Assembly: GCA_964436855.1 (NCBI GenBank)
Contig: CAYTED010000001.1
Location: 21 to 64,020 of the forward strand
Source of the DNA: an uncultured Bdellovibrionales bacterium
GTDB taxonomy: Bacteria; Patescibacteriota; Minisyncoccia; Moranbacterales; UBA1568
DNA: 64,000 nt
Reading direction: 5' to 3'
Shown here: positions 1-64,000 of the stretch, one piece after another
Numbering within the stretch: position 1 is the first letter of the stretch
How the letters are laid out: the number at the start of each line of letters is the position of its first letter
Notes under the pieces: generated by a model
Told to the model about the DNA's origin: nothing
The model's database searches: none
What the model saw: only the letters and a program-made list of their open reading frames with translations
Translations under genes and position numbers: made by a program

Positions 1-35
1 GACACAGAGTGTCCTAATTCAGAACGGAATGAATG
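1..35. repeat. Left copy of a perfect 35-bp inverted repeat (partner at 37445-37479). It contains the internal hairpin gacacAGAgtgtc and the start codons gaATGaATG.
   Basis: The reverse complement of 37445-37479 is identical to 1-35 (gacacagagtgtcctaattcagaacggaatgaatg). The repeat may extend left of the window. Confidence 0.85.
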
Positions 36-80
36 ATACCACAATAAAGCCGTTTAACAACCCAAGCCAAGGAGATCATA

Positions 81-719
81 ATGATCCGAATCGCATTCTT
101 TACCGTCCTGGTATTCTTGAGCCAGGCAGGCCAGCAAGCAATGGCCGGGGATTTCGAATTTTCTGGCTTTATCGCGGCCAAGTCCCGATATGTATTCGGG
201 AATGCCGTCGTGGCAAACGAAAAGCCCGTCATCCAGGGCGACATCTTCGTCGCCCACAAGAAATCATGCCTGCACTTCGACCTCTGGGCATCAAAAGGCC
301 TCAGGCAAAAGAAAGGCGATGAGGTCGACTACACGACTGGCTGCTCCGGAAGTCTCGGGGGGATCGACTTCAAGGCTGACCTTGCCTACTACGACTTCAT
401 CGGGAGTAGAGATGACATTCTCACTCCCATCATCGAGCTCTACCCACGCCAAGGCTGGGTAATCGGCGGGCAACACCTCCGATTAACCCAAACAAAAGCA
501 ACCGGCAAGCAACTCTATGTCGGTTATGAAAACCCCAAGTGGGGGACGAGAATCATCTACACCGACTTTTTCGGCCGAGTAACCGTGCTTAAGGCATGGT
601 ACAACTGGCCGATCGGGAAGGATGTGACGCTCTCCCTGACAGGATTCGGCGTTCTCTCCGATCCGGACAAAACCGGAAAGGAAAACCAGGTAGTGCTCGG
701 CATTCAGTACAATTTCTGA
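81..719 (+). CDS. Secreted beta-rich protein of unknown function, possibly a beta-barrel. It has an N-terminal signal peptide and a C-terminal aromatic residue.
   Basis: An AAGGAG ribosome-binding site sits 7 nt upstream. The N-terminus MIRIAFFTVLVFLSQAGQQAMA looks like a signal peptide. The sequence shows alternating hydrophobic patterning and ends in ...GIQYNF. I recognise no family. Confidence 0.45.
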   Translation: MIRIAFFTVLVFLSQAGQQAMAGDFEFSGFIAAKSRYVFGNAVVANEKPVIQGDIFVAHKKSCLHFDLWASKGLRQKKGDEVDYTTGCSGSLGGIDFKADLAYYDFIGSRDDILTPIIELYPRQGWVIGGQHLRLTQTKATGKQLYVGYENPKWGTRIIYTDFFGRVTVLKAWYNWPIGKDVTLSLTGFGVLSDPDKTGKENQVVLGIQYNF

Positions 720-928
720 CATGTCAGCACTTCTCACGCAGTCACACACGTGTGGCTGCTTTTTTTTTACCAAATATCCTCATACAAAAAACTTCGGAAG
801 AAAACACTCCGAAGCCTTTTGTACGACGAACGTAACAGGGGAGAAGAAAAGGATCTCCGAAAAAATATCTTTCCATCTCGACAAAAACTCCTGCGCGGTT
901 GTCGAAAAGAATATTCAAAAAAATTCAA

Positions 929-1567
929 CTACTCGATCTCTCGAATCATCTCCTCCTTTGGAAATCGAACTTTCGCAAACGATGCATTCTGATCTTCAGA
1001 AGATCGATACCCGACCGGAAGCAAGACAACCGAAGAAAGACCCAAGGAGTCAAGCGAAAGAATTTCATCGAATTTTTTCGAATCAAATCCCTCCATAGGG
1101 CAAGCATCAATTTCATGCATCGCAGCAGCCATCATGGCATTCCCCAAAACGATATACGCCTGACGTGCCGCCCAATCAGCAAGCGCCTCCGGTGTTCGCC
1201 CGGCAACAAAACCCTTCATCATTCCGATATACTCTTCGATCATCGATCGATCGATACCGCGAGTTTTGATCAAATCATCGACATATTCATCCACAAATGA
1301 ATCGTCGATATTTTTCTTCACGGCAAACACGATCAGATGTGACGCATCGACAACCTGTGGCTGGTTCCAAGAATGCTCCTGAAGCTTCTGTCGAATTTCC
1401 GGATTGGTTACGACGATTGCTCGCCACGGCTGCAAACCAAACGACGTCGGCGTCAATCGCATCGCATCGAGCAATACACGCATATCATCGTCACTCACTT
1501 TCTTTGACGGATCAAACTTCTTGGTGGCATATCGCCACGCAAGTGCATCGAGAAGACTTTTCTGCAT
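929..1567 (-). CDS. Nitroreductase family protein (NAD(P)H-dependent, NfsB-like).
   Basis: The 212-aa product matches the nitroreductase fold end to end (…RLTPTSFGLQPW…, …GNAMMAAAMHEIDACPMEGF…). Confidence 0.8.
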   Translation of the reverse strand: MQKSLLDALAWRYATKKFDPSKKVSDDDMRVLLDAMRLTPTSFGLQPWRAIVVTNPEIRQKLQEHSWNQPQVVDASHLIVFAVKKNIDDSFVDEYVDDLIKTRGIDRSMIEEYIGMMKGFVAGRTPEALADWAARQAYIVLGNAMMAAAMHEIDACPMEGFDSKKFDEILSLDSLGLSSVVLLPVGYRSSEDQNASFAKVRFPKEEMIREIE

Positions 1568-1656
1568 ACAAAAATTTTTATATGATTACAGAAGCTATTA
1601 TAGTGCACTTTACTTTATTTTGTAAAGTATTATACTGTATTTAAGAAAGAAATGCT

Positions 1657-1968
1657 ATGAATAAAGCAGAAAAAGAAGGCTGCTGCCCTATAGCCAAGGC
1701 ACTCGAAATCCTCGGTGGGAAGCATACATTTCTCATCATGAGAGATCTTTTGGCTGGCCCCAAACGATACGGAGAACTTCACGCTTCGATAGGGGACATC
1801 AGCACCAAAACGCTCTCCGAACGACTTGTTTTTCTTGAAGAAGAAAAAGTTATCACCAAAAAAACTTTTCAGGAAATGCCACCGCACGTAGAATACACCC
1901 TCACAAAAAAAGGCCGTGCTCTCGGACCTATCCTTGATGACCTTCGAAAGTGGGGGGCTTCTGTCTGA
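1657..1968 (+). CDS. HxlR-family winged-helix transcriptional regulator.
   Basis: The 103-aa product has CPIAKALEILGGKHTFLIMRDL…YGEL, which is typical of the HxlR/MarR-like HTH_HxlR domain. It is divergent from the nitroreductase gene, a classic pairing. Confidence 0.75.
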   Translation: MNKAEKEGCCPIAKALEILGGKHTFLIMRDLLAGPKRYGELHASIGDISTKTLSERLVFLEEEKVITKKTFQEMPPHVEYTLTKKGRALGPILDDLRKWGASV

Positions 1969-2004
1969 TCTTATATATAATCCCGGACAAAAGCTCCGGC
2001 AACA

Positions 2005-3180
2005 CTAGAGAACCTCACCCTCACCGAGCACCCCTTCCTCTTCTCCGTAATTTCCTTTTTTGACAGAGAGAGAAGTTGTTTCCTTATCGAGCCGCTTTCC
2101 TTCTTCTTCGATTTTTTTCCGAAGAGCGAGGGGAATTTCTCCCAATTTTTTTCGAAGCAACGTGCCATCCAACTTTTGCACGGAATTCCATTCATTGATC
2201 GGCTCAAGGACTGATCGAACAATCTCCTCGTCGTACTTGTATGTTTTTCGAATGGATTTACTGATCACACCCGCTTCGCCAAAAACCCGATCCACGCCTT
2301 CTTGTTCCATATAGCCAAAGAGTGTGTCCTGAAGCTCAGCAAGTTTTTTCTTCTGTATCGCGAGATCATTTTTAATCCCAATATATTCCGTGACAGACTG
2401 CTTTACTTCTTCTGTTTCAAATTTCCGCGTCTCTGCAAATTTATGCCTCCAGAGAGGACACATTTTTTGATACCCGCACCAATCACAAAGCGGCGAAAGT
2501 GTCGGTTCAAATTTTTCTTCCTGAATATCCCGTATCACTCGCAACACTTTTTCATCGAGCCGCTTGAGATCTTCTTCTGTCCGATTTGAAGAAAGCTTCA
2601 CACCGTGTTTCAAGAAATACAGACTCACGGTAATATGCTCGAGATTTTTTCGCTCATTGGGATAGCGTTCAAGGAAAGCACGAAGATAAACAGTCAGCTG
2701 CAAATCCTCATCCACCTTTGACTGGGGTGGCATTTTTTTGGTCGTTTTGTAGTCGATAATTTCATATCCCTCGTCTGTCTTGTCAATTCGATCGATCGAT
2801 CCGGCAATGATATGTCGTCCAATCTTATCGTCTCCAATCTCCATCTGAAAACGACTCTCCAAATCAACAACATTTGCAGTCGTAATATCATTGGCATCAT
2901 AGTATCGACGAATCATTTCGACACCCTGAGAAAAGGCTGATCGTTCCTCAAGGGGGGAATCAAAGACATCCTCTCGCCATCCACGAGAAAAATGATCAAT
3001 CGCTTGCTCAAAGGTCGGCTGTAAAATCGCAGGCGTATGAATAAACTTCATGGTCGAATGAATCAGCGTTCCAAAGAGCGCTTCCTTTGACTTTGGCTCT
3101 GAAATTTTGTCGATCTCTCGATACTTGTACTTGAGCGAACAACTCTCGTACGTATCAATAGCAGAATAAGAAAGTCGCAT
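2005..3180 (-). CDS. PD-(D/E)XK nuclease family protein (RecB/Cas4-like, with a C-terminal Cys cluster).
   Basis: SIDRID…EIIDYKT is a D…(D/E)xK motif. The C-terminal CDWCGYQKMCPLW resembles the Cas4/AddB Fe-S cysteines, and an N-terminal Cys (ESCSLKY) is present. Confidence 0.65.
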   Translation of the reverse strand: MRLSYSAIDTYESCSLKYKYREIDKISEPKSKEALFGTLIHSTMKFIHTPAILQPTFEQAIDHFSRGWREDVFDSPLEERSAFSQGVEMIRRYYDANDITTANVVDLESRFQMEIGDDKIGRHIIAGSIDRIDKTDEGYEIIDYKTTKKMPPQSKVDEDLQLTVYLRAFLERYPNERKNLEHITVSLYFLKHGVKLSSNRTEEDLKRLDEKVLRVIRDIQEEKFEPTLSPLCDWCGYQKMCPLWRHKFAETRKFETEEVKQSVTEYIGIKNDLAIQKKKLAELQDTLFGYMEQEGVDRVFGEAGVISKSIRKTYKYDEEIVRSVLEPINEWNSVQKLDGTLLRKKLGEIPLALRKKIEEEGKRLDKETTSLSVKKGNYGEEEGVLGEGEVL

Positions 3181-3392
3181 AATTTTTTGAGAAAAAAGAG
3201 GGGACTACTTCAAAGATCGGAGAGTGATCCAGACTTGCATTGTAACAAAAAAGTGGCTTTTTTAATAATCAAAAATTATGGATGACCGACATACTTCTGG
3301 AAAGAATTTTCTCCAAGAAAGGGGGAAGGAAAGCCTAAAGAACAAGGATTTCAAGGAATATAATCATCAACAAAGCATCTCCTTTCCCTCTC

Positions 3393-3432
3393 TATATTAT
3401 GTCGCATAATGTAACTTATGCGACATAATATA
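3393..3432. promoter_or_regulatory. Perfect 17-bp inverted repeat with a 6-bp spacer (tatattatgtcgcataa-tgtaac-ttatgcgacataatata). This is an operator-like palindrome.
   Basis: The two arms are exact reverse complements. It lies in the 566-bp intergenic region upstream of the nuclease gene. Confidence 0.4.
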
Positions 3433-3746
3433 TTATTGAAAAGAGCTTGTAAAAGACCTTTGAAGAAAAAGTGTTCTGTATTCCCCTATTTTGTTTTTCA
3501 AAAAAATACAACGCAAGAGAATACATTTTCCGAAGTTCTTTTTTCTGAAATGGTATCTCATATACCCCTCTCTTCCCTCATATCACTCCGACCTCTCTTC
3601 TCTTCTTTTTTGAAAACAAAAAATCCCATAATCCGCGGCCGCGAGTTATAGGATAGTTCCACGAAAACAGAAAGCAAAAATCCCCCATTTTTCGTTGAAA
3701 TTATCGGGGGAGTTCTCTCGAAAAAAAGCGTCCGTCTAGTGTCCGC

Positions 3747-4418
3747 CTATACGGTTGCATTGTCAGTGCACGATCTTCGAGAAAAAAACTGTGCGACAAA
3801 AACTCTCGCTCTCTCTCCTAAAGTCGGAGTAAATTCGTGGCGCATATGAGGAAGGGACACTTCGAGCATCTTTTTCAGGTACACGATCGCAACTTCAAGA
3901 TACAGCCCTGACATAGCATGGGTTTCGATAATATTCGTATTCTTTCCTTGCGAAAGATCTCCATGTCGAAATTTCTCGAGTATGCCTTCCAGCACATCGA
4001 TAATCTGATCGTAGCGCATCTCGAAAATATCCCAACCAAAAGAAAGTGGATGACCAAGTCGATCGATCATCACTACTCCAAATGGCAATCGAGACTCACC
4101 TTTTTCATCAAAAAGGGAAAGCCTTTCCGCAGCTTGAAATGATCGACAGAGATAGAAATGAGCTGACTCAGAATACCTCACAAGGCGCGGCCGATGCTTC
4201 TTGAAATCATCAACGATGTCCTTCTCAAGACAAGCGATCATGCCTAAAAGAATATTCAGAAACCCATCTCGGTTCATCAGGGCGATTCTCCGGCCAAGCT
4301 CTCGATTGGAGAAAAAGTACAACGCACCCGGAACCTTGACCGGATGGAAGCGCAGACGATCCTGTTGTAAAGAAACCATGCGACATTCTCCTTTTACAAA
4401 TTGAGGAAATGACGACAA
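3747..4418 (-). CDS. Hypothetical protein.
   Basis: A 223-aa ORF with ordinary coding composition. I recognise no family. The true start may be an internal Met (MVSLQQ…). Confidence 0.35.
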   Translation of the reverse strand: MSSFPQFVKGECRMVSLQQDRLRFHPVKVPGALYFFSNRELGRRIALMNRDGFLNILLGMIACLEKDIVDDFKKHRPRLVRYSESAHFYLCRSFQAAERLSLFDEKGESRLPFGVVMIDRLGHPLSFGWDIFEMRYDQIIDVLEGILEKFRHGDLSQGKNTNIIETHAMSGLYLEVAIVYLKKMLEVSLPHMRHEFTPTLGERARVFVAQFFSRRSCTDNATV

Positions 4419-4538
4419 ACAATAGACACAGTAAAGCCTATTTCCAAAAAAGAGTCAAAAAAAATTAATTATATGAGAAAATAATAATACAAAAAAATAA
4501 GGGATGGAAAAATCCCGAAAAAACTTTTCGAAGAGGAC

Positions 4539-5813
4539 TTACGGTAGATAATTCTTCGGATTGACGGTCGCGCCAATTGGAATATCTTTCAAACTTGGAA
4601 CAATCTTGGACGGAACCACCTCAAACGACTTTGCAGAAAAAACAGTGAAGTGGAGATGCGGACCGGTCGAATTTCCGGTATTGCCGGATTTTGCAATAAC
4701 ATCTCCTTGCTTTACCTTATCGCCTCGTGATTTTTTTACGACACTCAAATGACCATACATCGTAACAATACCATTACCATGATCAATCGCCATCCAGCGA
4801 CCGTACGCATACCGACCATTATTACCGGTTGCTACCACTTTCCCATCCTCCGCCGCCAAAACATCACTTCCAACCGGCATCCCAAAATCAAGTCCATTAT
4901 GAAATCCGCTCTTGTATCGACCGGAACTCACTGCAAAAGATGTTTTTCCATATCCCTGTGTCAGAACTACTTTCTTTACCGGATACTCAAGAAGGCCTTT
5001 TTGAAAAGCAGGCATATCCTTCAAATTCAGCTCGCCAACTTTTCCGGATTCAAGATCTTCGATTTCACTTTCGATTTCTTCGCGTTCTTCTTCGAGCTTA
5101 TCAATCAGTTTGTCATACTTCTGCTCTTCGGCTTTTGTTTTTTCGAGCAATTGCGCCTTATTTTCCTTTGAACTCTCCAGATACTCGTTCCTATCGGCAA
5201 GTTGCAGTCGGAGTGTATCCGCTTCAATTTTCTTTTCCTTTATCACGTCATACTCCGCCACGACGGACTTTTTCAGCGACTCAAGATCGTCGATCGCCAT
5301 CTCGATCCGCTCACTCGTCTGATTCGCCGCCTCCGCGGTCGAAAGAAAAAGACTCACCTCCCCCGCCGAAAGGAAAAAGGGGAGTTCTTCTTCGAGACTG
5401 CCAACGGAATAGGAACGAAACAAGTCAAGGAGAATGTTTTTCCGTTCGCGAATCACCGCCTCTTTTTCGGCAATACGCGTTTCGAGTACTGTCATTTCCG
5501 ATTCAAGAGATGTAAGCTTCGATTCGTTTTCAGCGATATCTTGTTCAAGTTGTTTCGCCTGCGCTTCGAGTGTTGTAATTTGTACGGAAAGATTCAGACG
5601 TTGTCGCTCTTTAATATCGGAAATTTTCTGGTACGCGTTGATCTTGTCAATAATCTCCTGTAGTTGATCCTGCTTTTTCTCGAGGTCATTTGCGGCAAAA
5701 ACACGCTCCGAAATCATTGAGAGACACGGAAAAGAAAAGGCTAGAACAAGAGCGATAACGCCAAAAAAATGCAGAAAATGTTTTTCGTTTTTCTGTTCTT
5801 TTTTCATAGACAT
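4539..5813 (-). CDS. M23 family metallopeptidase with an N-terminal membrane anchor and a long coiled coil (EnvC/LytM-like murein hydrolase activator).
   Basis: The C-terminus carries the M23 motifs HNGLDFGMPVGSDVLAAEDGKV…HGNG…GNTGNSTGPHLHF. The central region has heptad-rich LEAQAKQLEQDI… repeats. Confidence 0.8.
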   Translation of the reverse strand: MSMKKEQKNEKHFLHFFGVIALVLAFSFPCLSMISERVFAANDLEKKQDQLQEIIDKINAYQKISDIKERQRLNLSVQITTLEAQAKQLEQDIAENESKLTSLESEMTVLETRIAEKEAVIRERKNILLDLFRSYSVGSLEEELPFFLSAGEVSLFLSTAEAANQTSERIEMAIDDLESLKKSVVAEYDVIKEKKIEADTLRLQLADRNEYLESSKENKAQLLEKTKAEEQKYDKLIDKLEEEREEIESEIEDLESGKVGELNLKDMPAFQKGLLEYPVKKVVLTQGYGKTSFAVSSGRYKSGFHNGLDFGMPVGSDVLAAEDGKVVATGNNGRYAYGRWMAIDHGNGIVTMYGHLSVVKKSRGDKVKQGDVIAKSGNTGNSTGPHLHFTVFSAKSFEVVPSKIVPSLKDIPIGATVNPKNYLP

Positions 5814-5859
5814 ATTGTATCATATTTTTATTTATGGCTTATATTAGCAATTTTTATAG

Positions 5860-5888
5860 TTGACTGGGAAAGGATTTTGATATATAAT
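5860..5888 (+). promoter_or_regulatory. Sigma70-type promoter: TTGACT, 17-bp spacer, TATAAT.
   Basis: The -35 element at 5860-5865 and the -10 at 5883-5888 are a near-perfect consensus. The promoter lies about 35 nt upstream of the GTG start at 5923, which has a GAAGGGTGG ribosome-binding site. Confidence 0.55.
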
Positions 5889-5922
5889 AAAAAATTGTAC
5901 TTTTCAAGAAGGGTGGTAAACT

Positions 5923-6303
5923 GTGTCGAATTTCCATCAGATGATCGCGAATATCGCCGGCTTGACGCTTGTATTGATGTTTTTGTGTCTTTTCTTCGGT
6001 GATGCCGGTGAGAAGACAAGCGGAAAACGTCAACCAGCCATCAGTATGGCGCGATGGCTTTTCGGAAAAATGTTTCCGAGCAGATTTCCGCATCATTTCT
6101 CACCGACGAGTTATGATGTCGGTCGCTGGTCGGGATACGTCGCGCTGTTCTGTATCGTCAGCCTGACCGCCATTCGTTATTTCAAAATGAACGAGTGGTG
6201 GGCAATGGGTATCGCAACCCTCGCCGTCATTGGTGTCGCTGCGATTCGGCACGCGATCCGTGTCCTCGTCATATGGATACGGATTATCCGAAGAAAAAAA
6301 TAA
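5923..6303 (+). CDS. Small integral membrane protein, hypothetical.
   Basis: The 126-aa product has 3-4 hydrophobic helices and a basic C-terminus. It uses a GTG start and has a good ribosome-binding site. Confidence 0.4.
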   Translation: MSNFHQMIANIAGLTLVLMFLCLFFGDAGEKTSGKRQPAISMARWLFGKMFPSRFPHHFSPTSYDVGRWSGYVALFCIVSLTAIRYFKMNEWWAMGIATLAVIGVAAIRHAIRVLVIWIRIIRRKK

Positions 6304-6321
6304 GCGCCGAGAAGATATAGC

Positions 6322-6350
6322 AAAAGCCCCGGGAACCCCGAGGCTTTTTT
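6322..6350. terminator. Bidirectional intrinsic terminator: stem aaaagcc/ggctttt flanked by an A-run and a T-run.
   Basis: A hairpin followed by TTTTTT lies between the convergent 5923..6303 (+) and gltX (-) genes. Confidence 0.5.
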
Positions 6351-6366
6351 CTTTCTTTGAAATTTT

Positions 6367-7854
6367 TTACGAGAGCAGTGTGATCGCCTGATCAACCCGC
6401 TTCAGACTCTCGTCGCGGCCAAGCACCCACGCACAATCAAACGGGGATGGCGATTTGTCCGCGCCAGTAAGAGCAAATCGAAGCGGCCACAAAAAATCAC
6501 CACGCTTCTCCCCCGCCGCGTCCATCAATACTTTTTCCAAAACACTTTTCTCCGCCCATTCCTCATCCGAAAGTGCTGAAAGAATATCTCGCGCACGAGT
6601 AAGCGACACCTTCGTCATCTCCGCCGTATTTTCTTTCCAATTGAGTTTCTTCGGATCATACACCGGATCGGTCGCAAAGAAAAAAAGATTCTGTTCGCCG
6701 ACATCGGAGAGTTTTGCAAGTCGTTCTCGCTCGATCATAAGCACTCGCTTAAGATACTCTTCTGTCTGCATCTCCCCTGGCGCATTCCGAATGAGATCTT
6801 TTTCCAAAAACTTTCCGTCACGCATTTTTTCATACAGTTCGTCTACCGAAAGTTTCTTGATATACTCCGCATTCATCCAATCAAGTTTCTTCAAATCAAA
6901 AACTGCTCCCGCTTTATTTACTTGTGAGAGATCAAATCGCTCGATCAATTCTTCCAAAGAAAAAATTTCCCGTGTCTCCCCCTTTCCGGGATTCCACCCG
7001 AGAAGCGCGACAAAATTCAGAAGCGCTTCCTTGAGATACCCTTTTGCGAGATAGTCTTCCACTGCGACATCCCCCTGACGCTTGGAGAGCTTCGATCTGT
7101 CGGCATTGAGGAGAAGTGGCAAGTGAGCAAATTCCGGAATATCCCATCCAAACGATTCATACAAAAGAACATGCTTTGGCGTAGAAGAGAGCCATTCTTC
7201 TCCACGAATAATATGCGTTATTTGCATGAGATGATCATCAACAACGACTGCTAAGTGATAGGTTGGAAACCCATCCGATTTTAAAAGTACCTGATCATCG
7301 ACATCACGCGTATGAAATTTCACCGTCCCGCGCACGAGATCGGTGAAACAAATTTCTCGATCATCAGGAACCGCCATTCGAACCACAAAAGACTCTCCTT
7401 GCTCAAGACGCGCCTTCACTTCATCTTCTGAAAGAGAACGGCAGTGTCGATCATATTTCGGCGCTCGCTTTACTTTCATTTGTTCTGCTCGAACAGACTC
7501 CAATCGTTCAGGCGTACAAAAACAATGATACGCTTTTTTCTTTGCAAGCAATTCATCGACGTATTTCTGATATATACAGAGTCGTTGCGACTGCGTATAC
7601 GGACCATATTCGCCCTTTTCCACTACGGCGCCATTTTTAAACAATACGCCCTCATCCGGCTGAAGACCAAGCATCGCAAGCATCCGCGCAAGATTTTCTA
7701 CCGCACCATCCACAAAACGTTTCTGGTCGGTATCCTCGATACGCAGCACAAATGCTCCATGAAATTTTTTTGCAAGCAAAAAATCCGTGAGTGCCATGCG
7801 CAAGCTTCCAACATGCATAAACCCCGTCGGCGACGGCGCAAATCGGACACGCAT
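6367..7854 (-). CDS. gltX: Glutamate--tRNA ligase.
   Basis: The N-terminus MRVRFAPSPTGFMHVGSLRMAL matches the HIGH region. KLSKRQGD is the KMSKS motif. The length and the anticodon-binding C-terminus are typical. Confidence 0.9.
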   Translation of the reverse strand: MRVRFAPSPTGFMHVGSLRMALTDFLLAKKFHGAFVLRIEDTDQKRFVDGAVENLARMLAMLGLQPDEGVLFKNGAVVEKGEYGPYTQSQRLCIYQKYVDELLAKKKAYHCFCTPERLESVRAEQMKVKRAPKYDRHCRSLSEDEVKARLEQGESFVVRMAVPDDREICFTDLVRGTVKFHTRDVDDQVLLKSDGFPTYHLAVVVDDHLMQITHIIRGEEWLSSTPKHVLLYESFGWDIPEFAHLPLLLNADRSKLSKRQGDVAVEDYLAKGYLKEALLNFVALLGWNPGKGETREIFSLEELIERFDLSQVNKAGAVFDLKKLDWMNAEYIKKLSVDELYEKMRDGKFLEKDLIRNAPGEMQTEEYLKRVLMIERERLAKLSDVGEQNLFFFATDPVYDPKKLNWKENTAEMTKVSLTRARDILSALSDEEWAEKSVLEKVLMDAAGEKRGDFLWPLRFALTGADKSPSPFDCAWVLGRDESLKRVDQAITLLS

Positions 7855-7897
7855 TGTCTGTTTCCGCTCTTCCATATCCAAATCTTTTTCCGAAAAA

Positions 7898-8641
7898 TTA
7901 TGGCTTCAGTATGGCATTTTTTAGAACTTTGAACAAGAAAATAAGTGTGGCATCAAAAATTCTCCCCATTCTTTTTGGTTGCAGCGTAAGTCGCCACAGC
8001 CATTCGAGGCCGATCATTCGCAACCATTTCGGAGCGCGTTTTTGTTTCCCGGTCAGATAATCAAATGCGCCACCAATGCCCATCGAAAGTCGCACCTCTC
8101 CCGGATTCGCCCGCAATGATTCGAGAAAATATTCCTGCTCCGGGGCACCGAAATTACAAAAAATGATATTAGATTTATGATTTACGATTTTGGAATAAGA
8201 ATCTTTATCCGAAGAATCCATAAATCTTAAATCATCAATCATAAATCCCTGACCCACTATGGCAAGATTTGGATACTTTTTTAAAACAATCGATTCCACC
8301 TCCTCATACGAACTCAATCCATCCTTTCGCACCGCAAGATATACCGAAAGATGTCGCTCGTTCGCGATACGCAATATCTCTTTCATTAAATCCGCCCCGG
8401 GAAACCGCTCGATTTTTTTCCCCTGCAACCACCCCGCAAGAACGATACCGAATCCGTCCGCGATCCGAAGATCCGCCGCCCGAAGATTCTCCCGAAACGC
8501 ATCGTCTTTCTCCGCACGAAGCAAAAACTCCGGATTCACCGTCGCAATACGATGAAACTTTTTTTCATCAAGAAACTTCCCCACATATTCGATGAGGGAG
8601 TTTCGGGACAATGTATCAATGGGAATACCAAACAACTCCAT
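7898..8641 (-). CDS. WecB/TagA/CpsF-family glycosyltransferase (N-acetylmannosaminyltransferase-like).
   Basis: The 247-aa product contains …NPEFLL…, …FCNFGAPEQEYF… and …GIGGAFDYLTG…, the characteristic Glyco_tran_WecB motifs. Confidence 0.8.
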   Translation of the reverse strand: MELFGIPIDTLSRNSLIEYVGKFLDEKKFHRIATVNPEFLLRAEKDDAFRENLRAADLRIADGFGIVLAGWLQGKKIERFPGADLMKEILRIANERHLSVYLAVRKDGLSSYEEVESIVLKKYPNLAIVGQGFMIDDLRFMDSSDKDSYSKIVNHKSNIIFCNFGAPEQEYFLESLRANPGEVRLSMGIGGAFDYLTGKQKRAPKWLRMIGLEWLWRLTLQPKRMGRIFDATLIFLFKVLKNAILKP

Positions 8642-8780
8642 ATTTTATGAAGATTAATTTTCTGGCGCGACTTTACAACCGAAAGCATGGCCTTTTTTCT
8701 GAAAAAGTTTCGGTTGTAACGTCAGCTCGACCACGCTGGAGGTCGAGCGGCGACAGAAAATTCGATCTTCGTAAAAACAT

Positions 8781-9371
8781 TTACTTCAACTCAAAATCCC
8801 CAAGCGACACATACTTTCGCTTTCCGCCCTCCGCGACACTTTCAAACAAGGTAATGTTCCCGACCGACTCCACAAGACGAACCGACTCCAAAAGATCCGG
8901 CCGTTCGGGAAGTTTCGTCCATCGTCCCCGCAACACCCGCCCAAGCGTGACATGCGGACGGAATTCCTTATATTCCGGATCAAAAGAAGCGATCGATCGT
9001 TCGAGTGCGTTCCGTAATTTCGCAAGTTCTCCGCTCGGCTCGCCCGAAAGCCACACCATCCGCGCGCCCTCCCCCGCCTCCGGCACCATTTCGATCCGAT
9101 CAAACGAAAGTTCGAACGATTCGATATCCGCCACCGCTTCACGCAATTCTTCGCACAAATGATCCAAATCCTCATCCTTCACAAGACCAAGGAACGCAAG
9201 CGTTACATGCATCATATCCGCCGACGTAAAACGAATCGGGAGATGTTTCCATTTCTCCGTTTTCGCAAGCGCTCGCTTCGCAAATGACGCCGAGAGTGGT
9301 ATTCCTACAAAAAGTCTCCGTGCATTCATATACCGAAGAATAGCTTGTTCAAAGGAAAAAATCAATTTCAA
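8781..9371 (-). CDS. thpR: RNA 2',3'-cyclic phosphodiesterase (2H phosphoesterase, ThpR/LigT family).
   Basis: It carries two H-x-T-x motifs (HVTLAF and HVTLGR) about 80 aa apart. The length is about 190 aa. Confidence 0.75.
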   Translation of the reverse strand: MKLIFSFEQAILRYMNARRLFVGIPLSASFAKRALAKTEKWKHLPIRFTSADMMHVTLAFLGLVKDEDLDHLCEELREAVADIESFELSFDRIEMVPEAGEGARMVWLSGEPSGELAKLRNALERSIASFDPEYKEFRPHVTLGRVLRGRWTKLPERPDLLESVRLVESVGNITLFESVAEGGKRKYVSLGDFELK

Positions 9372-9376
9372 GAAGA

Positions 9377-10624
9377 CTATTCGTACCGAAGCGCCTCGAT
9401 CGGGTTAAGCTTTGCCGCGCGTCGCGCTGGATACCATCCGAAAACAATGCCAATCGCCACAGATACTCCGAACGCAAGTGCGATCGACGAGAGCGACAAG
9501 GACGTCTCAATCCCCGCAAGCGACTCAAAAATGGTCGCTATGATCCATCCGACGACAATTCCGAAAAACCCTCCAACAACCGTGAGCGTGAACGCCTCGA
9601 TAAGAAATTGCGTACTGATATCGCCTCGTTTTGCCCCGATTGCTTTCCGAAGACCGATTTCGCGCGTTCGTTCCGTCACGGTCGTCAGCATCATATTCAT
9701 AATACCGATGCCTCCCACCACAAGAGAGATGCTCGCGACCGCCCCCAGGAGCAGCGTAAACGTACTCGTGATTGATGATGCGGTTTCCACAATATCGCCC
9801 TGATTGAGAATACGGAAGTCCGCTTCATCAGGATTGCCGATGCGATGCGCGGCAAGAAGAACGGATCGAATATTTTCTTCAGCCGCATCCATAACGTCCG
9901 CGGATTGCACTTTAACATTGATGAGAGAAAGCGTGTCGGACCCGGTAAGGTACTGACGTGCTGTCGAAAGCGGAACATAGATGACATCATCTTCATTTCC
10001 AAATCCCGATCCGCCTTTCGAAACCGTGACGCCAATCACGGTAAAGTCCGTCCCTCCAATACGGATTTTTCGACCAAGCGATTCACCATCTACTCCAAAA
10101 AGTTCATCACGAACATCCGGCCCGAGCACGGCAACTTTTGCAACACGTTTCTCATGGTCGTTCGTGAGAAAAACTCCTTCGGACAGGGAAGTATTTCGTA
10201 CCGTTGCATATTCGGAAACCGTTCCGGTAATCGATGTTCGTGTGTTTTTCCCGCTCGCGACAACCTGAAAATTCCGTGAAACAACCGGTACTGCAGCCGC
10301 TATTGTCGGAATCGTACGAATTGCTTCCAAGTCGGCAAATGAAAGTGTCTGTGCGGTTCCTTGTCCCTGACTCACACTCTGGCCGGGACCGCCTTGCGCT
10401 CCCGGACGAATAATAAGAAGATTCGATCCGATCGCCTGAATATTTCGTTCGATCGATACCTGCGCCCCGCTTCCGATCGCCACCATAGCGATCACCGATC
10501 CGATGCCGATGACGATACCAAGCACCGTCAAACCGGAGCGAATCTTGTTCGCCGTAAGCGAAGCGGTCGTTTCAAAGAGAATATCACTCACGAACATAGG
10601 TATTTTTCGTTTTCCGATCCTCAA
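9377..10624 (-). CDS. ABC transporter permease (MacB/FtsX family).
   Basis: It has an N-terminal TM helix, a large periplasmic MacB_PCD-like domain and a C-terminal FtsX 3-TM region. It overlaps the ATPase gene. Confidence 0.8.
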   Translation of the reverse strand: MRIGKRKIPMFVSDILFETTASLTANKIRSGLTVLGIVIGIGSVIAMVAIGSGAQVSIERNIQAIGSNLLIIRPGAQGGPGQSVSQGQGTAQTLSFADLEAIRTIPTIAAAVPVVSRNFQVVASGKNTRTSITGTVSEYATVRNTSLSEGVFLTNDHEKRVAKVAVLGPDVRDELFGVDGESLGRKIRIGGTDFTVIGVTVSKGGSGFGNEDDVIYVPLSTARQYLTGSDTLSLINVKVQSADVMDAAEENIRSVLLAAHRIGNPDEADFRILNQGDIVETASSITSTFTLLLGAVASISLVVGGIGIMNMMLTTVTERTREIGLRKAIGAKRGDISTQFLIEAFTLTVVGGFFGIVVGWIIATIFESLAGIETSLSLSSIALAFGVSVAIGIVFGWYPARRAAKLNPIEALRYE

Positions 10625-11288
10625 CGATCATCCCATCACGAATAAAAAGAATACGGTCCGCACGTTCGGCAATATCGAGTTCATGCGTAATGAGAATAAC
10701 CGTGTGCCCACGCTCCTTATTGATCCGCCGGAACGTATCAAGCACAGCATGTCCGGTTTTCGTATCAAGATTCCCCGTCGGCTCATCGGCGAGAATAAGC
10801 GACGGATCGTTCACAAGTGCCCGGGCAATGGCGACACGCTGGATTTGTCCTCCCGAAAGCTCATTCGACTTATGATACCATCGCGCCTCTTCAAGGTTGA
10901 CGGATTGCAACGCACTTCGAACTTTGTCATCCCGTTCGGATTTCGGCGTCTCGGTATACACAAGTGGAAGCATCACGTTCCGAAAGACATCCGTCCGCGG
11001 CAACAAGTTAAATGACTGAAACACAAAGCCAATTTTTCGGTTTCGGATTTCCGATAACTCGTCTTCCGAACATTTCGACACATCGCTTCCGTCAAGGATA
11101 TATCGACCATCCGTCGGCACGTCAAGTGCGCCGAGAATATGCATCAGCGTCGACTTCCCGCTTCCGGAAGGACCCATGATCGCGACAAATTCGCCATCCT
11201 GAATGATAAACGAGATATTTTGTAGCGCGAGCGTTTCATTCTTTCCGCCATGCTGATAGATTTTTCGGATATTACGACATTCGATCAT
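10584..11288 (-). CDS. ABC transporter ATP-binding protein (MacB/LolD-like).
   Basis: Walker A is GPSGSGKST. The signature motif is LSGGQIQRVAIARAL. Walker B and the H-loop follow. Confidence 0.9.
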   Translation of the reverse strand: MIECRNIRKIYQHGGKNETLALQNISFIIQDGEFVAIMGPSGSGKSTLMHILGALDVPTDGRYILDGSDVSKCSEDELSEIRNRKIGFVFQSFNLLPRTDVFRNVMLPLVYTETPKSERDDKVRSALQSVNLEEARWYHKSNELSGGQIQRVAIARALVNDPSLILADEPTGNLDTKTGHAVLDTFRRINKERGHTVILITHELDIAERADRILFIRDGMIVEDRKTKNTYVRE

Positions 11289-11311
11289 ACTGAAAGCCTC
11301 CGGAGAAAAAA

Positions 11312-12541
11312 TTAACGCCGCTGTCCGCCACTAAAACCCCGGAAATTAAAGAGGTTCGAGGATGACTGTGTCGGCGTTTGAGGCCGGACGATCCGCGTCA
11401 CAATCGTCTCACCCTCAGTAAGACCGCTTACAATCTCCGTATTCATCTCATTGGAAATTCCTGTTTCAACCGTTCGTCGCTCATACCCGGCAAGAAACGC
11501 GGAATCCTCTCCGTTTTGCCCATTGTTGTTAGTAGCTCGCTGCCCCTGGCGCCGACTACCATCCCCTGTAACATCTTCTGTCATTCCCACTCCGCCCCGA
11601 CTGCCATTCTCATTCGTAGGAACAAGCACATACGAATCGCCGTTATTCGATTGTAAAGCCGATAACGGCACCCGTACGACCGAGGATTTTTTTGCCGTCA
11701 CAATAGTAACGTTCACACTCATTCCCGGCTTCAGTACCATATCCGATGATTTCTCGAATTCAATCTCAGCATTATATGTCACAACCCCCTGCGTCACTAT
11801 TCCGATCGTATCGATCTTACTCACGGAACCGGAAAGTGCTTTTCCGCCGAATGCCTCGACGGAAATCACCGCTCCATTTCCAATCGCCACCGATGCAGCA
11901 TCCACTTCGTTCAATGGAATCTTCACATACTGTTCCGGTGTAATGACCGACGCGATCACATCATCCCGTGATACCGAATCCCCGACCTCAACGGAAAGCC
12001 CGGTTACAATGCCATCAAACGGCGCGCGGATCGTATAATCCCGAAGCGTCTCCTGCGCATCAGCGAGCGCGTTCCTTGCCTGATTGACCGCCACTTCCTG
12101 CAACTGTCGGGTCAGACGGTCGTCGATATCCCGACTCTCGGCGGCGCGCTTGGTTTGTCGCATTTTTACTTCCGCACTCTGGAGCGAAAGGAGCGCGTTT
12201 CGAACCGCCTTCTCCGCATCATCGGAATCGAGCGAAACAATAGGATCGCCTTTCCTGACCACTTGATCGTTTTTCACATATACCCAAACCACATCAATCG
12301 CGTCTCCCGCCGCCACCGACTGAAGGCTCACCTGCGAACGCGCATAGATTTGTCCTGAACCCGAAACAGAAGCGACAATATCTCCGCGTTGCACCTTGCC
12401 GGTTTCATACGTCGTTTTCTGTATTACTTCACTTCCGCTCTCCCGAGTAAAATACCAGTAGCCAAAACCGGAGAGGAGAACAAGCGAAAACAAGACTTTC
12501 TTTCGTTTCCATATCGACCCAAAAATTTCCTGAATATTCAT
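11312..12541 (-). CDS. Efflux transporter periplasmic adaptor (HlyD/MacA-like membrane fusion protein).
   Basis: It has an N-terminal TM anchor, a coiled-coil hairpin, and beta-barrel and MP domains. It is the first gene of the adaptor-ATPase-permease operon. Confidence 0.7.
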   Translation of the reverse strand: MNIQEIFGSIWKRKKVLFSLVLLSGFGYWYFTRESGSEVIQKTTYETGKVQRGDIVASVSGSGQIYARSQVSLQSVAAGDAIDVVWVYVKNDQVVRKGDPIVSLDSDDAEKAVRNALLSLQSAEVKMRQTKRAAESRDIDDRLTRQLQEVAVNQARNALADAQETLRDYTIRAPFDGIVTGLSVEVGDSVSRDDVIASVITPEQYVKIPLNEVDAASVAIGNGAVISVEAFGGKALSGSVSKIDTIGIVTQGVVTYNAEIEFEKSSDMVLKPGMSVNVTIVTAKKSSVVRVPLSALQSNNGDSYVLVPTNENGSRGGVGMTEDVTGDGSRRQGQRATNNNGQNGEDSAFLAGYERRTVETGISNEMNTEIVSGLTEGETIVTRIVRPQTPTQSSSNLFNFRGFSGGQRR

Positions 12542-12690
12542 AAAGATCTCATTTTATGAATTACGTTTCATGGTTACAAAACCAACTTAATTTTCATCCG
12601 ATATTTTTTTATATTGTAGCATTTTTCCCATTTCTCATCCAATGAAAAAACCTTGAAAAAAAGCCAAAAAAAAGTATACTTGAGGCACCT

Positions 12691-14649
12691 ATGCCGAAGA
12701 AAAGAAAAAAATTATATCTCGTCTCCGTCGCGCCGGTCGTCTCACTCCCGCTCTCTCGGGATCCATTTTTCACATACTCATCGGACATCGATATTCCAAA
12801 AGGATCGCTCGTCCGTATTCCACTCGCTTCCCGCACTGTCGATGGCATCGTACTCGAATCAAAGCCACTCGTTCACAAGCCCGCTTTTCGCGTCCGACCG
12901 ATTACCGCAATTATCGAACCGTCATTTGTCGGCGACAAAACGATTGATCTTGTCCGATATATTTCCGAAATCTATTTTTCTCCGTTCGGTATTTCCATAA
13001 AGCATGCTCTGCCAAAACGCGTGAAAGAACGAAAAAAACAGATCGAAGAAAAACCCCTCACACCTCTTCCCGCACGTACTCCTTCGGAAAAAAAGCTGCT
13101 GACCACCATCAAGAAACATCCCTCCGCCTACCTAAACCCCGCAACACCGACCGAAAAAAACACCATCTTCCTCACGCTCGCACAACACACCCTCGAAAAA
13201 AAAGAACAGATCCTCTTCCTCGTTCCGGACATTATTCTCGTTTCGGAACTCGCGCTTTTTTTTGAGCGATTTTTTCCGATCCAAAGCATCGCAACTATCG
13301 AAAGCAAGCTCGGGAATGGCGCTTATTACTCGAACTGGGAACGCATCCGCTCCGGTGAAGCGAGTATCGTCATCGGCACCAGACAAGCGCTCTTCGCGCC
13401 GTTCCGGAAACTTCGAAGTATTATCTTTGATTTCGACAGTGCCGAAGGGTACAAGCAGTGGGATATGACCCCGCGATACGACGGGAAAACGGGAGCGCAA
13501 AAACTGGCGGAACTCTGGAAGGCGCATCTGCTTCTTGTTTCGCCGATACAAACGATCGAAACCCTCTTAGAAGAAGAACGCGGCAGTATACAAAAAGTTG
13601 ACGGAGGCGCATCAAAAAGAAAAACAAATCTCATTCTCTCCGATCTCAAGCTCGAACGATACAAAAAAAACTTTTCACCCTTTTCCACTCTCGTGGTCGA
13701 ATGGCTCGGCGAGACACTGCGCCGCGGCAAGCAAGCGCTCCTCATCATCAACCGACAAGGAACAAGCATTTTTTCGATCTGTGAACGCTGTCGCGAAACT
13801 TTCCGATGTCCGAAATGCGATCGGGCGCTCGTCGGATCGAAGGATGAAACCTATCGATGTCTGCATTGCTCCTACCGAACCGACGACTTCCCAAAGTGCG
13901 GGAAATGCGGCGGACTCGCCTTTCGAAATGTCGGTTTTGGAACGGAAAAAATAGAACGTGAAGTGAAAAAACTCTTTCCTCGCGCGCACACCGCTCGCAT
14001 CGACGGACCGTCTCTTCGCGCGGAAAAAAACTTCCGTTCTTTCACAAAAAAAATTACTTCCGGTGCGATTGACATCCTTATCGGTACCGAGGCGGCCCTG
14101 TATGGTCCGCGATTGCCGAAGCCTGCTCTCATTGCTATACTTGACGCAGACAATACCCTCAAATTCCCCGATTATCGAGCCGAAGAGCGTCTTCTTCGAA
14201 GCGTCTGCACCGCAAAATGGCTCGCATCGGAAGAAAGCGGGACGGTTATTTTGCAAACATTTCATTCCGAAGAACGCCATTTCCGTATCCTCTCCGAAGG
14301 AAAAGAGGAGGAGTGGGAACAAGCCATCCTAAAGGAACGAGAGGCGTTCCACTATCCTCCCGATGGTGTTTTGGTCAAACTCGAGTATCGGGAAACAAAT
14401 CTCGAACTTCTTGAAAAGGAAACGGGAAAAGCAATGAACATACTCCGTCCATCCGAAGAAAAAGAAGTGATACGATATATCGTAAGCGACCCGATCACTC
14501 CCTTTGTCTCAAAAGTCCGCGGAAAAAACATTCAAACCATTATTCTCCGTATTCCCGGAAACACACTTCCGGAATCACTCATTGAAAAAATTATTCTCCT
14601 CTCGAAACGCGGTTGGATCGTCGACCGAAATCCTCTCTCACTGACATAA
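12691..14649 (+). CDS. priA: Primosomal protein N' (PriA) homolog with degenerate helicase motifs.
   Basis: It is collinear with PriA. The Cys-rich zinc region (CERCRETFRCPKCD…CLHCS…CGKCGG), the C-terminal domain and the GTR(S/Q)ALF motif are retained. Walker A is PATPTEKN instead of GVTGSGKT. Walker B is DFDS instead of DEEH. Motif III is VSPIQ instead of GSATP. Confidence 0.8.
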   Translation: MPKKRKKLYLVSVAPVVSLPLSRDPFFTYSSDIDIPKGSLVRIPLASRTVDGIVLESKPLVHKPAFRVRPITAIIEPSFVGDKTIDLVRYISEIYFSPFGISIKHALPKRVKERKKQIEEKPLTPLPARTPSEKKLLTTIKKHPSAYLNPATPTEKNTIFLTLAQHTLEKKEQILFLVPDIILVSELALFFERFFPIQSIATIESKLGNGAYYSNWERIRSGEASIVIGTRQALFAPFRKLRSIIFDFDSAEGYKQWDMTPRYDGKTGAQKLAELWKAHLLLVSPIQTIETLLEEERGSIQKVDGGASKRKTNLILSDLKLERYKKNFSPFSTLVVEWLGETLRRGKQALLIINRQGTSIFSICERCRETFRCPKCDRALVGSKDETYRCLHCSYRTDDFPKCGKCGGLAFRNVGFGTEKIEREVKKLFPRAHTARIDGPSLRAEKNFRSFTKKITSGAIDILIGTEAALYGPRLPKPALIAILDADNTLKFPDYRAEERLLRSVCTAKWLASEESGTVILQTFHSEERHFRILSEGKEEEWEQAILKEREAFHYPPDGVLVKLEYRETNLELLEKETGKAMNILRPSEEKEVIRYIVSDPITPFVSKVRGKNIQTIILRIPGNTLPESLIEKIILLSKRGWIVDRNPLSLT

Positions 14650-14654
14650 ATGCT

Positions 14655-15125
14655 ATGCACACCATTCTCACCGGACCGGAAAATGAAATCCTGAAGACAC
14701 CTTCTCAAAACGTCTCCGATCCCCTCTCCCCCGACATCCAAAAACTCATCCCCACAATGTTCGAGACAATGCACCGTGCGGACGGCATCGGTCTTGCCGC
14801 GCCGCAAATCGGTATTTCTCTCCGTCTCGCCGTTATCGAAATCGAGAACGAAAAACTCGTTCTGATCAATCCGAATATCGTCGCGAAATCCGCGGAAACA
14901 ATCGTTTTCGAAGAGGGATGTCTCTCGCTTCCGGGAGAATTTCTTCCCATTCTCCGATACGAAAAAGTAACGGTCGAATACACCGACGAAAAGGGAGTGG
15001 CGCAAAAACTCAAAGCATCCGGACTTCTTGCGATTGCCATTCAGCACGAACTCGACCATCTCGATGGCACTCTTATCGTCGATCGCTATCGCAACCAATC
15101 CGTAAAAGAACCGTATGCCCTTTAG
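14655..15125 (+). CDS. def: Peptide deformylase.
   Basis: The three PDF motifs GIGLAAPQIG, EGCLS and HELDHL are present. I chose the start at 14655 to avoid overlap with priA. Confidence 0.9.
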   Translation: MHTILTGPENEILKTPSQNVSDPLSPDIQKLIPTMFETMHRADGIGLAAPQIGISLRLAVIEIENEKLVLINPNIVAKSAETIVFEEGCLSLPGEFLPILRYEKVTVEYTDEKGVAQKLKASGLLAIAIQHELDHLDGTLIVDRYRNQSVKEPYAL

Positions 15126-16107
15126 CTTTACGCGAGAAAACATTTTCGACGCGCCGAAAATCCGGACGGTATTTATGGGAACACCGGAATTTTCAGAAGT
15201 GTTTCTGCAGGCGGTCATTCAGGCAAAATACAATCTCGTTGCCGTATACACACGACCAGACAAACCACAAGGTCGAGAACAAGAACTCATCGCTTCTCCG
15301 GTAAAAATTCTTGCGCTCGGCAATCACATCCCTGTAGAGCAACCGATCAAGTTCGACGAAGCGGCGATTGAAAAACTGAAATCCTACAAACCCGATCTCA
15401 TCGTCGTCGCCGCATATGGACGCATCCTTCCGCAAGCTGTACTCGACCTCCCGGGATTCGGTTGCATCAATGTCCACCCATCACTCCTCCCGAAGTATCG
15501 CGGACCAGCCCCCATCCAAAACACCCTTTTAAACGGGGAAACAACAACCGGTATCACCATTATGCTTATGGATGCCGGCATGGATACCGGGCATATCCTT
15601 TCGCAGAAAACGATTGGGATAGATCCGAAAGAAGCCGCTCCAAAACTCGAACAGAAACTTGCTCTCGAGGGTATCGAACTTCTCCTTGAAACGCTTCCGC
15701 GCTGGATCAAACGCGAACTCGAACCGACACCGCAGAAAAATGAAGACGCTACGCTCTGCGAACTTATCGAACGTGAAGACGGTCGTATTTTTTGGAACGA
15801 AAATGCGGAAACAATTTATAATAAATATCGGGCATTCGATCCTTGGCCGGGAATTTTTTCCTACTGGAAAAAATCCGGCAACTCACAGCCGCTTCGGATT
15901 AAATTTCCAAAAATAAATGTCATTAAATCCGACCCATCAATAAAACATTCCCTCGGCGAAGTTTTTGAGATCGGGGAGAAAATTGGAATCCAGACAAGCG
16001 CTGGTATTATTTGCCCGGACATGCTCCAACTTGAAGGAAAAGAACCGATCTCGCCACCGGAATTTCTCCGCGGCTACCCCAATTTTATCGGCTCTATCCT
16101 CGAATAA
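15115..16107 (+). CDS. fmt: Methionyl-tRNA formyltransferase.
   Basis: IRTVFMGTPEFS… and NVHPSLLPKYRGPAPIQ match the formyltransferase core. It overlaps def by 11 nt, the usual def-fmt operon arrangement. Confidence 0.9.
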   Translation: MPFSFTRENIFDAPKIRTVFMGTPEFSEVFLQAVIQAKYNLVAVYTRPDKPQGREQELIASPVKILALGNHIPVEQPIKFDEAAIEKLKSYKPDLIVVAAYGRILPQAVLDLPGFGCINVHPSLLPKYRGPAPIQNTLLNGETTTGITIMLMDAGMDTGHILSQKTIGIDPKEAAPKLEQKLALEGIELLLETLPRWIKRELEPTPQKNEDATLCELIEREDGRIFWNENAETIYNKYRAFDPWPGIFSYWKKSGNSQPLRIKFPKINVIKSDPSIKHSLGEVFEIGEKIGIQTSAGIICPDMLQLEGKEPISPPEFLRGYPNFIGSILE

Positions 16108-16130
16108 GCTTCACCCCATCCATTAAAAAT

Positions 16131-16943
16131 ATGCAAAACAAAAAAGATTTCATCATACTCCTCTCGATCGGCGGACTTCTCCTTTGTATCGTTATCGGAT
16201 TTTCCATAAAATACCTCTTCCTTAACACGAAAAAAAGCGCTTCTGTCGTCTCGATTGAAAATCGAAAAGAAAAAGGGTATCCGCTTTTCTCTCCCGATGC
16301 GCTTCGCCTCAAAATAAGTCGATCCGAACCGATCGAAATTATCGATCTCCGTCCGAAGAGCCTCTTCGATGAAGAGCATCTGCTTGATGCAAAACAATTC
16401 GATATCGACACGCTTCCGGGCTACGAACCGCAGGAACACGATGCGCAGGTTATCGTTGTTTCCCTTGCCGACGACGAAGAGCTCCGTATCGCCGCACACA
16501 AGATCCTAGAGAAAAAATCGTTCCCATACGCGTTTCTTGAAGGCGGAATTCCGGCATGGAAAGCGATCGGCGGCAGTACCGTTTCCTTCGGCGATATCGA
16601 TTCTTTTATCGATCGATCCAAAGTGCTCCCCATTACATCCGATGAACTCAAAAAACTCCTCGAAGATATTGATTTTCAAAACCGCTACGTCATTGTTGAT
16701 GTTCGACAAAAAAACGATTACCGCACCGGGCATATCGTAAGGGCCATCAATATTCCCCTCGCGGAGCTCGAAGCAAGGCGGCATGAAATCCCCGCCGGAA
16801 GGCAGGTAATTACCTACGGAGCAACCGACCTTGAAGGGTTCCGCGCGGCCGTTCGACTGTTTGACTTCAACTTTTTCTCCTCGCAAGCGCTCTCCGGCGG
16901 AATAAACGAATGGAAAACGAAAAAATTTCCTATCGAATCATAA
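16131..16943 (+). CDS. Membrane-anchored protein with tandem rhodanese-like domains.
   Basis: It has an N-terminal TM helix and two about 100-aa domains with rhodanese-like patterning (…VIVDVRQKNDYRTGHI…). Confidence 0.55.
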   Translation: MQNKKDFIILLSIGGLLLCIVIGFSIKYLFLNTKKSASVVSIENRKEKGYPLFSPDALRLKISRSEPIEIIDLRPKSLFDEEHLLDAKQFDIDTLPGYEPQEHDAQVIVVSLADDEELRIAAHKILEKKSFPYAFLEGGIPAWKAIGGSTVSFGDIDSFIDRSKVLPITSDELKKLLEDIDFQNRYVIVDVRQKNDYRTGHIVRAINIPLAELEARRHEIPAGRQVITYGATDLEGFRAAVRLFDFNFFSSQALSGGINEWKTKKFPIES

Positions 16944-16962
16944 ACCTCGATAGGGAGATATT

Positions 16963-17436
16963 TTACCCGCGAAATTCTTTATCGCCGTCAAATCTCGCCT
17001 GCCAGGCAAGAAAATTCGTGAAAAGATAAATCAAAAGAGAAACCAGAAGCGCCGCTTTCGCGTGTTCGACGCCGAATGACGGGTGATGCACGATGCTCAT
17101 CGTTCCAAGAAATGCCAAGAGCGGAAGTATGATGTCGAGACGAGCGTTTTCCTTTGTTTCCCGAATTCCAACAAAACGCTCAAAACGCTCCCAGAGAATC
17201 GCCAAAACAAACGTAATCGAAAACCACAGGACAAAAGGGTGCTCATAAGCTTCGGCGAAAAGCGCCGTTACACTCCCGAAAAGAAAGTGCGGTATCGACC
17301 AAAAATCAAGATACTTCCCGAATTTTTTTGAAACAAGAAAGTGCGTTTTTGTTTTTTTGTTTTGCATACGTAGAGAGAAAGAAAAGAGCCTCGGAAAGAC
17401 TCTTTTCATTATCTCCTGCTTACTGAATGACTGCAA
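16963..17436 (-). CDS. Hypothetical membrane protein.
   Basis: The ORF encodes several hydrophobic helices. I recognise no family, and the true start is uncertain. Confidence 0.3.
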   Translation of the reverse strand: MQSFSKQEIMKRVFPRLFSFSLRMQNKKTKTHFLVSKKFGKYLDFWSIPHFLFGSVTALFAEAYEHPFVLWFSITFVLAILWERFERFVGIRETKENARLDIILPLLAFLGTMSIVHHPSFGVEHAKAALLVSLLIYLFTNFLAWQARFDGDKEFRG

Positions 17437-17695
17437 GTAATTCCTTGTGACTCAAAATGACGTATTCCTCACCGTCAATCTTCACCTCCGATCCGCCATA
17501 GGGCGAATAGATCACGCGTTCACCGGACTTCACCTTGATATGCTCACTCTCCCCAATAGCGATCACCTTTCCTTGCTGTTGACGTTTTTCTCCGACACTC
17601 TCGGGAAGATAAATACCGGAATCGGTTTTTTTCTCCGGCTTATCCGGAAGCACCAAAACATTTTCCCCAAGCGGTCGAACCTTCGTTTTTTTCAT
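17420..17695 (-). CDS. groES: Co-chaperonin GroES.
   Basis: The 91-aa product MKKTKVRPLGENVLV…GGSEVKIDGEEYVIL is a full-length GroES match. No groEL follows it. Confidence 0.9.
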   Translation of the reverse strand: MKKTKVRPLGENVLVLPDKPEKKTDSGIYLPESVGEKRQQQGKVIAIGESEHIKVKSGERVIYSPYGGSEVKIDGEEYVILSHKELLAVIQ

Positions 17696-17729
17696 ACGGA
17701 AAAATACTACGAATTACACTGCGTCTCTC

Positions 17730-17758
17730 ATTATAGAAACCGTTAGCACTCGTGTCAA
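17730..17758 (-). promoter_or_regulatory. Sigma70 consensus promoter for groES (TTGACA, 17-bp spacer, TATAAT on the minus strand).
   Basis: The reverse complement of 17753-17758 is TTGACA and the reverse complement of 17730-17735 is TATAAT. The promoter overlaps the CIRCE element. Confidence 0.55.
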
Positions 17759-17769
17759 GAGAATGCTAA
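17743..17769. promoter_or_regulatory. CIRCE-like inverted repeat (HrcA operator): TTAGCACTC-N9-GAATGCTAA.
   Basis: It matches the CIRCE consensus TTAGCACTC-N9-GAGTGCTAA with one mismatch and lies directly upstream of groES. Confidence 0.6.
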
Positions 17770-18020
17770 CGATGAATGTTCGGCGGATTGGCAAGCAAAT
17801 GCTCTATTTCAGAAAGCGCCTCCTCCTCATGATTTTGGAATCGAAACCGCTCAAGAAGGTCGGGTCGTTCGGAAAAAATTCTCTCTACTTCCTCCCCGAA
17901 AAGAACCCGGTACCGTTCCCGATCACTTCGCTCCATCGATTCCGACGGCGAACGATAATATCGCTTCGAAAGACAATCGAGTATGCGTTCCTTTATATGA
18001 TGAGTCAATTCTCCCTCCAT
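17766..18020 (-). CDS. Small hypothetical protein.
   Basis: An 84-aa acidic ORF lying between ctpA and groES on the same strand. I recognise no family. Confidence 0.3.
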   Translation of the reverse strand: MEGELTHHIKERILDCLSKRYYRSPSESMERSDRERYRVLFGEEVERIFSERPDLLERFRFQNHEEEALSEIEHLLANPPNIHR

Positions 18021-18047
18021 AAATATGTGAGTGGGTAGAGTAGTATA

Positions 18048-19334
18048 TCACCTTTTTGCTCCCTGCAAAATCTCCACCGCTCGATCAAGCTGCGGATCGC
18101 GTTTTGCCGCAATATCTTCACGCGTGATTTCCACTTTCACTTCCGGCGCAATTCCGACTTCGTTGATTTGATTTCCTTTCGGCGTCAACCATCGAGCGAC
18201 AGTAATCTTCACCTTGGTTGTTTTGGAAGCAGGCATCAGTTCCTGCACCGACCCCTTCCCAAACGATGTCTCGCCAAGAAGCGTCACTTCGTCACCGCGA
18301 TTGTCATTGAGCGCTCCCGCAAGAATTTCCGACGCACTCGCGCTACCCTCATTGAGAAGAATAACAATCGGAATATTCTGAAATTCTCCCGCTCCGTCCG
18401 TCCGCAATTCCTTACGATCCTTCCGTGCGTTTTCCTCGATAACCGCAACGGAGTTTTTCGGCAAGAACCACCCTGCCATATCGATCGCCGACTCAAGCAG
18501 TCCGCCGGGATTGCTCCGTAAATCGATAATAATTCCCTTCGGTTTTTGTTCAAGCATCGCCTTCGCCGCCAAACGAAATTCTTTCATCGTATCATCGCCA
18601 AATCGACTCACGCGGAGATAGGCGATACCACTCCCCTTCGCTTCATATCGCACACTCTTTACATTGATGGTATCGCGAACCACCTTCACGTCCCTCATTT
18701 CCTCTTCTCCTTCTCGGAAAATCGTGAGTGTCACTTCGGTTCCTTTTTTCCCTCGGATTTTTTTCACGGCGGCATCGAGCGATACGCCGTCGGTTGACTC
18801 CCCGTTTATTTTCAAGACACGATCTCCGGAAAGCAGCCCCGCTTTCTCCGCGGGCATCCCCTCAAGTGGCGCAATAATCGTCAGTACCTTATCTTTCATT
18901 CCCATTTCCGCGCCGATACCCTCAAAACTCCCCGAAATTTCTTCTTCAAACTCTTTTGTTTCTTCGGGATCAAAAAATGTCGTATACGGATCGCCAGATG
19001 CGGAAAGCATGCCATTGATCGCGCCATACAGAAGTTTCCGTGCATCAAGCGAATCGCGATCGACATATTTCTCCTTCAAAAGATCCCATACTTTCCAAAA
19101 AAGACCGAAATCAAGCTTCGTATCAGCACTTTCCTTATTTACAATATCCGTTTTTCGAACATCGAGAAATTCCGATTCCCCGCGCGACTCTCTCCCGCCG
19201 CGATCATACCCAAGCGAATACGCGCCAAAAAGCAACACCGCAAGCGCAAGCAAAAACAAAAATTCCCGCAGAAATGTTCGTCGTTCCCGCATGACCGTTT
19301 TTTTCTCTTCCATTGTTTCTTGTTCTGTTTCCAT
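18048..19334 (-). CDS. ctpA: S41 family C-terminal processing peptidase (CtpA/tail-specific protease) with a PDZ domain.
   Basis: It has an N-terminal TM helix, a PDZ domain (…GDRVLKINGEST…) and the S41 catalytic region (…GSASASEILAGAL…, …TLLGETSFGKGSVQ…). Confidence 0.85.
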   Translation of the reverse strand: METEQETMEEKKTVMRERRTFLREFLFLLALAVLLFGAYSLGYDRGGRESRGESEFLDVRKTDIVNKESADTKLDFGLFWKVWDLLKEKYVDRDSLDARKLLYGAINGMLSASGDPYTTFFDPEETKEFEEEISGSFEGIGAEMGMKDKVLTIIAPLEGMPAEKAGLLSGDRVLKINGESTDGVSLDAAVKKIRGKKGTEVTLTIFREGEEEMRDVKVVRDTINVKSVRYEAKGSGIAYLRVSRFGDDTMKEFRLAAKAMLEQKPKGIIIDLRSNPGGLLESAIDMAGWFLPKNSVAVIEENARKDRKELRTDGAGEFQNIPIVILLNEGSASASEILAGALNDNRGDEVTLLGETSFGKGSVQELMPASKTTKVKITVARWLTPKGNQINEVGIAPEVKVEITREDIAAKRDPQLDRAVEILQGAKR

Positions 19335-19453
19335 AATTTTTTACACTCTCAAATATATTTTGAAATTCGAAATCGGAAAAATTTTTCTCTTTTTTTTCCT
19401 TGGCGAGATAAAACGACAAGAAAAATATTTTCGATTTCAAACCTTAAAAAAAA

Positions 19454-20266
19454 TTATCTTTCTCGCCTCGGCAAAGGCTTTCCGAAATACTTCGCGAAAT
19501 ATTTGATCGCGCTCCCGATATGAATCCATGTGAGCCGATTAAAGAAAAGTCCAAGAAGCCCTCCCCCCGCACTTCCCTTGCCGTGGTAATGATACACCAT
19601 CGCCTGCGGGAGATGCATCACTTTCCATCCCTTCTCCCAAAACCGCCGACACCAGTCCACATCTTCCATATACATAAAAAAGCGCGTATCCATTTTCCCC
19701 ACTTCTTCATACGCCTTCCGTCTCACAAACATCGCCGATCCCATAATCCAATCCACCGCGCAAGGTTCTTTCCGATCATAATCCTTCATCTGAAACCAAT
19801 CGAGATGCTTTTTCCCGAACGGAAACCACCCAAGCGGCGTTCGACGATAAAGAATCGTCATTGGTTGATAAAAATGAAATGTTGAAAACTGTTCGCTTCC
19901 ATTAAAATTAATCTGTTTCCCGCCCGCGATCCCGACATCGGAATGTTTCTCGAAATATGCAAGAAACGCCGGGATGGTTTCTTTCGTGAGGACAATATCG
20001 TGATTGATGAGGAAAAAATACTCCTCCCCGCGTGCCTCCTCGAGCGTTTTATTCACAAGTCGCACACATCCAACGTTTTTCTCAAACGGAAAAAATCGCA
20101 CCGATGGAAAATCCTGCATCACAAGTCTCGTCGATTCTTCGGTGGCACTGTCCGCCACGAGCACTTCGTACTCGATTCCCGAAACGTTTTTTTCGATCGA
20201 TTCAAGACAAAGCCGAAGCAACTCCGGATTTTTGTAACTATTAATGGCGATAGAAAGCTTCGGCAC
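19454..20266 (-). CDS. Glycosyltransferase family 2.
   Basis: The product shows the GT-A fold pattern: LSIAINSYKNPE…, a DxD region (NHDIVL) and the C-terminal …MYMEDVDWCRRF…. Confidence 0.8.
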   Translation of the reverse strand: MPKLSIAINSYKNPELLRLCLESIEKNVSGIEYEVLVADSATEESTRLVMQDFPSVRFFPFEKNVGCVRLVNKTLEEARGEEYFFLINHDIVLTKETIPAFLAYFEKHSDVGIAGGKQINFNGSEQFSTFHFYQPMTILYRRTPLGWFPFGKKHLDWFQMKDYDRKEPCAVDWIMGSAMFVRRKAYEEVGKMDTRFFMYMEDVDWCRRFWEKGWKVMHLPQAMVYHYHGKGSAGGGLLGLFFNRLTWIHIGSAIKYFAKYFGKPLPRRER

Positions 20267-20436
20267 AAGATATTCATTAATACAAGGACAATCCGAACTG
20301 TTTTCCGGCGCGAGTTTGATCTCGAAAGCATGGTCTTCTTCGACACACTTATCGAAGAAGTTTCGAGATCAACCTCAGTGCGGTCCCGCTAGAGACCGTG
20401 CGGCGACGAACAACAGTTCGGATTGAAACGAAAACC

Positions 20437-21660
20437 CTACGGCAATTTCGCAAACATCTCCCGAATCTTGTCGTAATTGTCGCCAGCCGGGAGAAGGATA
20501 TATCCCGTTTCTTTCGTTGTCTCCGGATGATAGAGAAGTCCCTCTTCCGTCGTATCAAGCACTCGTGAGGTCGGCGCGACATCACCCATTTTCTGATACA
20601 AATCGAAAAGACGCTTCATCTCCCACCCCTCAAGATTCGTAAGCACGTTATTTCCAAGTCCATTGAGAAGTCCGTTGATTTTCTCGAAATCCGAAAGCGT
20701 TCCGATCGAGAGCGCCTTCTTCTTGACGGCTTCAATAACTTGCTGCTGCCGTTTCGCGCGATCGAAATCACTCGATCCATATCGCGCTCGCGCAAAACAA
20801 AGCGCTTGCTCACCATTCAATTGGGAATCTCCGGCAGGAAGCGATACTTTTCCGTTACACTCCAAATCTTCCGGATTCACTTTCGCATAGCAAAGCGGGT
20901 ATCGCTTTGGATTCAGATAGTACGTTCCGTTTTTCCGGCGAATTCGTTTTTCTTCGTAATTTCCCGAGGGAATGGTATACCGAACCCCATCGCAACGCTG
21001 CTCCAAGCCTCGAAACTGGAGATTTTCCGAAAATGGCTGATCAAGAGTAACGGTAATCCCTCCAACCGCATCGACAATTTCTTTAAATCCCTCAAAATTA
21101 ATCGCGACCGAGTACGGGATATTTTGCCCCGTAATCTCACTGACGATTGTTCGCATATCTTCCATACCCCCTCCGCCATGCGATCGATTCTCTCCCTCCG
21201 CATACACGGCATTAATTTTTGCTTGCCAATCCTTATTCGGAATCTTCACATAAAAATCCCGCGGAATGGAAACGAGCGACGCCTTGGCGGTATCCCCTTC
21301 GATCGCGTCATTCTTCGGATGAATCGAGAGGACCATAATTGTATCCGCAAGAAGTCCTCCTCCCGTTACGTGTTCCCCGCGCATCCCGAGAAGAAGAATA
21401 TTGATCCGCCCCTCGTCTTCACCGGAAAGTTTCTTTTCCACACCCGGAAGCGTCTTTACGATATTTTTCAAAAACCCGTCTTTGCCAACGGAAATTTTTC
21501 CGATCGTCGCGCCGGCTTTCAAAAAAACAATTCCGCCGACAATCAAAATAACCACGAATATTCCAACCGCGATATGCCACCATCGGAAACGACGTTTTTT
21601 TTCAAAAGTAAACGAAGATGATCCGCCCGACGATGCATCTTTTTTTCCAAATAAAGACAT
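20437..21660 (-). CDS. LytR-CpsA-Psr (LCP) family protein.
   Basis: It has an N-terminal TM helix and the LCP core INILLLGMRGEH…ADTIMVLSIHPK…SLVSIPRDFYVKIP. I chose the internal Met start at 21660 to avoid a 100-nt overlap. Confidence 0.8.
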   Translation of the reverse strand: MSLFGKKDASSGGSSSFTFEKKRRFRWWHIAVGIFVVILIVGGIVFLKAGATIGKISVGKDGFLKNIVKTLPGVEKKLSGEDEGRINILLLGMRGEHVTGGGLLADTIMVLSIHPKNDAIEGDTAKASLVSIPRDFYVKIPNKDWQAKINAVYAEGENRSHGGGGMEDMRTIVSEITGQNIPYSVAINFEGFKEIVDAVGGITVTLDQPFSENLQFRGLEQRCDGVRYTIPSGNYEEKRIRRKNGTYYLNPKRYPLCYAKVNPEDLECNGKVSLPAGDSQLNGEQALCFARARYGSSDFDRAKRQQQVIEAVKKKALSIGTLSDFEKINGLLNGLGNNVLTNLEGWEMKRLFDLYQKMGDVAPTSRVLDTTEEGLLYHPETTKETGYILLPAGDNYDKIREMFAKLP

Positions 21661-21677
21661 GATGTATTCTTCACTGT

Positions 21678-22814
21678 TTAGTTCTCGACAAACAAAGAAA
21701 GAAGCGTTTTCGCGCTTTCCTTCCACGAGAAAGAAGAGAGCGTCCGAGATCCGTCCGCAAGCGCTCTTTCCCGCCATTGGTCGTCAATGGAAGCATTGTA
21801 CAATATTTCCGCCGCACCGGCAATGCCGTGTGGATTGAAAAAAACCGCTGCAGAAGAAGCGATTTCCCGAAACGGCGGGATGTCCGAACAAGCAACCGGC
21901 ACCCCTTGCGATAGCGCCTCAAGAATCGGAATGCCAAACCCTTCGTAGAGCGACGGAAATACGAAGAGGCGTGCGCCAGCATAGAGCGCCGGAAGATCAG
22001 CACTCTCGATAAATCCCGGAAAAATCACCCGCCCGCCGATACTGGTTTCTTTGATTGCCCGATCGATTCCCATATCGAAATGATGCGCTTTCCGATTCCC
22101 GACAAGCACCAGCGAATACCCTGCGCTCGGAAGTTTCGATTGCGCGAATGCTCGAATGAGAAACGGGATATTTTTTCGCGGTTGGAGCGTCCCGACCGAA
22201 AGAAGATATTTCTCCGGCAGATGGTATTTCTTTTTCACACGAATAACATCTTCCGGCATCGCTTTCTGCAAAAATTCATCGCCGATTGCATTGTAGAGAA
22301 CACCCACTTTCTCCGGACTGACACCGTAATATTTGACAATCTCCGCTTGAGTAAATTTCGATGTTGCAAGCACTCGATATGACCGACAAATCGACCGCGG
22401 AATAAGAAGCGCAAGAAACAGTCGGTCCTTCCACCCGATTAACTGCGGAAACGCGCGAAACGACACATCGTGAATATGCGTAAATATCTTCGTCCGTTTT
22501 GGTGTAAAAAACGGAATAATGTACTGCGTATGAAAAACATCAATCTGATTGTTCCAAAAATATCTCGGAAGCGTCCAAAAATTCCACGTGTAACGATTCC
22601 TTGTCGGCAAAGAAATCAATTGAATATTCTCCTTTCCGGCAAGCTGGAGCCGACGAGAAATCTGCGAGAGACGCTCCACATTCGTCTCATCGGTAAGAAG
22701 AAAATAATGATTCTCTCGATCAAGCATAACGAGCTCCCGCGTGAGATGAAAGAAAACCATCTCATCCCCCGTGCGTTGTTTTCCGAGCAATCGAATGTCA
22801 ATGGCGATGTTCAT
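21678..22814 (-). CDS. Glycosyltransferase family 4 (GT-B).
   Basis: The C-terminus carries the GT4 signature FPSLYEGFGIPILEALSQGVPV. Confidence 0.8.
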   Translation of the reverse strand: MNIAIDIRLLGKQRTGDEMVFFHLTRELVMLDRENHYFLLTDETNVERLSQISRRLQLAGKENIQLISLPTRNRYTWNFWTLPRYFWNNQIDVFHTQYIIPFFTPKRTKIFTHIHDVSFRAFPQLIGWKDRLFLALLIPRSICRSYRVLATSKFTQAEIVKYYGVSPEKVGVLYNAIGDEFLQKAMPEDVIRVKKKYHLPEKYLLSVGTLQPRKNIPFLIRAFAQSKLPSAGYSLVLVGNRKAHHFDMGIDRAIKETSIGGRVIFPGFIESADLPALYAGARLFVFPSLYEGFGIPILEALSQGVPVACSDIPPFREIASSAAVFFNPHGIAGAAEILYNASIDDQWRERALADGSRTLSSFSWKESAKTLLSLFVEN

Positions 22815-22838
22815 AATGAGAGAAACAATAACGAAAAA

Positions 22839-24479
22839 TCAAATATCTTTTTTCACCAACCACGGAAGGGAGAGAAAAACCCAGAGCGAGCCGAGGAGGA
22901 GGCCAGCATTGAAGAGGTTGAACACCGTGATCGCGACCCATGCGCCGGAAAGTCCAATCCAGAGACTCTCATCCGGAGCCGATTGATTCAATCTCTTCAA
23001 AAACACCCCCTCGACACACACTCGATATCCAAATGCGAACCAAAAAATAACAAGGAGAAGAAACCCGAATACTCCGGCACCAAGCCAAGCCTCAAGAAAC
23101 ATATTGCTCGAATTGAGCCCAGCGCCACGCTCATCATTACCAAAATATCGACTCGAATTCCCCCAACCGATCCCAACAATCGCATGCTCTGAAAGGAGGG
23201 TAAACGTTTTCCTATAAATTTCTTTTCGAAGAGAAATATTCGGATCAACCCGATACGCTTCAGTTACAACGTGTCCACTCATTTGCTCTGATGCAATGTC
23301 CTCAAGATTGATATGACGGCACCCACGCTCCACTAAACGCGCTGAATCAACCGCTTCATGAGACGAAAATGTCTGCGCCGAAAGACACGACACCGTAATT
23401 TTTTGCAATCCCGATCCAATACTTTTCCCCCGATCAAACAAGTGAAACGATGAAAGAGAACTCCCAATAACAATACAAAGAGCCGCCAAAAACAACCCGA
23501 AAAGAAAGAGCTTCCCGGAGAGCATCCGCCGCGAGACGCCCCACTCTCTCTGCATCAACGCCCGAAACGCGCCAAATCGCACCGCTGAAAGAAGCACCAC
23601 CATCGCGATCCCAAGAAACGCCGCGAGCCACGCGCTCCGACTCACCGAGAGAAGCAGCACAAGGAAAAGAAGTACGAGAAATACGCTCATCTCGATACCC
23701 TTTCGCTTTGGAAAGTTCTCCGCGAAAAAAAGCGGAAATAGAAATGCCGAAGCAAATGCTGCTACTGCTGCTACAAATCCCCCGAGCCAATCTGCCTCGG
23801 GAAAAGTTCCGTTTGGTCGCCCTGTCATCACCTCAAATGCAGGGAGTCCATGCTTCATCCGAACACTCTGCCATACGGCATACAAGAGAACAAGAATCGT
23901 CGAAAGAATAAAGAAACGACCGGCAATACGTATATCATCGTATGTTTTAAAAAATGTTCGCCCCAAAAAAAAGAGAAAAACAAAAGAGAGAACAATAACC
24001 GATTGCTTTACGGCTCCAGAAAAAAGTCCCACCTCCGGAAGAAACGGCAACACAAGCAATCCAGTAGCCGCAAAAAAAAGAAAAACGCCATCGATCCACT
24101 GAAACGAAAAAAGTTTCCAAGGCGTTCGCTTGGTCAATATTCGAACAAGAACTGCCGCACCAAGAATCACCGCCAAAAACTGATATGGCCGAAGATTAAA
24201 ACCAAGCTCTACCGGCGCCACATTCACCAGTTCAAGCGGAAGCACACCAACAAGCAAACCGAATACCCATCCGGGTCGATAGAGCGCCACCAAAAACAAA
24301 AGCACTCCAAAAAAAAGAAAATCACCAAGTCGAAATGGAAGCACTCCCTTATTTGAAAGCACAAGAAGCGCCGAAACCACAACGACATTCAAAACAAGGA
24401 GCATCCACAAAGGGCTCATCCGAAACGAATCAACTCGTTCTCGCAATTCCGAAACAAACATACGTATTTCTTTTTTCAT
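22839..24479 (-). CDS. Polytopic membrane protein with an O-antigen-ligase/Wzy_C-like region.
   Basis: It has at least 10 TM helices and a large periplasmic loop. A Wzy_C-like segment (…VGIGWGNSS…NMFLEAWLGAGVFG) is present. I chose the internal Met start. Confidence 0.5.
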   Translation of the reverse strand: MKKEIRMFVSELRERVDSFRMSPLWMLLVLNVVVVSALLVLSNKGVLPFRLGDFLFFGVLLFLVALYRPGWVFGLLVGVLPLELVNVAPVELGFNLRPYQFLAVILGAAVLVRILTKRTPWKLFSFQWIDGVFLFFAATGLLVLPFLPEVGLFSGAVKQSVIVLSFVFLFFLGRTFFKTYDDIRIAGRFFILSTILVLLYAVWQSVRMKHGLPAFEVMTGRPNGTFPEADWLGGFVAAVAAFASAFLFPLFFAENFPKRKGIEMSVFLVLLFLVLLLSVSRSAWLAAFLGIAMVVLLSAVRFGAFRALMQREWGVSRRMLSGKLFLFGLFLAALCIVIGSSLSSFHLFDRGKSIGSGLQKITVSCLSAQTFSSHEAVDSARLVERGCRHINLEDIASEQMSGHVVTEAYRVDPNISLRKEIYRKTFTLLSEHAIVGIGWGNSSRYFGNDERGAGLNSSNMFLEAWLGAGVFGFLLLVIFWFAFGYRVCVEGVFLKRLNQSAPDESLWIGLSGAWVAITVFNLFNAGLLLGSLWVFLSLPWLVKKDI

Positions 24480-24487
24480 ATCCGATA

Positions 24488-25669
24488 CTATGCTAACACT
24501 CGCCGCACAAAAATATTCCATGAAAACTGTTTCACGTGTTCCATTCCTTTTCGAGCAAGCTCATCGCGAAGCACGGCATCATCCAAGAGACGCCCCATCG
24601 CTTCAGTCATTTCTCCGGAGTGCAACGGATCAACAAAGAGCGCGGCATCTCCGCAAACTTCAGGAAGAGAACTTGATCGCGAGGCGATAACCGGTACTCC
24701 CTGCGACATGGATTCAATTGGTGGAAGCCCGAATCCTTCATACAAAGACGGATACACAAACATCAGCGCTCCGCGATACAGCGCCGGCAATGCTTCCTCC
24801 GGTACGAACCCGGTCAACACGACATCGCGCGCCAAATCATACTTCCGTATCAATCCTTCAATATCTGTGGCAAGTGGATTCTTTTTTGAATGAATTTTCC
24901 CAGAAAGAAGCAGTTTCGGCGTATCAATTCCCCGACGTGATCGCGTCGCCTTCAACATCGCATACGCATCAAGCACCATGCGAGCATTCTTCCTCGCCTC
25001 AAATCCCCCGCCATGATAGATATATCCCGGATCGACCTGATACTTCCGCAGTACTTGATCGCGGTATTCATCCGAACACACCGAATCGAACACGGCCGAT
25101 ATCCCCGGATACGCAACCGTTATTTTCGATTCGCCGATGTGAAGCTCCCGCATAATATCCTGCTTTGTATATTCCGACACGGCTACCAAATGCGAAGCGG
25201 AAGCGATCCCCCGCTCCACCAATCGCCAGTGCCATCGTCTCGTCCACTTGTCCAGATATTCTGGAAAAAATCTCGGAATGATATCGTGCACGACCATGAT
25301 ATGCCATACCTTGGAATCGGCACGAAAACGCGTTCCACTCTGATACAGACTCACAAACATATCGCATCCATCCCGACGCGCCTCAATCGCAAGTTGCCGC
25401 TCCCAGAGTGCTCTTCGAATCACATCATCGCGCTTCCAATACTTCGGAAGAAATGTCCGCACCCGAAAACGATCAGGGAGAGATACCTCTGTCGGCTCTT
25501 CGGTATACAGAATGAACTCGGCTTCCTGAAGTCCACCAAAAAATTGCCAGCTCTTCGCCGCGCCGCAAGAAATCGCCGGATCAGAAAGATGATGAAGAAA
25601 AGAAGCGGTAACCTGACCGATTCCCGTCCCCGGTTTCCGCAAAAATGACGCATCAATACCGATTTTCAT
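24488..25669 (-). CDS. Glycosyltransferase family 4.
   Basis: The product carries VYPSLYEGFGLPPIESMSQGVPVIAS and an E-x7-E-like motif. Confidence 0.8.
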   Translation of the reverse strand: MKIGIDASFLRKPGTGIGQVTASFLHHLSDPAISCGAAKSWQFFGGLQEAEFILYTEEPTEVSLPDRFRVRTFLPKYWKRDDVIRRALWERQLAIEARRDGCDMFVSLYQSGTRFRADSKVWHIMVVHDIIPRFFPEYLDKWTRRWHWRLVERGIASASHLVAVSEYTKQDIMRELHIGESKITVAYPGISAVFDSVCSDEYRDQVLRKYQVDPGYIYHGGGFEARKNARMVLDAYAMLKATRSRRGIDTPKLLLSGKIHSKKNPLATDIEGLIRKYDLARDVVLTGFVPEEALPALYRGALMFVYPSLYEGFGLPPIESMSQGVPVIASRSSSLPEVCGDAALFVDPLHSGEMTEAMGRLLDDAVLRDELARKGMEHVKQFSWNIFVRRVLA

Positions 25670-25747
25670 AGTAAGAACATTGTATCAAGAAACGGTAAAT
25701 GAGAAAAAGAAATCTAAACAAAGCTTCGCTTGCAGTCGCATTATATT

Positions 25748-25785
25748 CTCCCCCCCCCCTCTAAGGGGAGGATTAAGGAGGGGTC
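25748..25785. repeat. Solo copy of the G/C-rich palindromic repeat family (B1-type): ctccccccccccTCTAAGGGGAGGATTAAGGAGGGGtc.
   Basis: It shares AAGGGGAGGAT-N-AGGAGGGGT with the copies at 38170-38216 and 39567-39603. Confidence 0.6.
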
Positions 25786-26658
25786 TTGTTTTTCTTCCTC
25801 GTCCGTAAGTGGAGCTTTGATACAGATGCGAGATGAAGTGAAGCGTTGCTGACAATGTCTGTAAGCAGGAAGTGAAACGGCAAACGGACATTGAGCGAAA
25901 CAAATCCGCATCTTTCAAAGCGAAACGCAGGACAAGAGTTTACTTTGCATACTTTCTTTTGCGATCAAAAGAAAGTATAAGAAAAAATAACCATAATAAA
26001 AAACGCTTACGGTCTCCAGTAACACTGGGGGAATTCCGTAAGCGTTGTGTTGTGCGCAAACAGGCATGGCGTGGCTGCGTCCTCGTCGATGAGCGCGACG
26101 CCGATAGCCTGGCGCGGGATTTCTCCCGTGCCCGCTGCGCGGTTGCGATTATACCACAAAAAGAGAAAAATGTGGTCGGCGAGAAGAAGTGAGTACTACG
26201 AGCATCGCAGGAAGCATCCCTCCTTATGCGCTCTCTCACCCCTCGTTCGCCGATTGAAACGTGTCGTGATAACGTACCACCCCTACCACGACCGTAGGTA
26301 TCCGACGCTCCCTATCTTACACGGGAGGCCGGACGGTTAAGAGGTTCATGGACGCGCCGGAGCCGCTGTGGCCGCCGCCGATGCCGACGCCCCTTGGTTT
26401 TCTCCTTGAGATCGCCACCACGTCGGTAGCTTCTTTACCCCGAAATATTCCGGACAAAAAAGCTACCCGCGTGGCGCACCAAAAAAGAGTGCTTCGCTTC
26501 AAACTTCACAATCGCAATCATTCAAAGAACATTAAGGATATTCTTAACAGAATTCCCCTCATCCGTCAAATTTTGGAACTTCAGTATAAATTTATATTAT
26601 AACAAATAAATCAAATATTGTCAATACCAATCACACAATGTCTATTTTTATGGCTTAT

Positions 26659-27204
26659 TCAAGGTAAAATAACGGATCGAGTCGTATCGTACGCCCAGTG
26701 AAGAAGCGCTTGCCTCTGTCGTGGGCGGCACAACATATCCCCCGACCGACAATGCTTCGCAATTTGCGCCAAATGCCGCCGCATCATTTTCCATCGTTTG
26801 ATCTGCCGCGCATCTTCTTCCGGCAATCGCCGTCCCAGAAAATATCGGCAGTACCACTGAAACCACCCGCGCGGATCATTGGAAAAAATCCATCCTTTTC
26901 GTCTCCATTCCGAAAGCGATTGACTGGCATCCACCCGAAAATAATTGAGTGACGGATCTTTTTTCGATGGAGAAAGTTTTGCTTGCAGAAACCATTCTTT
27001 CGGAAATTCTCCCCGACAATCCGTCAGATATTTTCCTCCAAACACACCAAGCGCGAGCATCTCTTTCGGCGTGAGATCGGGACGGAATTCCGGATCAAAC
27101 TCTTTCCCCATTGGCGCAGAGAGTTCATACCGATAGTTTTGCTGCATTCGATCGTTTACCGTGACCACTGTACGTTGTTGCATACGGTTATTCCCCCTCA
27201 ACAA
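26659..27204 (-). CDS. Conserved hypothetical protein (DUF; motif GWFQWYCRYFLGRR).
   Basis: The 181-aa product shows conserved-looking motifs. It overlaps the upstream HD-domain gene by 17 nt, so the two are likely an operon. Confidence 0.4.
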   Translation of the reverse strand: MLRGNNRMQQRTVVTVNDRMQQNYRYELSAPMGKEFDPEFRPDLTPKEMLALGVFGGKYLTDCRGEFPKEWFLQAKLSPSKKDPSLNYFRVDASQSLSEWRRKGWIFSNDPRGWFQWYCRYFLGRRLPEEDARQIKRWKMMRRHLAQIAKHCRSGDMLCRPRQRQALLHWAYDTTRSVILP

Positions 27205-27781
27205 TCAATCGCACTTGATCAAGCGCCTTCTTGAGTTCCCTAAGAAGCGGGTGCTCGAGTCGATCGCAAAGCACCGCATATACCGATTCATAGAACCAAA
27301 GCATCTCTTCTTTCCCGGCGCGAAAATGCCTCCAGAGCGCGTCTCCATCCGACGCATGTCCCGAGACAAGCGAGTGCATATTGTGAATTTTGTCCGCCGC
27401 CGCAATAAGAAGCCCTTCGCGCGAATCATTCTTCAGGTTTTCGATATACCGCTTCTTGCGTTCCTTCCAATGATTCTTTTTCGAAAAAATTCGCCATCGT
27501 TCCGTCGGATCTCGATCTTCCGTCACTTCGCGAACGATCCGATACACGTTTTCTCCGAATTCTTCTTTCATCTTTTCGGCGCCATACCTCGGCACATCTT
27601 CCAAAACGTCGTGCAAAAGCGCGGCACAGATCAAATCCTCGTCGTTTTCGTAATGCGCAAGAAGAAACGCCACCGCAAACGGGTGCACAATATACGGCGA
27701 TCCGCTCAACCGACGTTTCTGTTCGCGATGAAGTTCGGCCGACCGAACAATCGCTCTTTCGATTTTTGATGTGAGTTGCAT
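27188..27781 (-). CDS. HD-domain protein resembling the (p)ppGpp hydrolase domain of RelA/SpoT (small alarmone hydrolase-like).
   Basis: HPFAVA…AALLHDVLEDV is the HD motif, and the roughly 195-aa length is right. No synthetase or TGS/ACT domains are present. Confidence 0.7.
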   Translation of the reverse strand: MQLTSKIERAIVRSAELHREQKRRLSGSPYIVHPFAVAFLLAHYENDEDLICAALLHDVLEDVPRYGAEKMKEEFGENVYRIVREVTEDRDPTERWRIFSKKNHWKERKKRYIENLKNDSREGLLIAAADKIHNMHSLVSGHASDGDALWRHFRAGKEEMLWFYESVYAVLCDRLEHPLLRELKKALDQVRLIVEGE

Positions 27782-27856
27782 ACCCTGCTCCCTCTTAGTA
27801 TTTTCGGCTTTTTTCGGCTATAATGTCCAGAGGTATTCTAATATCAATGAAACACT

Positions 27857-29134
27857 ATGTCCAAGAAAACAGTTGTGGTCGTCGGGCTCGGATACGTTGG
27901 TTTGCCACTTGCGGTTCGGTCGGTTGAACGCGGATACTCCGTTATCGGATTCGATACGAACGAAGAAAAAATTTCGCTCCTCAAAAAAAAGAAGAGTCCT
28001 ATCGAAGATCTCTACCTCGAAGAGCATATTCCGAAATTTCCTTTCGAAGCGACCACTGATCCGAAAAAATTAAAACAGGCGGACATTGTCCTTATCTGCG
28101 TACCGACCCCTGTCGATGAAATGTTCTATCCCGACCTCGAGCCGGTCATTTCGGCGTCGGAACGTATCGCGAAACACCTGAAAAAAGGCGCGCTTGTCGT
28201 CCTTGAATCAACCGTGAATCCCGGTGTTTCCGAAGAAATCATTCGGCCGATTTTTGAAAAACACGGACACGTCGTCGGAACAGATGTATTCCTCGCGCAC
28301 TGTCCCGAGCGCATTAATCCGGGCGACGAGAAATGGAATGTCACGAATATCCCTCGCGTCGTCGGTTCTTTTGATAAAAAAGGACTTTCTTTGGCTCTCG
28401 AATTCTATCGCTCTATCGTCGATGGCGAAATCCGCCCAATGAAATCCATCCGCGAAGCCGAAGCGGTGAAAATCGTCGAAAATTCCTTCCGCGATATCAA
28501 TATCGCCTTCGTCAACGAACTTGCAAAGTCATTCGATGTCCTCGGTATCGACGTGAAAGACGTCATTCAGGGCGCCGCCACAAAGCCGTTCTCTTTTATG
28601 CCTCATTATCCGTCTTGCGGCGTGGGCGGCCACTGCATTCCGGTTGATCCGTATTATCTGATCGAACGCGCCAAACAATCGGGATTTGATCATAAATTTC
28701 TGAAGATCGCCCGAGAGATCAATAACTCTATGCCGGCTCACACGGTCGAACTCCTGCAAGACGAACTGAATGCGATTAAACTCCCCTTAAACGGAACGCG
28801 CATCGGCGTCCTCGGACTTGCTTACAAGGCGAATGTCGACGACCTTCGTGAGTCGCCCGCCGAAAAAATCATCGAACACCTCGAAAAACACGGCGCGAAA
28901 GTCGAGACGTTCGATCCGCATATTCTTCGACTTTCCACAACCAAATCTCTCGACGCAATCCTCGCAAAATCGGATGCACTCGTCCTTGCCACCGATCATC
29001 GCGAATTCAAAGAACGCCTCACTCCCGCCCTCCTCAAAAAATTCCGAATTCGTGTTATCGTAGATGGGAAGAACTGCCTCGACAAAAAGGCATTCCTTGC
29101 GACAAAGATTCGGTATAAGGGAATCGGGAGATAA
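27857..29134 (+). CDS. Nucleotide-sugar 6-dehydrogenase (UDP-glucose/UDP-ManNAc dehydrogenase family).
   Basis: The Rossmann motif VVVVGLGYVGLPLA and the catalytic Cys region (…AHCPERINPGD…) are present. The length is 425 aa. Confidence 0.85.
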   Translation: MSKKTVVVVGLGYVGLPLAVRSVERGYSVIGFDTNEEKISLLKKKKSPIEDLYLEEHIPKFPFEATTDPKKLKQADIVLICVPTPVDEMFYPDLEPVISASERIAKHLKKGALVVLESTVNPGVSEEIIRPIFEKHGHVVGTDVFLAHCPERINPGDEKWNVTNIPRVVGSFDKKGLSLALEFYRSIVDGEIRPMKSIREAEAVKIVENSFRDINIAFVNELAKSFDVLGIDVKDVIQGAATKPFSFMPHYPSCGVGGHCIPVDPYYLIERAKQSGFDHKFLKIAREINNSMPAHTVELLQDELNAIKLPLNGTRIGVLGLAYKANVDDLRESPAEKIIEHLEKHGAKVETFDPHILRLSTTKSLDAILAKSDALVLATDHREFKERLTPALLKKFRIRVIVDGKNCLDKKAFLATKIRYKGIGR

Positions 29135-29174
29135 GCCGCACGACAGGGAAATTTTGTTTCCTACTCCATATTCT

Positions 29175-29417
29175 ATGTTCGATCTCATCCGTTTTATCAT
29201 CTGGCTTGCGGGAGTCGCCGTGGTGGGGTATTTTCTCGCCGGATTTTTCGGATACGAAATCAATATCGACTATTTCAAAGAGCAAAAGTCAACCTGCGAA
29301 GAACACCTCCGACAGTGCCGAAAAGACCTCATTCAGTCTGGTGTCGACGGCGTCAAGGAAAAATGCGATTGGAAATGCGTCGATCCGAAGCTTCTTATTC
29401 GGAAGAGTCAAGAATAA
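29175..29417 (+). CDS. Small single-TM protein with a Cys-rich tail, hypothetical.
   Basis: The 80-aa product has one TM helix and 6 Cys in its C-terminus. It sits inside the sugar cluster. Confidence 0.3.
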   Translation: MFDLIRFIIWLAGVAVVGYFLAGFFGYEINIDYFKEQKSTCEEHLRQCRKDLIQSGVDGVKEKCDWKCVDPKLLIRKSQE

Positions 29418-29461
29418 AGAATTATGAATCAATCGACCATACGCCGTATGCTAAAATAATT

Positions 29462-29493
29462 CTGCATTTCTTGATTCCTGATTCTTAATTCTT
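29462..29493. repeat. Tandem heptamer-like repeats (tTGATTC x4) directly upstream of the GT2 start.
   Basis: The sequence is ttcttgattc-ctgattc-ttaattc-ttgattc. Confidence 0.5.
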
Positions 29494-29506
29494 GATTCAT
29501 CAACAT

Positions 29507-30457
29507 ATGAAACTCATCGTCAATATCCCGGCTTACAATGAAGAAGAAAAAATCGGCGAGACCATCAGACGAATTCCGCGATCATTTCCGGGAATCTCGG
29601 AAGTGTTGGTACAGGTAATCGACGATGGCTCGAAAGACCGGACGGTCGATGTTTCAAAAAACGCCGGCGCGGATTTCGTGTACCAAAACGGCATAAACCG
29701 CGGTATTGGAAAAACATTCCGACACGCTGTCGAACGCTCTCTCGAAAACGGCGCGGACATTATGGTCAATATCGATGCCGACGGGCAATTCAATCCGAAC
29801 GATATCGAAAAACTCATTCGCCCGATCCTCGAGCACAAGGTCGATATGGTCAGCGCCGATCGATTCACCGAATCAAGCGCGGAAAATATCCCGTGGATAA
29901 AAAATATTCTCAATCGTTTCGCCGCGCGGATCATCGGCGGATTCTTGAATACCGCTATCCCCGATCTCACCTGTGGCTTCCGCGCCTACAGCCGCGAAAC
30001 CCTGCTCCGTCTCAATCTCCCCGGCGATTTCACCTACACGCAAGAAGTCATTATCGACGCACTCGGAAAAAACCTGAAACTTTCTTTTATCCCGGTCAGC
30101 GTGACTTACTTTGCCGATCGGAAATCCCGCGTCGTCAAAAGTATCTTCGGATACTTGAACAATAGTTTCCGCATTATCCTGAAAGCCGTTCGCGATGTCC
30201 GCCCGATGAAATTCTTCGGCATCCCGGGGCTCGTCCTTATTTTTCTCTCGCTTGTTCTCTTTGCTTTCTTCCTCGGAAACTATTTCACTGACTTCAAAAT
30301 AACCCCGTACCGGAATTACCTTCTCTTTTCCGGCGGATTTTTCTTGATCGGACTTCAATTCTTCGTCTTCGCTCTTATGGCTGATATGATTAAAACCAAC
30401 CGTCGCCTGACCGAAGATCAGATGTATTTGTTTAAAAAGGAGAAATACAAAAAATAA
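29507..30457 (+). CDS. GT2 polyprenyl-phosphate sugar synthase (Dpm1/GtrB/ArnC-like) with a C-terminal membrane anchor.
   Basis: It contains VNIPAYNEE…VIDDGSKDRT…NIDADGQ and two C-terminal TM helices. Confidence 0.8.
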   Translation: MKLIVNIPAYNEEEKIGETIRRIPRSFPGISEVLVQVIDDGSKDRTVDVSKNAGADFVYQNGINRGIGKTFRHAVERSLENGADIMVNIDADGQFNPNDIEKLIRPILEHKVDMVSADRFTESSAENIPWIKNILNRFAARIIGGFLNTAIPDLTCGFRAYSRETLLRLNLPGDFTYTQEVIIDALGKNLKLSFIPVSVTYFADRKSRVVKSIFGYLNNSFRIILKAVRDVRPMKFFGIPGLVLIFLSLVLFAFFLGNYFTDFKITPYRNYLLFSGGFFLIGLQFFVFALMADMIKTNRRLTEDQMYLFKKEKYKK

Positions 30458-30466
30458 ATCTAAAAT

Positions 30467-30568
30467 TACAATTTCCAAATAAACTCCAAATCTCAATGTT
30501 TGAAATCCAAAACTTTTGATTTGTAAGTTTTGATTTAATTATTGTAATTGATTTGGGATTTGTAATTT
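30467..30568. repeat. AT-rich imperfect palindrome with an AAATC-rich left arm and a GATTT-rich right arm.
   Basis: aattacaatttccaaat… pairs with …atttgggatttgtaatt. It lies between the GT2 stop and the GT4 start. Confidence 0.45.
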
Positions 30569-30589
30569 TGAATTTGGTGCTTTAAATCT

Positions 30590-31681
30590 ATGCGAATTTT
30601 ATTCATATCAAGAGCGTACCCCCCAATAATAGGTGGGATCGAAAATCAAAACGCCGCGCTCACAAAATGGCTTGCCAAAGTGGACGGTGTTGAAATAGAA
30701 ACCATAGCAAATACGAGGGGCAAGAAATTTCTCCCGATCTTTTTTCCGAAAGCGTTTTTTCTTGCGCTCTTTCAGTTGCGCAAACACGATATCATTCTGC
30801 TTGGCGACGGCGTCATTGCGGTAATCGGCTGTTTTCTTCGTCTCTTCACCCGAAAACCGGTTGTCTCCGTTCTTCACGGACTCGATATCACCTACGATTT
30901 AAAACTCTATCAACTCCTCTGGGTGAAATGTTTCCTCCGACTTCTCTCCGGGTACATCGCCGTCTCGCGTCATACGAAAGACACCGCGATCGCACACGGT
31001 CTCCGGGAAGAAAAAATTCGCGTCGTCCCTAACGGCGTGGAAGATCCAGCCGAGCCACCAATTCAGTATCGCCGGGAAGACCTTGCTCTGTACCTTAAAG
31101 AAAATCTTACTGACAAAAAAGTTCTCGTAACAATCGGTCGAATCGTTCGACGAAAAGGCGTCGCGTGGTTTGTGGAGCGTGTCCTCCCGAAGCTCCCGGG
31201 CAATATTCTCTACCTCGTCGCAGGATCGGGATCGGGAAAAGAGAAACAGCATATTCTTGATGCCGCTACGCGAGCGAATGTCTCGCAGAAACTCCGGCTT
31301 CTCGGTTCCGTTCCGAATGAAATCAAAATTATGCTCCACCGAACAGGCGATCTTTTTATCCAACCAAATATTCTCGTCCCGGGTGATCGCGAAGGTTTCG
31401 GCATCGCCGTGATCGAAGCATCGCTCGCCGGACTTCCCGTTATCGCTTCGCAACTTGAGGGACTCGAAGACGCGGTGATCGACAAAGAAACCGGATTTTT
31501 CGCCGAACCCGGCAATCCGGAGAGTTTCGTCGCCGCTATTCTTCCGCTTCTTGAAAATAGTGTCGCGCGAAATATGTTTTCCGAAAAAGCGAAAACCGTC
31601 ACGCGGGAACGATTCCACTGGAACTCCGTTTCCAAAACCTTCGCCGCCGCTCTCGAAAGTTTTCTGCCGAAGAAATCATAA
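30590..31681 (+). CDS. Glycosyltransferase family 4.
   Basis: The product carries GDREGFGIAVIEASLAGLPVIAS and the N-terminal GG-rich UDP-sugar binding region. Confidence 0.8.
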   Translation: MRILFISRAYPPIIGGIENQNAALTKWLAKVDGVEIETIANTRGKKFLPIFFPKAFFLALFQLRKHDIILLGDGVIAVIGCFLRLFTRKPVVSVLHGLDITYDLKLYQLLWVKCFLRLLSGYIAVSRHTKDTAIAHGLREEKIRVVPNGVEDPAEPPIQYRREDLALYLKENLTDKKVLVTIGRIVRRKGVAWFVERVLPKLPGNILYLVAGSGSGKEKQHILDAATRANVSQKLRLLGSVPNEIKIMLHRTGDLFIQPNILVPGDREGFGIAVIEASLAGLPVIASQLEGLEDAVIDKETGFFAEPGNPESFVAAILPLLENSVARNMFSEKAKTVTRERFHWNSVSKTFAAALESFLPKKS

Positions 31682-31760
31682 ATATATTTCCCCCCTCTCG
31701 CCGCCCCGATCGAAACCGAAGTATCTCCATCAAATAATCGCCATAGGAACATCACATATC

Positions 31761-33740
31761 ATGACCGAATTTTTCTTCGATGCCACCTTTTTTCTTCTCG
31801 CAACCGGAGTACTCCTTTTTCTCCCGGGATGGTTTCTTATAAAACTCTTTTGCAAAAACGTTTCTTTGAACCACTGGGAATTTCTTACGCTTTCGTTTGG
31901 AATAAGCGTCGGTGTGCTTGATTTTCTCCTGATCGCGATCGGGACATTCGGTGTTCGCTACTCCGTTCACTCCATCACACTCTCCCTGTTTACGTTCGGC
32001 ATAACTGTGTTTGTCGTACAAAAAATATTCTCCGCGATTCGAAAAAATCCGAAAATGGAAAAAAATGGGCAATCTTCGCCCGTACTTCACTCGAAAAAAG
32101 AACGATTTTTGTTTCTTCTCATTCTTTTCCTCTCGATATTCGTAAAAACGATCTACCTTTCGGATGCTGCATTCCCGACTGCGACCGATCTCGGCCACCA
32201 TATGTTCTGGGCGAAGAAAATCGCCGAAACCGGCATATTCCCGGCATACGAAAAGCAAGAACTCACAGAAAATCCCGATGGATCGGTAACCCTTTCACCG
32301 TCCGAACCGATCGCCGACTTTATTATCGGTGAACATCTCCCCTTCGCTGCCATCGCGATATTTTCCGGAAACGATTTCGTCTCGGCATTTCCGGTATCAC
32401 TTCTGTTTATCGTTCATATTCTTGCACTCCTCGCCATCTTTGCGCTCGCACTACGAATCGGTGAAGATATGCACGCGCTTTTTTCATCCAATATATTTAC
32501 CCCCGGAAGATTCGCGCTCGTTATCCTCTTTCTCTCCGGCCCTCTCTACTCCCTCGCCTCCCCGCAAGCGAAATTCGTTTCAGGTGGCGTCGTCGGAAAT
32601 ACTTTCGGAAATTTTTTCATCCCGCTCATCCTCCTCATCTTCCTCCGTGCAATCCGCGAAAAAAATCCACCACTTCTCGCGATCGGATTTTTCCTCATCT
32701 TTACCCTTGCCTACACCCATCACCTCTCAACACTCGTTCTTCTCTTTATTCTCGTCGCAGTCGGTATAACGCTTCTCATTTCCCAGCGACGCCAATTGAG
32801 AAAATTTTTTCTTGATCTCTGGAACACACTCCGTCATCCCGCGCCAATAACAATCGCGATCCTGTGTATCGCCTTCTTCTTCCTCATTGCCGTCCCAACC
32901 TACCTCGAAACGAAAGGCTCGATCGATACCGCGATCGGCACTCCCACCAAACCAACCCGCACCGGACTTTCCTTTACCCAAATCGTCTTTTCAAATGGAG
33001 AGGCTCGCGTTGCGCTCGGTGCGACCGGACTTCTCTTGACGACATTTCTCCTTTTTCGCAAAAACACCGTCTCGCTCGCGCTTCTCTTCGGATGGGGCGG
33101 CATCCTTCTCCTTATGTCGCTGCGGCCGGATCTTGTGTTTCTCGATATCCCCTCCAATCGGATCGGATCATACGCGCTCTTCCCACTTTCCTTCCTCTCC
33201 GGGATCACCCTCTTCGCTCTTCTTTCTTTGTTTCGCGAGCGTTTCGGAGAAAAATTCGTCGCGACCTTTCCTCACACTCTCCTTCTCGCTTCACTTTTTC
33301 TTGTCTTTGTTTTTTCAACCGGAAGCGGTTCGTTCGACAACGGTCAAACCCTCCTCGGAAAACCGAAGGCAGAAGAAGCGGTTGAAACGTTTACCGCAAG
33401 CGCCTATCTCGCAAAACACTCTGAAGACAAAGATCTCATCCTGAAAGATCACAATTACCTCACTGCCGATACCTGGATGAAACTTTTTTTTCTTCGTGAT
33501 TACAACTTCCCGCTCTCTCGGTCTTATTTCGGTCGCTACGAAACTCCCGGACGCGAACAATGCACACTCCAAATGATCTCTATCCCAAATACAGCCGAAG
33601 GAAAACGCTGTTTCGAGACATCGGGAGTCAATATTATTGTCGTGCACCCGCTCTACGATCGCTCCCAATTCGAAAAATCAAACAATTTCTCCCGCATCTA
33701 CTCATCAAACGATATCCATATTTATGAAAAAAGTTTTTGA
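31761..33740 (+). CDS. Large polytopic membrane protein, putatively a GT-C-type glycosyltransferase.
   Basis: It has about 12-14 TM helices and a C-terminal soluble domain. I chose the internal ATG at 31761, after the GT4 stop. Confidence 0.4.
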   Translation: MTEFFFDATFFLLATGVLLFLPGWFLIKLFCKNVSLNHWEFLTLSFGISVGVLDFLLIAIGTFGVRYSVHSITLSLFTFGITVFVVQKIFSAIRKNPKMEKNGQSSPVLHSKKERFLFLLILFLSIFVKTIYLSDAAFPTATDLGHHMFWAKKIAETGIFPAYEKQELTENPDGSVTLSPSEPIADFIIGEHLPFAAIAIFSGNDFVSAFPVSLLFIVHILALLAIFALALRIGEDMHALFSSNIFTPGRFALVILFLSGPLYSLASPQAKFVSGGVVGNTFGNFFIPLILLIFLRAIREKNPPLLAIGFFLIFTLAYTHHLSTLVLLFILVAVGITLLISQRRQLRKFFLDLWNTLRHPAPITIAILCIAFFFLIAVPTYLETKGSIDTAIGTPTKPTRTGLSFTQIVFSNGEARVALGATGLLLTTFLLFRKNTVSLALLFGWGGILLLMSLRPDLVFLDIPSNRIGSYALFPLSFLSGITLFALLSLFRERFGEKFVATFPHTLLLASLFLVFVFSTGSGSFDNGQTLLGKPKAEEAVETFTASAYLAKHSEDKDLILKDHNYLTADTWMKLFFLRDYNFPLSRSYFGRYETPGREQCTLQMISIPNTAEGKRCFETSGVNIIVVHPLYDRSQFEKSNNFSRIYSSNDIHIYEKSF

Positions 33741-34101
33741 AATCCTGATTTCCGACACCGGAACCATCCTTATTTCCCTTGTGTGCGGAGCGATATCGGT
33801 ATACGCGCTTTTTTTCATCGTCGGGACGGAGCTTGATCCAAATCGTAACAAAAACTGGTGGTCGCTCGCATTTGAAAGTCGCTCGCTTGAAACAAACAAT
33901 TTTATCATCGAAAATCATTCCGATTCCGATATGTTCCGATACGAAGTCATCACCGATGGGAAAACCGTGGCCGCGGATACGCTTCATATTGCAAACGGGG
34001 AAGAGAAAACAATCTCAATCGATACGACAGACGCAAAAACAATCGAGATTACCGCAACCGATCACACCGGAAAAAAACAAAGTATTTATCGAAAAAAATA
34101 A
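33724..34101 (+). CDS. Small N-terminally anchored protein, hypothetical.
   Basis: The 125-aa product has one TM helix followed by a beta-rich domain. Confidence 0.3.
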   Translation: MKKVFEILISDTGTILISLVCGAISVYALFFIVGTELDPNRNKNWWSLAFESRSLETNNFIIENHSDSDMFRYEVITDGKTVAADTLHIANGEEKTISIDTTDAKTIEITATDHTGKKQSIYRKK

Positions 34102-34110
34102 CAGAAAAAT

Positions 34111-35244
34111 ATGCCCGACCACACCGGAAAAAAAATCCTCCTCGCGACACGCGCGCTTGTTCCTCCGTGGGACGAGGCCTCCAAAAACTTCGCCTACTTT
34201 CTCGCGAAATCGCTTACCAAACACCACACGACTATTCTCACTACGCCTACGTGGCTCCCCGATCTCCCGGCCAATGTCACGCAGTTCCCCTGCTACACGA
34301 AGAGCGAGCTTGATTTCCTCGAAAAAATCCGCCTCCTGCGCGCGCTTCGAAATCTTCGCGGAAAATTCGATATCACACACTACCTCTTCACGCCAACCCG
34401 AAAAAACACTTCCCTCATCAACTTCTTTAGCCGTCCAACCCGTGGAAAAACCATTCAAACCGTCGCCACGCTTCGTGAAGATCTTTATAACCCAAAACAA
34501 TTGAAAGAACTCCTCTTCGCCGATCGGATCGTCGTCTATTCCGATCATTCAAAACATCGCCTCGAAAAAATCGGGTTCAATAATGTCTCACGCATTTATC
34601 CGGGTGTTGATTTGTCGTTTTATCAGCCGCAATCAAAAAGTGCCGATACTCTCTCGCACTTCAATCTTTCAAAAGATGATTTTATCGTGTCTTACAATGG
34701 CGAATACGCGCGTTTGGGCGCAACCGATATGCTTGCCGATTGGCTCATTGAACACTACACCAATCACCCTGATTCAAATATGAAATTTGTTTTCGCTCTC
34801 CGCGTAAAAAAGCACGAGGATGATCGCATTAAAAAAGAAGAAATCACTCAACGCTTCGAGCAAGCAGGGATTTTGAAGCACATCCGCTTTACCGATACCT
34901 ATGCCGATATGCCAAAACTCTACAATCTTGCCGACGTGATTCTTTTTCCCGTAAATGATATGCGCGGAAAGTTTGATATACCACTCGTTGTCATCGAAGC
35001 GTATGCCTGCGGAAAACCCGTTATTCTCTCCGATCTCCCTATCTTTTCTGAATTTTCAAATCCGGATATCTGTGTTAGCATTCCGCGAGGTGATACCCGG
35101 TCGCTTACCGAAAAATTGGCTTATTTAAAAGAAAATATGCAAGAACGCGAGCGGCTCGGCCGAAACGCGCGCGCTTTCGTGGAACAACATTTCGACCTCA
35201 AAAAAACCGTCAGCGAATACGAAGCCCTCTACACTTCCCTTTAA
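34111..35244 (+). CDS. Glycosyltransferase family 4.
   Basis: The product carries …FPVNDMRGKFDIPLVVIEAYACGKPVILSD…. Confidence 0.8.
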   Translation: MPDHTGKKILLATRALVPPWDEASKNFAYFLAKSLTKHHTTILTTPTWLPDLPANVTQFPCYTKSELDFLEKIRLLRALRNLRGKFDITHYLFTPTRKNTSLINFFSRPTRGKTIQTVATLREDLYNPKQLKELLFADRIVVYSDHSKHRLEKIGFNNVSRIYPGVDLSFYQPQSKSADTLSHFNLSKDDFIVSYNGEYARLGATDMLADWLIEHYTNHPDSNMKFVFALRVKKHEDDRIKKEEITQRFEQAGILKHIRFTDTYADMPKLYNLADVILFPVNDMRGKFDIPLVVIEAYACGKPVILSDLPIFSEFSNPDICVSIPRGDTRSLTEKLAYLKENMQERERLGRNARAFVEQHFDLKKTVSEYEALYTSL

Positions 35245-35335
35245 TTTCTAATTTCGAATTCTGAATTTCGATTGAATTTTTAATCATTAAATTTTGAAAC
35301 ATTGATTCGAAATTCGAAACTCGGAATTCAAAATT
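35243..35335. repeat. AT-rich spacer full of TTCGAA/GAATTC-containing short repeats (aatttcgaat, cgaaattcgaaa).
   Basis: It contains several direct and inverted copies of (a)aatttcgaa(t). Confidence 0.4.
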
Positions 35336-35349
35336 ATTCCCACACCATT

Positions 35350-36855
35350 ATGAATCATTTCCAGTTCAATAAAATTTCAGATTATAAGTCCGAGCTCAAA
35401 ACAGAAAAGATGAAAGTCCCGATTGTTTTTCATGTTCAAGACGAGCTTCTCCCAAATGAATCCACCCTTCTCCAACTTGAAAGTGTCGCCAGCAATCAAG
35501 AAGTATTTCATCACATCGCCGCGATGGCTGATGTTCACTCGAAGCCCGGACGAAAAAACGCCACCGGAACCACGGTCGTTTCCGAAAAATACATTCTCCC
35601 GCAACTCAACGACTCCGATCCTGCGTGCGGAATGCGTCTCGTGAAGACCAATCTCAACGAAAACAATATCTCAAAAGCTGATCTCGAGAAACTCTTCGAA
35701 GCACTTGTTCCGAAAGTTCCCACCAAGGCATATATTGGAACCTACCTTCCATTCCGCATCATCGTCGACATTTGCAGACTTGGAATTCAACCCCTCATCG
35801 ATCACCTCGGCATCAAGACAAAATACGAAAAAGAAAACTCCCTCGATCGCGGAAACTTTTTCGACCAAGCTCCATCATCAAAGGATATTCAAAACATCAT
35901 TCCTCCACTCTTCCTCTTCTTCGCACAATTCCGATCAGGCATTCTCGGTGCCGCCGGCAACCACTTTCTCGATCTTATGAAGGTAACTGGCATCGAGGAC
36001 GAAGAAACAGCGCAAAAACTCGGCATAAAAAACGGCGATTACGTTTTTATGATTCATTGCGGATCCGGAATCCTCGGTCAATACACGATGTATATGTACA
36101 CCGCCAAGAAACGCGAACACATTTCCACGGCCATCCTTATGAATATCGGTCGCTTCTTCTGGAACACACCATTCAAGAAAACCGTAAATCGTATCGCACA
36201 AAAAATCCGCGAGTCCGATTTCGGAAAAAAAGAACCCCTCATCGCATTTGACGGAAATGACGAGGACGGAAGACTCTATATGGAAGCGCGCAAAGCCTGC
36301 TCCAATTTCGCCCACGCAAACCGAGCCGTCATCGCGCACAATGTCGCCGCCACCGCCAAGGAAGTCCTCGGTCGCGATATCCAAATGGAACTCCTCTACG
36401 ACATGCCACACATCCTCGTCTCACAGGAAGAACACTTTGGAAAAAATGTTTGGGTACACCGCAATGGCACGAGCCGTGCCTATGGTCCATCGAAAATGTC
36501 TGATCACCCTCTCTTTCGCGAAACCGGGGAACCGGCATTCATCCCAACCTCGATGAGTACCGAGGCCTACCTCTGCGTCGGTACGGATGACAACGATTCC
36601 AGCTTCTTCTCCTGCAATCACGGCGCCGGAAAGTCCGCCAAAAAAACAGAAGATATTATTCCTGAAAACAAACAAGAGCTCGACAAAAAACTCCAGTCGA
36701 AAGGCGTGAAGCTCTATAATGGTCGCTCAAGCAAGGTCATCGAACAGGACTCCTCGCATTACAAGCGCTCGGACGATGTCATCGCCAGCGTGAAAGAAAA
36801 CCACATCGTCAAACCCGTCGCCAAAATGCAACCCGTCGCGATTATTATGTACTAG
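35350..36855 (+). CDS. rtcB: RtcB-family RNA ligase (divergent).
   Basis: MKVPIVFHVQDELL aligns with the archaeal MRVPGRVYADEVLL. HIAAMADVHSKPG aligns with HIAVMPDVHLGKG. CGMRL aligns with CGM. The C-terminal NHGAGK is the NHAGAGR-like motif. Confidence 0.7.
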   Translation: MNHFQFNKISDYKSELKTEKMKVPIVFHVQDELLPNESTLLQLESVASNQEVFHHIAAMADVHSKPGRKNATGTTVVSEKYILPQLNDSDPACGMRLVKTNLNENNISKADLEKLFEALVPKVPTKAYIGTYLPFRIIVDICRLGIQPLIDHLGIKTKYEKENSLDRGNFFDQAPSSKDIQNIIPPLFLFFAQFRSGILGAAGNHFLDLMKVTGIEDEETAQKLGIKNGDYVFMIHCGSGILGQYTMYMYTAKKREHISTAILMNIGRFFWNTPFKKTVNRIAQKIRESDFGKKEPLIAFDGNDEDGRLYMEARKACSNFAHANRAVIAHNVAATAKEVLGRDIQMELLYDMPHILVSQEEHFGKNVWVHRNGTSRAYGPSKMSDHPLFRETGEPAFIPTSMSTEAYLCVGTDDNDSSFFSCNHGAGKSAKKTEDIIPENKQELDKKLQSKGVKLYNGRSSKVIEQDSSHYKRSDDVIASVKENHIVKPVAKMQPVAIIMY

Positions 36856-36905
36856 TGTCAGCTAACAATCAGCAAACAACAGTAAACAAAAGAGATAAAA
36901 AAAGG

Positions 36906-36938
36906 CCGCTTCGTCATATTGACCAAAGCGGTTTTTTT
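36906..36938. terminator. Bidirectional intrinsic terminator (ccgctt…aagcgg plus TTTTTTT, preceded by AAAAAAA).
   Basis: It lies between the convergent rtcB and the 36965..37447 ORF. Confidence 0.55.
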
Positions 36939-36964
36939 GTTAATCCAAGCTGAACCCAAGCGAC

Positions 36965-37447
36965 TCACTCGAGGCCGAGGAAGATGCGCATCATCTCGGG
37001 CGAAAGCGTGCCTTTGCTTTTTTCTGCAAGCTCAAGAAGCGCACTGAGTTGCCCTTCGTTCAGAGGACGTTGAGCGGTCTCTTCGCTCAAAAAAAACTCA
37101 ATGACCGGTCGATACCTACGATCAAGCAGCAAGGGCGCCAGCGAATGATAATCGCTCTGCGCGCCAAGCAGGAATTTTCTTAAACTGGCCACTTGATTGG
37201 GATGTGGAATATTCTTCCCACCCGTCCAGCGATCAATCGTTGCCCGACTTGCAATATCTGAACGAACAACATCCATCTTGGTTTTTCCAGCAGCCTCAAT
37301 AACTGCCGACAGCAACCGACCCATCTCTTTTTTCTGCGCAGGGTCAGTACGAGCTAAATCCACCGCTCGCTTAAACTGCTCAAACGCTTCTTTCGCGTCC
37401 ATTGCTATCTCCTCATAAAAGCTGTTATTGGGAAAAAACCGTCGCAT
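36965..37447 (-). CDS. Hypothetical protein, possibly with an HTH. Its start codon lies inside the right copy of the 35-bp inverted repeat.
   Basis: A 160-aa ORF with no family recognised. The ATG at 37447 is the second ATG of the repeat. Confidence 0.3.
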   Translation of the reverse strand: MRRFFPNNSFYEEIAMDAKEAFEQFKRAVDLARTDPAQKKEMGRLLSAVIEAAGKTKMDVVRSDIASRATIDRWTGGKNIPHPNQVASLRKFLLGAQSDYHSLAPLLLDRRYRPVIEFFLSEETAQRPLNEGQLSALLELAEKSKGTLSPEMMRIFLGLE

Positions 37448-37479
37448 TCATTCCGTTCTGAATTAGGACACTCTGTGTC
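37445..37479. repeat. Right copy of the perfect 35-bp inverted repeat (partner at 1-35).
   Basis: Verified as an exact reverse complement of 1-35. Confidence 0.85.
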
Positions 37480-37512
37480 AGAGTGCCAGTAAAGAATAAT
37501 ATAACGGATTTA

Positions 37513-38898
37513 CTATTCCGTCAATGGCTTTCGAGAAACAAGGGCTAAAAGGAGAAAGAAAAACAGAAGCCCGAAATGCGAAGTCCACAGCCAATGATCA
37601 AGAAGAAGACTCGGGATGATCGCAATAAGAATTGCGGATTGATGATTTTTGATTTTTCCCTCCAATAGGGCGGGCAGGGATTTTAGAATAGGAAGTAGAG
37701 CAGACACAAGAAATCCTATAAGCAACATGAGTCCAACAATCCCCAGCTCCGACCAAACAAGAAGAAAGACATTGTGTGTCGGTTGAATACTCCATACCGG
37801 ACGATCCGGTTCCTGCTTAATGATCTCTGCCGTGAAATTCCCCGCACCAACTCCAATCAAAGAATGTTCACCAATCAACGTTCGTGCATCCTGAAGCGAT
37901 ACAACGCGCTCTGAGACCGACCCTTCACGTTCGATTGTCGCTCTGTCAAAACGAGGAAAGATCTGTTCATGAAGTATAATACCGAACACGGCGACTGCTA
38001 CGCTCAATGTTCCAAATATCTGGTATAAGGTAAATGATTTTTGATCTTTGATTTTTGATTTTTGATAGACGATCATTCCGATTCCCATCACCACTCCGAA
38101 CCATGCCACCCGTGAAAATGTCAGAATGAGACCAAGGAGGATAATTATTGTACCCACTAAAAAAAGTACACCTCCTCCCCTTTCCAAGGGGAGGATCGAG
38201 GAGGGGTTGTGATCCTCTTTCAAAACCTCCCCCTGCCCCCTCCCTAGAAAGGAGGGGTGGAGAGAGAGAAACCCCATGACCAACACCAAAATCATTCCAA
38301 GAAACCCTCCCAAAATATTCGGATGCGGAAAGGTCCCATACGCACGCAACCATCGCTCATGATCAATTTTCAGAACAGATGTTCCTGCCTGTGACACCTC
38401 ATGCATACTCATGCCAAGAAGCGAAGAGCTGATGGATTGTTGCGAGACAAATTGCATGATGCCAATCCCGCTCTGTATCACGCCAGCAGCAAGTAAAACA
38501 AACACGACTTTCTTCATATCAATCTCCATCCCTCGCACCACAAAAAACAATCCCCCAGCAAAGAGTAATTTCACAAAAAAATACAAAGCGAGCATCTGAT
38601 CCCCTGCCCAGAAAATTGATGCCCCAGTCCATACTATGAAAAGCAATAACATCAATGTTGTCATTCCGACCGAGTCTCCGAGTGGAGGAATCTTGATTCC
38701 AGATTCTTGATTCCAGATTCTTTCTTTTATTGTACGAAATAATACTAAGGCAAATATCAGCAATAAAAGTATATCGGTACCATATAAAGCGACAACTCCA
38801 TACTCCCACTTCACTCCCCCAATGAAAGGCTCACGTAAAAAATACACCGTCTGAATCGGAAGGAGAAAGAGAAAAAAAAGAAAGAATTTATCCAACAT
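37513..38898 (-). CDS. O-antigen ligase/polymerase (Wzy_C) family membrane protein carrying an in-frame roughly 98-bp palindromic-repeat insertion.
   Basis: It has at least 10 TM helices. The Wzy_C motif …IGVGAGNF…PTHNVFLLVWSELGIVG is present. The ORF stays intact through the repeat (…LGRGQGEVLKEDHNPSSILPLERGGGVLF…). Confidence 0.65.
   Translation of the reverse strand: MLDKFFLFFLFLLPIQTVYFLREPFIGGVKWEYGVVALYGTDILLLLIFALVLFRTIKERIWNQESGIKIPPLGDSVGMTTLMLLLFIVWTGASIFWAGDQMLALYFFVKLLFAGGLFFVVRGMEIDMKKVVFVLLAAGVIQSGIGIMQFVSQQSISSSLLGMSMHEVSQAGTSVLKIDHERWLRAYGTFPHPNILGGFLGMILVLVMGFLSLHPSFLGRGQGEVLKEDHNPSSILPLERGGGVLFLVGTIIILLGLILTFSRVAWFGVVMGIGMIVYQKSKIKDQKSFTLYQIFGTLSVAVAVFGIILHEQIFPRFDRATIEREGSVSERVVSLQDARTLIGEHSLIGVGAGNFTAEIIKQEPDRPVWSIQPTHNVFLLVWSELGIVGLMLLIGFLVSALLPILKSLPALLEGKIKNHQSAILIAIIPSLLLDHWLWTSHFGLLFFFLLLALVSRKPLTE
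38037..38064. repeat. Heptanucleotide tandem repeat (GATTTTT x4, one variant) inside the ligase coding sequence.
   Basis: The sequence is tgattttt-gatcttt-gattttt-gattttt. Confidence 0.6.
38168..38265. mobile_element. ORF-less derivative of the palindromic element, with B1 and B2 halves adjacent, inserted in-frame in the ligase gene.
   Basis: B1 is cctcccctt-tcc-aaggggagg, a 9-bp stem, followed by gatcgaggagggg. B2 is acctccccctgccccctccctagaaaggaggggtggag. The two halves match the termini that flank the DUF559 gene. Confidence 0.65.
38690..38722. repeat. 14-bp tandem repeat (agattcttgattcc, about 2.5 copies) inside the ligase coding sequence.
   Basis: The sequence is ggaatcttgattcc-agattcttgattcc-agattc. 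Confidence 0.55.
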
Positions 38899-38970
38899 AA
38901 AACACCCGAATTATACCCAAAAAAGGCATTAAATGCTATCATTTCGCTATACGAATTTTGATTTATCGCC

Positions 38971-39567
38971 ATGCAATTCATCACCTTTTCGGGAGTCGAC
39001 GGAAGCGGAAAATCCACCCAACTCGAACTCCTGCAAAACAAACTCGAACAAGAAGGAAAGAAAGTCGCCTATTTTCACGCGATTGAGTTTTCGCTTGCAA
39101 ATAAACTCTCAAGAAATAAAAAGGTTGGAGATCAAGGAACTGGAAAATCAGTAACATCTGCATCTTTCCCTAGTATTTTATTGCGAAAAATCTTTCTCAT
39201 CATCGACCTCATCCGATTCCGGTTCTATTTCGCCAAACTACAAAAAGAGAATTACGATTATCTCCTTTCTGATCGATATTTCTTCGACACCGTCATCAAC
39301 ATTGAGTACCTACAAAAAAAGAATCTTTCTTTCATATTCAATATTCTTTATTCAATATTCTTTATTCATCCTCAAAAAGCTTTCTCCTTCGACGCCAATA
39401 CCGAAGCCATCATGTCCCGCGACCGAACACCCGAGCAAGGTATCGAATACCTCCGCGCGAAACAAGAACTCTTCAAACAGAAAATCAAGAATTGGAATAT
39501 GATCGAAATCAATGCGAACAGAGACAAAGAAAGTATTTTTCAAGAAATAAAAAATCTCGCAAGCTAG
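38971..39567 (+). CDS. tmk: Thymidylate kinase-like P-loop nucleotide kinase (divergent).
   Basis: The N-terminal FITFSGVDGSGKSTQ is the classic dTMP kinase P-loop. A DRY-like LSDRYFFDT motif is present. The gene contains an internal 14-bp tandem duplication at 39321-39365. Confidence 0.55.
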   Translation: MQFITFSGVDGSGKSTQLELLQNKLEQEGKKVAYFHAIEFSLANKLSRNKKVGDQGTGKSVTSASFPSILLRKIFLIIDLIRFRFYFAKLQKENYDYLLSDRYFFDTVINIEYLQKKNLSFIFNILYSIFFIHPQKAFSFDANTEAIMSRDRTPEQGIEYLRAKQELFKQKIKNWNMIEINANRDKESIFQEIKNLAS

Positions 39568-40004
39568 CCCCCCTCCCCTTTCCAAGGGGAGGGCAGGGAG
39601 AGGTATAAAAATGTATACCTTCAACCACATATCAACAATAGGCGCACGAAAAAATCTGCGAAAAAAATCAACACCTCAGGAAATAATTCTCTGGTCAAGA
39701 CTCAGAAAAAAAGCTCTTGGGTATAGATTTCGCAGACAACATGCCATGGGATCATATATTGTCGACTTCTGCTGCACAGAGAAGAAAATCATCATAGAAA
39801 TCGATGTATGGCAACACAAAGAAAATACCTCTTACGACTCAGATCGAACCACATACGTTCAAAACTTCGGCTACACAGTACTGCGCTTCTGGAATAATGA
39901 TATCAATGATAATCTGATAGGGGTCATCATGAAGATTGAAGAACATCTGAAGTAAACCGATACCTCCCCCTGCCCCCTCCTTGGCAAGGAGGGGTGAAGA
40001 TACC
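39567..40004 (+). mobile_element. Putative small mobile element: a B1-type palindromic terminus, a DUF559 endonuclease ORF, then a B2-type terminus.
   Basis: Terminus C (39567-39603) and terminus D (39962-40004) correspond to the two halves of the 38168-38265 repeat. The ORF fills the gap exactly. GGAGAGG in the C terminus serves as its ribosome-binding site. Confidence 0.55.
39611..39955 (+). CDS. DUF559 endonuclease-domain protein (Vsr/PD-(D/E)XK-like).
   Basis: The 114-aa product …ARKNLRKKSTPQEIILWSRLR…YRFRRQHAMGSYIVDFCC…IIIEIDVWQH… matches the DUF559 pattern. Confidence 0.7.
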   Translation: MYTFNHISTIGARKNLRKKSTPQEIILWSRLRKKALGYRFRRQHAMGSYIVDFCCTEKKIIIEIDVWQHKENTSYDSDRTTYVQNFGYTVLRFWNNDINDNLIGVIMKIEEHLK

Positions 40005-40016
40005 ACCACAACACCT

Positions 40017-41495
40017 ATGAAAAAATTCTCCTCGGCACTCATCTGGCTCACGATGTCGGAAATCATCTTCAATATCGCCGGATACATCATCCATTCCTCG
40101 GTCGGTCGCATCCTTGGTCCGGCGGATTACGGTCGATTTAGTATTATTGTAACGCTTACGACGATGGTCATTATCCTCATCGGGAATGGCATCCCGACCG
40201 CCATGTCCAAATACCTCGCTGAAATATTCGAAAGCGCACCTGAAAAAATTACAGGCATCAAACACAAAGCCATGCGTCTTCAGGCCATGCTCATGCTCGG
40301 AGTGACAGCTCTTTTCTTTTTCTCATCTCCACTTCTTGCCTGGGCACTTCACGATGCCACGCTCACCCCTCTCTTTCAGCTCTCAAGCCTCATCATCCCG
40401 TCCTTCGCCGTTGCATCGTTTTACTTCTACTACTACACCGGCCTTCATTTCTTTCGCCTTCAAGCCTTCCTCAAGACCATGCGCGCCCTTGGTCGCATCA
40501 TCTTCATCATTTCCTTTGCATACTTCTTCGGCGTACAAGGAGCAGTCTCCGGGTACATCGCCGCGCCACTGTTTGTTTTCGCTATCGCTCTCCTGTGCGA
40601 CACCTTCATCACGCACAAATATTTCCCGGCAACCAAGCAAGCAAAAAATCAAACCGTCGATTTTTCAGGGAAAACTCTCCTCGCCTATGCCTGGCCGCTT
40701 ACTCTCTTTCTTCTTTTTTATGAATTCATCCTCACACTCGATCTCTATTTCGTAAAAAGTCTCCTCCAAAGCGATTATCTGACCGGCATCTACAATGCCG
40801 CCATTACAGTTGGTCGTATCCCCTACTATCTCTTTTATGCACTCACTATCATACTCCTCCCCGCAATCTCCAAGACAACTGCCGAGCGAAACACCGAAGA
40901 AACCGAAAGCCTCGTAAACAAATCTCTCCGCCTCATGACCCTTCTTCTTTTTCCGATTATTACGCTCATGATCGCCTATTCCACACAAATCCTCAATCTT
41001 TTTTATGGCGCAAAATATCTCGATGCCGCAGCGCCGATGAACATCTTCACCATCGGCGTCGGATTTCTTACCGTTTTTTATGTCCTCTCTTTTGCCCTCA
41101 ATGGCGCGAATCTCGTAAAGATACCGATGAAACTTTCCTTTTTCGGTTTTCTTGGCATGATCATCCTCAATTTCCTTCTCATTCCGAAATACGAGCTCAT
41201 TGGCGCCGCCCTTTCAACAACGATTACCTCTCTTGTCCTTATGATTGCAATCCTCATTGCAACCGAGAAACACTTCAGCGTAAAGCTTCCCATCAAAACC
41301 ATCGTCCTCTCACTTATAAGCGCAGTTATTATTACAGCTCTTGCAAAATTCCTTCCCTATGGAATGATATCGTTCATTGTTTCCGGGACAGCGCTCTTCA
41401 TCCTTTACTTCATCCTCCTGAAGCTTTTCGGCGAACTAAAGCCATCCGACTGGGCTCCGTTTTCCAAACTCTTCAGAAAAAAATCCACCTCTTAG
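40017..41495 (+). CDS. Polysaccharide/oligosaccharide flippase (MOP superfamily, Wzx-like).
   Basis: The product is about 490 aa with 12-14 TM helices and typical Polysacc_synt architecture. I set the start after the D repeat. Confidence 0.7.
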   Translation: MKKFSSALIWLTMSEIIFNIAGYIIHSSVGRILGPADYGRFSIIVTLTTMVIILIGNGIPTAMSKYLAEIFESAPEKITGIKHKAMRLQAMLMLGVTALFFFSSPLLAWALHDATLTPLFQLSSLIIPSFAVASFYFYYYTGLHFFRLQAFLKTMRALGRIIFIISFAYFFGVQGAVSGYIAAPLFVFAIALLCDTFITHKYFPATKQAKNQTVDFSGKTLLAYAWPLTLFLLFYEFILTLDLYFVKSLLQSDYLTGIYNAAITVGRIPYYLFYALTIILLPAISKTTAERNTEETESLVNKSLRLMTLLLFPIITLMIAYSTQILNLFYGAKYLDAAAPMNIFTIGVGFLTVFYVLSFALNGANLVKIPMKLSFFGFLGMIILNFLLIPKYELIGAALSTTITSLVLMIAILIATEKHFSVKLPIKTIVLSLISAVIITALAKFLPYGMISFIVSGTALFILYFILLKLFGELKPSDWAPFSKLFRKKSTS

Positions 41496-41676
41496 AGCCT
41501 GTTGGAAAAGTCTCTTTCGTCGCGAAATTCCAGTTTTTTGAGCGAAAAAGATGAAGAGCGAGGAAGGCTATCAAGTCGATAACCTGACGAGCTGTGAATC
41601 TTTTGCAGCCAAAAAACTGGAATTGCAGCAGAATACGGACTTTTTCAACAGGCTCTTAGAACCTCTTGACTATTTC
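41494..41676. repeat. Roughly 180-bp imperfect palindrome with nested arms (agagcctgttggaaaagtc…gactttttcaacaggctct; aaattccagtttttt…aaaaaactggaatt).
   Basis: The arms are reverse complementary with few mismatches. It starts at the flippase stop codon. Confidence 0.55.
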
Positions 41677-41744
41677 TTCACAGCACTCACAAAAAAGAGT
41701 AGTCTGACATCAACGTTCCCGACGACCCTTACAAGGAGGTCTTT

Positions 41745-42128
41745 ATGAGCGCGTTCTTTCCGGCGTATGCGCAGCAAATGTTCCTCGCTGCGGCATACAC
41801 CCCGGTGCTTTTCTGTGTCGTTCCGACACTCGATGGCATCGCAATCTTCTGGCACACTATTGCGAAAACCTTCGAAAAAGAAGATGATCTGTCAATCGAC
41901 CCGTACCTCCTCGCCGCAAACCTGATCCAATACTGGATTGCAGCGAAAAACTTTCCCGAGGCTCCGATAGCACAAACACCGTGCTTGTCGTACGAGAGAG
42001 ATTGCGGGAAAGCCACTCGGAAACTCCTCACGGATCGTCCGTATCTCCTAAAATACTGGGAGACAGATCCGGTGCAAGTAATGAATGAAATCCAACGCCT
42101 TTTGGGACGACAATGTCCCTGTGTCTAA
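41745..42128 (+). CDS. Hypothetical protein.
   Basis: A 127-aa ORF with no recognised family. A terminator follows it. Confidence 0.3.
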   Translation: MSAFFPAYAQQMFLAAAYTPVLFCVVPTLDGIAIFWHTIAKTFEKEDDLSIDPYLLAANLIQYWIAAKNFPEAPIAQTPCLSYERDCGKATRKLLTDRPYLLKYWETDPVQVMNEIQRLLGRQCPCV

Positions 42129-42153
42129 CAACGAAAGATACAAAGACACAAAC

Positions 42154-42182
42154 CCTGTCCGCGCACAGGGCTTCTTTTTGTC
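42154..42182. terminator. Bidirectional intrinsic terminator (ccctgt-ccgcgc-acaggg plus a T-run).
   Basis: A hairpin plus U-tract lies between convergent genes. Confidence 0.5.
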
Positions 42183-42197
42183 ATAATATTGAATTCT

Positions 42198-43724
42198 TCA
42201 CACTCCCCACCGATACACAAACATCGCGCCGCGGACACTCTCATTACTCACACGCGTAAGATTTTTTTCAAAATATGTTTTCAAATCTTTCGAGATATAA
42301 TCGCTCATATCATTATCCGACAAAATAACCCATCCGGTCGGATGCACCTCTTGAATCAAAAGAAACTCATTCACCGTCATTCGGTGTCGATCGATCTCAT
42401 CGCCCAAATCAAACACCCTCACCTTCGCGCCGGAGAAATAATAATTTCGGAAATTTCGCGTGATCAGCGCATCCGTCGGCAATTGCTCTTTCTTCAAAAA
42501 AGTAAATACCTTTCGATAATTCGGATTACTTCCCGACGATGTCTCGTGGTAAGTATTATTCTCCTCGAAAAAATACCCGTAATTCGGCAGAAGAAGAAGC
42601 AGTGCCGCAAGCGCCGCCAGCATCCCTCGCTTCCCCCATTCCGGAAATTTTTCTCGTACCACATTCCACAGACGATACATCCCGACCGCGGCAAGCATCA
42701 TACCGAATGACTGCGCAAAGAAAATATACTGCGGCCCGGCATTCCGCCGGAAAAACCAAATCGCAAGCGCGAGCGGTACGAGAAACGACACTGAAAGATA
42801 CAAAGCAGCTGAAAATCGTTTCTCTCGAAACAGAGCAATCATTCCCAAAACAATCATCCCAACGCCAAAAAGCGGATGCCAGAAATCCCGCAGCATATAT
42901 CCGACATACGAATAGTGATCGTCAAAAAATATGAGTCCCGCCGTGAACGATTGAACAAATTTCGGCGCAATAAAAGAGAACACGCCCGCACCGATTATGC
43001 CAAGCGCGAGAAAACCGAAATATTTATTTTTCCATCGGTGCTCCGCTCGATACACAGAAAAACCAGCAAGAAAAAGATATACCGCACAAGAAAAAACGAT
43101 CACGGCTGTTAATTGGTGGGTCGCAAGCGAAAGAATACCCAAAAAAAGCGCTGGAACAATACAATACCCATTCACACCAACTTTCTCCCAAAGCATTCGG
43201 AGAAGCATATTTTTTCCCCGATACGCGTATTCAAGAAGAAGATATACAGTAGTCGCTAATGCAAGATATACCGGAAAAAACATCGCATACATTCGAATAT
43301 GCCGGTCGAACTCTATACCAGACACACTCACCGCAAAGAGAAATGCCGCGAATAATCCAATTTCCTTTTTCCCAGTAAAAACCAGAGTTGCCCAAAAAAG
43401 AACCAACAACGAAACTGTTCCCCAAAGGACGCTCATTGCTCGCGCTGTCGTTTCGGTTGGCGGAAAAAAACGAAAGAGTTGCGCCACCTGCCACTTGTAC
43501 ACATTCGCTCTCTCGTCCCGCGCCTCGTTTACATTCACTTCACTCGGCTTCCCGTAATTAAAGTCCCATGCTCTCCATTCGCCCGTCTTAAAGTACCCGT
43601 ATGAAGAATTCACATCAAGAAATTCATCCGACACAAACGAATTGTTCCCAAGGTCATATCCTCGCAAACCCATTCCCAAAACGACAATACCCGCCAATAC
43701 CCACCACGTTTTTTTCCAGCTCAT
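42198..43724 (-). CDS. GT-C fold membrane glycosyltransferase (GT39/83-like, ArnT/PMT family).
   Basis: It has an N-terminal TM helix, an early periplasmic loop with a DE-containing motif (…SFVSDEFLD…), 11 or more TM helices and a C-terminal periplasmic domain. Confidence 0.6.
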   Translation of the reverse strand: MSWKKTWWVLAGIVVLGMGLRGYDLGNNSFVSDEFLDVNSSYGYFKTGEWRAWDFNYGKPSEVNVNEARDERANVYKWQVAQLFRFFPPTETTARAMSVLWGTVSLLVLFWATLVFTGKKEIGLFAAFLFAVSVSGIEFDRHIRMYAMFFPVYLALATTVYLLLEYAYRGKNMLLRMLWEKVGVNGYCIVPALFLGILSLATHQLTAVIVFSCAVYLFLAGFSVYRAEHRWKNKYFGFLALGIIGAGVFSFIAPKFVQSFTAGLIFFDDHYSYVGYMLRDFWHPLFGVGMIVLGMIALFREKRFSAALYLSVSFLVPLALAIWFFRRNAGPQYIFFAQSFGMMLAAVGMYRLWNVVREKFPEWGKRGMLAALAALLLLLPNYGYFFEENNTYHETSSGSNPNYRKVFTFLKKEQLPTDALITRNFRNYYFSGAKVRVFDLGDEIDRHRMTVNEFLLIQEVHPTGWVILSDNDMSDYISKDLKTYFEKNLTRVSNESVRGAMFVYRWGV

Positions 43725-43743
43725 AGCTTTTCAATTCATCAAC

Positions 43744-45510
43744 TTATTCGCTCTCATCTTCCGTTTGTGCGCCCTGTCGGAGGAAAAACTCCCTCCACGT
43801 GTAACGAGGATTCTTGTCATTTGAATCGGTTCCCGGAATATTTGGTCCAAATATCTGTCGCTCCGGAATATCTAGATCTTTCTTCGGCGAAAATTCTATG
43901 ACCACCAATGTCCCAAACTTTACTTCGCGGACCATATCGTAGGTCGCAAGGTATTTCTTGATTGCATCGTTATGATCCGACTTGGTCCGAATAATAAGAT
44001 AATAGAGCCCTTCGCGATACACCCCGCTCAATCCGAGCACATCATTTTCCAATCCCCGTCGTTCGAGAAGATATTTGAGCGCGCGCCTGTGCTGCGGTTC
44101 CGAATACATATATATCGGGTATCCGCCCATACGCTTTGATTCAGATTCCATAAAATCAAGAATCTGATTTTGTTGTTCAAGCGTCACCCGAATCCGTTCC
44201 TTGAGAATCCGATCCGGGACATTCCGTACCGATTTCACTCCGGCGTGAGCGAGTTCGTCAAATCGGTGCGACAAAAACCAAAGATTTCCAAAAATAAGCA
44301 AACATACGAGTACGATACCAAGCCGATACCCCACATTCCCGCGCCGCATCGTATGCCGAAGCGACTCCACAAAAAGCCCGAGCAGAAGAAACGGGAGCGG
44401 CGCCACCAAAAGAAAAAACCTTGGTGCAATCGACGTCGCAATCGGAAGAAAGAGAAGGAAAGACACCGAGAACCACAAACCGCAGAGAAGAAGCGCGTCC
44501 GATTGTTTCCGAGACTCCGATCCGCGAACATACTTCCACGCACCGTACACAATCGCACACACTACGCCACACATAAGAAAAACGGTTGGAATCGTTCCGC
44601 GCTTGCACCCGCTATCGCAAACAAACGCCAGTTCATCACCAATCACACGTTGCCACTCCGGAAATGCCCCACCCTCATATCCCGAAAGCACCACAAGATA
44701 CCCGAGAGCATTCTCGCTTATATTTTTATATCCTTTATAGAAAATCGAATGCTCACTCTCGCTTTTTTTCGTTACCGCCTTCAGAAACTCCTCCGCATTT
44801 CGCCCGCCGGTCGCGATATCGTTCAGGATAACGGGAGTATAGAGAAAAATCACCATTCCAATGGCCGAAACCCACCCTTTCCAAGAAATTCTCGGCCGAC
44901 GAAAAAGAAGAAAAGCGCCCGCAATAACTGGCAGCGCGACAAAGGCGAGAAAATGCAACTGTGTTGCGAGAGTAAGCCCGAATGCGGAAACCGAAAGCCA
45001 GAACCCTTTTTTCATTTCTTCCCGATCAACCGCGCGGAGAAGCGCATACATCCCGAGAAGAACGAAAAATGGAATCGGGTTCGGATTCCACGCGAACCGA
45101 CCGTAGAGCACAAGAAAGGTCGACGACGCAAAAAGAAGCGTGAGTACCACAGAAGGTTTATCCGAAAATAATCGTCGGGCAAACAGAAAAAAAATCGGAA
45201 TCGACGCGACAGACAAGAGCATGACAATCACAGCGATTCCCGACGGTGTCGCCCCAAAGAGAAGTGCGCTCACGTATTGGAAATAATAAAACACCGGACC
45301 GAGTCGAAGCGGTGTCCCTCCCGCCTTTGGACCCTGAAGAGGGAGATCGAAGAAATCGCCATTCACTGCGCGATCGATCACTCGCGCATCCCGCGCCTGA
45401 TCAAGCTCAAAATGCAGCCAATCCGAAAAATGATAGACTCGAAGCAAAAAACCGAATATTGTAATAGCGGCTATCAGCAAAACAACCTGCTTCCGAGAGA
45501 GCGAAGCCAT
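43744..45510 (-). CDS. GT-C fold membrane glycosyltransferase (ArnT/PMT-like).
   Basis: The architecture is the same as the neighbouring gene. The first loop carries …HFELDQARD…. Confidence 0.6.
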   Translation of the reverse strand: MASLSRKQVVLLIAAITIFGFLLRVYHFSDWLHFELDQARDARVIDRAVNGDFFDLPLQGPKAGGTPLRLGPVFYYFQYVSALLFGATPSGIAVIVMLLSVASIPIFFLFARRLFSDKPSVVLTLLFASSTFLVLYGRFAWNPNPIPFFVLLGMYALLRAVDREEMKKGFWLSVSAFGLTLATQLHFLAFVALPVIAGAFLLFRRPRISWKGWVSAIGMVIFLYTPVILNDIATGGRNAEEFLKAVTKKSESEHSIFYKGYKNISENALGYLVVLSGYEGGAFPEWQRVIGDELAFVCDSGCKRGTIPTVFLMCGVVCAIVYGAWKYVRGSESRKQSDALLLCGLWFSVSFLLFLPIATSIAPRFFLLVAPLPFLLLGLFVESLRHTMRRGNVGYRLGIVLVCLLIFGNLWFLSHRFDELAHAGVKSVRNVPDRILKERIRVTLEQQNQILDFMESESKRMGGYPIYMYSEPQHRRALKYLLERRGLENDVLGLSGVYREGLYYLIIRTKSDHNDAIKKYLATYDMVREVKFGTLVVIEFSPKKDLDIPERQIFGPNIPGTDSNDKNPRYTWREFFLRQGAQTEDESE

Positions 45511-45605
45511 AATTCCCTTTTTCTTCTTTTTACGCTAAAATAAGCTCACAAAGATATTTTCTCTAATCAGTATACGACCTCTCGCACCGAGAGGCAATAA
45601 GAGTT

Positions 45606-47903
45606 ATGGATATATCACGCCGATGGTTTTCAACATATGAAGGTCGATTCTTCTCCGCCCTCTCGATTGCTTTAGCGTTTGTATCGCTTTTTTTTATCGC
45701 CAAACAAGTCAAGACATTTCTCTTCCTTCGAATCGATGGGGGAAATGATCCCTACTATTTCCTTTTTCTTGTTTTCGACACCTTATTCCTCGCCGGTGTC
45801 GGGTATCTTTGGAAAAAAGCTTCTTTAAAAACTTGGCTCGAAATTTTTCTCCTCGTATTTCTTCCCAGCGAAATTATCCTCTCTTACGGACTGACGCAAT
45901 CATCGGAATTTCACTACATATTCGATATTGCGACCGGTCTCTATGCAATCATTCTCGCATTTTTTCTGGTCCGTCTTTTTTACGAAAAAAAACGTCACTC
46001 CGAAGAACTGAAAACCGAGGGACTCTCTCCAAAAGAATGGTTCCGATCCCAAGGGTTTTTTGCTCTTCTGTTTGTTCTTGCTCTCACCATCAACTTTCTT
46101 GCATTTGCTCTCAAGGATTTTACAAAATTCGCAGCCGTCGATGAACCGCTCTGGTTCGGCCGAATTCCCCATTACTGGCACAATATTGAGGATCGTGACT
46201 GGAAAGGAACCAATATTAGCGACAAACCGGGTATCACTATTGCGCTCACCGCCGGAGCCGGCCTCTGGTTTGAAACCCCAAGCGCGTATCGATCGATTCA
46301 CGCTTCAAGCGAACTCATCCGAACGGAAAAACAAGCCGAGATTGAAAGTCTTTACTTTACCTTTCGACTTCCGGTTATCCTTTTTGCAACCCTGCTTCTT
46401 CCGCTCTTTTACTTTTTCCTTGAACGACTTACCGGTCGAACAAAAGCCCTTTTCGCTTACGCGTTTATCGGGCTGTCTCCGCCACTCGTCGGTATGATCA
46501 AAATCATCAATCCGGATTCATATCTCTGGATATTTGCACCGCTCTCTATTCTCGCCTATCTCCTCTACCAGAAATCAAACCGTTTCCGTTACCTTATCGC
46601 CGCCGGCATACTCTTTGGACTCGCGCTCCTTACCAAATATGTCGCCAATATCGTACTCGTCTTTCTCTTTGGACTTGTATTTCTCGAATATATTTTTCTT
46701 CCAAAAGAAAGTCGCCCCGAATTTCCGATATACCTCAAACGATCTCTCACTTCTCTCTTTGTCTTCATGACAATAGCTCTTTCGCTTTTCTGGATTCTTT
46801 TCCCGGCAGTTTGGGTCAAAACAAAAAAACTCTTCACAGCGACACTGTTCTCCGAAGCCTTCGAGAGTACCGCCCCGATTTTCGTCATTCTTCTTGCGAT
46901 TATTCTTCTCGACCAGTGGCTCAATCGCTCCCGAGGAGTCGCGTTTCTCATTGCGCTTTTTGACCGATGGAAAGATTGGATTGTCCGTATTATCGCGCTT
47001 CTCTTCGCTGCGTCCGTTCTTTTCGTGATCTGGAACTCCTTTTCCGGTATGAGTGTCTATAATTTTGAGACCCTCCTCGCCTCGCCAAAGACCATTTCCA
47101 CTCGAAGCGACTTTATCGGAATTTTCCTCACGAATTTCTACCCGCTCATATTCGGCCTGACCCCGCTCACCCTCATCTTTCTTGTCGGCGCTTCACTCTT
47201 CCTCTTCTGTAAACCATCGCTCGAGAAATTATCACACCGGCTTCTCTTCTTCTCTCTTCTCTTTATCCTCCTCTATTACTTTGGCGCCACCATTAACAGT
47301 GTCGGCATGATTGTGCGATATCAGATTATGCTCTTCCCGCTTGCCGCCATTGGATCCGGTATATTTGCAAGTATCGTTTTCTTGTTTCTCAAAGAAAAAA
47401 TTTCCTTTCCATTTGAAAAAAAGTTGTTTTTCCCTCTTGTTCTTGTGGTGCTTTTCGGTATCGGAATGGTCTCGCTTGTACAAAATCCGTTTCCGCTCTC
47501 GTATGCGTCTTCAGTTCTTCCAAACCGCTATCACACCGATGTAAAAGATATGGGACCGGGTTCCTATGAGGCGGCAATGTATCTCAACTCCCTGCCCGAT
47601 GCGGAAAATCTGCTCATTTGGACGGACAAAGACGGCGTGTGTCGATTCTTTGTCGGACGCTGCAAACGAAGTTTCAATTTCACCAATTTGAAAAAAGAGG
47701 GCCTCGATTATATTGTCGTTTCTTCCGCACGGAAAAACCGGACAACAAGTTTCGTAAAAAGAGAAGTCGATCGAATGAAGCCCGACATTATTCGTTTTGA
47801 CACCTATTACGATCGCACCGATCCGGACTACGAACTCAAAATAAACGGCCGCGACTCACACTTTGTCAAAGTCTTCAAGTGGTCAGAAGAAACACCGAAG
47901 TAA
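45606..47903 (+). CDS. GT-C-like polytopic membrane glycosyltransferase (paralog A).
   Basis: …AAVDEPLWFGR…DKPGITIALTAG… and a conserved C-terminal domain are shared with 47903..49810. Confidence 0.55.
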   Translation: MDISRRWFSTYEGRFFSALSIALAFVSLFFIAKQVKTFLFLRIDGGNDPYYFLFLVFDTLFLAGVGYLWKKASLKTWLEIFLLVFLPSEIILSYGLTQSSEFHYIFDIATGLYAIILAFFLVRLFYEKKRHSEELKTEGLSPKEWFRSQGFFALLFVLALTINFLAFALKDFTKFAAVDEPLWFGRIPHYWHNIEDRDWKGTNISDKPGITIALTAGAGLWFETPSAYRSIHASSELIRTEKQAEIESLYFTFRLPVILFATLLLPLFYFFLERLTGRTKALFAYAFIGLSPPLVGMIKIINPDSYLWIFAPLSILAYLLYQKSNRFRYLIAAGILFGLALLTKYVANIVLVFLFGLVFLEYIFLPKESRPEFPIYLKRSLTSLFVFMTIALSLFWILFPAVWVKTKKLFTATLFSEAFESTAPIFVILLAIILLDQWLNRSRGVAFLIALFDRWKDWIVRIIALLFAASVLFVIWNSFSGMSVYNFETLLASPKTISTRSDFIGIFLTNFYPLIFGLTPLTLIFLVGASLFLFCKPSLEKLSHRLLFFSLLFILLYYFGATINSVGMIVRYQIMLFPLAAIGSGIFASIVFLFLKEKISFPFEKKLFFPLVLVVLFGIGMVSLVQNPFPLSYASSVLPNRYHTDVKDMGPGSYEAAMYLNSLPDAENLLIWTDKDGVCRFFVGRCKRSFNFTNLKKEGLDYIVVSSARKNRTTSFVKREVDRMKPDIIRFDTYYDRTDPDYELKINGRDSHFVKVFKWSEETPK

Positions 47904-49810
47904 TGCCCTCTCTTATTGATCGATATTCACTCTCCTTCCTCACGCTCGGAATCGCTCTCTTTTTCGGTTTCGGATTGTTTCATTTGGGAAAATTCGAGAC
48001 AGTCGATGAACACTTCTGGAAATACGACCGAATCGGCGATTACTTTTCCGGATGGAAACAAGGATTAAAGGAAGGAAAATGGAAAAAAACTCGCATCAAT
48101 GACAAACCGGGAATCACAATTGCCCTCACATCCGGAATAGGACTTTTAGTCGAACCGGATCCGGAATCGCACCGTATTCGTGACCCGAAGCAAACGAGTG
48201 ATGACTTCTACACTCTGTACGACACACGCCGGACCGAACGCCTGAATATTGCATTGCGACTCCCTATTCTTATTATCAATACACTCCTTCTTATTCTTTT
48301 TTTCTTCCTCGGAAAACGATACTTCGCGAGATCGGACACAGCTCTTTTTGCGACGCTTTTTCTCACGCTTTCGCCAATCATCGTTGGAATATCGCAAATA
48401 ATCAATCCCGACGCTCTCCTCTGGTCGCTTGGCGGAAACGCGCTTCTTGCATTTCTCATTTTCCTCAAAGAAAACTCTTTCCGTTTTGCCCTCCTCTCGG
48501 GAATATTGTTTGGATTCGTCATCCTTACCAAATACACGGGAAATATCCTCCTTCCAAGTTTTTTCCTCCTCGGAATACTCTCTCTCTTTGTCCGATATGA
48601 AACAGAATACTGCGATACCGAAATATTCCGAAAAACCGTGAAAAGAATTTTTTTTGGTCTTGGTATCGTGTTCCTCTCCGGTATCGTGATCTTCTTGATG
48701 TTTCTCCCCGCCGCCATCGAAAATACAAAATATCTTTTCTCCGGAACACTCGATTCACCGGCGTTTCGAGCAGTTCGACTTCCTTTTTTCGGACTTCTTC
48801 TCCTGATCGCCGTCGATCTCTTCGCCTTCCGATCAAGATACCTTCACAAACTTCTTCGATTTCTCTCATCGAAAAAATTGCTTCTCTTTGGAATAATTGC
48901 CGCCATTCCGCTTTCCTTTTTTCTTCTCTCTCTGGCAAATATATATGGTAAGGAATTCCTCTTCCCGATCGACAATATCCGGGAGATGTCGGTCGAGGAA
49001 GATACTCTTGCCTTTCCAGACTTCGCCAATAACCCCCTTCCAATATTTCTTATAAAAGCAATGACGGTTCAGTTTTCGATGTTTGTCTTCAGCCTCCCAA
49101 CACTCTCGTTTCTTCTTTTCATCGGACTCCTCCTGTGGATGATCCGATTCGGAAAAAACACGGATCCGGACTTTGCGCTCATTTTCCTTTTTGTATCGCT
49201 CTTTCTCCCGCTCTATATGGCAGGAGGACTCGCAAGCGATGTCCTTGTCAATCCGCGCTATTCCATACTCCTCTATCCTTTTCTTGCGCTCGCATTTGGC
49301 GCATTCGTCTCTCTCCTTTCCGAGAGAGTACATAAATACACACCTTCGATTCGAGCGCTTTTTTTCGGATCGGTTATTCTTCTCTTTGGATTTTTTTCAC
49401 TCTTCTCTTCAAAACCCTTTTATCTCAATTTCGAAAATGCGCTGCTTCCAAAACAGCTCACTTTCGCGGATGCCTGGGGGTACGGTGCCTACGAAGCGGC
49501 AGCCTATCTCAACAACCTCCCGAATCCCGAAACGATCGAGATTTGGACGGATCGCTCTGGCATTTGTCAATTTATCAAGGGGAAATGCCACCGCGATCAC
49601 GAGATTGACCCGAATCATCCCCCGGATTACTTTGTCTTTTCCCGCCGCGGATCACTCCGACATCCGTTTGAATGGGACGAACGAAAAGGTGCGCCGAAAC
49701 ACCCGACAATGTACTATTACGAACAAGTCAAAACAAATCCCGCATGGAAACTCGAGATCAATGATCGGCCGAGCAACTTCATCGTGATCGTCAAATCGGA
49801 AGAAGAATAG
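47903..49810 (+). CDS. GT-C-like polytopic membrane glycosyltransferase (tandem paralog B).
   Basis: …ETVDEHFWKYDR…DKPGITIALTSG… and the C-terminal …EIWTDRSGICQFIKGKC… match paralog A. Its start overlaps the preceding stop (TAATG). Confidence 0.55.
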   Translation: MPSLIDRYSLSFLTLGIALFFGFGLFHLGKFETVDEHFWKYDRIGDYFSGWKQGLKEGKWKKTRINDKPGITIALTSGIGLLVEPDPESHRIRDPKQTSDDFYTLYDTRRTERLNIALRLPILIINTLLLILFFFLGKRYFARSDTALFATLFLTLSPIIVGISQIINPDALLWSLGGNALLAFLIFLKENSFRFALLSGILFGFVILTKYTGNILLPSFFLLGILSLFVRYETEYCDTEIFRKTVKRIFFGLGIVFLSGIVIFLMFLPAAIENTKYLFSGTLDSPAFRAVRLPFFGLLLLIAVDLFAFRSRYLHKLLRFLSSKKLLLFGIIAAIPLSFFLLSLANIYGKEFLFPIDNIREMSVEEDTLAFPDFANNPLPIFLIKAMTVQFSMFVFSLPTLSFLLFIGLLLWMIRFGKNTDPDFALIFLFVSLFLPLYMAGGLASDVLVNPRYSILLYPFLALAFGAFVSLLSERVHKYTPSIRALFFGSVILLFGFFSLFSSKPFYLNFENALLPKQLTFADAWGYGAYEAAAYLNNLPNPETIEIWTDRSGICQFIKGKCHRDHEIDPNHPPDYFVFSRRGSLRHPFEWDERKGAPKHPTMYYYEQVKTNPAWKLEINDRPSNFIVIVKSEEE

Positions 49811-49827
49811 CTTATATAAGCATTAAA

Positions 49828-49860
49828 ACAGCGGAGAGACCACTGTTTTTTTATTTTTTT
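49828..49860. terminator. Intrinsic terminator (acagcgg-agaga-ccactgt plus T14) between convergent genes.
   Basis: The hairpin is followed by a long T-run. Confidence 0.55.
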
Positions 49861-50780
49861 CCCTCACGCAAATATTGAGGAAGCGCGATAAACGAAATGA
49901 GCATTTGGAGAAATCGAGAAAGAATTGCGATTGCGACGGCTGAATCCGGCGCGACACCGACGAGTGGAAAAAATGTGAAGTACGCCCACTCCTTTATACC
50001 GATATTATTAATCGAGAGCGGCACGCTCGAAATAATCGTAACGATAAAAATAACCGAGAGATACGGAAAGAATGCAATGTCCTTGCCAATCGCAAGAAAG
50101 AGCGCGTAATTCGAGAGTGCGATCCCGACGAACGCAAAGAGCGCCGAGTAGAGACTCGCTTTCGTCCAAATCCCCTTCTTTGTGAACCCGATCACCTCTT
50201 CGATCAGTCGACGAATTGCAAATGGCGCAAAGGCAAGCAATCGATGAAACCATGGTTGAAAATACGCGTACGTCACAAACAAATCCCCAAGCAAGAAAAG
50301 GAACAAACCAAGGAGCGCCCCCTGAACGGCAATATTGTCCGAAAAATATCTCCACAACGATACCGAAAAAAGAAGCGCGAGAATCGCCGTTGTCCAAAGC
50401 CCGATAAATCGATCAAAAACAACCGTAGAAAGCGAGGCTGCCTTCGCGTCGGTCTTCCGCGCAAGCCACAATCCTCGATACGCATCGCCGCCGATCGTCG
50501 ATGGAAGAAAATTATTGATAAACGCCCCGGTCAGATACGTAAAAAACCCTTCTTTCAAAGAAAAGGTGAGATCCGGGTGCTTATGCACGGCAATCACCTG
50601 CCACTTCCGTGCGGAAAGAATATTTCCCGAAAGCTGCAGTATCACATAAAAAAGAAGAAAGAAAAAAGAAACTCCCTGCAATTCGGAAAGTACGACCGAC
50701 CAATTCACTTTCTCGATGAGCCACAGCACAAGCCCTGCTCCAATCGTAATTTTGAGAAGAAAAAAAAGTTTCTTTTTCAT
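49851..50780 (-). CDS. Flippase-like / lysylphosphatidylglycerol-synthase-TM-region (UPF0104) membrane protein.
   Basis: The product has about 8 TM helices. …FINNFLPSTIGGDAYRGLWL… is typical of the LPG_synthase_TM family. Confidence 0.6.
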   Translation of the reverse strand: MKKKLFFLLKITIGAGLVLWLIEKVNWSVVLSELQGVSFFFLLFYVILQLSGNILSARKWQVIAVHKHPDLTFSLKEGFFTYLTGAFINNFLPSTIGGDAYRGLWLARKTDAKAASLSTVVFDRFIGLWTTAILALLFSVSLWRYFSDNIAVQGALLGLFLFLLGDLFVTYAYFQPWFHRLLAFAPFAIRRLIEEVIGFTKKGIWTKASLYSALFAFVGIALSNYALFLAIGKDIAFFPYLSVIFIVTIISSVPLSINNIGIKEWAYFTFFPLVGVAPDSAVAIAILSRFLQMLISFIALPQYLREGKK

Positions 50781-50785
50781 GCTTT

Positions 50786-51946
50786 TTATTTGAAAAGATC
50801 TTTTGCTTTCCGATATTGTTCGATATACCGCTCCGCAACATTCCTCCAACTCATTGATTCCGCTTTTATGCGACTCGCCTCGGCAAGAGAGCGGCAGAGA
50901 GCGGAATCATTCACGAGTCGCTCCAGTTTTTCCGCGATATCAACTGTTGATTTCATTTGAATTTCAAAGCCGTTTTTCCCCTCGAGAAGCACTTCGTCCG
51001 ACCCGCCGGTACGCGTTACAAGAAGCGGGAGTCCTGCCGCTGCCGCCTCAAGCATCGCATTACTCATTCCTTCGTTCATCGACGGAAGAATGAAGGCATC
51101 CGCTTTGGCATACCACTTTGAAAGTTCCTCGTGCGGAACACGTCCGATAAACTTCACCTGATTGGAAATACCGTGTTCTTTTGCAAGCGCTTCCAGTGAT
51201 TCTCGTTCGTGTCCATCACCGATAAGCAACGCTTCGACATTCGAAATATTCTTTTCTTTTTTAAGCGTCGCGAGCGCGGCGATAAGATACCGCAACCCCT
51301 TTCTCGGCGTCAGTCGCGAAGTTGAAATCACCCGAAATATTCCATCCGTACTCCCCGTACTCGGCGTGAATTCCGCGATATCGATTCCGTTCGGAATGAT
51401 ATCCATGCGCTGTTTCGGATTCGTCTGTTCGGCGAGCCGCTTGAGTCCCGCGCTTGCAGAGATCACCGCCGCCGCATCCTTCCAGATTCTCCGAATCGCC
51501 GGCTTGAGCGCATGATAAAGAAAAGAAAAACGCTCGCTAAATCCGGGGACATCCGCCCCGCGAAGCGAGACAATATACGGCACACGATACTTCTTGGAAA
51601 GCCGCATCGCCATATATCCGCACGGTACGGAAAAAAAAGCATGCACGAGATCAAACTTCTCTTTTCGAAGAAGCTCATTTGATTTTTTATAACCCTCCCA
51701 CGTATAAAAAAGCAAATCCTTTACAGATTGAAAGTGAAGATTTTTTTCATTCTTCCCGATAGGAACCGAATGAACAACTACCCTTCCGCCAATGCATTCA
51801 TCGTGAAATCCCGCATCAACCGACGAGGTGATGAGGTGCACTTCAAGATCGGGAATTTTCGTGTATTCACGCAAGAGATACTGCGTCGCATTTCCCGCTC
51901 CGCCCCCAAGCGGCGGATATTCGTAATTCAAAAAGAGGATTTTCAT
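50786..51946 (-). CDS. Glycosyltransferase family 4.
   Basis: The N-terminus is KILFLNYEYPPLGGGAGNA and the C-terminus carries the GT4 EX7E region. Confidence 0.8.
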   Translation of the reverse strand: MKILFLNYEYPPLGGGAGNATQYLLREYTKIPDLEVHLITSSVDAGFHDECIGGRVVVHSVPIGKNEKNLHFQSVKDLLFYTWEGYKKSNELLRKEKFDLVHAFFSVPCGYMAMRLSKKYRVPYIVSLRGADVPGFSERFSFLYHALKPAIRRIWKDAAAVISASAGLKRLAEQTNPKQRMDIIPNGIDIAEFTPSTGSTDGIFRVISTSRLTPRKGLRYLIAALATLKKEKNISNVEALLIGDGHERESLEALAKEHGISNQVKFIGRVPHEELSKWYAKADAFILPSMNEGMSNAMLEAAAAGLPLLVTRTGGSDEVLLEGKNGFEIQMKSTVDIAEKLERLVNDSALCRSLAEASRIKAESMSWRNVAERYIEQYRKAKDLFK

Positions 51947-51969
51947 AGTTTTAAGCCATTTCAAGGATA

Positions 51970-51998
51970 TTGACAAACATCAGAATACGCTCTATACT
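51970..51998 (+). promoter_or_regulatory. Consensus sigma70 promoter: TTGACA, 17-bp spacer, TATACT.
   Basis: The -35 element is at 51970-51975 and the -10 at 51993-51998. No plus-strand gene lies downstream. Confidence 0.45.
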
Positions 51999-52002
51999 CT
52001 AT

Positions 52003-52056
52003 GTATAAATGGGCTTCGGCCTCCGAGACCCCGCCTTACGGTGGGGTCGTTTTTTT
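52003..52056 (+). ncRNA. Candidate roughly 55-nt small RNA: two hairpins (ggc-UUCG-gcc; gaccccgcc-uuac-ggugggguc) followed by U7.
   Basis: A promoter and an intrinsic terminator bracket a short non-coding segment that is convergent with the 3' end of the mazF-like gene. Confidence 0.35.
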
Positions 52057-52447
52057 ATACAGATACCGATTTCACTGCTTGCTGTATCTTCTCAAAATCG
52101 CCTTCCGATATCATACCAAGTTTTCGCAAAAGCCGCTTACTACTCAAGACACGGATTTGCGAAAGAACAAGATAATATTCTTTGTCACGCCTCGTAATTT
52201 TATAGAAAAACTTTCCCTTTTTCGGTCGACTTGTTTGCGGCACCGAAAGAAAAAGGTATTTGTTGAATTTTTTCAAGATAAGAATCGGTCGCTCGTAATT
52301 ATCGTTCTTCCCATCTTGTTCAAATCCGATATTGACACCAAGCGCACACCACCAGAGTTCCCGCTCATAAAAATACGGGATATGTTCATCCGGAATGTCA
52401 TTCAAAAACTCCTTCTTTTTACACCAACCCAAAAAATCTTTTCCCAT
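52055..52447 (-). CDS. MazF/PemK-family endoribonuclease toxin-like protein (orphan).
   Basis: It aligns with B. subtilis EndoA/MazF. GFEQDGK…ERPILIL matches GSEQGG-RPVLVI. SVPQTS matches AAITAQ. VLSQIRVLSSKRLLRKLG matches LLEQIRTIDKQRL. Confidence 0.65.
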   Translation of the reverse strand: MGKDFLGWCKKKEFLNDIPDEHIPYFYERELWWCALGVNIGFEQDGKNDNYERPILILKKFNKYLFLSVPQTSRPKKGKFFYKITRRDKEYYLVLSQIRVLSSKRLLRKLGMISEGDFEKIQQAVKSVSV

Positions 52448-52451
52448 AATT

Positions 52452-55400
52452 TTAATAATACACCTTCACGTTCCCCTTCTCCGTCGTAAGTCCCGGAATA
52501 ATCATTCCGGAAATCTTCTTCCGAACGGGACGACGATCCGTGTTATCATCACCCTCATCGGATAAATCTCTCGGTTTCTCCATTATGACAGTTTGATGTT
52601 TCTTTGGAAGGTAGTGCGATTCAAGCTTCACTGTATCGGTTCGGATATGCGAGGCAAAGAGCGCATATTCGTTTGTGTCTTGCCGGAGACGGAGTATCCA
52701 TTTGTAATCGAGGGTTGTTTTCGGAAGATTCGCCGAAACACCATCGTACGCGATCGATTTGAACTCGATCGAAATCCGACCGAAACGATCTCTTTCCTTT
52801 TCAAAAGAAAGTTCGGTTCGATGACCAGCTGCATCGGTAAGAGTAACGGTCTTTATTTCTTTTTGCTTCTCCTTGTCATTCCGAGCAAGTCTTCGAGTTG
52901 AGGAATCTCTAAATTGAGGTCCCTCGACTTCGCTCGGGATGACAGAATCCATCATCACTACTGAAACAGATTGACTGAAAGCATCCATTCCGACGATATC
53001 AAGTTTCTGTACTTCGGGATTGAAAGAAATTTTTGCTTCAGGGGCGGTCTTGTCAATCTTGATTGTTTGGATCTTCACTTCTTCCTTGTTTCCCATTTGG
53101 TCGGTCGAGAAATACTGAATAGTCGCAATCCCTTCTTGAGAAAGAACAAACGGATCGGTATATATCCTCCATGTCGTACCACTATCAAATGAGTATTCTG
53201 TCTTTTGAATACCGGTTCCATTTTCATTGTCAGCTGCGGAAAGCGCGATCGAAACATCACTCGTATACCAACCATTTGCGCCTTCCGTTCCGGAGAGAGA
53301 AAGCGTTGTGACTGGAGGAATAGTATCAGTCTCCCCTCCTCCGGTAACCGTATCGCCTTCAATCGCAATCGCTTGTTCTTCTTCTGCCAAGAGAGTGGCC
53401 GTTCCTCGGAGAGTCGCCGTCGATTCTTTCGCTTCGCCCATATCCGGATCTTCGGTAATCTTCGTCGCTTCAATACGATAGTTACCCTCTCCCGTTCCTT
53501 GGGTCAAGATCTTGTATTCGCCATCTTCCGGATTCGGAATGGTGATGAATTCGTTTTTAGTCTGATAACCGGTATAGAAAGCGCCTTCAATTTCGTTGAT
53601 GATGTCTCCTGTTTTGAAGTTCTTTCCGATCCGTTTTCCGGAAGGGGAAACGACTTGAATGTCAATGGGAGAGAAAACCTTAATCAAGAAAATGTTCGGC
53701 ACATTTACTTCTATGATTTCTTTGCATTCTGATCGACCTGACAATTCGTGGAACACGAGACATCGCGCCCTACTCGGCAGCTCGGTATGTTCAGCATCGA
53801 GAATTTCTTCCTTATCTGAAGGAAGAGCTTCAGCACTTGAGAGAGGGACGGTGCCATCTCCGGAAGAAAAAGAGAATCCATTTTCAGGATTATCGGAATA
53901 AAAATCAAGAGGCATTCCATTCTCCCACTTACCCAACTTAGAAGTATGGATGAGCTTTATTTTTTCAATTGATTTTTGAATCGACTGTTTGCCAATAACA
54001 CTCAAACTTCTTACGCCGTTAAGCGCATTAACATTCATTGTTAAATTTTCCAAAAACTCATTCCTCGAATAATTCTCCGGGTACGATCGCATTGTTTCAC
54101 TTCCAAGATCAAACAAATAATCATAATCCGGAAGCAGTTGTTTTACCGAAAACACAGCTCCACGAATATATTCATACAGACTCGAGTATCCCGAGTGTTC
54201 CGCTTCAATCGTAAAGTGATGCTTGAGGACACTGTCGAGCAAATCTGTCCCAAACTCTCCTCCCTCCCACATTAAGTAAGCTTTTGGCGCACCCCGATGC
54301 GGCGTACCGAGCGTTACGAGCTGATCAACATCACTCTGATACGCATCGCCTTCGATATATTCCCTTGCTACCAACCCGCCCATCGAATGTGCGGCAATAT
54401 CGACCTTTTCCGATCCGGTTTCATTTTTGATGTCCGTGATTTTTTGTTTCAAATCATTCGCCGTATCGCGATTGTCCCGTTTCCAATCGTAAGGAAAGAG
54501 AAAGAGGTTCCTCCCTTCTTCATAGCCGTTTTTCTTGAGTGATGCGACAAGATCGTCGTAAATATGAAGAATCGGATCAAGCACCCATTCTCCGTTGTCA
54601 TTCTTTTCCGAGCCAAGAATCCCGGGAACGATGATGAGCGGATCGGCCAAGAGATCATTTTGTCGGAAACCGGAGTATGCGACCGTTCCCGAGACTTTTT
54701 TCCCTTCACCAAAATGACCATAGTCATTCGATACATCTCCCCGCGGACCGGTGATATCGCCGTAATAATTATTGCGAAGCGAGACGATCGGTTCGCAAAC
54801 TGCTCCTTCCGGACAGCTTCCATCTCCAATCGAAACCGCTTCGTTCGCCTGACGGTAGAAATCCTCGGTATTTCCGATCGGGATATTGTTGTCGCTTCGC
54901 TTGTACGGAATATAGTACGAAAAATTCGAGTTAATGATAGAAAGAGTATCCGCTCCCTCACCCCACCGGTATGGGTATTCCGCGCGAATGTCGGAAGAGA
55001 GACTCCCCTGGAAAAGGGAATTCTCAATCCGAAGCCGCCCTTCGAAAAAATGAAGGGTCGGGAGTCCGGGAGTCGTTCCGAAATCACCTCCGGCTTCTTC
55101 ATTCTCTTTCCCGCCGTCAAGGAAGTGAACGTGTCGGAAAAGAGATGGGTCATTTTCGACGCTCCCTTGGAAAAAAACTTGGTAGTGCGCGGTTTCGTCT
55201 TTCGGAGCGAACACAATCGGATTCGTTTCCGTTCCGTTTGCAAGTACCCGCCCACCCTGAATCTGGAAGAGTCCGTATCCGCCAAAAGAATCGGAAAGGG
55301 TGATATGGACGCCTTCTTCGATCGTAAGTGTCGCACCGGATACGATCACTGGCTTGTCGAAAGAAAGTTCCGAGTCTTTGATCCAGACAGTATCCTCGAC

Positions 55401-55502
55401 AATGGAGATAACACTTTCGTCTTCGGGAACTTCCTGCGCGAAGACGACTGTGGGACAAAGTAAAACAGGAACCGAAAGAATTCGGAAGAGATTACTTCGC
55501 AT
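52452..55502 (-). CDS. 1016-aa secreted multidomain protein: signal peptide, beta-helix-like N-terminus, alpha/beta-hydrolase (lipase/esterase, GxSxG = AHSMGG), and C-terminal Ig-like/OmpL47-type barrel domains.
   Basis: The signal peptide is MRSNLFRILSVPVLLCPTVVFA. The lipase elbow is IAAHSMGGLVAREY. The C-terminal domain is TTLSLSGTEGANGWYTSDVSIALSA…TEYSFDSGTTW…. Confidence 0.6.
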   Translation of the reverse strand: MRSNLFRILSVPVLLCPTVVFAQEVPEDESVISIVEDTVWIKDSELSFDKPVIVSGATLTIEEGVHITLSDSFGGYGLFQIQGGRVLANGTETNPIVFAPKDETAHYQVFFQGSVENDPSLFRHVHFLDGGKENEEAGGDFGTTPGLPTLHFFEGRLRIENSLFQGSLSSDIRAEYPYRWGEGADTLSIINSNFSYYIPYKRSDNNIPIGNTEDFYRQANEAVSIGDGSCPEGAVCEPIVSLRNNYYGDITGPRGDVSNDYGHFGEGKKVSGTVAYSGFRQNDLLADPLIIVPGILGSEKNDNGEWVLDPILHIYDDLVASLKKNGYEEGRNLFLFPYDWKRDNRDTANDLKQKITDIKNETGSEKVDIAAHSMGGLVAREYIEGDAYQSDVDQLVTLGTPHRGAPKAYLMWEGGEFGTDLLDSVLKHHFTIEAEHSGYSSLYEYIRGAVFSVKQLLPDYDYLFDLGSETMRSYPENYSRNEFLENLTMNVNALNGVRSLSVIGKQSIQKSIEKIKLIHTSKLGKWENGMPLDFYSDNPENGFSFSSGDGTVPLSSAEALPSDKEEILDAEHTELPSRARCLVFHELSGRSECKEIIEVNVPNIFLIKVFSPIDIQVVSPSGKRIGKNFKTGDIINEIEGAFYTGYQTKNEFITIPNPEDGEYKILTQGTGEGNYRIEATKITEDPDMGEAKESTATLRGTATLLAEEEQAIAIEGDTVTGGGETDTIPPVTTLSLSGTEGANGWYTSDVSIALSAADNENGTGIQKTEYSFDSGTTWRIYTDPFVLSQEGIATIQYFSTDQMGNKEEVKIQTIKIDKTAPEAKISFNPEVQKLDIVGMDAFSQSVSVVMMDSVIPSEVEGPQFRDSSTRRLARNDKEKQKEIKTVTLTDAAGHRTELSFEKERDRFGRISIEFKSIAYDGVSANLPKTTLDYKWILRLRQDTNEYALFASHIRTDTVKLESHYLPKKHQTVIMEKPRDLSDEGDDNTDRRPVRKKISGMIIPGLTTEKGNVKVYY

Positions 55503-55776
55503 ATTTGTTTCGGAAAAAATTTACAAGGAGTGAAGCGAGAAGAACGAGGTTGAGAAGTGGCCAAATAGTAACAACAAAAGAAACAAACCATTTTAAGTCA
55601 TAAAAAGAATAAAATAGAGATCGTCTATCAAAATAAAAAATCACATTCGCAAAAAAAGAAAGGACAAGCGTGCCGAGAAGATATTTTTTCTTCACGAGGA
55701 GCGCGATTCCGATACAAAGAGGGATGAGATAGAACATGAACATAATCGTAAAATTGTCCGCTGTACTTCCAAACAT
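55492..55776 (-). CDS. Small membrane protein, hypothetical.
   Basis: The 94-aa product has 3 TM helices. It overlaps the start of the giant secreted-protein gene. Confidence 0.3.
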   Translation of the reverse strand: MFGSTADNFTIMFMFYLIPLCIGIALLVKKKYLLGTLVLSFFANVIFYFDRRSLFYSFYDLKWFVSFVVTIWPLLNLVLLASLLVNFFRNKYAK

Positions 55777-55852
55777 AATTTTTCTTTTTACAATTTATCC
55801 CCTTCTACTCTACCACAAAAAACCGCCTCGGTTTCCCGAAGCGGTCGATCGT

Positions 55853-57160
55853 TTACACTCCGATTCCATGATACGTGAAGCCTTCTTTTTCCGCTTCTTT
55901 TCGTTCGAAAATATTGCGGCCATCGATAATGACACGCTCCTTCATACGCGAAGCGAGTTCCGGATACTCTGCGGTCCGAAATTCATCCCATTCTGTGCAC
56001 ACAACAAGCGCATCAACCCCGTCCACTGCCTCATAAGAATTTGTGCAATACTGGACTCGTTTATCAGGGAAAACTCCCTTGAAGTTCTCCTCCGCAACAG
56101 GATCGAATGCGCGAACCTTTGCCCCGGCCTTCAAAAGTTCTCCAATCACATACTGCGCCGGCGCCTCGCGCACATCGTCGGTTCGCGGTTTAAACGAAAG
56201 TCCCCAAATTCCAATTGTTTTTCCCTTCAAATTTTTAAAATGTTTCTTGAGTATTCCAATCGGACGAAGTTTTTGTTTATCATTGACCTCATCCGCCGCA
56301 CGAATAATCGAAAAATCAAAGTCATATTCCTTGCCGGTTTGCATAAGCGCCTGCACATCCTTTGGAAAACACGAGCCACCATATCCAATACCCGCATAGA
56401 GAAAACGCGACCCGATTCTCGTATCCGCCCCCATACCCTTTGCCACCTCTTTGATATTCGCACCCGCGAGTTCGCAGAAATTCGCCATCTCGTTTGCGAA
56501 GGTAATTTTCACAGCAAGAAACGCATTCGAGGCATATTTGATAAGTTCAGCCGAACGGATATCCGTCACTATCACCGGTCGCCCTGCGCGAGCAATTGGC
56601 CGATAGATTTTTTCCATGATTTCCTTGGCACGCTCGGTCGCAACCCCGACAACCACGCGATCAGGATTGAGAAAATCCTTAATCGCAGCCCCTTCGCGAA
56701 GAAATTCCGGATTGGAAACAATATCAAATTCATATTTTCCCTTGGACGCGTGCGTCACAATATCCCGAACTCTATCCGCCGTACCAACCGGAACCGTTGA
56801 TTTGTTCACGAGAATTTTATATCCATTCAAATTTTTCCCAAACGCCTCCGCAACCGCATGCACATACTGCATATCCGCTTGCCCTGTCTTCTTGTCTTCC
56901 GGCGTCCCAACAGCACTGAATACGACTTCGGCGGATTTTATGGCCTCGGAAATAGACGACATAAATGAAAGGCGATCTTCCTTGACATTTTTCTCTACCA
57001 ACTCCTCAAGCCCGAGTTCGTAAATCGGCATGATGCCTTTTTTCAATTTTGCAATTTTCTTCTTATCAATATCGGCACACACCACCGTATGCCCCAGTTC
57101 TGCCATACATGCTCCCGTCACCAATCCAACATATCCCGTACCGATAAAAGCTAATTTCAT
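55853..57160 (-). CDS. ugd: UDP-glucose 6-dehydrogenase.
   Basis: It begins MKLAFIGTGYVGLVTGACMAELGH… and carries the catalytic Cys region and a UDPG_MGDP_dh C-terminal domain. Confidence 0.85.
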   Translation of the reverse strand: MKLAFIGTGYVGLVTGACMAELGHTVVCADIDKKKIAKLKKGIMPIYELGLEELVEKNVKEDRLSFMSSISEAIKSAEVVFSAVGTPEDKKTGQADMQYVHAVAEAFGKNLNGYKILVNKSTVPVGTADRVRDIVTHASKGKYEFDIVSNPEFLREGAAIKDFLNPDRVVVGVATERAKEIMEKIYRPIARAGRPVIVTDIRSAELIKYASNAFLAVKITFANEMANFCELAGANIKEVAKGMGADTRIGSRFLYAGIGYGGSCFPKDVQALMQTGKEYDFDFSIIRAADEVNDKQKLRPIGILKKHFKNLKGKTIGIWGLSFKPRTDDVREAPAQYVIGELLKAGAKVRAFDPVAEENFKGVFPDKRVQYCTNSYEAVDGVDALVVCTEWDEFRTAEYPELASRMKERVIIDGRNIFERKEAEKEGFTYHGIGV

Positions 57161-57236
57161 ATTTTCATAAAGCACGAAACATAGAGCACAAAACAAGCAC
57201 GAACTGTTCTATACCGTAGTCCCATGTTGTATTTAA

Positions 57237-58175
57237 TTATTGTATCCTCATTTCTCGGACGCTATAATTCATCCGTCGATGCATCTTGTAATAATTTCGC
57301 ATCACCATATCCGCAAGTAAGCCGGAAATAAAGAGCTGAAGCCCTACCAGCACGAAAAAGACACCGATAAGCGGCCAAATACGATCGGCAATCGAGGCTC
57401 CAAAAAACATTTTTTCTACAAACATCCACGCTAAAATCGCAACGCCGGTCATCGAAAGACACAATCCGGCTCCCCCAAACAAGTGAATAGGTCGATACGA
57501 ATACTTCCGCCAGAACCAAATCGATATCATATCGACAAACCCTTTGAGCGCGCGCTTCCAGTTATATTTCGTCTTCCCGTGCAGTCTCGGATAATGAGAA
57601 ACTTTCACTTCAGTCACACGAAAACCCTCCAACTGAAGAAGGGCCGGGATAAAACGATGCATCTCGCCAAAAAGATCGAGATCTTCAAAACATTCCTTGC
57701 GATACGCCTTCAGGCTGCACCCGGAATCATGAATACCGTCTTTTACGAGAATGAGGCGTAAAATATTCGCACCCCGCGAAAAGAAACGCTTCATAAAAGA
57801 ATCTTTCCGCTTCCAACGCCACCCGGCAACCACATCATACCCTTCATCAATCTTTGCAAGAAGAAGCGGGATATCGTTTGGATCATTTTGAAGGTCGCCG
57901 TCAATCGTAACTATAATATCACCCGATGAAGCCTTGATACCGGCATCAAACGCCGCAGTCTGACCAAAATTTCTCCGAAATATAACCAGCTTGAGCGGCG
58001 ATAAGCCGCGACACAATTCAAGCGTCTTATCTTTTGACCCGTCATCAACAAAGACAATTTCAAACGGCTTTTCAATTTTTTGCAAACTCGCAAGAATTCG
58101 ACGATACAATTCCTGCACATTCCCCTCTTCATTATATAAGGGAACAACAACCGACAAATACGGTTTTCCTTCCAT
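57237..58175 (-). CDS. GT2 polyprenyl-phosphate glycosyltransferase (GtrB/ArnC/Dpm1-like) with C-terminal TM helices.
   Basis: It contains LSVVVPLYNEEGN…VFVDDGSKDKT…TIDGDLQNDP and two C-terminal TM helices. Confidence 0.8.
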   Translation of the reverse strand: MEGKPYLSVVVPLYNEEGNVQELYRRILASLQKIEKPFEIVFVDDGSKDKTLELCRGLSPLKLVIFRRNFGQTAAFDAGIKASSGDIIVTIDGDLQNDPNDIPLLLAKIDEGYDVVAGWRWKRKDSFMKRFFSRGANILRLILVKDGIHDSGCSLKAYRKECFEDLDLFGEMHRFIPALLQLEGFRVTEVKVSHYPRLHGKTKYNWKRALKGFVDMISIWFWRKYSYRPIHLFGGAGLCLSMTGVAILAWMFVEKMFFGASIADRIWPLIGVFFVLVGLQLFISGLLADMVMRNYYKMHRRMNYSVREMRIQ

Positions 58176-58380
58176 ACGATAGTTTTAGATGGTTTGTACC
58201 CCTATTTTATCCCAGAAGAAATGGCTTGGCAAACCCTTTTCAAAAAGTTCCCAGACTTGAAAAAACTCGGTATACTGGATGAGAGATAGAAGTATGGAGG
58301 TGAGAAGGCGACCATGCCACATCCCTTCGGGAAGTATAGTGGACAAAAATCAGGGGGGATGTAAGATTTTGTTTTGAGCT

Positions 58381-59142
58381 TTGAGTTTTTTATCTATGCC
58401 CCCCGCCCTCCACAACGAACTGTCCGTTATTATTCCCTGCTACAAAGAAGCCGAAGTCATTCGGAAGAATATTCTCACGGTTTTCGACTATCTCAAGGGA
58501 AAATTCAGTCGCTTTGAAATAATTGTTATTACCGATGGCAGCCCAGACGATACCTTGAATATCGTGAAAATCTTGAAGGAAGAGCGAAAAGATATCCCGC
58601 TTCGGATTTTTTCATTTGAGAAAAATCACGGAAAAGGTGCTGCCGTACGTGCCGGTATCCTGAAAAGTAAATACGATCCGGTTATGTTCATCGATGCCGA
58701 TCTCACCATCCCGATCGACGAACTTGATTCGTTTCTTCAAGCACTCGAAAGCGCCGACATCGCCATTGCCTCACGCCTCGTTTCCGGATCACGATTCGAA
58801 GAACCCTCGCCATGGTACCGCGTCCTTACGGCACGCGGATTTCACCTCCTTCAAATTTTCATTCTCGGAAACTTTGAATTTTCCGATACCCAGTGCGGAT
58901 TCAAAGTGTTTCGCCGATCGGCCGCGCTCAATCTCTTTGGTCGATCTCGCGTTAATCGTTTTGCTTTCGATACGGAAATCCTGTTTCTCGCAAAAAAACA
59001 AAACTATCGCATTACCATTCTTCCCGTTCGAATCGAAAAAGACCCTCGAAACACCAATGTCCGAGTATTTCGCGACTCTATCAATATGTTCGGCGCGCTC
59101 CTCAAAATCCGATTGAATCAATTCTTCAAACGATACCGATAA
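58381..59142 (+). CDS. Glycosyltransferase family 2 (soluble Dpm1-like).
   Basis: It contains LSVIIPCYKEAEV…ITDGSPDDT…FIDADLTIP. Confidence 0.75.
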   Translation: MSFLSMPPALHNELSVIIPCYKEAEVIRKNILTVFDYLKGKFSRFEIIVITDGSPDDTLNIVKILKEERKDIPLRIFSFEKNHGKGAAVRAGILKSKYDPVMFIDADLTIPIDELDSFLQALESADIAIASRLVSGSRFEEPSPWYRVLTARGFHLLQIFILGNFEFSDTQCGFKVFRRSAALNLFGRSRVNRFAFDTEILFLAKKQNYRITILPVRIEKDPRNTNVRVFRDSINMFGALLKIRLNQFFKRYR

Positions 59143-59206
59143 AACAAGAAGCATGCACTCTGAAAGAACCTTTTTCCCAACCCGCCGAAACATCGAAAAT
59201 ACCTCT

Positions 59207-59908
59207 ATGAAAGAAATATCATCGCCACCCCGAAATATTTGGATCGTTGTACCGGCGTATAACGAAGAAAAGGTCATCGCATCCGTGATTCATGAAATTC
59301 GATCGGCAGGATATTCAAATATCATTGTTGTTGATGATGGCAGTCAGGACCACACTTATAACAAAACTAAAGAAATAACTGGCATCGTGGCACTTCGCCA
59401 TGCTATCAATCGTGGTAAGGGCGCCGCCACCAAAACCGGTATCGAAGCCGCCAAACAAAAAGGAGCTGAAATTATCGTCACTATGGATGGTGACGGTCAG
59501 CACGACCCGCGTGATATCAAGAACCTCATTCATCCGATTCGTGAACACGAATACGATGTGGTGCTTGGTTCACGTCTCATCAACTGCAAAGGAATGCCCT
59601 GGTACAAGATTCTTCACAACAGAATCGGGAATATTCTTGTTTGGTATATCTATGGTCTCTATGTCACTGATAGTCAATCCGGTTTCCGCGCCTATTCACA
59701 TCATGCCACTGAAGTCATAAACACCAAGACTGATCGCTATGAGTACGACAGCGAAGTTATTCGCGAAATCTATCTCTATAAACTAAAATACAAAGAAATA
59801 GCAATTGCCGTCCGTTACACCGACTATTCAATGAGTAAACTTCACAAACAAAATCTTGTAAACGGCATTAAAACTCTCTATCGGATGATCTGGCGCCTGA
59901 TTCACTAA
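59207..59908 (+). CDS. Glycosyltransferase family 2 (Dpm1-like).
   Basis: It contains IWIVVPAYNEEKV…VVDDGSQDHT…TMDGDGQHDP. Confidence 0.8.
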   Translation: MKEISSPPRNIWIVVPAYNEEKVIASVIHEIRSAGYSNIIVVDDGSQDHTYNKTKEITGIVALRHAINRGKGAATKTGIEAAKQKGAEIIVTMDGDGQHDPRDIKNLIHPIREHEYDVVLGSRLINCKGMPWYKILHNRIGNILVWYIYGLYVTDSQSGFRAYSHHATEVINTKTDRYEYDSEVIREIYLYKLKYKEIAIAVRYTDYSMSKLHKQNLVNGIKTLYRMIWRLIH

Positions 59909-59936
59909 AATATCTAATATCCATTATCCCAATTAT

Positions 59937-60287
59937 ATGGAACTCAAACTCTATCAAATCGTCATTGCGGTGATCGCTCTCTTTATGGTCTATCAGGGCG
60001 GAAAAAATTATTTTTGCAAACAAAGCGGCCAAACTTTTCTCAAATTCTTCGTCCGACTCCTTGTCTGGGGCGGCATGGCTTCAGTCGTTCTTTTTCCAAG
60101 TCTCACCAACCTCGCAGCAAAGGTTATCGGAATAGAAGACAACGTAAACGCCGTTATCCTCACTGGATTCATCCTCGTCTTTTTAATGATCTTCAAACTC
60201 CTCTCTGCCATCGAACGCCTCGAACAGCAACTCACTTCACTGACACGAAAGGAAGCGCTCGAAGAAATTTCGGACAAGAATCAGTAA
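59937..60287 (+). CDS. Small two-TM membrane protein (DUF2304-like, often found next to GtrB-type GT2 genes).
   Basis: The 116-aa product has two hydrophobic helices and an amphipathic tail. Confidence 0.35.
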   Translation: MELKLYQIVIAVIALFMVYQGGKNYFCKQSGQTFLKFFVRLLVWGGMASVVLFPSLTNLAAKVIGIEDNVNAVILTGFILVFLMIFKLLSAIERLEQQLTSLTRKEALEEISDKNQ

Positions 60288-60298
60288 CCATCGCTTTC

Positions 60299-62416
60299 AT
60301 GACACGATTTGGAAGAACCTTCTGGATTAATATTCTTTTCTTTGGTGTGTACGCTGTGCTCACCTTTTTTCAATCGCTTTACGATCATTCTTTTTTGAGA
60401 ATTTCCGCATCAGTCATTACCCTCATTGTTATTTTTCCACTCACTGGACTTAATGCAACACTGCTTCTTGAGAAAATCTCTCATCAAAAATTCACTAATT
60501 CAGAAAGATTGAGTATTGCTACCATTTTCTCATTTTTAGTTTTACCCATTTTTATAACAATAGAATCAGCTCATTTTAACACTCTCTCACCAACAACCCC
60601 CCTTATAAATTCCCTCGCTATCTTTCTTCTTACCATTCTATTTTCCCCACTTTCCCTCGAAAGCACACAACCCGAACATATTCCAAAAACCCTTTTTTGG
60701 TCTTTTGGTATCGCTTTTTTCCTCTACTTTTTTCTCATTTTTTTCACTGTCACCGCTTATTATCCCCTTCCGGATAGCGATCCTTATTACTGGGCACCAA
60801 AAATTCAGACGGAGGTAGATACCCATTCCCTTCCCGCGCTCCATATTCATCGCCCCCTTCTCTCCTCACTTACTTATATGTTCCACGCTACAGCCAATGT
60901 AGACTTTTATGCTTTTTTCAAATATGTTCTTCCTTTTTTCTTCATGCTCACTATCATCCCCGCCTTTCTTGTTGCTCGGCATTTCCCTAATCAATTGCAG
61001 CAACTTGCGATACTTTTCATTCCCCTTGGAAGTGCCTCCTTTATCACATACTCTCTCCTCCCTATCCCTCAAGCTACTCTCAATCTCTCTCTTGTTTTTT
61101 TTGTATATCTTCTTCTCTATTCTTGGTTAGAAAAAAAATTATTTTTTTATTTTCTCGCCGGTTTCGTATCCTTCGCTACTTTGTTGTATCACGAAGCAGC
61201 TTTCTTAATTTTCTTGGTATGGCTCACGATAACAATCATCCGATATCGAGACGGGCTTCTCAATACAATTCGAAAAAACATCCTCTCTTCTATACTTATT
61301 GTTATCATCTTTCTCTATAACCTTCCCCTCCTACAATATGTCTACGGATTCCTTGCAAATTGGTTAAAGCGCCTCAATGAACTGATTACCATTAGTAGCT
61401 CCCTAAACCTCACCTTCCCCCTCCATTATGTCAATATTGATGGCAACAATGTAGGATGGGAAACACTCTCGGGTATATTCAAATACTATGCATTCTATGT
61501 CGGACCAACGACTGGATTCGTTCTCTGTATCTCTCTCATCCTTTTTATATTCCCAGCAGCCAGAACACAGCTTTGGGAACATATCCGTAAGAACCAATCC
61601 ATCACTCCTCTTGCAGGTACATTCCTGCTCTTCTTTACTCTTGCAGAAATTCTGCCTCGATTTTTGAATATCGCATTCCTTCCGGAACGATCGTGGGGAT
61701 TCGCGGGACTCTTTCTTATCGGCCTCCTTCCTCTCATTTTCCGCATTCTTCCATCACGACAAAACTTCATTGCCATAATCCTCATTGCTGCATACTTGAT
61801 AAATGCGGGTGCCTTTCTCTATATTAACTCGCTCAAAAAAAATACTATTCCATCTTCTCATATCACTGCAATGGAATGGGTCAAAAACAACCTTCCAAAA
61901 AACGCCATCATTCTGGCTTATGGAAACCGTGGCATGATACAGCTTCATACCCAAACCGAAACAATAGATATTACCAATCCAAAATTCTACTCCGACATAT
62001 CTGTTTTTGATTCTTTTATAAATTCAGTAAAATTGGAAATATCTGATATCGATACAATACAGGCAAACTATCTCGCAACAACTTCATTGGCCATTGAAAC
62101 CATCAAAAAAACCCCTCCTGAAAATAGAAACGAGCTTCTTAATACACTTGATATAATCAGCACTGAATCAATATTTTTCGAAAATAAGCTCCGGTATTCC
62201 CAAAAAAACAAACACGATATTCCCGAGGAAAAACCACTTTTTATTTACTACACTCGTCCAAACAACAACACCCTCTATTCCGATCGACCATACTCCAGAA
62301 AAAAATCTGATGAATTAGTGATACCTATCTTCGATACCTATCCAGATCGGTTTCAAAGAGTTTACAGTGCCGCAGACAATGAAATAATTGTCTGGAAATT
62401 TATCACAAAAAAATAA
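60299..62416 (+). CDS. 705-aa polytopic membrane protein, possibly a GT-C-type transferase, with AT-rich, atypical composition.
   Basis: It has at least 14 TM helices and a C-terminal soluble domain. It is markedly more AT-rich than its neighbours. I placed the start at the ATG at 60299, after the upstream stop. Confidence 0.4.
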   Translation: MTRFGRTFWINILFFGVYAVLTFFQSLYDHSFLRISASVITLIVIFPLTGLNATLLLEKISHQKFTNSERLSIATIFSFLVLPIFITIESAHFNTLSPTTPLINSLAIFLLTILFSPLSLESTQPEHIPKTLFWSFGIAFFLYFFLIFFTVTAYYPLPDSDPYYWAPKIQTEVDTHSLPALHIHRPLLSSLTYMFHATANVDFYAFFKYVLPFFFMLTIIPAFLVARHFPNQLQQLAILFIPLGSASFITYSLLPIPQATLNLSLVFFVYLLLYSWLEKKLFFYFLAGFVSFATLLYHEAAFLIFLVWLTITIIRYRDGLLNTIRKNILSSILIVIIFLYNLPLLQYVYGFLANWLKRLNELITISSSLNLTFPLHYVNIDGNNVGWETLSGIFKYYAFYVGPTTGFVLCISLILFIFPAARTQLWEHIRKNQSITPLAGTFLLFFTLAEILPRFLNIAFLPERSWGFAGLFLIGLLPLIFRILPSRQNFIAIILIAAYLINAGAFLYINSLKKNTIPSSHITAMEWVKNNLPKNAIILAYGNRGMIQLHTQTETIDITNPKFYSDISVFDSFINSVKLEISDIDTIQANYLATTSLAIETIKKTPPENRNELLNTLDIISTESIFFENKLRYSQKNKHDIPEEKPLFIYYTRPNNNTLYSDRPYSRKKSDELVIPIFDTYPDRFQRVYSAADNEIIVWKFITKK

Positions 62417-62422
62417 CTTTTT

Positions 62423-63586
62423 ATGAAAATCATCATCTTCTCTCCATTCTATCCGCCACATATCGGCGGACTCGAATCACACAGCGACGAATTCAACAAG
62501 CACCTCGCGGCACGTGGAGCCGAAATAACCGTCTTCACCCCACGACTTCCGAAAGATGCTCCGGAAAACGAAATTCGCTACAAGAGTGTCCGCATCGTCC
62601 GCTTTCCCGCTTGGGAATTGTTTCACAACTATCCCCTACCTGCGTACTGGCCATTCTGGTGGAGTTTTGATTTCTTCCGACTCTTCCGGAAACTCCTCCG
62701 AGAAAAACCGGATCTTGTCATTTCGCGAACCCGATTTTTCGCTCCATCGCTCCTTGCGGTTTTCTACGCACGGCTCAAGCACATTCCACTCGTCCATATC
62801 GAACACGGCTCTGATTTCGCGAAATTTAACGGTACCCTCAAAACCAAACTCGGTGAACTCTACGATTGGATCTTCGGACGCTTCGTTCTGCGATCAGCCG
62901 ATCTTGTTATCGGAAATTCGGAAGCTTCGGCTCATTTTGTACGAACACTTTCCGGGCGGACTGACTGTAAAATCATCTATCGCGGTGTGGAAACGGAAAA
63001 AATTTCAAACATTTTTCCTGACACAGCTTTTTCAAAAAACAAAATTCATATCACCTACCTCGGACGCCTCATCGATGGGAAGGGTGTAATTGATCTTCTC
63101 CAAGCCCTCACGAAACTCAACCTCAATACCTTCCACTGTCATATTATCGGCAACGGTCCAGAACTCAAACGATTGCAAACCTTCGCGCAAGAACATCACC
63201 TTGAAGACAATCTCACCTTCCACGGACACCAATCCTTCGAAAACGCAATTGCACTTCTCAAGGCAAGCGATATCATTGTCAATCCAAGCTACACCGAAGG
63301 ACTCCCTACTTCAATCACTGAAGCTGCTCTTTGCAAAAAAGCCATCATCGCCACGAATGTCGGCGGTACACCCGAAATAATTTCAGGAATTCATGATGGC
63401 TATCTTATCGAACCAAAAAACACTAGCCAGCTGATAAAAGCATTGACCGACCTTATCGAACATCCTGAAAAAAGGCTCCTCTTCGGACAAAACGCCTACC
63501 AAAGCGTAAAGGCTAAATTCGATTGGAATGAGTCCGCAAAAAAATACCTTGCTGTTTTCCAAGAACTCCTCGACAATAGAAAGTGA
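62423..63586 (+). CDS. Glycosyltransferase family 4.
   Basis: The product carries VNPSYTEGLPTSITEAALCKKAIIATNVGG. Confidence 0.8.
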   Translation: MKIIIFSPFYPPHIGGLESHSDEFNKHLAARGAEITVFTPRLPKDAPENEIRYKSVRIVRFPAWELFHNYPLPAYWPFWWSFDFFRLFRKLLREKPDLVISRTRFFAPSLLAVFYARLKHIPLVHIEHGSDFAKFNGTLKTKLGELYDWIFGRFVLRSADLVIGNSEASAHFVRTLSGRTDCKIIYRGVETEKISNIFPDTAFSKNKIHITYLGRLIDGKGVIDLLQALTKLNLNTFHCHIIGNGPELKRLQTFAQEHHLEDNLTFHGHQSFENAIALLKASDIIVNPSYTEGLPTSITEAALCKKAIIATNVGGTPEIISGIHDGYLIEPKNTSQLIKALTDLIEHPEKRLLFGQNAYQSVKAKFDWNESAKKYLAVFQELLDNRK

Positions 63587-63674
63587 CACTCTTAGTGTCA
63601 TCCTGAGCGAGTCTGCGAGTCGAAGGATCTCAGTTTGGTCATTGGATTTTGATTATTGGTTATTGATTTATCGT

Positions 63675-64000
63675 ATGTGTGGCATCGCCGGAAAAATATC
63701 CTTCTCATCACAAAACGTCTCGATTCAAGCAATCGAAACGATGAATAATGCCATCAAACACCGCGGTCCCGACGATGGCGGCGTATATATTTCTCCCGAT
63801 CAAAAAGTCGGCCTCGGGCATCGTCGACTCTCGATCATCGATCTCTCCCCCCTCGGGCACCAACCGATGCGATACCTTGATCGGTATGAAATCGTTTTCA
63901 ATGGTGAGATCTACAACTTTCAGGAAAAGCGAGCACTTCTCGAGAAAGAAGGATACACCTTCGCATCCCACTCCGATACCGAGGTCATTCTCGCACTCTA
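63675..64000 (+). CDS. asnB: Asparagine synthase (glutamine-hydrolysing) AsnB-like amidotransferase. Only the N-terminus is in the window; the gene continues past the window end.
   Basis: MCGIAGKISF…HRGPDDGGVY…GLGHRRLSIIDLS… is the class-II GATase N-terminal nucleophile Cys2 domain. Confidence 0.7.
   Translation, partial: MCGIAGKISFSSQNVSIQAIETMNNAIKHRGPDDGGVYISPDQKVGLGHRRLSIIDLSPLGHQPMRYLDRYEIVFNGEIYNFQEKRALLEKEGYTFASHSDTEVILAL

Follow-up and report, generated by a model that had tools for sequence, protein, structure and literature searches.

A perfect inverted repeat in a Moranbacteria contig as probable debris of an IS30-family insertion sequence

Introduction

The closest described counterparts of the sequence reported here are IS30 of Escherichia coli and the other members of the IS30 family (such as ISApl1 and ISAba125), whose one transposase combines HTH_38 at the N-terminus with a DDE core; these elements are bounded by imperfect terminal inverted repeats of about 27 nt, measure about 1.05 kb, and occur in many copies at unrelated sites. 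A 2-bp target duplication and a preference for hot spots or for the inverted repeats themselves (IR-targeting) are features of E. coli IS30. The element moves by a copy-out-paste-in route through an IRL-IRR junction and inserts next to its own ends; truncated copies also occur, E. coli K-12 itself carrying an incomplete IS30 (PMC9333248).

Other arrangements bear comparison with a repeat of this kind: solo IS ends left by illegitimate deletion, MITEs, and composite transposons or IS-flanked invertible segments. We describe here an inverted repeat that very probably belongs to an IS30-family element of Candidatus Moranbacteria, a lineage of CPR bacteria; the host thus differs from that of E. 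coli IS30, and the end sequences are unrelated to those of the E. coli element.

Results

An inverted pair of repeats

The window is the whole stretch of DNA that was analysed, 64,000 nt in length. Its first 35 bases, GACACAGAGTGTCCTAATTCAGAACGGAATGAATG (1-35, + strand), are the exact reverse complement of 37445-37479 (- strand), just as a sequence-only reading of this DNA had claimed. The pair is real: with up to 3 mismatches allowed, these are the only two matches to the 35-mer in the whole window, none was found in 100 dinucleotide-preserving shuffles of the window, and no such pair is expected by chance. The core GTGTCCTAATT is also present in the window only in the two copies, and the palindromic elements near the right copy are unrelated to the repeat. 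That the repeat measures 35 nt is an effect of the window edge: at the right copy, IS-derived sequence continues to 37491, a total of 47 nt. The features that enter the argument are these:

1..35, + strand: left copy, probably the outermost 35 nt of an IRL; terminus at base 35, cut by the window edge
81..719, + strand: 212-aa gene with a signal-peptide-like N-terminus, 45 nt past the left IS tip
36965..37402, - strand: conserved 145-aa gene; true start ATG 37402 behind GAGGAG
37445..37491, - strand: right copy, probably a solo IRL end, TACTGGCACTCTGACACAGAGTGTCCTAATTCAGAACGGAATGAATG, 47 nt; terminus 37445 faces the 145-aa gene
37466..37486, - strand: hairpin GGCACTCTG-ACA-CAGAGTGTC, just inside the IS tip
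37496..37524, - strand: sigma-70-like promoter of the 145-aa gene (promoter scan): TTGACG, 17 nt, TATTAT
37513..38898, - strand: gene for an O-antigen-ligase-like Wzy_C protein, upstream of the right copy; an anchor for the conserved gene order

Between the copies lie gltX (6367-7881), priA (12691-14649) and fmt (15115-16107), in agreement with the earlier statement that the 37.4-kb segment holds essential genes and is itself no transposon. The 212-aa gene does start at 81, at the previously noted distance of 45 nt from the left copy. ORF starts had also been placed within the repeat; mechanically this is correct, in that a 160-aa ORF (36965..37447) begins at the second ATG of the right copy and a 97-aa ORF (29..322) at the first ATG of the left copy, but both starts are spurious. 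The latter ORF overlaps the 212-aa gene out of frame. As for the former, we take ATG 37402 as the real start because the deposited NCBI protein (P0001, 100% identical) has 145 aa and its homologues, encoded in the same Wzy_C / RtcB neighbourhood, have 146-153 aa. The 145-aa protein has no match in Pfam or NCBIfam; the 212-aa protein is weakly similar to Gcw_chp/TorF porin-like proteins, and is not related to a 210-aa protein beside the syntenic locus of the relative L002.

The repeat as the end of an IS30-family element

At each of 14 other public loci, the last ~30 nt of the repeat, which do not vary, make up the outer tip of an element. Nine of these 14 loci are in genome contigs, every one of them a Candidatus Moranbacteria MAG; a 22-mer matches 9 genome contigs, all from Moranbacteria MAGs, a 23-mer of the repeat core matches two JGI metagenome contigs, and four MAGs contain at least two copies each. 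The exact 35-mer had no match in public genome contigs, and a 19-mer had none in viral contigs. Homology ends sharply at the tips: in an alignment of the left copy with 12 public IRL tips, the flanks part right after GAATG; the flanks differ directly past ...GAATGAATG in every copy, and the 15 distinct flanks beyond this string place the copies at unrelated sites. On the outer side of the public loci, ...AGAGTGTCCTAATTCAGAACGGAATGAATG is followed by unrelated flanks; inward lies CAT, the start of a transposase gene on the opposite strand.

That transposase has 322-328 aa and starts ~47 nt inward of the tip. The criteria for an IS30-family transposase were scored on two related copies outside the window, L012 and L013, whose proteins inward of the end reach 206 and 196 bits, respectively, on NF033563 "IS30 family transposase" (cutoff 80) and also match Pfam HTH_38. 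Complete copies are laid out in the order IRL tip (CATTCATTCCGTTCTGAATTAGGACAC), hairpin of 8-9 bp, ATG of a transposase with HTH and DDE domains, and an IRR that ends in ...GTGTCCTAATTGAGGGGTGAATTAAGG. The IRR, CCTTAATTCACCCCTCAATTAGGACAC, has the 11-nt core AATTAGGACAC in common with the IRL and is like it at ~19 of 27 positions, so that the element has imperfect terminal inverted repeats of about 27 nt at both ends. From tip to tip L012 measures ~1048 bp, and two stand-alone contigs in Logan assemblies (L025, 1054 bp; L026, 1049 bp) carry one 324-aa ORF each. Furthermore, the majority of 3273 homologous transposases (E<=1e-40) are on contigs of ~1.0-1.3 kb, which is typical of a collapsed multi-copy repeat.

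Inspection by eye of the flanks of L012, L024 and L027 gave no unambiguous target duplication, the exact IRR tip being uncertain by 1-2 nt. At L024, an IRR-like fragment, AGGGTGAATTTAAG, is found 5-7 nt outside the copy's own IRL tip, a hint of insertion beside its own ends. No complete IS with the hairpin-loop variant of the window, CTGACACAG, was recovered; P0014 and P0012 carry other loop variants. Other orphan IRL ends are seen at L021 (~50 nt) and L014 (~110 nt).

With high confidence, then, we assign both copies to the transposase-proximal end (IRL) of an IS30-family IS of ~1.05 kb, the right copy being an orphan and the left one cut by the edge. The element is widespread in Candidatus Moranbacteria and joins a known family, and the perfect repeat is thereby ordinary. 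The sequence-only reading had named a generic repeat as one possible outcome, and in this form it has come about, as an IS end that recurs in many genomes; the IS itself was missing from the candidate identities offered. Neither the window nor the surroundings of the L021 remnant contain a tRNA gene, and an attachment-site or tRNA-related origin was accordingly rejected. The same goes for a promoter reading outward from within the IRL, where inspection by eye showed no more than a -35-like CTGACA/TTGACA and nothing convincing as a -10.

The right copy in the leader of the 145-aa gene

A blastn HSP at 37444-37491 aligns the right copy to the IS end of L013 with 93.8% identity; base 37444 of this HSP matches the L013 flank, outside the IS, where the remnant ends on its inner side is certain only to within ~5 nt, since IS and native leader alike are T-rich there. 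None of the seven orthologous loci compared has the 47-nt stretch, although they keep the promoter and the leader, and on this comparison of loci the right copy is an insertion. Its place is the 145-aa gene's 5' leader, where it is 42 nt upstream of the start codon, between the conserved promoter and the ribosome-binding site, and begins 5 nt downstream of the -10 hexamer; TTGACG and its spacing are conserved in 7 relatives. A tblastn comparison of two transposases with the window found no transposase (best E=0.3), and a search of the window for the IRR, allowing up to 3 mismatches, found none. The window thus holds no complete autonomous copy, lacking both the transposase and a second end, and the right copy has the make-up of a solo IS end: one terminus, a site that is empty in relatives, and the rest missing.

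Both junctions are reproduced in an independent assembly (Logan, run SRR12229868). The inner one is in contig L028, where the junction of native promoter and IS interior is identical to the window down to 37462; the outer one is in L023, which begins at 37472 and is 100% identical over 8984 nt. The last 31-mer of L028 starts at 37492, one base beyond the predicted remnant boundary, a stop that is expected if another copy continues differently at this point (CAT... in the complete IS). The 160-aa ORF also stands as a gene call in Logan.

The 5' leader of the 145-aa gene was once occupied by an IS, its IRL facing the gene. We infer that ~1 kb was deleted afterwards, comprising the IRR, the transposase gene and ~10 nt of the native leader; what stayed behind would be the 47 nt of tip plus hairpin that now separate the native promoter from the ribosome-binding site.

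The hairpin deserves separate mention. The small gacac-aga-gtgtc hairpin described earlier does exist, but only in this variant; the conserved structure is the larger GGCACTCTG-ACA-CAGAGTGTC, of which the left copy retains only the loop and the 3' arm. It stands 3-4 nt from the transposase start codon in complete copies, and in the window the minimum-free-energy fold of the 94-nt leader (MFE of -23 kcal/mol for the entire leader) has it as its first helix. The stem is paired in 99% of cells across 14 copies and the loop is variable; the changes in the stem are one-sided only, with no compensatory pair in which both sides had changed. Searched with Rfam at gathering thresholds, the whole window gave no match. 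A riboswitch or other structured leader RNA was rejected on these two grounds.

These data also bear on the proposal, put forward earlier as a duplicated leader or operator, that one regulator or RNA structure governs both downstream genes through the repeat, which would act as a common operator or 5' leader, perhaps as an exapted IS end. Both copies are 42-45 nt before a co-oriented start codon, and at several other loci the IRL tip is 20-120 nt before a co-oriented ORF (judged at the level of ORFs, with three loci ambiguous); such closeness to gene starts is nevertheless expected of any intergenic insertion in a compact genome. The right copy is in a transcribed leader directly behind a conserved promoter, to which it adds a stable 5' hairpin, yet the orthologous promoters in 7 relatives work without this stretch, the hairpin has neither an Rfam match nor compensatory changes, and the same sequence tips transposase-bearing elements at unrelated sites. 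Since the right copy is an insertion missing from all seven orthologous loci, we consider shared control of the two genes highly improbable, and keep to the reading of an IS end.

No fixed inversion at the right junction

It had also been suggested that the copies are the crossover sites of a large inversion, to which may be added a 37.4-kb segment that is still flipping by way of its inverted IS ends. The copies are indeed perfect and inverted, and their 35-47 bp of identity come close to the shortest length on which homologous recombination can act; the two isomers, moreover, look alike in assembly graphs at k=31. Transposition of IS30 can in itself generate inversions (PMC9333248). Against these points, the order Polysacc_synt, Tmk, Wzy_C, 145-aa gene, RtcB and glycosyltransferases is collinear with the relatives L001 and L002 over ~16 kb across the right copy (window ~29.5 to 45.4 kb), and the GC skew stays below zero in all 1-kb bins, without a switch of sign at 37.4 kb. 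Collinear gene order and unchanged skew rule out a completed inversion at the right junction; judged by gene order, the deposited junction is ancestral. We therefore rate inversion, past or continuing, as very unlikely: the opposite orientation of the copies simply reflects two insertions made in opposite directions. An inverted isomer would join TATATTATTCTTTACTGGCAC...GAATG to ATACCAC, and the Wzy_C promoter-remnant to ATACCACAAT. By analogy, the pair could offer a short match of 35-47 bp to rare events of homologous inversion.

The left copy and the window edge

Base 1 of the window is most likely a contig end, since 6 of the 11 other public copies found in pattern scans are within 140 nt of a contig end; the earlier suspicion of an edge effect at the left copy is in this way borne out. 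Among the best 120 transposase clusters, none is on a contig as long as the source contig (203,564 bp). At the left junction, GGAATGAATG is followed by ATACCACAAT, the flank of the 212-aa gene (junction-spanning string, GGAATGAATGATACCACAAT). An IS, probably complete, would be directly left of base 1, its transposase reading away from the window; the sequence there would run ...TACTGGCACTCT into a transposase gene or its remnant, and the left copy could itself be a remnant. The window would then start where the assembler broke off its contig, 35 nt into a multi-copy repeat, and a ~1.05-kb high-coverage contig beginning ...CATACTGGCACTCTGACACAGAGTGTCC would be expected.

A pure assembly artefact would read the same edge differently, with the first 35 bases as a wrongly attached k-mer overhang from the right locus and no IS beside the 212-aa gene. 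It would suit a left copy whose first base is the first of the window; breaks at this sequence are routine in assemblies of the IS, and the left junction is seen in no independent assembly. De Bruijn contigs, however, are made of read k-mers, hence the junction of GAATGAATG with ATACC should be supported by reads. The right copy, for its part, lies well inside the contig and is borne out by independent Logan contigs, and the points at which the Logan unitigs end call for one or more additional copies that continue differently on the inward side. We regard such an artefact as extremely improbable, and prefer an IS end at both positions.

Discussion

Set beside the known systems, the right copy most resembles a solo IS end from illegitimate deletion, having one terminus, neither transposase nor partner, and a site that is empty in relatives; it differs in being only 47 nt long and in ending almost at the transposase start codon, with the tip-plus-hairpin whole. 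It shares with MITEs the character of a small, non-autonomous, IS-derived intergenic sequence, whereas a MITE has two terminal inverted repeats and can be mobilised; the right copy is a single end with no IRR-like sequence nearby. The pair brackets a long segment with two inverted IS ends, as do composite transposons and IS-flanked invertible segments, yet both tips point inward, the right copy is without an outer end or a transposase, and the 37.4 kb hold gltX, priA and fmt, with ancestral order at the right junction. We know of no named ISfinder entry for this IS30 lineage of Moranbacteria.

A functional role can be sketched. The IS may preferentially insert, or persist, with its IRL tip 20-120 nt before a co-oriented gene; the ~47-50-nt tip-plus-hairpin would then survive transposase loss time and again, as at the right copy and L021, through exaptation as a 5' leader that stabilises or tunes the mRNA, and the pair may permit a rare 37.4-kb flip at the level of the population. 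We think this candidate reading improbable. By analogy with IR-targeting, the orphan end could also be a preferred target for new IS30-type insertions.

The finding overturns nothing and opens no long-standing question. Its value is chiefly that of housekeeping: a conspicuous perfect repeat is accounted for as debris of a mobile element, a contig boundary is probably located, and the start of the 160-aa ORF inside the repeat is shown to be spurious. It also documents, in the small CPR genomes of the Moranbacteria, an abundant and apparently active IS30-type element that breaks up the assemblies of these genomes and deposits orphan ends in leaders close to promoters, which is of use in the curation of MAGs and in studies of CPR genome plasticity.

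Identity of the repeat

The 35-mer GACACAGAGTGTCCTAATTCAGAACGGAATGAATG occurs at positions 1–35 on the forward strand and, reverse-complemented, at 37445–37479; sequence matching thus confirms the exact inverted pair described in the sequence-only reading, as well as the placement of its left copy 45 nt before the start of the 212-aa gene (81–719, + strand) and of gltX, priA and fmt between the two copies. It is the sole long perfect long-range repeat of the window, in which no third match was found at ≤3 mismatches; dinucleotide-preserving shuffles gave no match either (0 in n = 100).

In public data, the 23-nt core of the repeat matches two JGI metagenome contigs, and its 22-nt tip matches nine genome contigs, all nine from Candidatus Moranbacteria/Moraniibacteriota MAGs. 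In every case, the sequence after ...AGAGTGTCCTAATTCAGAACGGAATGAATG is unrelated from locus to locus; the inward side carries a short hairpin followed by CAT, at which an opposite-strand gene starts (product 322–328 aa, HTH_38). The adjoining proteins score 206 and 196 bits against NCBIfam NF033563 ‘IS30 family transposase’ (cutoff, 80 bits). At the far end of the element lies a related inverted repeat, ...GTGTCCTAATTGAGGGGTGAATTAAGG, with the core AATTAGGACAC common to both ends; the element is ~1.05 kb tip to tip, and stand-alone Logan contigs are 1049–1054 bp. Transposase homologues number 3273 at E ≤ 1e-40, mostly on contigs of 1.0–1.3 kb, the signature of a multi-copy repeat collapsed by assemblers. 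The element agrees with the IS30 family in transposase profile, in its terminal repeats, in size and in being multi-copy. The 35-mer is therefore the outer part of the transposase-proximal (IRL) end of such an insertion sequence (IS).

An orphan end at the right copy

The window contains one cut-off end and one orphan end of this IS only: the core GTGTCCTAATT occurs just in the two copies, the opposite end (IRR) was not found in the window, and neither was a transposase (best tblastn E = 0.3). From its tip at 37445 to 37491, the right copy resembles an IS end (TACTGGCACTCT... versus CATACTGACACTCT... in complete copies).

Features of the right copy
37445–37491, − strand: orphan IRL end, 47 nt, stopping approximately at the expected place of the transposase start codon
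37486–37466, − strand: conserved hairpin GGCACTCTG-ACA-CAGAGTGTC, first helix of the leader's predicted fold

Across 14 copies the conserved hairpin is paired in 99% of cells and its loop varies; the changes are one-sided G·U only, and so give no proof of covariation. The small hairpin noticed previously is present here but is peculiar to the window's loop variant, and differs from the conserved one. Two further orphan IRL ends lie mid-contig in one Moranbacteria MAG, L021:4196–4247 (~50 nt) and L014:3356–3467 (~110 nt, including 23 codons); the former, like the remnant in the window, reaches just as far as the transposase start codon.

Three other classes were rejected: a MITE, which has two ends whereas the remnant has one; a composite transposon, given the inward-facing tips and the lack of an outer end at the right copy, which upholds the earlier view that the intervening segment is not a transposon; and a known RNA element, no match to known RNA families being present in the window.

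The right copy as an insertion

The 145-aa gene downstream of the right copy (36965–37402, − strand) is conserved: its deposited NCBI protein (P0001) is 100% identical at 145 aa, and homologues have 146–153 aa. Mechanical ORFs that start inside the repeat do exist (29–322 and 36965–37447), but the real start of this gene is ATG 37402, behind GAGGAG. In public assemblies, relatives keep the order Polysacc_synt, Tmk, Wzy_C, 145-aa gene, RtcB, glycosyltransferases. In an alignment of the window with seven relatives over the Wzy_C-to-145-aa-gene intergenic region, a promoter (TTGACGGAAT, 17 nt, TAT..T), also found by a promoter scan of the window, and a leader (GTTTTTT.CCAAT...GAGGAGAT) are conserved in all of them. 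Only the window has ~40 extra bases, the repeat included, separating the leader from the −10 hexamer. Their absence from all seven relatives shows that the right copy is a lineage-specific insertion; a conserved regulatory site was therefore rejected, and the proposal of a duplicated leader or operator under one regulator is unlikely. Without the remnant, the window's leader is ~10 nt shorter than those counted in the seven relatives, which would fit deletion of the IS body plus a little native DNA.

Logan contigs of run SRR12229868 match the window exactly. One (L023) agrees with 37472..28489 at 100% identity (8984 nt), its first base lying 28 nt in from the IS tip; on another (L028), Wzy_C and the promoter are followed by the junction TTCTTT/ACTGGCACTCTGACACAGAGTGTCCTAAT, and the contig stops at 37462. 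The passage from promoter to IS interior by which the orphan end is recognised is thereby reproduced, and so was not created by the deposited assembly. For contigs built at k = 31, the final 31-mer of L028 would begin at 37492, just one base beyond the expected limit of the remnant; such an endpoint would imply that a further copy exists in the sample in which another base precedes TACTGG..., as is the case for a complete IS (CATACTG...). The start of L023 comes two bases later than expected from a simple branch between a left and a right copy, which suggests either a third IS-tip copy in the sample, its flank likewise opening with CG, or a polymorphism at 37442.

Gene order and neighbouring elements

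The gene-order comparison proposed in the sequence-only reading shows collinearity across the right copy (~29.5–45.4 kb) with two relatives carrying the syntenic locus (L001, L002), and GC skew is negative in 64 of 64 bins. On both counts the deposited arrangement is ancestral at the right junction, where the idea of crossover sites of a large inversion finds no support. Inversions are a known outcome of IS30 activity, and new insertions are drawn to IS30 ends (PMC9333248); an inverted isomer of the 37.4-kb segment could still occur as a rare form.

Palindromes in the window
38171–38263, 38658–38693, 39569–39592, 39962–40000, 52873–52908, 63595–63630: small palindromic elements rich in G+C (families D1, D6 and D9)
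41490–41660: large imperfect palindrome just after Polysacc_synt, 83-nt arms, 72% complementary, 5-nt spacer

The palindromic elements near the right copy had been taken to suggest a recombination-prone neighbourhood; the D1, D6 and D9 sequences bear no relation to the IS end. Inside the Wzy_C CDS, two such elements encode ...LGRGQGEV...PLERGGG... in place of the relatives' loop and resemble in-frame palindromic-element insertions.

The left copy and the context of IRL ends

The left copy is cut by the window edge, and its ‘35 nt’ is thus an edge effect. To this extent the suggested contig-end artefact holds; the contig end itself is judged from public copies, six of 11 others found by pattern scans lying ≤140 nt from a contig end (L013, L015, L016, L019, L020, L022). 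Among the best 120 transposase clusters, none lies on a contig that reaches the 203,564 bp of the source contig. On the simplest reading, the contig probably ends at base 1, within a complete IS that has its body further left. The 212-aa gene, at this probable contig edge, has no recognisable promoter between IS tip and start codon. A search of 5.8 billion proteins gave no close relative of its product, and the best match in a representative library is only 35% identical; the distant family of this protein matches Gcw_chp/TorF, a putative outer-membrane porin, an odd match for a CPR bacterium, since that group is generally taken to have no outer membrane.

Beyond the IRL tip, a co-oriented ORF preceded by a Shine-Dalgarno-like motif usually begins within 20–120 nt, as at L012, L015, L016, L019, L020, L022, L024 and L027 and in the window (36–80, 37403–37444); at ORF level, the transposase is thus divergent from the neighbouring gene. 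The picture is ambiguous in L017, L018 and L021, and at L014 the tip points to the 3′ end of a gene. A target preference or selection could underlie this pattern, as could simply how short the intergenic regions are in such genomes. Near one complete IS copy (L024:~300–330), an IRR-like fragment, AGGGTGAATTTAAG, is found 5–7 nt beyond the IRL tip, reminiscent of IS30-type insertion next to the element's own ends (IRL-IRR junction).

The repeat pair is an ordinary mobile-element footprint; it is the host group that is unusual.

Follow-up and report, generated by a model that had tools for sequence, protein, structure and literature searches.

Has the PriA protein encoded at this locus lost its motor, and what could such a protein still do at a stalled replication fork? 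The gene (12691..14649, + strand; ATG start, 652 aa; identified with TIGR00595 and Foldseek) lies in the window, the 64-kb stretch of DNA analysed here, which comes from a Candidatus Moranbacteria (Patescibacteria/CPR) bacterium. A sequence-only reading had described it as a full-length ORF in a priA-def-fmt operon, and both statements hold. Indeed, def (peptide deformylase; 14655..15125, +; Pfam PF01327, E 1.7e-46, also called as a gene in an independent assembly) is separated from the priA stop codon by 5 nt, and fmt (methionyl-tRNA formyltransferase; 15115..16107, +; Pfam PF00551 and PF02911) overlaps def by 11 nt. The fourth gene of this conserved string encodes a rhodanese-domain protein (16131..16943, +; Pfam PF00581) and follows priA-def-fmt at most of the best 80 loci, which come from 80 different assemblies and were retrieved with search patterns that fit intact and degenerate forms. 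Upstream of priA, a consensus scan gave a promoter-like site, TTGAAA-16 nt-TATACT (12653..12680, +; 10/12 matches, a pattern match only), and a Shine-Dalgarno-like GAGG (12682..12685, +) can be read in the sequence 5 nt ahead of the ATG.

The protein is recognised as PriA by profiles, alignment and fold. TIGR00595 scores 270.4 bits over residues 152-635, for a curated whole-protein cut-off of 230.35 bits, and phmmer aligns residues 14-628 without a break to Klebsiella PriA (4nl4; E 1.8e-50), residues 150-628 being in register with Kp 239-717. In Pfam, the 3′-end-binding domain PF17764 (PriA_3primeBD) is found with an E-value of 3.5e-10 (40 bits vs a cut-off of 22.7), DEAD stays below its cut-off (22.4 vs 26), and neither Helicase_C nor, in this PriA specifically, PriA_C is detected. 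The AF2 model (pLDDT 91.7, pTM 0.91) matches E. coli PriA (8fak_H) in Foldseek with an E-value of 3e-45 and TM-scores of 0.80/0.81; the top nine matches are all PriA chains, the second-best being E. coli delta-WH PriA (6dcr). In this model both RecA-like lobes are kept, as is the rest of the PriA architecture, with the 3′-end-binding domain, the two-zinc Cys-rich region and the C-terminal domain (CTD). Altogether, alignment and modelling support the assignment of the protein as a true ortholog of PriA, with an obliterated ATPase site.

The degeneration of the motor can be followed motif by motif, and the replacements listed in the sequence-only reading are all confirmed by the phmmer alignment, with further support from the motif table of 120 homologs. 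The former Walker A (motif I) reads PATPTEKN (aa 150-157; 13138..13161, +; also seen in the model) where Klebsiella has GITGSGKT. The former Walker B (motif II) is DFDS (aa 247-250; 13429..13440, +) instead of DEEH, with Phe in the place of the catalytic Glu. The former motif III is VSPIQ (aa 283-287; 13537..13551, +; also seen in column conservation) instead of GSATP, and the former motif VI is CTAKWLA (aa 506-512; 14206..14226, +; also seen in the model) instead of QVSGRAGR, with loss of the Gln and of the arginine finger. While the Walker A lysine is kept by position (K156), none of the three glycines remains, nor does the Ser/Thr, and the lysine is preceded by one acidic residue (E155), or by two in close relatives. 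In the model, the P-loop has 3 loop residues left and the Arg-finger loop has 2, compared with 6 and 12, respectively, in an intact sister protein (GPAGSGKT) modelled in the same way.

An intact GxGKT hidden elsewhere by a mis-registration of the motifs is excluded: regular expressions for [AG]xxxxGK[ST], DExH/D and QxxGR find no occurrence anywhere in the protein, and within 12501-14800 the Walker A expression has no match in the remaining + strand frames. Over all six frames of this interval it has a single chance match, on the opposite strand. A GKT at residues 265-267 was considered as a Walker A and rejected; it is unique to the window PriA, a sequence-specific coincidence in the region of the aromatic-rich loop. 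A frameshift hiding the helicase region is likewise excluded by the unbroken PriA alignment and by the presence of an identical protein in a second, independently built assembly. Thus, the SF2 catalytic motifs I (GxGKT), II (DExH/D), III (SAT) and VI (QxxGRxxR) are all absent, and this motif loss, together with the collapsed P-loop and Arg-finger loop of the model, indicates that the window PriA would have neither ATPase nor helicase activity. By analogy with E. coli K230R and D. radiodurans PriA (PMC4504706, PMC5778457), the most likely state is that ATP hydrolysis has been lost while fork binding and loading would be kept.

What remains of the protein can be described domain by domain. In the 3′-end DNA-binding domain (aa 9-108; 12715..13014, +; PF17764, pLDDT >90), residue counts show that Y29 is invariant and that K/R69, S/T28 and G/A46 line the likely 3′-end pocket, which corresponds to E. 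coli D17/Y18/G37/K61 according to our own reading of the Klebsiella alignment and to PMC5778457. A short, unstructured linker (aa 109-130; 13015..13080, +) occupies the site of the winged-helix domain; the alignment gives 22 residues instead of about 70-115, window PriA 115-150 corresponding to Kp 123-239, and the model has no secondary structure there. The winged-helix domain is also absent from the modelled intact sister and is missing from the entire lineage, a feature that the sequence-only reading had overlooked. The winged-helix domain of E. coli and Klebsiella PriA is not universal among PriAs.

The RecA-like lobe 1 (aa 131-330; 13081..13680, +; AF2 model, Foldseek) is catalytically degenerate and keeps the DNA-contact motif Ia, FLVPDI (aa 176-181; 13216..13233, +), by motif table and column conservation; intact and degenerate proteins share Q173, L175 and P179. 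It also keeps motif Ib, IVIGTRQALF (aa 226-235; 13366..13395, +), with an invariant R231, and the flanking GTRxALF motif described earlier is thus present, as GTRQALF. The aromatic-rich loop, GYKQWDMTPRY (aa 253-263; 13447..13479, +), is invariant in intact and degenerate forms at K255, Q256, W257, P261 and Y263; this loop acts at the fork junction, into which it wedges in E. coli (PMC5778457, PMC10175261). The elements kept in RecA-like lobe 2 (aa 331-530; 13681..14280, +; AF2 model, motif table) are motif IV, NRQG (aa 354-357), motif V, ILIGTEAALYG (aa 462-472), whose G472 is lost in many degenerate relatives, and LDAD (aa 484-487). Inserted in this lobe, the Cys-rich region (aa 361-411; 13771..13923, +) has four CxxC pairs and two predicted zinc sites; its eight cysteines (C364/367/373/376/390/393/403/406) align to those of Klebsiella, in agreement with the conserved Cys4-type zinc-binding region noted before. 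Seven of them are invariant in 80/80 relatives, and the fourth, C376, is Cys in 64/80.

The CTD (aa 531-652; 14281..14646, +; alignment, AF2 model) had been called conserved, which is true of its fold but not of its sequence. It is the least conserved PriA domain here, and Arg 614 and Gln 616, conserved in intact PriAs, are also lost in the window PriA; the Arg of the E. coli SSB-tail pocket (R697 in our numbering) is not conserved either. As to the overall conformation, the model is closer to 8fak (TM 0.80) than to apo delta-WH PriA (0.70), and a "locked" fork-bound state was considered on this account and rejected, the intact sister modelled alike also preferring the CRR-rotated 8fak (0.83 vs 0.69).

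The degenerate state is not peculiar to this genome. Degenerate PriAs are found in dozens of species, at the same priA-def-fmt-rhodanese locus as the intact ones of sister species; motif loss is therefore clade-wide, and a state common to dozens of species is more than chance. The closest relative of the window PriA is 49% identical to it, and intact orthologs in the same syntenic locus are 33-36% identical. When 32 intact relatives were compared with 43 degenerate ones, the columns at least 90% conserved in the former and lost in the latter were found to cluster at motif I (150-161), D247 and G283/A285, with further ones at G472, Q507/G510/R511 and two CTD residues. Intact and degenerate proteins alike conserve 100 columns, among them those of motifs Ia, Ib, IV and V, of the aromatic-rich loop and of seven Cys.

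Several observations bear on how often the motor was lost. Two intermediates, L026 and L049, no longer have motifs III and VI but keep Walker A and B. The large degenerate radiation of Moranbacteria shows three distinct motif "flavours", and its monophyly is moderately supported (108/200; 133/200 when the intermediates are included) in bootstrapped NJ trees from which the motif columns were masked. A second degenerate lineage (L042/L052) lies outside the def-fmt context and adjoins a transposase. A single loss event was considered and rejected: L042/L052 never join the large degenerate clade (0/200 NJ bootstraps) but group with the intact clade in 175/200. As judged from these sequence comparisons, the motifs were evidently lost independently in at least two gene lineages. 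The fuller scenario, in which the motor would have been lost repeatedly and stepwise, in one radiation and in one or more other lineages (L042/L052, and probably L079 as well), with intermediates still living, has in our view slightly less than an even chance of being right as a whole. If it is true, and if each of these proteins is the sole functional PriA of its cell, helicase-independent restart would be the rule across an entire branch of ultra-small bacteria; these genomes would then offer a natural dissection of the PriA functions that need ATP, and of the partner that replaces PriB, DnaT or DnaD.

Purifying selection on degenerate PriA is as strong as on its intact relatives. Indeed, dN/dS ranges from 0.06 to 0.19 for degenerate pairs and from 0.05 to 0.20 for intact pairs, the RecA lobes behaving alike (0.08-0.24 for lobe 1 among relatives); these values come from other degenerate subclades, synonymous sites being saturated between the window PriA and its nearest relative. 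Such equality means that the gene is not in decay. The replaced motifs were also considered as hyper-conserved or hyper-variable sites, and both were rejected, with identities of 0.53-0.74 at motif positions within the subclade vs 0.64 protein-wide. The former Walker B region stands above the rest in the window's subclade (pairwise identity 0.74-0.83 vs 0.64-0.68 overall).

Altogether, we consider it probable that this gene is the orthologous priA of the organism, evolved into a pseudohelicase that would serve as an ATP-independent platform for fork recognition and helicase loading. Such a protein would recognise abandoned forks and D-loops through its 3′-end-binding domain, lobe 1 and the aromatic-rich loop, and could, like E. 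coli PriA, hold single-stranded template of the lagging strand in a clamp formed by the Cys-rich region, lobe 2 and the CTD. The protein would then recruit the replicative helicase DnaB without ATP, either directly or through a lineage-specific adaptor. The CRR pore requires a lagging strand that is single-stranded over about 9 nt, and a duplex arm has to be unwound beforehand (PMC13594977). Since the platform would not unwind a duplex lagging-strand arm, its substrates may be restricted to forks that already carry about 9 nt or more of lagging-strand ssDNA, or another enzyme may have to clear the arm.

The adaptor, if there is one, is probably not PriB, although the sequence-only reading had proposed a PriB/DnaB-loader scaffold. 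The residues to which PriB docks in E. coli (D438/S481/T482/H483; PMC10175261) are R366/G408/L409/A410 in the window PriA and vary across the clade; PriB involvement is therefore unlikely, and PriB is in any case poorly conserved across bacteria (PMC10175261). No priB-like or dnaT-like gene was seen among the genes scanned in the window, and a literature search on PriA or DciA in CPR/Patescibacteria returned nothing relevant.

Four other explanations have to be weighed against this reading. A pseudogene in decay, or an artefact of sequencing, assembly or frameshift, might be suspected from Pfam helicase domains that fall under threshold, but either is extremely unlikely for a full-length ORF that can be aligned with PriA over residues 14-628 without a break, occurs identically in two assemblies, shares its state with dozens of species, has no alternative-frame Walker A on the coding strand and belongs to a family evolving with a dN/dS of about 0.1. 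More attention is due to a residual NTPase or helicase activity with a non-canonical site, made of K156 with D247/D249 or of a second weak nucleotide site such as the one possibly present in E. coli PriA (PMC5778457). K156 does align with the Walker A lysine, D247 and D249 remain, and "EEK" and "DFDG" are conserved in the window's subclade, where the Walker B region is more conserved than the protein at large. Against this, the P-loop glycines are all lost and the loop is collapsed into the helix in the model, the lysine follows one acidic residue or two, the Walker B Glu has become Phe, the Gln and Arg finger of motif VI are gone with their loop deleted in the model, and other degenerate subclades do not keep the lysine at that position. 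The single change K230R is enough to abolish the E. coli ATPase (PMC5778457). We regard a surviving activity as very unlikely.

The two remaining explanations accept the loss of the motor and question the role, and both seem to us unlikely. The window gene could be an accessory paralog, the main work being done by an intact priA or another fork-remodelling helicase elsewhere; the search for PriA-like genes covered the window and the 80 loci of relatives, and the relocation of L042/L052 beside a transposase, outside def-fmt, shows that relocated copies do occur. The window gene, however, sits in the ancestral priA-def-fmt-rhodanese slot, the same as that of the intact orthologs of sister species. 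The scan of the window's 21 largest or neighbouring genes brought up no second priA, no recG and no other SF2 helicase, and the best 80 loci, each from a distinct assembly, contained neither a second priA copy per assembly nor additional PriA-like or SF2 helicase ORFs. The PriA fold could also have been neofunctionalised away from restart, for example into a DNA-structure-binding regulator or a nucleoid factor. The loss of the motor and winged helix and the divergent CTD could go with a new role, and the literature search yielded no known partner proteins in the phylum. Yet all the features by which E. coli PriA recognises forks are kept, namely the Tyr of the 3′-end-binding pocket, the aromatic-rich loop, the pore Arg of motif IV and the Cys-rich region; degenerate forms equal intact orthologs in these features, and helicase-dead precedents keep their restart function (PMC4504706, PMC5778457).

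The proposed platform has its closest counterpart in Deinococcus-Thermus, where PriA is also a full-length ortholog with non-consensus Walker A and B motifs (Lopper et al. 2015, PMC4504706). The D. radiodurans protein is devoid of ATPase and helicase activity but is able to bind forks and to interact with DnaB (PMC4504706); the lack of activity and the retention of the DNA-binding architecture, shown there, are predicted here, and the likely role is the same, that of an ATP-independent restart initiator contacting DnaB. The degeneration is far more extensive here: while Deinococcus PriA has a Lys-to-Arg change in GKT and a poor Walker B (PMC4504706), the window PriA has lost the whole P-loop along with the catalytic Glu, motif III and the motif VI loop of the arginine finger, and the Moranbacteria lineage also lacks the winged-helix domain. 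The two groups are probably of independent origin, the loss having occurred inside Moranbacteria, as intact orthologs are nested in the same CPR class and locus in a tree that comprises no Deinococcus sequences. The restart configuration is thus unusual, as the sequence-only reading had it, but not unprecedented, since PriA of Deinococcus-Thermus was experimentally shown to be a pseudohelicase.

Laboratory mutants of E. coli point in the same direction. PriA K230R (priA300) is ATPase- and helicase-dead and still supports restart via the PriA-PriB pathway (PMC5778457, PMC13594977); with K230R as with K230A/D, the motor is dead while primosome assembly and restart are kept, so that the scaffold is separable from the motor. 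Unlike the window PriA, these are point mutants in an organism with PriB, DnaT and PriC, and their restart is PriB-dependent; the downstream partner must differ here, given that the PriB docking residues are not conserved. The window protein and canonical PriA (TIGR00595; 4nl4, 6dgd, 8fak) have the same domain order and fold (TM 0.80); the two-zinc region with its eight Cys, motifs Ia, Ib, IV and V and the aromatic-rich loop are common to both, as is the gene order priA-def-fmt. The window protein differs by its degenerate motifs I, II, III and VI, the lack of a winged helix and its length (652 vs about 732 aa).

The significance of these findings is limited, since experiments on D. radiodurans PriA and on E. 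coli priA300 have already established the concept. Nonetheless, the experimental demonstration of a natural helicase-dead PriA is restricted to Deinococcus, and the Moranbacteria would constitute a second phylum-level group, independent of the first, in which the motor was discarded. This group is internally diverse, with intact, intermediate and fully degenerate orthologs in one locus and under equal purifying selection, and provides a ready-made comparative series from which proteins can be chosen. It supports the idea that the essential, conserved job of PriA is fork recognition and helicase recruitment, not unwinding. Whether PriA acts alone in PriA-only bacteria is a question raised in the literature. 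In genome annotation, "helicase" is a wrong name for such proteins.

Actinobacterial PriAs are flagged by database curators as having no detectable helicase motifs. The corresponding NCBIfam PRK14873 models are named "primosome assembly protein" and not "helicase", and a literature search on Walker motifs in actinobacterial PriA returned nothing relevant. If the flag is correct, these proteins would form another natural helicase-less group. The window PriA does not belong to it, since it matches the PRK14873 models weakly (E 1e-30 to 1e-16, far under the cut-offs) and has its nearest intact relatives among CPR PriAs.

The priA gene of the window (12691-14649, + strand) opens with an ATG and encodes a protein of 652 aa that is clearly a PriA. 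Indeed, it scores 270 bits against TIGR00595, the NCBIfam priA equivalog (curated cut-off 230), and phmmer against all PDB sequences returned PriA chains only (Klebsiella 4nl4, E 1.8e-50; E. coli 8fak and 6dcr). Among Pfam models, the PriA 3′-DNA-binding domain alone exceeds its cut-off; DEAD is below its own and Helicase_C was not detected in this protein. As the sequence-only reading had proposed, the ORF is full length: residues 150-628 align with Klebsiella 239-717 without a break, and an identical protein is encoded in an independently built assembly. Lying 5′ of the ATG are a GAGG sequence and a promoter-like site close to consensus (TTGAAA-16-TATACT). The priA-def-fmt operon also stands: def starts 5 nt past the stop codon of priA and overlaps with fmt, which precedes a rhodanese gene.

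The same reading had described a pseudo-helicase with degenerate ATPase motifs, and phmmer alignment to Klebsiella PriA places the four substitutions at the positions it gave: PATPTEKN for GITGSGKT (motif I, Walker A), DFDS for DEEH (motif II, Walker B), VSPIQ for GSATP (motif III) and CTAKWLA for QVSGRAGR (motif VI). The patterns [AG]xxxxGK[ST], DExH/D and QxxGR have zero matches anywhere in the protein, and no Walker A is found in the other frames of the priA coding strand. Neither mis-registered motifs nor a frameshift hiding the helicase region was found on checking. The GKT at 265-267 was rejected as a hidden Walker A, being a chance triplet unique to the window sequence.

We then compared alignment columns between 32 PriAs that have motifs I, II, III and VI (intact) and 43 that do not (degenerate), counting as lost the positions with at least 90% conservation among intact sequences that the degenerate ones have abandoned. 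Lost are motif I together with the first part of its helix (150-161), D247 (motif II), G283 and A285 (motif III), G472 (motif V), Q507, G510 and R511 (motif VI), and positions 614 and 616 of the C-terminal domain (CTD; nt 14530-14538), where intact relatives and Klebsiella have Arg and Gln. This last loss, alongside that of the ATPase motifs, hints at a functional coupling of these residues to the motor rather than to fork binding. By contrast with the lost positions, 100 columns are conserved in both sets. Residues kept include the core of the 3′-end DNA-binding domain (3′BD; Y29, invariant, and K/R69), motif Ia (Q173, L175, P179, E180), motif Ib (R231, F235-F238), the aromatic-rich loop (K255, Q256, W257, R262, Y263), motif IV (R355, G357), GxGTE (415-422), motif V (I462, L463, G465, T466), D485/D487, D494/F495/E499, Q522/T523 and the zinc cysteines. 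The mapping of the 3′-end pocket and the E. coli numbering are partly our own reading of the alignment. As judged from these columns, the ATP site has been selectively lost and the DNA-contact elements retained. In E. coli, the aromatic-rich loop acts as a wedge at the fork junction, motif IV contributes its arginines to the lining of a pore around lagging-strand ssDNA, and rotation of the Cys-rich region closes this pore (PMC10175261, PMC13594977).

Conservation of the zinc region and of the flanking GTRxALF motif (motif Ib) had been noted before and holds across both sets. The CTD had also been called conserved: the domain is present in the predicted structure, but 614/616 are lost and its mean pairwise identity is 0.32 in the degenerate set (intact, 0.44). 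Overall, identity is somewhat lower in the degenerate than in the intact set (3′BD, 0.53 and 0.55; lobe 1, 0.46 and 0.61; Cys-rich region, 0.59 and 0.61). The fourth zinc cysteine (C376 in the window, nt 13816-13818) is Ser in 16 of the 80 relatives' loci, all degenerate (L006, L008-L010, L013, L023, L024, L029, L030, L039, L045, L051, L055, L058, L061, L066), within a conserved ‘CPxSGH’. The His two residues downstream may be a replacement ligand, giving a Cys3His site.

The AlphaFold2 model of the window PriA (77-sequence alignment; pLDDT 91.7, pTM 0.91) comprises the 3′BD (aa 9-108), an unstructured linker (aa 109-130, window 13015-13080), two RecA-like lobes, a Cys-rich insertion (aa 361-411) and the CTD. 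Its nine best Foldseek hits in the PDB are all PriA, which indicates that the RecA-like lobes are retained; the top match is fork-bound E. coli PriA (8fak_H, TM 0.80) and the second the winged-helix-deletion protein 6dcr. As a control, we modelled by the same procedure the intact Moranbacteria sister P0086 (GPAGSGKT / DEEQD / GSATP / QVSGRSNR; pLDDT 90.0). This model is globally like that of the window PriA and also fits 8fak best (TM 0.83, against 0.69 for apo 6dcr), so that likeness to the fork-bound state is uninformative and was dropped as a special feature of the window protein. The predicted local differences fall where expected. In P0086, the P-loop consists of a strand, a six-residue loop and a helix starting at the Lys, whereas the window model has a three-residue loop (P150-T152) and a helix beginning three residues earlier; the arginine-finger loop of motif VI has 12 residues in P0086 and 2 in the window PriA. 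The winged-helix domain, the part of E. coli PriA that binds the parental duplex, is absent from the window protein (~35 aligned residues vs ~116 in Klebsiella). Moranbacteria PriAs lack it as a family, in intact and degenerate forms alike (all 120 homologs, ~640-700 aa); the linker of ~22 residues between 3′BD and lobe 1 is likewise found in the family, including P0086.

Motif loss is clade-wide. The best 120 of 1155 database homologs come from Candidatus Moranbacteria / Patescibacteria metagenome bins and fall into four groups, three of them degenerate: the window subclade (P0001-P0013; 46-49% identity to the window PriA; PxSxEEK[NI] / LDFDGHD / SPTPT / RSLAIALxR), a large group (37-41%; TSxxxDPK / TEEQDE / SGTPS / QDLSRAVRQ) and a third (motifs I-III, MSA--AES / LEEAEAVGYKQ / SGEVPE). 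The intact group (33-36%) has GPxxSGKT / DEEQD / GSATP / QxxGRxxR. The 80 best loci among 185,579 species-representative genomes come from 80 different assemblies, whose titles name Moranbacteria/Moraniibacteriota, Parcubacteria group, Patescibacteria group or Minisyncoccota; in four there is no taxon below ‘bacterium’. The many titles reading ‘uncultured Bdellovibrionales bacterium’ (L002-L005, L007, L011, L012 and others) probably carry mislabelled taxonomy, these records being ENA third-party ‘binchicken’ MAGs with typical Moranbacteria priA-def-fmt-rhodanese loci.

Could the degenerate genes be redundant copies or genes in decay? In nearly all 80 loci, an intact or degenerate priA precedes def, fmt and the rhodanese gene with equal spacing; the degenerate genes are thus orthologs that occupy the ancestral locus and not additional copies. 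No second PriA-like ORF was found within any of the 80 loci; a second priA or a compensating helicase may lie outside the 64-kb window in the source genome. A decaying pseudogene is ruled out by Nei-Gojobori dN/dS of close pairs (70-98% aa identity) among the fetched loci, from subclades other than the window's: 0.06-0.19 for degenerate pairs (one near-identical pair with negligible dS set aside) and 0.05-0.20 for intact pairs. In the RecA-like lobes, the ranges are also alike. The ‘dead’ core is thus under purifying selection as strong as that on the live core, and the retained DNA-contact and zinc elements are under selection.

Several loci may represent evolutionary intermediates. L026 (priA 1611-3626) keeps GPPAAGKT / DDEH, with STP for SAT in motif III and a degenerate motif VI GR; L049 (5941-7992) keeps GPSGSGKT / DEEQ and the GR but has lost motif III and the motif VI Gln; L079 (5998-8028) has lost Walker A and keeps DEEQ (DEEQD). 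From these, loss of III and VI before I and II can be tentatively proposed. L042 (3556-7962) and L052 (VEPNSDKE / TDNHTD) form a second degenerate lineage. In an NJ tree of 406 columns with the four motif regions masked (outgroup, Klebsiella PriA transcribed from the phmmer alignment), the window PriA groups with L001 and L002 (bootstrap 200/200) within a single large degenerate clade, with L026 and L049 beside this clade and L042/L052 and L079 among intact sequences. Over 200 replicates, the large clade is monophyletic in 108/200, and in 133/200 with L026 and L049 added. L042 and L052 pair in 200/200, join the intact clade in 175/200 and the large degenerate clade in 0/200. On these trees, all of them NJ, at least two gene lineages have thus lost the motifs independently, and probably three. 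The L042 gene adjoins a Mutator-family transposase, not def-fmt, and may be either an ortholog or a paralog. The L042/L052 lineage sits in a genome region of 28-31% GC.

Precedents suggest how such a protein could work. The K230R variant of E. coli PriA, though devoid of ATPase and helicase activity, supports primosome assembly and restart via PriA-PriB (PMC5778457, PMC13594977), and D. radiodurans PriA, also without these activities, binds ssDNA and forks with near E. coli affinity and interacts with DnaB (PMC4504706). By analogy, the window PriA would be an ATP-independent platform that recognises forks or D-loops and recruits the replicative helicase. The PriA pore needs ~9 nt of single-stranded lagging strand, and a duplex arm must be unwound beforehand (PMC13594977); the window protein would act only at forks with a pre-existing lagging-strand gap, or would need another enzyme to make the gap. 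The earlier proposal of a PriB scaffold is not supported: the four E. coli PriB-docking residues are replaced by R366, G408, L409 and A410, positions not conserved in the clade, which makes PriB an unlikely partner. The literature searched yielded no work on restart or helicase loaders for the Patescibacteria phylum.

Actinobacterial PriAs, which may likewise lack helicase motifs according to curators, bear the NCBIfam name ‘primosome assembly protein’. The PriA pseudohelicase is itself an established concept (Lopper et al. 2015, PMC4504706), the main review giving Deinococcus as the sole exception to conserved PriA helicase activity (PMC5778457). The Patescibacteria case is conceptually unsurprising given this precedent. 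Its origin, judged from the nesting of the loss inside Moranbacteria, is independent, and it differs from that of Deinococcus by a more extreme degeneration that recurs within one class, with intermediates present; the winged-helix domain is absent from intact relatives too. For the replication-restart field, these proteins are useful as a natural series and as an annotation correction.

As for the rest of the window, GC skew over its full length (1-64000) stays negative, at -0.08 to -0.35 for each 2-kb bin, and genes occur on either strand; the window falls entirely on one replichore, and its strand asymmetry is unusually strong. No Pfam match (E <= 0.001) was obtained for ORFs 60014-62416 (+, 800 aa), 3747-4418 (-, 223 aa), 16963-17436 (-, 157 aa) and 36965-37447 (-, 160 aa). 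A stand-alone 391-aa PD-(D/E)XK / Cas4-like nuclease (2005-3180, -; PF12705, E 5e-36) has no adjoining helicase or CRISPR genes. RtcB RNA ligase (35302-36855, +) and a LigT-like 2′-5′ RNA ligase/phosphoesterase (8781-9371, -) represent RNA-repair functions within a reduced genome. Much of the window is a large cell-envelope/glycosylation region (19454-34000 and 39981-63586) with LytR-CpsA-Psr, an O-antigen-ligase-like protein, WecG/TagA, two adjacent PMT_2/ArnT-like membrane glycosyltransferases (45606-49810) and a secreted lipase/LCAT-like protein of 1016 aa (52452-55502).

Follow-up and report, generated by a model that had tools for sequence, protein, structure and literature searches.

Inverted triplex motifs in frame within a Wzy_C ligase-like gene and at the flanks of DUF559 nuclease genes

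How can an O-antigen-ligase-like gene carry a palindromic repeat in its reading frame, and where might such a repeat come from? The question is raised by a locus in the window, i.e. the whole stretch of 64,000 nucleotides that was analysed. We consider it probable, at roughly 60%, that the repeat is a pair of triplex motifs persisting as a passenger in a loop of the ligase-like protein, in which pairs of this kind, which also bracket DUF559 genes, would be spread by the DUF559 nuclease.

The repeat and the ligase-like gene that carries it

The repeat is composed of two triplex motifs in inverted orientation, 'a' and 'b' (Table 1). It had been described as ~98 bp long and adding ~33 aa; the repeat itself was recovered, but its size was corrected to 93 bp and 31 codons (38171-38263). 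Its minus strand codes for residues 213-243 (..HPSFLGRGQGEVLKEDHNPSSILPLERGG..). Motif 'a' contains, in this order, a pyrimidine arm, a purine arm and a mirror third strand. Both stems pointed out earlier are present, CCTCCCCTT-TCC-AAGGGGAGG at 38174-38194 and CCCCTCC-CTAGAAA-GGAGGGG at 38237-38257. The third arm of motif 'a', GGAGGGGTT (38200-38208), is the mirror of AAGGGGAGG, and on the minus strand of motif 'b' GGGGGAGG mirrors GGAGGGGG (38224-38243). Comparison of the left unit with the reverse complement of the right unit revealed agreement at 28 of 41 aligned positions in the ligase pair, i.e. terminal inverted repeats, and at 30 of 41 in the pair around the DUF559 gene. Inspection by eye for a target-site duplication revealed no flanking direct repeat at 38171-38263 or 39569-40000 (bounds accurate to a few bases). 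Single-strand folding of the element with ViennaRNA, which models hairpins only, showed no significant gain over shuffles (z = -1.8). Three of the six reading frames across the element are stop-free, the used frame among them.

Table 1. Coordinates of the triplex motifs and associated genes in the window
Feature	Position	Strand	Remarks
Wzy_C / O-antigen-ligase-like ORF, carrier of the repeat	37513..38898	minus	461 aa, open frame; ORF list
Inverted pair of triplex motifs, no ORF between	38171..38263		93 bp; bounds are the limits of similarity to other copies
Triplex motif 'a'	38174..38208	+	CCTCCCCTT / tcc / AAGGGGAGG / atcga / GGAGGGGTT; sequence, detector
Spacer between motifs 'a' and 'b'	38209..38223		comparison of 38171-38263 with 39569-40000
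Triplex motif 'b'	38224..38257	minus	CCCCTCC / tttctag / GGAGGGGG / ca / GGGGGAGGTT; sequence, detector
Solo triplex motif, same family, intergenic	25750..25784	+	similarity, detector
Triplex motif upstream of DUF559	39572..39604	+	detector; begins 5 nt past the tmk stop codon
DUF559 (Vsr-like PD-(D/E)XK) nuclease ORF between two motifs	39611..39955	+	114 aa; Pfam DUF559, E=5e-35
Triplex motif downstream of DUF559	39962..39996	minus	detector; ~20 nt before the flippase start

The ligase-like ORF had been predicted to read through the repeat with its Wzy_C catalytic motif preserved, and both statements were borne out. The ORF list and the Pfam match revealed no frame break, residues 250-394 match Pfam Wzy_C (E=2.9e-19), and the invariant and nearly invariant Wzy_C positions are kept in an alignment with 30 orthologues (alignment A1). 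The protein has 484 homologues, the best of which apart from itself shares 59% identity.

The predicted location of the insert in a loop between transmembrane helices agrees with two further predictions. By hydropathy the insert falls between hydrophobic segments 192-212 and 244-265, and AlphaFold2 places helices at 193-213 and 238-260, with coil of pLDDT<50 at 222-230 and 234-238. The alignment of orthologues that had been suggested as a check was carried out. Most of 118 orthologues are devoid of the segment, so that it is not universally present, and the HPN..TFSR interval measures 68 aa in the window protein compared to a median of 52 in these 118. The net gain is only ~16 aa (46 aa between conserved anchors, 30 aa in orthologue P0002). 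A portion of the ancestral loop appears to have been replaced. Only one other orthologue, P0012, has a related insert that shares both site and frame, and it is also the closest neighbour of the window protein in a neighbour-joining tree. In the orthologues this hypervariable loop holds many repeat-derived inserts of unrelated kinds (30 aligned; 118 compared by interval length).

Relatives of the repeat in the window and in other genomes

Further copies were found within the window. Alignment of the left part of the ligase repeat with 39569-39605 gave 31 matches in 38 positions, and alignment of its right part with 39961-40000 gave 35 in 40; a copy of the left unit lies at 25747-25786 (31 of 40 positions). 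Triplex motifs were searched with a detector that allows at most one mismatch in the mirror arm; this detector and the control gene calls are our own and crude. In the window it reported five motifs and no more, at 25750+, 38174+, 38225-, 39572+ and 39962-; five shuffles gave no motif at all. At gathering scores, Rfam gave no match in the whole window, and between 37000 and 41000 the only matches were sub-threshold, microRNA-like hairpins; the window has no tRNAs. The idea that the repeat is an RNA family was set aside.

In each unit, C-rich and G-rich arms pair into a hairpin of 7-9 bp, and behind it stands another G-rich arm, the mirror image of the one in the hairpin. G/C-rich class-II intrastrand triplex motifs, known as BoxC, PIT or triplex motifs, were described as a C-rich arm of ~9 nt, a loop of 3-6 nt, the G-rich complement, a short loop and a mirror G-rich arm; they are multicopy and highly conserved in many bacteria and often form palindromic pairs (Holder 2015, PMC4666352). 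The window units likewise have a C-rich arm, a loop, a perfectly complementary purine arm and a mirror arm, and are multicopy. Among the matches listed, the exact 21-mer hairpin of motif 'a' occurs at >120 loci in many phyla, where by our own calculation ~0.3 occurrences in 596 Gb would be expected by chance. These loci nearly always continue with GG(T/A)GGGGT, i.e. with the mirror third arm. Judged by its pattern and properties, the repeat is a member of the cross-phylum BoxC/PIT/triplex-motif family and is not private to its source genome.

Copies within other genes were also observed. DNA-level matches place the same motif in frame inside UvrB (two genomes), TruB, an RluA-type synthase and RsmF, as well as in a nitrite/sulfite-reductase-like (NIR_SIR) gene and in AtpG of Saccharibacteria. 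The suggested search for the translated repeat in other proteins was thus positive at the DNA level and negative at the protein level: a 40-aa translated-repeat query gave no candidate in the word index, and in a HMMER scan of 1.84 billion representative proteins the translated insert significantly matched only itself. The whole translated pair is therefore not common to other proteins in the used frame.

DUF559 genes and flanking triplex motifs

The DUF559 family is large and includes proteins of solved structure, and we know of no role for it. In the DUF559 locus of the window, the nuclease gene fills the position that the spacer between motifs 'a' and 'b' takes in the ligase copy. The empty and the filled pair (38171-38263 and 39569-40000) coexist in the window, and their spacers have no common sequence. 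The third strand of the upstream motif, GGGAGAGGT, stops 6 nt 5' of the DUF559 ATG. The ORF scores 120.1 bits with the DUF559 profile (PF04480; cut-off 20.6) and keeps E63, D65 and H69 of the E-x-D-G-x-x-H motif, with V at the nearly invariant G66. Searched against the PDB, the DUF559 profile (alignment A2) matched 3hrl, the NGO0050 protein of N. gonorrhoeae (E=5e-31), and the homing endonuclease I-Bth0305I (3r3p, E=0.0065), with which DUF559 has been grouped (PMC3424549). The exact product has no identical protein on record, and a tblastn search for further DUF559 copies in the window gave only insignificant matches inside another ORF (22482-22634, E >= 0.04).

At a syntenic locus, L001, the DUF559 orthologue is 77% identical (dN 0.14, dS ~1.9, i.e. 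saturated). Despite saturated synonymous sites, the upstream motif differs at 1 of 33 positions and the downstream motif at 3 of 35. To judge from this comparison, the window DUF559 locus is syntenic, old and vertically inherited. The orthologous tmk-flippase gap of locus L221 was considered as a site with an empty motif pair and rejected; it holds neither motifs nor DUF559, and a different palindrome instead. The original prediction of an endonuclease-bearing master copy holds insofar as DUF559 lies exactly between two halves of the same repeat. Against the term master copy stand the age and synteny of the locus, the G66V exchange, the single motif match near a DUF559 gene among 128, and the absence of any observed mobility event.

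The association was analysed in 80 unrelated metagenomic DUF559 loci from several phyla, 49 of which have motifs. Motif density reached 4.9/kb just upstream and 4.4/kb just downstream of the gene, was 0 inside it, and fell to 0.05-0.15/kb beyond 500 bp; motifs are thus 30-100x denser within 100 bp of DUF559 than more than 500 bp away. They are also oriented, with 36 plus and 15 minus upstream compared to 32 minus and 8 plus downstream. A full inverted pair was present in 20 of 69 loci. DUF559-adjacent gaps contained a motif in 48 of 100 cases, compared to 18 of 364 background gaps of motif-rich genomes. The same arrangement was seen in six isolate genomes (five via the detector, one by eye), and E. 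coli ycjD, a DUF559 gene, is also flanked by motifs. Motif pairs bracket DUF559 genes in the window and across phyla; this was demonstrated as an association. DUF559 genes were also reported to be 14-fold enriched among predicted inversion targets (PMC9881135). In the opposite direction, a DUF559 ORF lies within 300 bp of only 1 of the 128 exact 21-mer matches listed. DUF559 was therefore rejected as the general neighbour of the motif, and the association is seen from the DUF559 side only. Plasmids gave few DUF559 matches, in 41 records of which several are mislabelled chromosomes, and no sign of plasmid-borne spread. A literature search, within the library covered, found no paper linking DUF559 to BoxC/intrastrand-triplex repeats.

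Possible origin of the insert and comparison with known systems

In the explanation that we prefer, the motif pair would have become part of the DNA coding for the hypervariable ligase loop, which probably faces the cytoplasm, and would have replaced some of the older loop. The pair could persist there as 31 codons that are stop-free in the used frame, translated into a flexible coil rich in Gly, Pro, Ser, Leu, Glu and Arg between two membrane helices, with the Wzy_C core untouched. Stop-free codons, flexible coil and intact core together make the insert a likely tolerated passenger, like RPEs in Rickettsia. Because DUF559 is bracketed by motif pairs of this family, the ligase copy may be read as a 'motif - DUF559 - motif' unit in its empty form. 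The Vsr/I-Bth0305I-like DUF559 protein would act on the structured repeats, and motif pairs would spread or become homogenised as its nicks or cuts are repaired by templated copying, in analogy to RAYT transposases with REP/REPIN repeats. No mobility event was seen, nor did any one site yield both an empty and a filled allele with exact boundaries. The role of DUF559 as driver of motif spread is weakly grounded. More tentatively still, and with the odds somewhat against it, DUF559 (E. coli YcjD and relatives) might be the missing protein partner of BoxC/PIT/triplex repeats, in a cross-phylum selfish or domesticated system.

Rather unlikely, though the strongest competitor, is that host processes alone spread or regenerate the motifs, by replication slippage, template switching at structured DNA or ectopic gene conversion. 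The ligase copy would then derive by gene conversion from another pair, e.g. the one 1.3 kb away, in line with the same orientation of the ligase and DUF559 pairs and their similarity of 82-88%. DUF559 would be a homing-endonuclease-like gene lodged in motif pairs, as its profile match to I-Bth0305I would allow, or a user of a portable ribosome-binding site and 3' hairpin. The motif third strand contains GGAGG, and the upstream motif ends 0-12 nt before the predicted DUF559 start in 14 of 34 loci, so that motifs might just supply these two elements; the spacing between motif and start is too variable to decide this point. Host processes are also favoured by motifs far outnumbering DUF559 genes and by the reported link of the motifs to local instability, with mobility genes absent near those of E. 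coli (Holder 2015, PMC4666352). Moreover, in ~38% of complete E. coli genomes the ycjD region is for the most part absent or replaced. In UPEC 536 other genes stand at this place, with a motif remnant at the junction; ycjD was considered as a clean empty site and rejected in favour of a larger rearrangement. However, host processes leave unexplained why inverted motifs occur on both flanks at about tenfold background frequency, and why flanks are conserved despite saturated synonymous sites, unless the nuclease recognises them. If it does, this reading merges with the one that we prefer.

We regard it as improbable that the insert was retained for a function, either of the protein loop as a flexible cytoplasmic linker or of a DNA or RNA structure in the gene. 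Such a structure might cause pauses in replication, transcription or translation, or might make a surface-polysaccharide gene more prone to recombination or phase variation. Phase variation is classically known from surface-glycan genes, and the ligase ORF also has 7-nt and 14-nt tandem repeats able to shift the frame by slippage. Moreover, the motifs within the ORF remain near-perfect though they may have been inserted before the P0012 lineage split off. On the other hand, the hypervariable loop has many unrelated repeat-derived inserts in orthologues, the same motif was found in unrelated housekeeping genes, PIT elements acted neither as promoters nor as terminators in E. coli, and RNA forms no purine-motif triplexes (both Holder 2015, PMC4666352). 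That the gene is a decaying pseudogene still open by chance, or the segment an assembly artefact, is very improbable: the closest orthologue, at 59% identity, is too far to gauge selection, and the first 35 bases of the window repeat an internal sequence in inverted form, which could hint at assembly trouble elsewhere, but the 461-codon frame is open with Wzy_C invariant positions intact among 30 orthologues, the insert is exactly 31 codons long, both NCBI and an independent Logan assembly have the identical protein, and analogous in-frame motif copies are known in many independent assemblies.

The ligase insert itself adds a further case to a behaviour already known, in which a loop tolerates a small in-frame repeat. 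The strong, oriented, cross-phylum association gives BoxC/PIT/triplex motifs and DUF559 each a candidate partner, and this partnership can be tested directly in E. coli with YcjD and BoxC DNA. If spread by DUF559 is real, the two would form a RAYT-REPIN-like system with a Vsr-like nuclease and triplex-capable hairpins. Pairs without an ORF would spread and repeatedly lodge in frame in loops encoded by gene-dense CPR and cyanobacterial genomes, seeding new peptide segments in, e.g., AtpG, UvrB and Wzy-type ligases. Inserts of 10-35 aa in essential CPR and cyanobacterial proteins arise recurrently from triplex-motif pairs, and such inserts bear on loop gain in compact genomes and on annotation and alignment artefacts in these proteins.

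Ogata et al. reportedly described RPEs in 2000 as ~100-bp palindromic repeats that lie in frame at permissive sites of intact protein genes and add 30-50 aa. To our knowledge RPEs are restricted to Rickettsia, are devoid of the triplex-motif architecture and have no nuclease-bearing form. The ligase repeat also lies in frame in an intact gene at a permissive loop; the likeness is behavioural only. The claim of RPE-like behaviour therefore stands for an in-frame palindromic repeat in the loop of an intact gene, and falls where it was called unusual, given the precedents and the copies that other phyla carry in housekeeping genes. Small repeats lying in frame have been described for RPE, BRE, RUP/SPRITE and enterobacterial elements, and BRE (Bordetella), RUP, BOX and SPRITE (pneumococcus) and YPAL/RU-2 and RU-3 (enterobacteria) are found within genes (Delihas 2011, PMC3184786). 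These elements have in common with the ligase repeat the internal or terminal in-frame fusion of dispersed repeats with host ORFs; they differ in sequence and structure, and are not known from CPR bacteria or as triplex motifs.

As in MITEs, terminal inverted repeats are present in the ligase and DUF559 pairs. Unlike MITEs, neither pair showed a target-site duplication by eye, and where a pair encloses an ORF, its product is DUF559, which is a Vsr-like nuclease and no known transposase. DUF559 belongs to the Vsr-like PD-(D/E)XK fold class, its similarity to I-Bth0305I (3r3p) and Vsr being remote. As with free-standing or intron-borne homing endonucleases, a small nuclease gene lies in the middle of a palindromic site, but the DUF559 locus has no intron or intein, and its 'site' is a multicopy structured repeat.

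For REP repeats and RAYT transposases, the work to be named is reportedly that of Nunvar from 2010. REP/REPIN elements are short GC-rich hairpin repeats of high copy number, often in inverted doublets with a spacer between the two, and the single-copy RAYT gene is flanked by them (Bertels & Rainey 2011, PMC3116915). Inverted doublets of hairpin repeats and a repeat-flanked enzyme gene are common to both systems, as a matter of architecture only. The partner here is a PD-(D/E)XK Vsr-like DUF559 and not an IS200-like Y1 transposase, the window repeats have a third, mirror arm, and the triplex-motif sequence is common to several phyla whereas REPs are lineage-specific.

The closest relatives are the BoxC/PIT/triplex motifs, known for ~30 years, for which neither a function, a means of spread nor an associated gene has been established; stable triplexes were not found in vivo (PMC4666352). 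The 23 motifs of E. coli K-12 are all intergenic (Holder 2015, PMC4666352), whereas the ligase pair lies inside an open 461-codon ORF; intergenic location is a descriptive and not a structural criterion. The arms are CCTCCCCTT/AAGGGGAGG/GGAGGGGTT in the window compared to CCCTCNCCC/GGGNGAGGG/GGGNGAGGG in the published motif, the host of the window motif is a CPR bacterium, and DUF559 genes are nested in pairs here where that paper reported no mobility gene. The ligase repeat has the same three-block architecture as these motifs and is, like them, multicopy, conserved and arranged in inverted pairs.

The triplex-motif pair in the ligase-like gene

For the minus-strand ligase ORF, which matches Pfam Wzy_C over residues 250-394 (E=2.9e-19), 484 homologues were found; those nearest to it with a named source are annotated as Candidatus Moranbacteria O-antigen-ligase family proteins, which places the window in a CPR/Patescibacteria genome. 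As stated in the original prediction, the frame stays open through the repeat for all 461 codons, and both quoted stems were found in the segment. The repeat is present in frame, but its size of ~98 bp was corrected by shared similarity to 93 bp, exactly 31 codons. Three of the six frames of the element are stop-free, the frame in use among them. Within 38174-38208 the pyrimidine arm CCTCCCCTT is followed by tcc and the complementary purine arm AAGGGGAGG, then by atcga and GGAGGGGTT, a second purine arm mirroring the first. On the minus strand, the right half repeats this three-block construction. Both parts recur in the window (see table).

Features of the window
Feature	Position	Strand	Remark
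Wzy_C / O-antigen-ligase-like ORF	37513-38898	-	open for 461 codons
In-frame element	38171-38263		aa 213-243
Recurrence of left part of element	39569-39605
Recurrence of right part of element	39961-40000
Further copy of left unit	25747-25786
DUF559 ORF	39611-39955		Pfam E=5e-35
Triplex motif before DUF559	39572-39604	+
Triplex motif after DUF559	39962-39996	-
Tandem repeats within ligase ORF	38035-38066, 37643-37657, 38691-38722
Arrays similar to these tandem repeats	29469-29498, 30443-30575
Second repeat family (GTCATYCYGAGCNAGTC...GGAATC)	38660-38693		within ligase ORF
Second repeat family	52873-52950		full palindrome
Second repeat family	63597-63630		copy

The expected location of the insert, a loop between predicted TM helices, agrees with hydropathy (hydrophobic segments 192-212 and 244-265 flank it) and with an AlphaFold2 model of the ligase protein (30 orthologues as input). 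The model has helices at 193-213 and 238-260 with coil between, and pLDDT is below 50 at 222-230 and 234-238 of the coil. Helix counting from the large conserved loop backwards, together with the Lys/Arg-rich character of orthologues at this place, leads us to infer a putative cytoplasmic side for this loop.

Comparison with orthologues upheld an insertion over an ancestral segment. In a 30-sequence alignment nothing comparable was present in 28 orthologues, and the HPN-to-TFSR interval spans 68 residues in the window ligase compared to a median of 52 in 118 orthologues. The net gain in the alignment is only ~16 aa, indicating that part of an older loop (consensus ..YYVSGIKYKRSWKC..) was replaced. 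One orthologue, P0012, carries a related insert at the same site and in the same orientation and frame; the two have ACCCCTCCTC(G/A)ATCCTC.CCTT in common, giving PSSIL. P0012 is also the nearest neighbour of the window ligase, on a short branch (neighbour-joining tree, 372 ungapped columns), which tentatively suggests that the insertion may predate their split. Other orthologues have different repeat-derived inserts in that loop (VIPTES..GI..LGMT, VIASDQRERGNP.., YHLSLI.., and motif-like PLxxGG peptides). The loop is a permissive hot spot.

The ligase coding sequence also contains tandem repeats of a 7-nt unit, TGATTTT (x4.6, x2.1), and a 14-nt unit, TCTTGATTCCAGAT (x2.3), translated as ..KSKIKDQKS.., ..GKIKNHQS.. 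and ..RIWNQESGIK..; IKYQ/KSKI stretches are their equivalents in orthologues. Gain or loss of one unit would shift the frame, so that phase variation of this surface-glycan gene is conceivable. A second repeat family contributes one arm in frame to the ligase (..IKIPPLGDSVGMTT..) and a complete palindrome in frame to a 1016-aa ORF (52452-55502, minus strand; ..VIPSEVEGPQFRDSSTRRLARNDK..). Ligase orthologues hold a repeat of this type in two different loops (VIPTES..GI..LGMT).

Family identity of the element

The element is a class-II (purine-motif) intrastrand triplex motif, a family named successively BoxC, PIT elements and TMECO (PMC4666352). The published pattern is CCCTCNCCC-N3-6-GGGNGAGGG-N3-GGGNGAGGG; the motif forms a stable triplex in vitro and palindromic pairs are common (Holder et al. 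2015, PMC4666352). It has been linked to local genome instability and is without known function or mobility gene (PMC4666352). A detector that we wrote for the three-block architecture called five motifs in the whole window and zero in shuffled sequences. The whole window has a strong plus-strand C-over-G asymmetry, with expected counts of 6.4 for each CCTCCCC-type 7-mer and 0.9 for the complements.

The exact 21-mer CCTCCCCTTTCCAAGGGGAGG occurs in at least 120 loci of species-representative genomes, including Cyanobacteria, Alpha- and Gammaproteobacteria, Bacteroidota, Planctomycetota, Nitrospirota and Patescibacteria; by our estimate, ~0.3 chance matches are expected in 596 Gb. Among the matches listed, GG(T/A)GGGGT nearly always follows directly. 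In several Nitrospirota loci a motif, ~17 nt and an inverted motif succeed one another, as in the ligase-gene pair. Rfam holds no family for the element. The comparison with Rickettsia palindromic elements (RPE) was apt for the behaviour, but the kind of element is the long-known BoxC/PIT/triplex-motif family.

DUF559 between inverted motifs

The DUF559 ORF lies exactly between two motifs, where the ligase copy has its 15-nt spacer. A profile of DUF559 hit PDB 3hrl with E=5e-31 and gave a weak match (E=0.0065) to 3r3p, the homing endonuclease I-Bth0305I; all three were placed together in a PD-(D/E)XK nuclease survey (PMC3424549). The arrangement is kept in the syntenic tmk - DUF559 - flippase locus of a related genome (L001-L008). 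The two proteins are 77% identical (dN 0.14, dS ~1.9, saturated), but mismatches in the flanking motifs are limited to 1/33 and 3/35 positions, so that the motifs are either constrained or being homogenised. Residue 66, Gly in at least 90% of relatives (E-x-D-G-x-x-H motif) and in the syntenic L001 orthologue, is Val in the window. The exact protein was absent from the gene collection, the sole record being a 69-aa fragment, 100% identical (P0138).

The tmk-flippase gap of the genome encoding the ligase orthologue P0002 (L221 1650-1850) has neither triplex motifs nor DUF559, and a clean empty/filled allele pair was not found. A different long palindrome lies there (..GGTAACATTTCTCTCGAGCGAGTCGG...CGACAGAGCGAGTGAGAAATGTTCGAC..); this intergenic site turns over between repeat families. 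In the window, an 83-nt imperfect palindrome (41490-41660; 72% complementary, 5-nt centre) that begins at the flippase stop codon is not a triplex motif and looks like another structured repeat. Following the solo motif at 25750, about 1 kb (25670-26650) is devoid of tRNAs, Rfam matches and ORFs above ~106 aa; this stretch is apparently non-coding and unusually long for a CPR genome. Window positions 1-35 are the perfect reverse complement of 37445-37479, just upstream of ORF 36965-37447, with identity from base 1; the latter copy includes the hairpin GGCACTCTG-aca-CAGAGTGTCC. This match could be a repeated promoter/leader, an assembly artefact at the contig end or the edge of a 37-kb segment capable of inversion.

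Triplex motifs were found in 49 of 80 metagenomic DUF559 loci (GC 31-71%). Their density was 4.9/kb in the 100 bp upstream and 4.4/kb in the 100 bp downstream, 0.05-0.15/kb beyond 500 bp, and zero within the gene. Upstream motifs were mostly on the plus strand (36 vs 15 minus) and downstream ones on the minus strand (32 vs 8 plus); a full inverted pair surrounded DUF559 in 20 of the 69 loci with both flanks available. At some loci, such as L163 and L181, the flanking motifs are, by eye, 33-bp inverted repeats, identical or one base apart. Motifs were present in 48/100 gaps adjoining DUF559 compared to 2/19 other gaps in the same loci, against a background of 18/364 gaps in genomes selected as motif carriers. 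Six isolate genomes (Neisseria, Deinococcus, Pseudanabaena, Picosynechococcus, Azospirillum, Sphingomonas) have the arrangement; the detector picked it up in five of them, and in one it was read by eye. In independent work, predicted programmed-inversion targets showed a 14-fold enrichment of DUF559 proteins (PMC9881135), an outcome that inverted repeats on both sides of the gene would give.

The DUF559 member YcjD of E. coli K-12 overlaps a degenerate motif arm with its C-terminus, and a canonical BoxC follows ~170 bp downstream. Between degenerate motif and BoxC, in the region downstream of ycjD (L139 5205-5420), the 3' end of the gene is partly duplicated (GAGACGGTGCTGGAGAATATTC..). Most of the ycjD region is absent from ~38% of 5426 complete E. 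coli genomes. In UPEC 536 (L222), TetR/RND efflux genes occupy the site, and the junction retains a motif remnant.

If the motif is taken as the starting point, a DUF559 partner is rare (1/128 21-mer matches listed). This agrees with a single-copy enzyme that acts for a multitude of non-autonomous copies, and agrees equally well with a nuclease gene merely lodging in motif pairs. By eye, no target-site duplication was seen, and in 14 of 34 DUF559 loci the upstream motif could act as a Shine-Dalgarno sequence. Given these points, the missing clean alleles and the Gly66 to Val change, that DUF559 mobilises the repeats is something we infer.

In-frame carriage and known repeats

About 10 of the 128 21-mer matches listed sit within long ORFs with real domains on either side. 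Pfam confirms the motif-carrying genes as UvrB (two genomes), TruB, an RluA-type pseudouridine synthase, RsmF and a nitrite/sulfite-reductase-like protein of Nostoc. The ATP synthase gamma subunit of an uncultured Saccharibacteria (L023 2339-2962) contains five detected motifs, forming two whole motif-pair inserts in frame (..NPSYSRRGINAEGGSYVTDVSSGSPPRVGGVREG.. and ..TPPSLPYVRGGKNADSGSSIADVSSGSPPKVGGARGG..) that resemble each other; the protein has 364 aa compared to a 285-position profile. In-frame carriage of the triplex motif is thus general, and the behaviour, thought unusual in the original prediction, recurs in several other phyla.

Carriage of small repeats in frame has been described for RPE, BRE, RUP/SPRITE and enterobacterial elements (PMC3184786). 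Triplex motifs of the E. coli K-12 set, in contrast to the window copy within an ORF, were reported as always intergenic (PMC4666352). In the literature collection searched, no paper tying DUF559 or YcjD to BoxC/PIT/triplex-motif repeats was found. The nested motif - DUF559 - motif unit, in the window and across phyla, goes beyond known descriptions and opens the origin of the repeats and the role of DUF559 to experiment.
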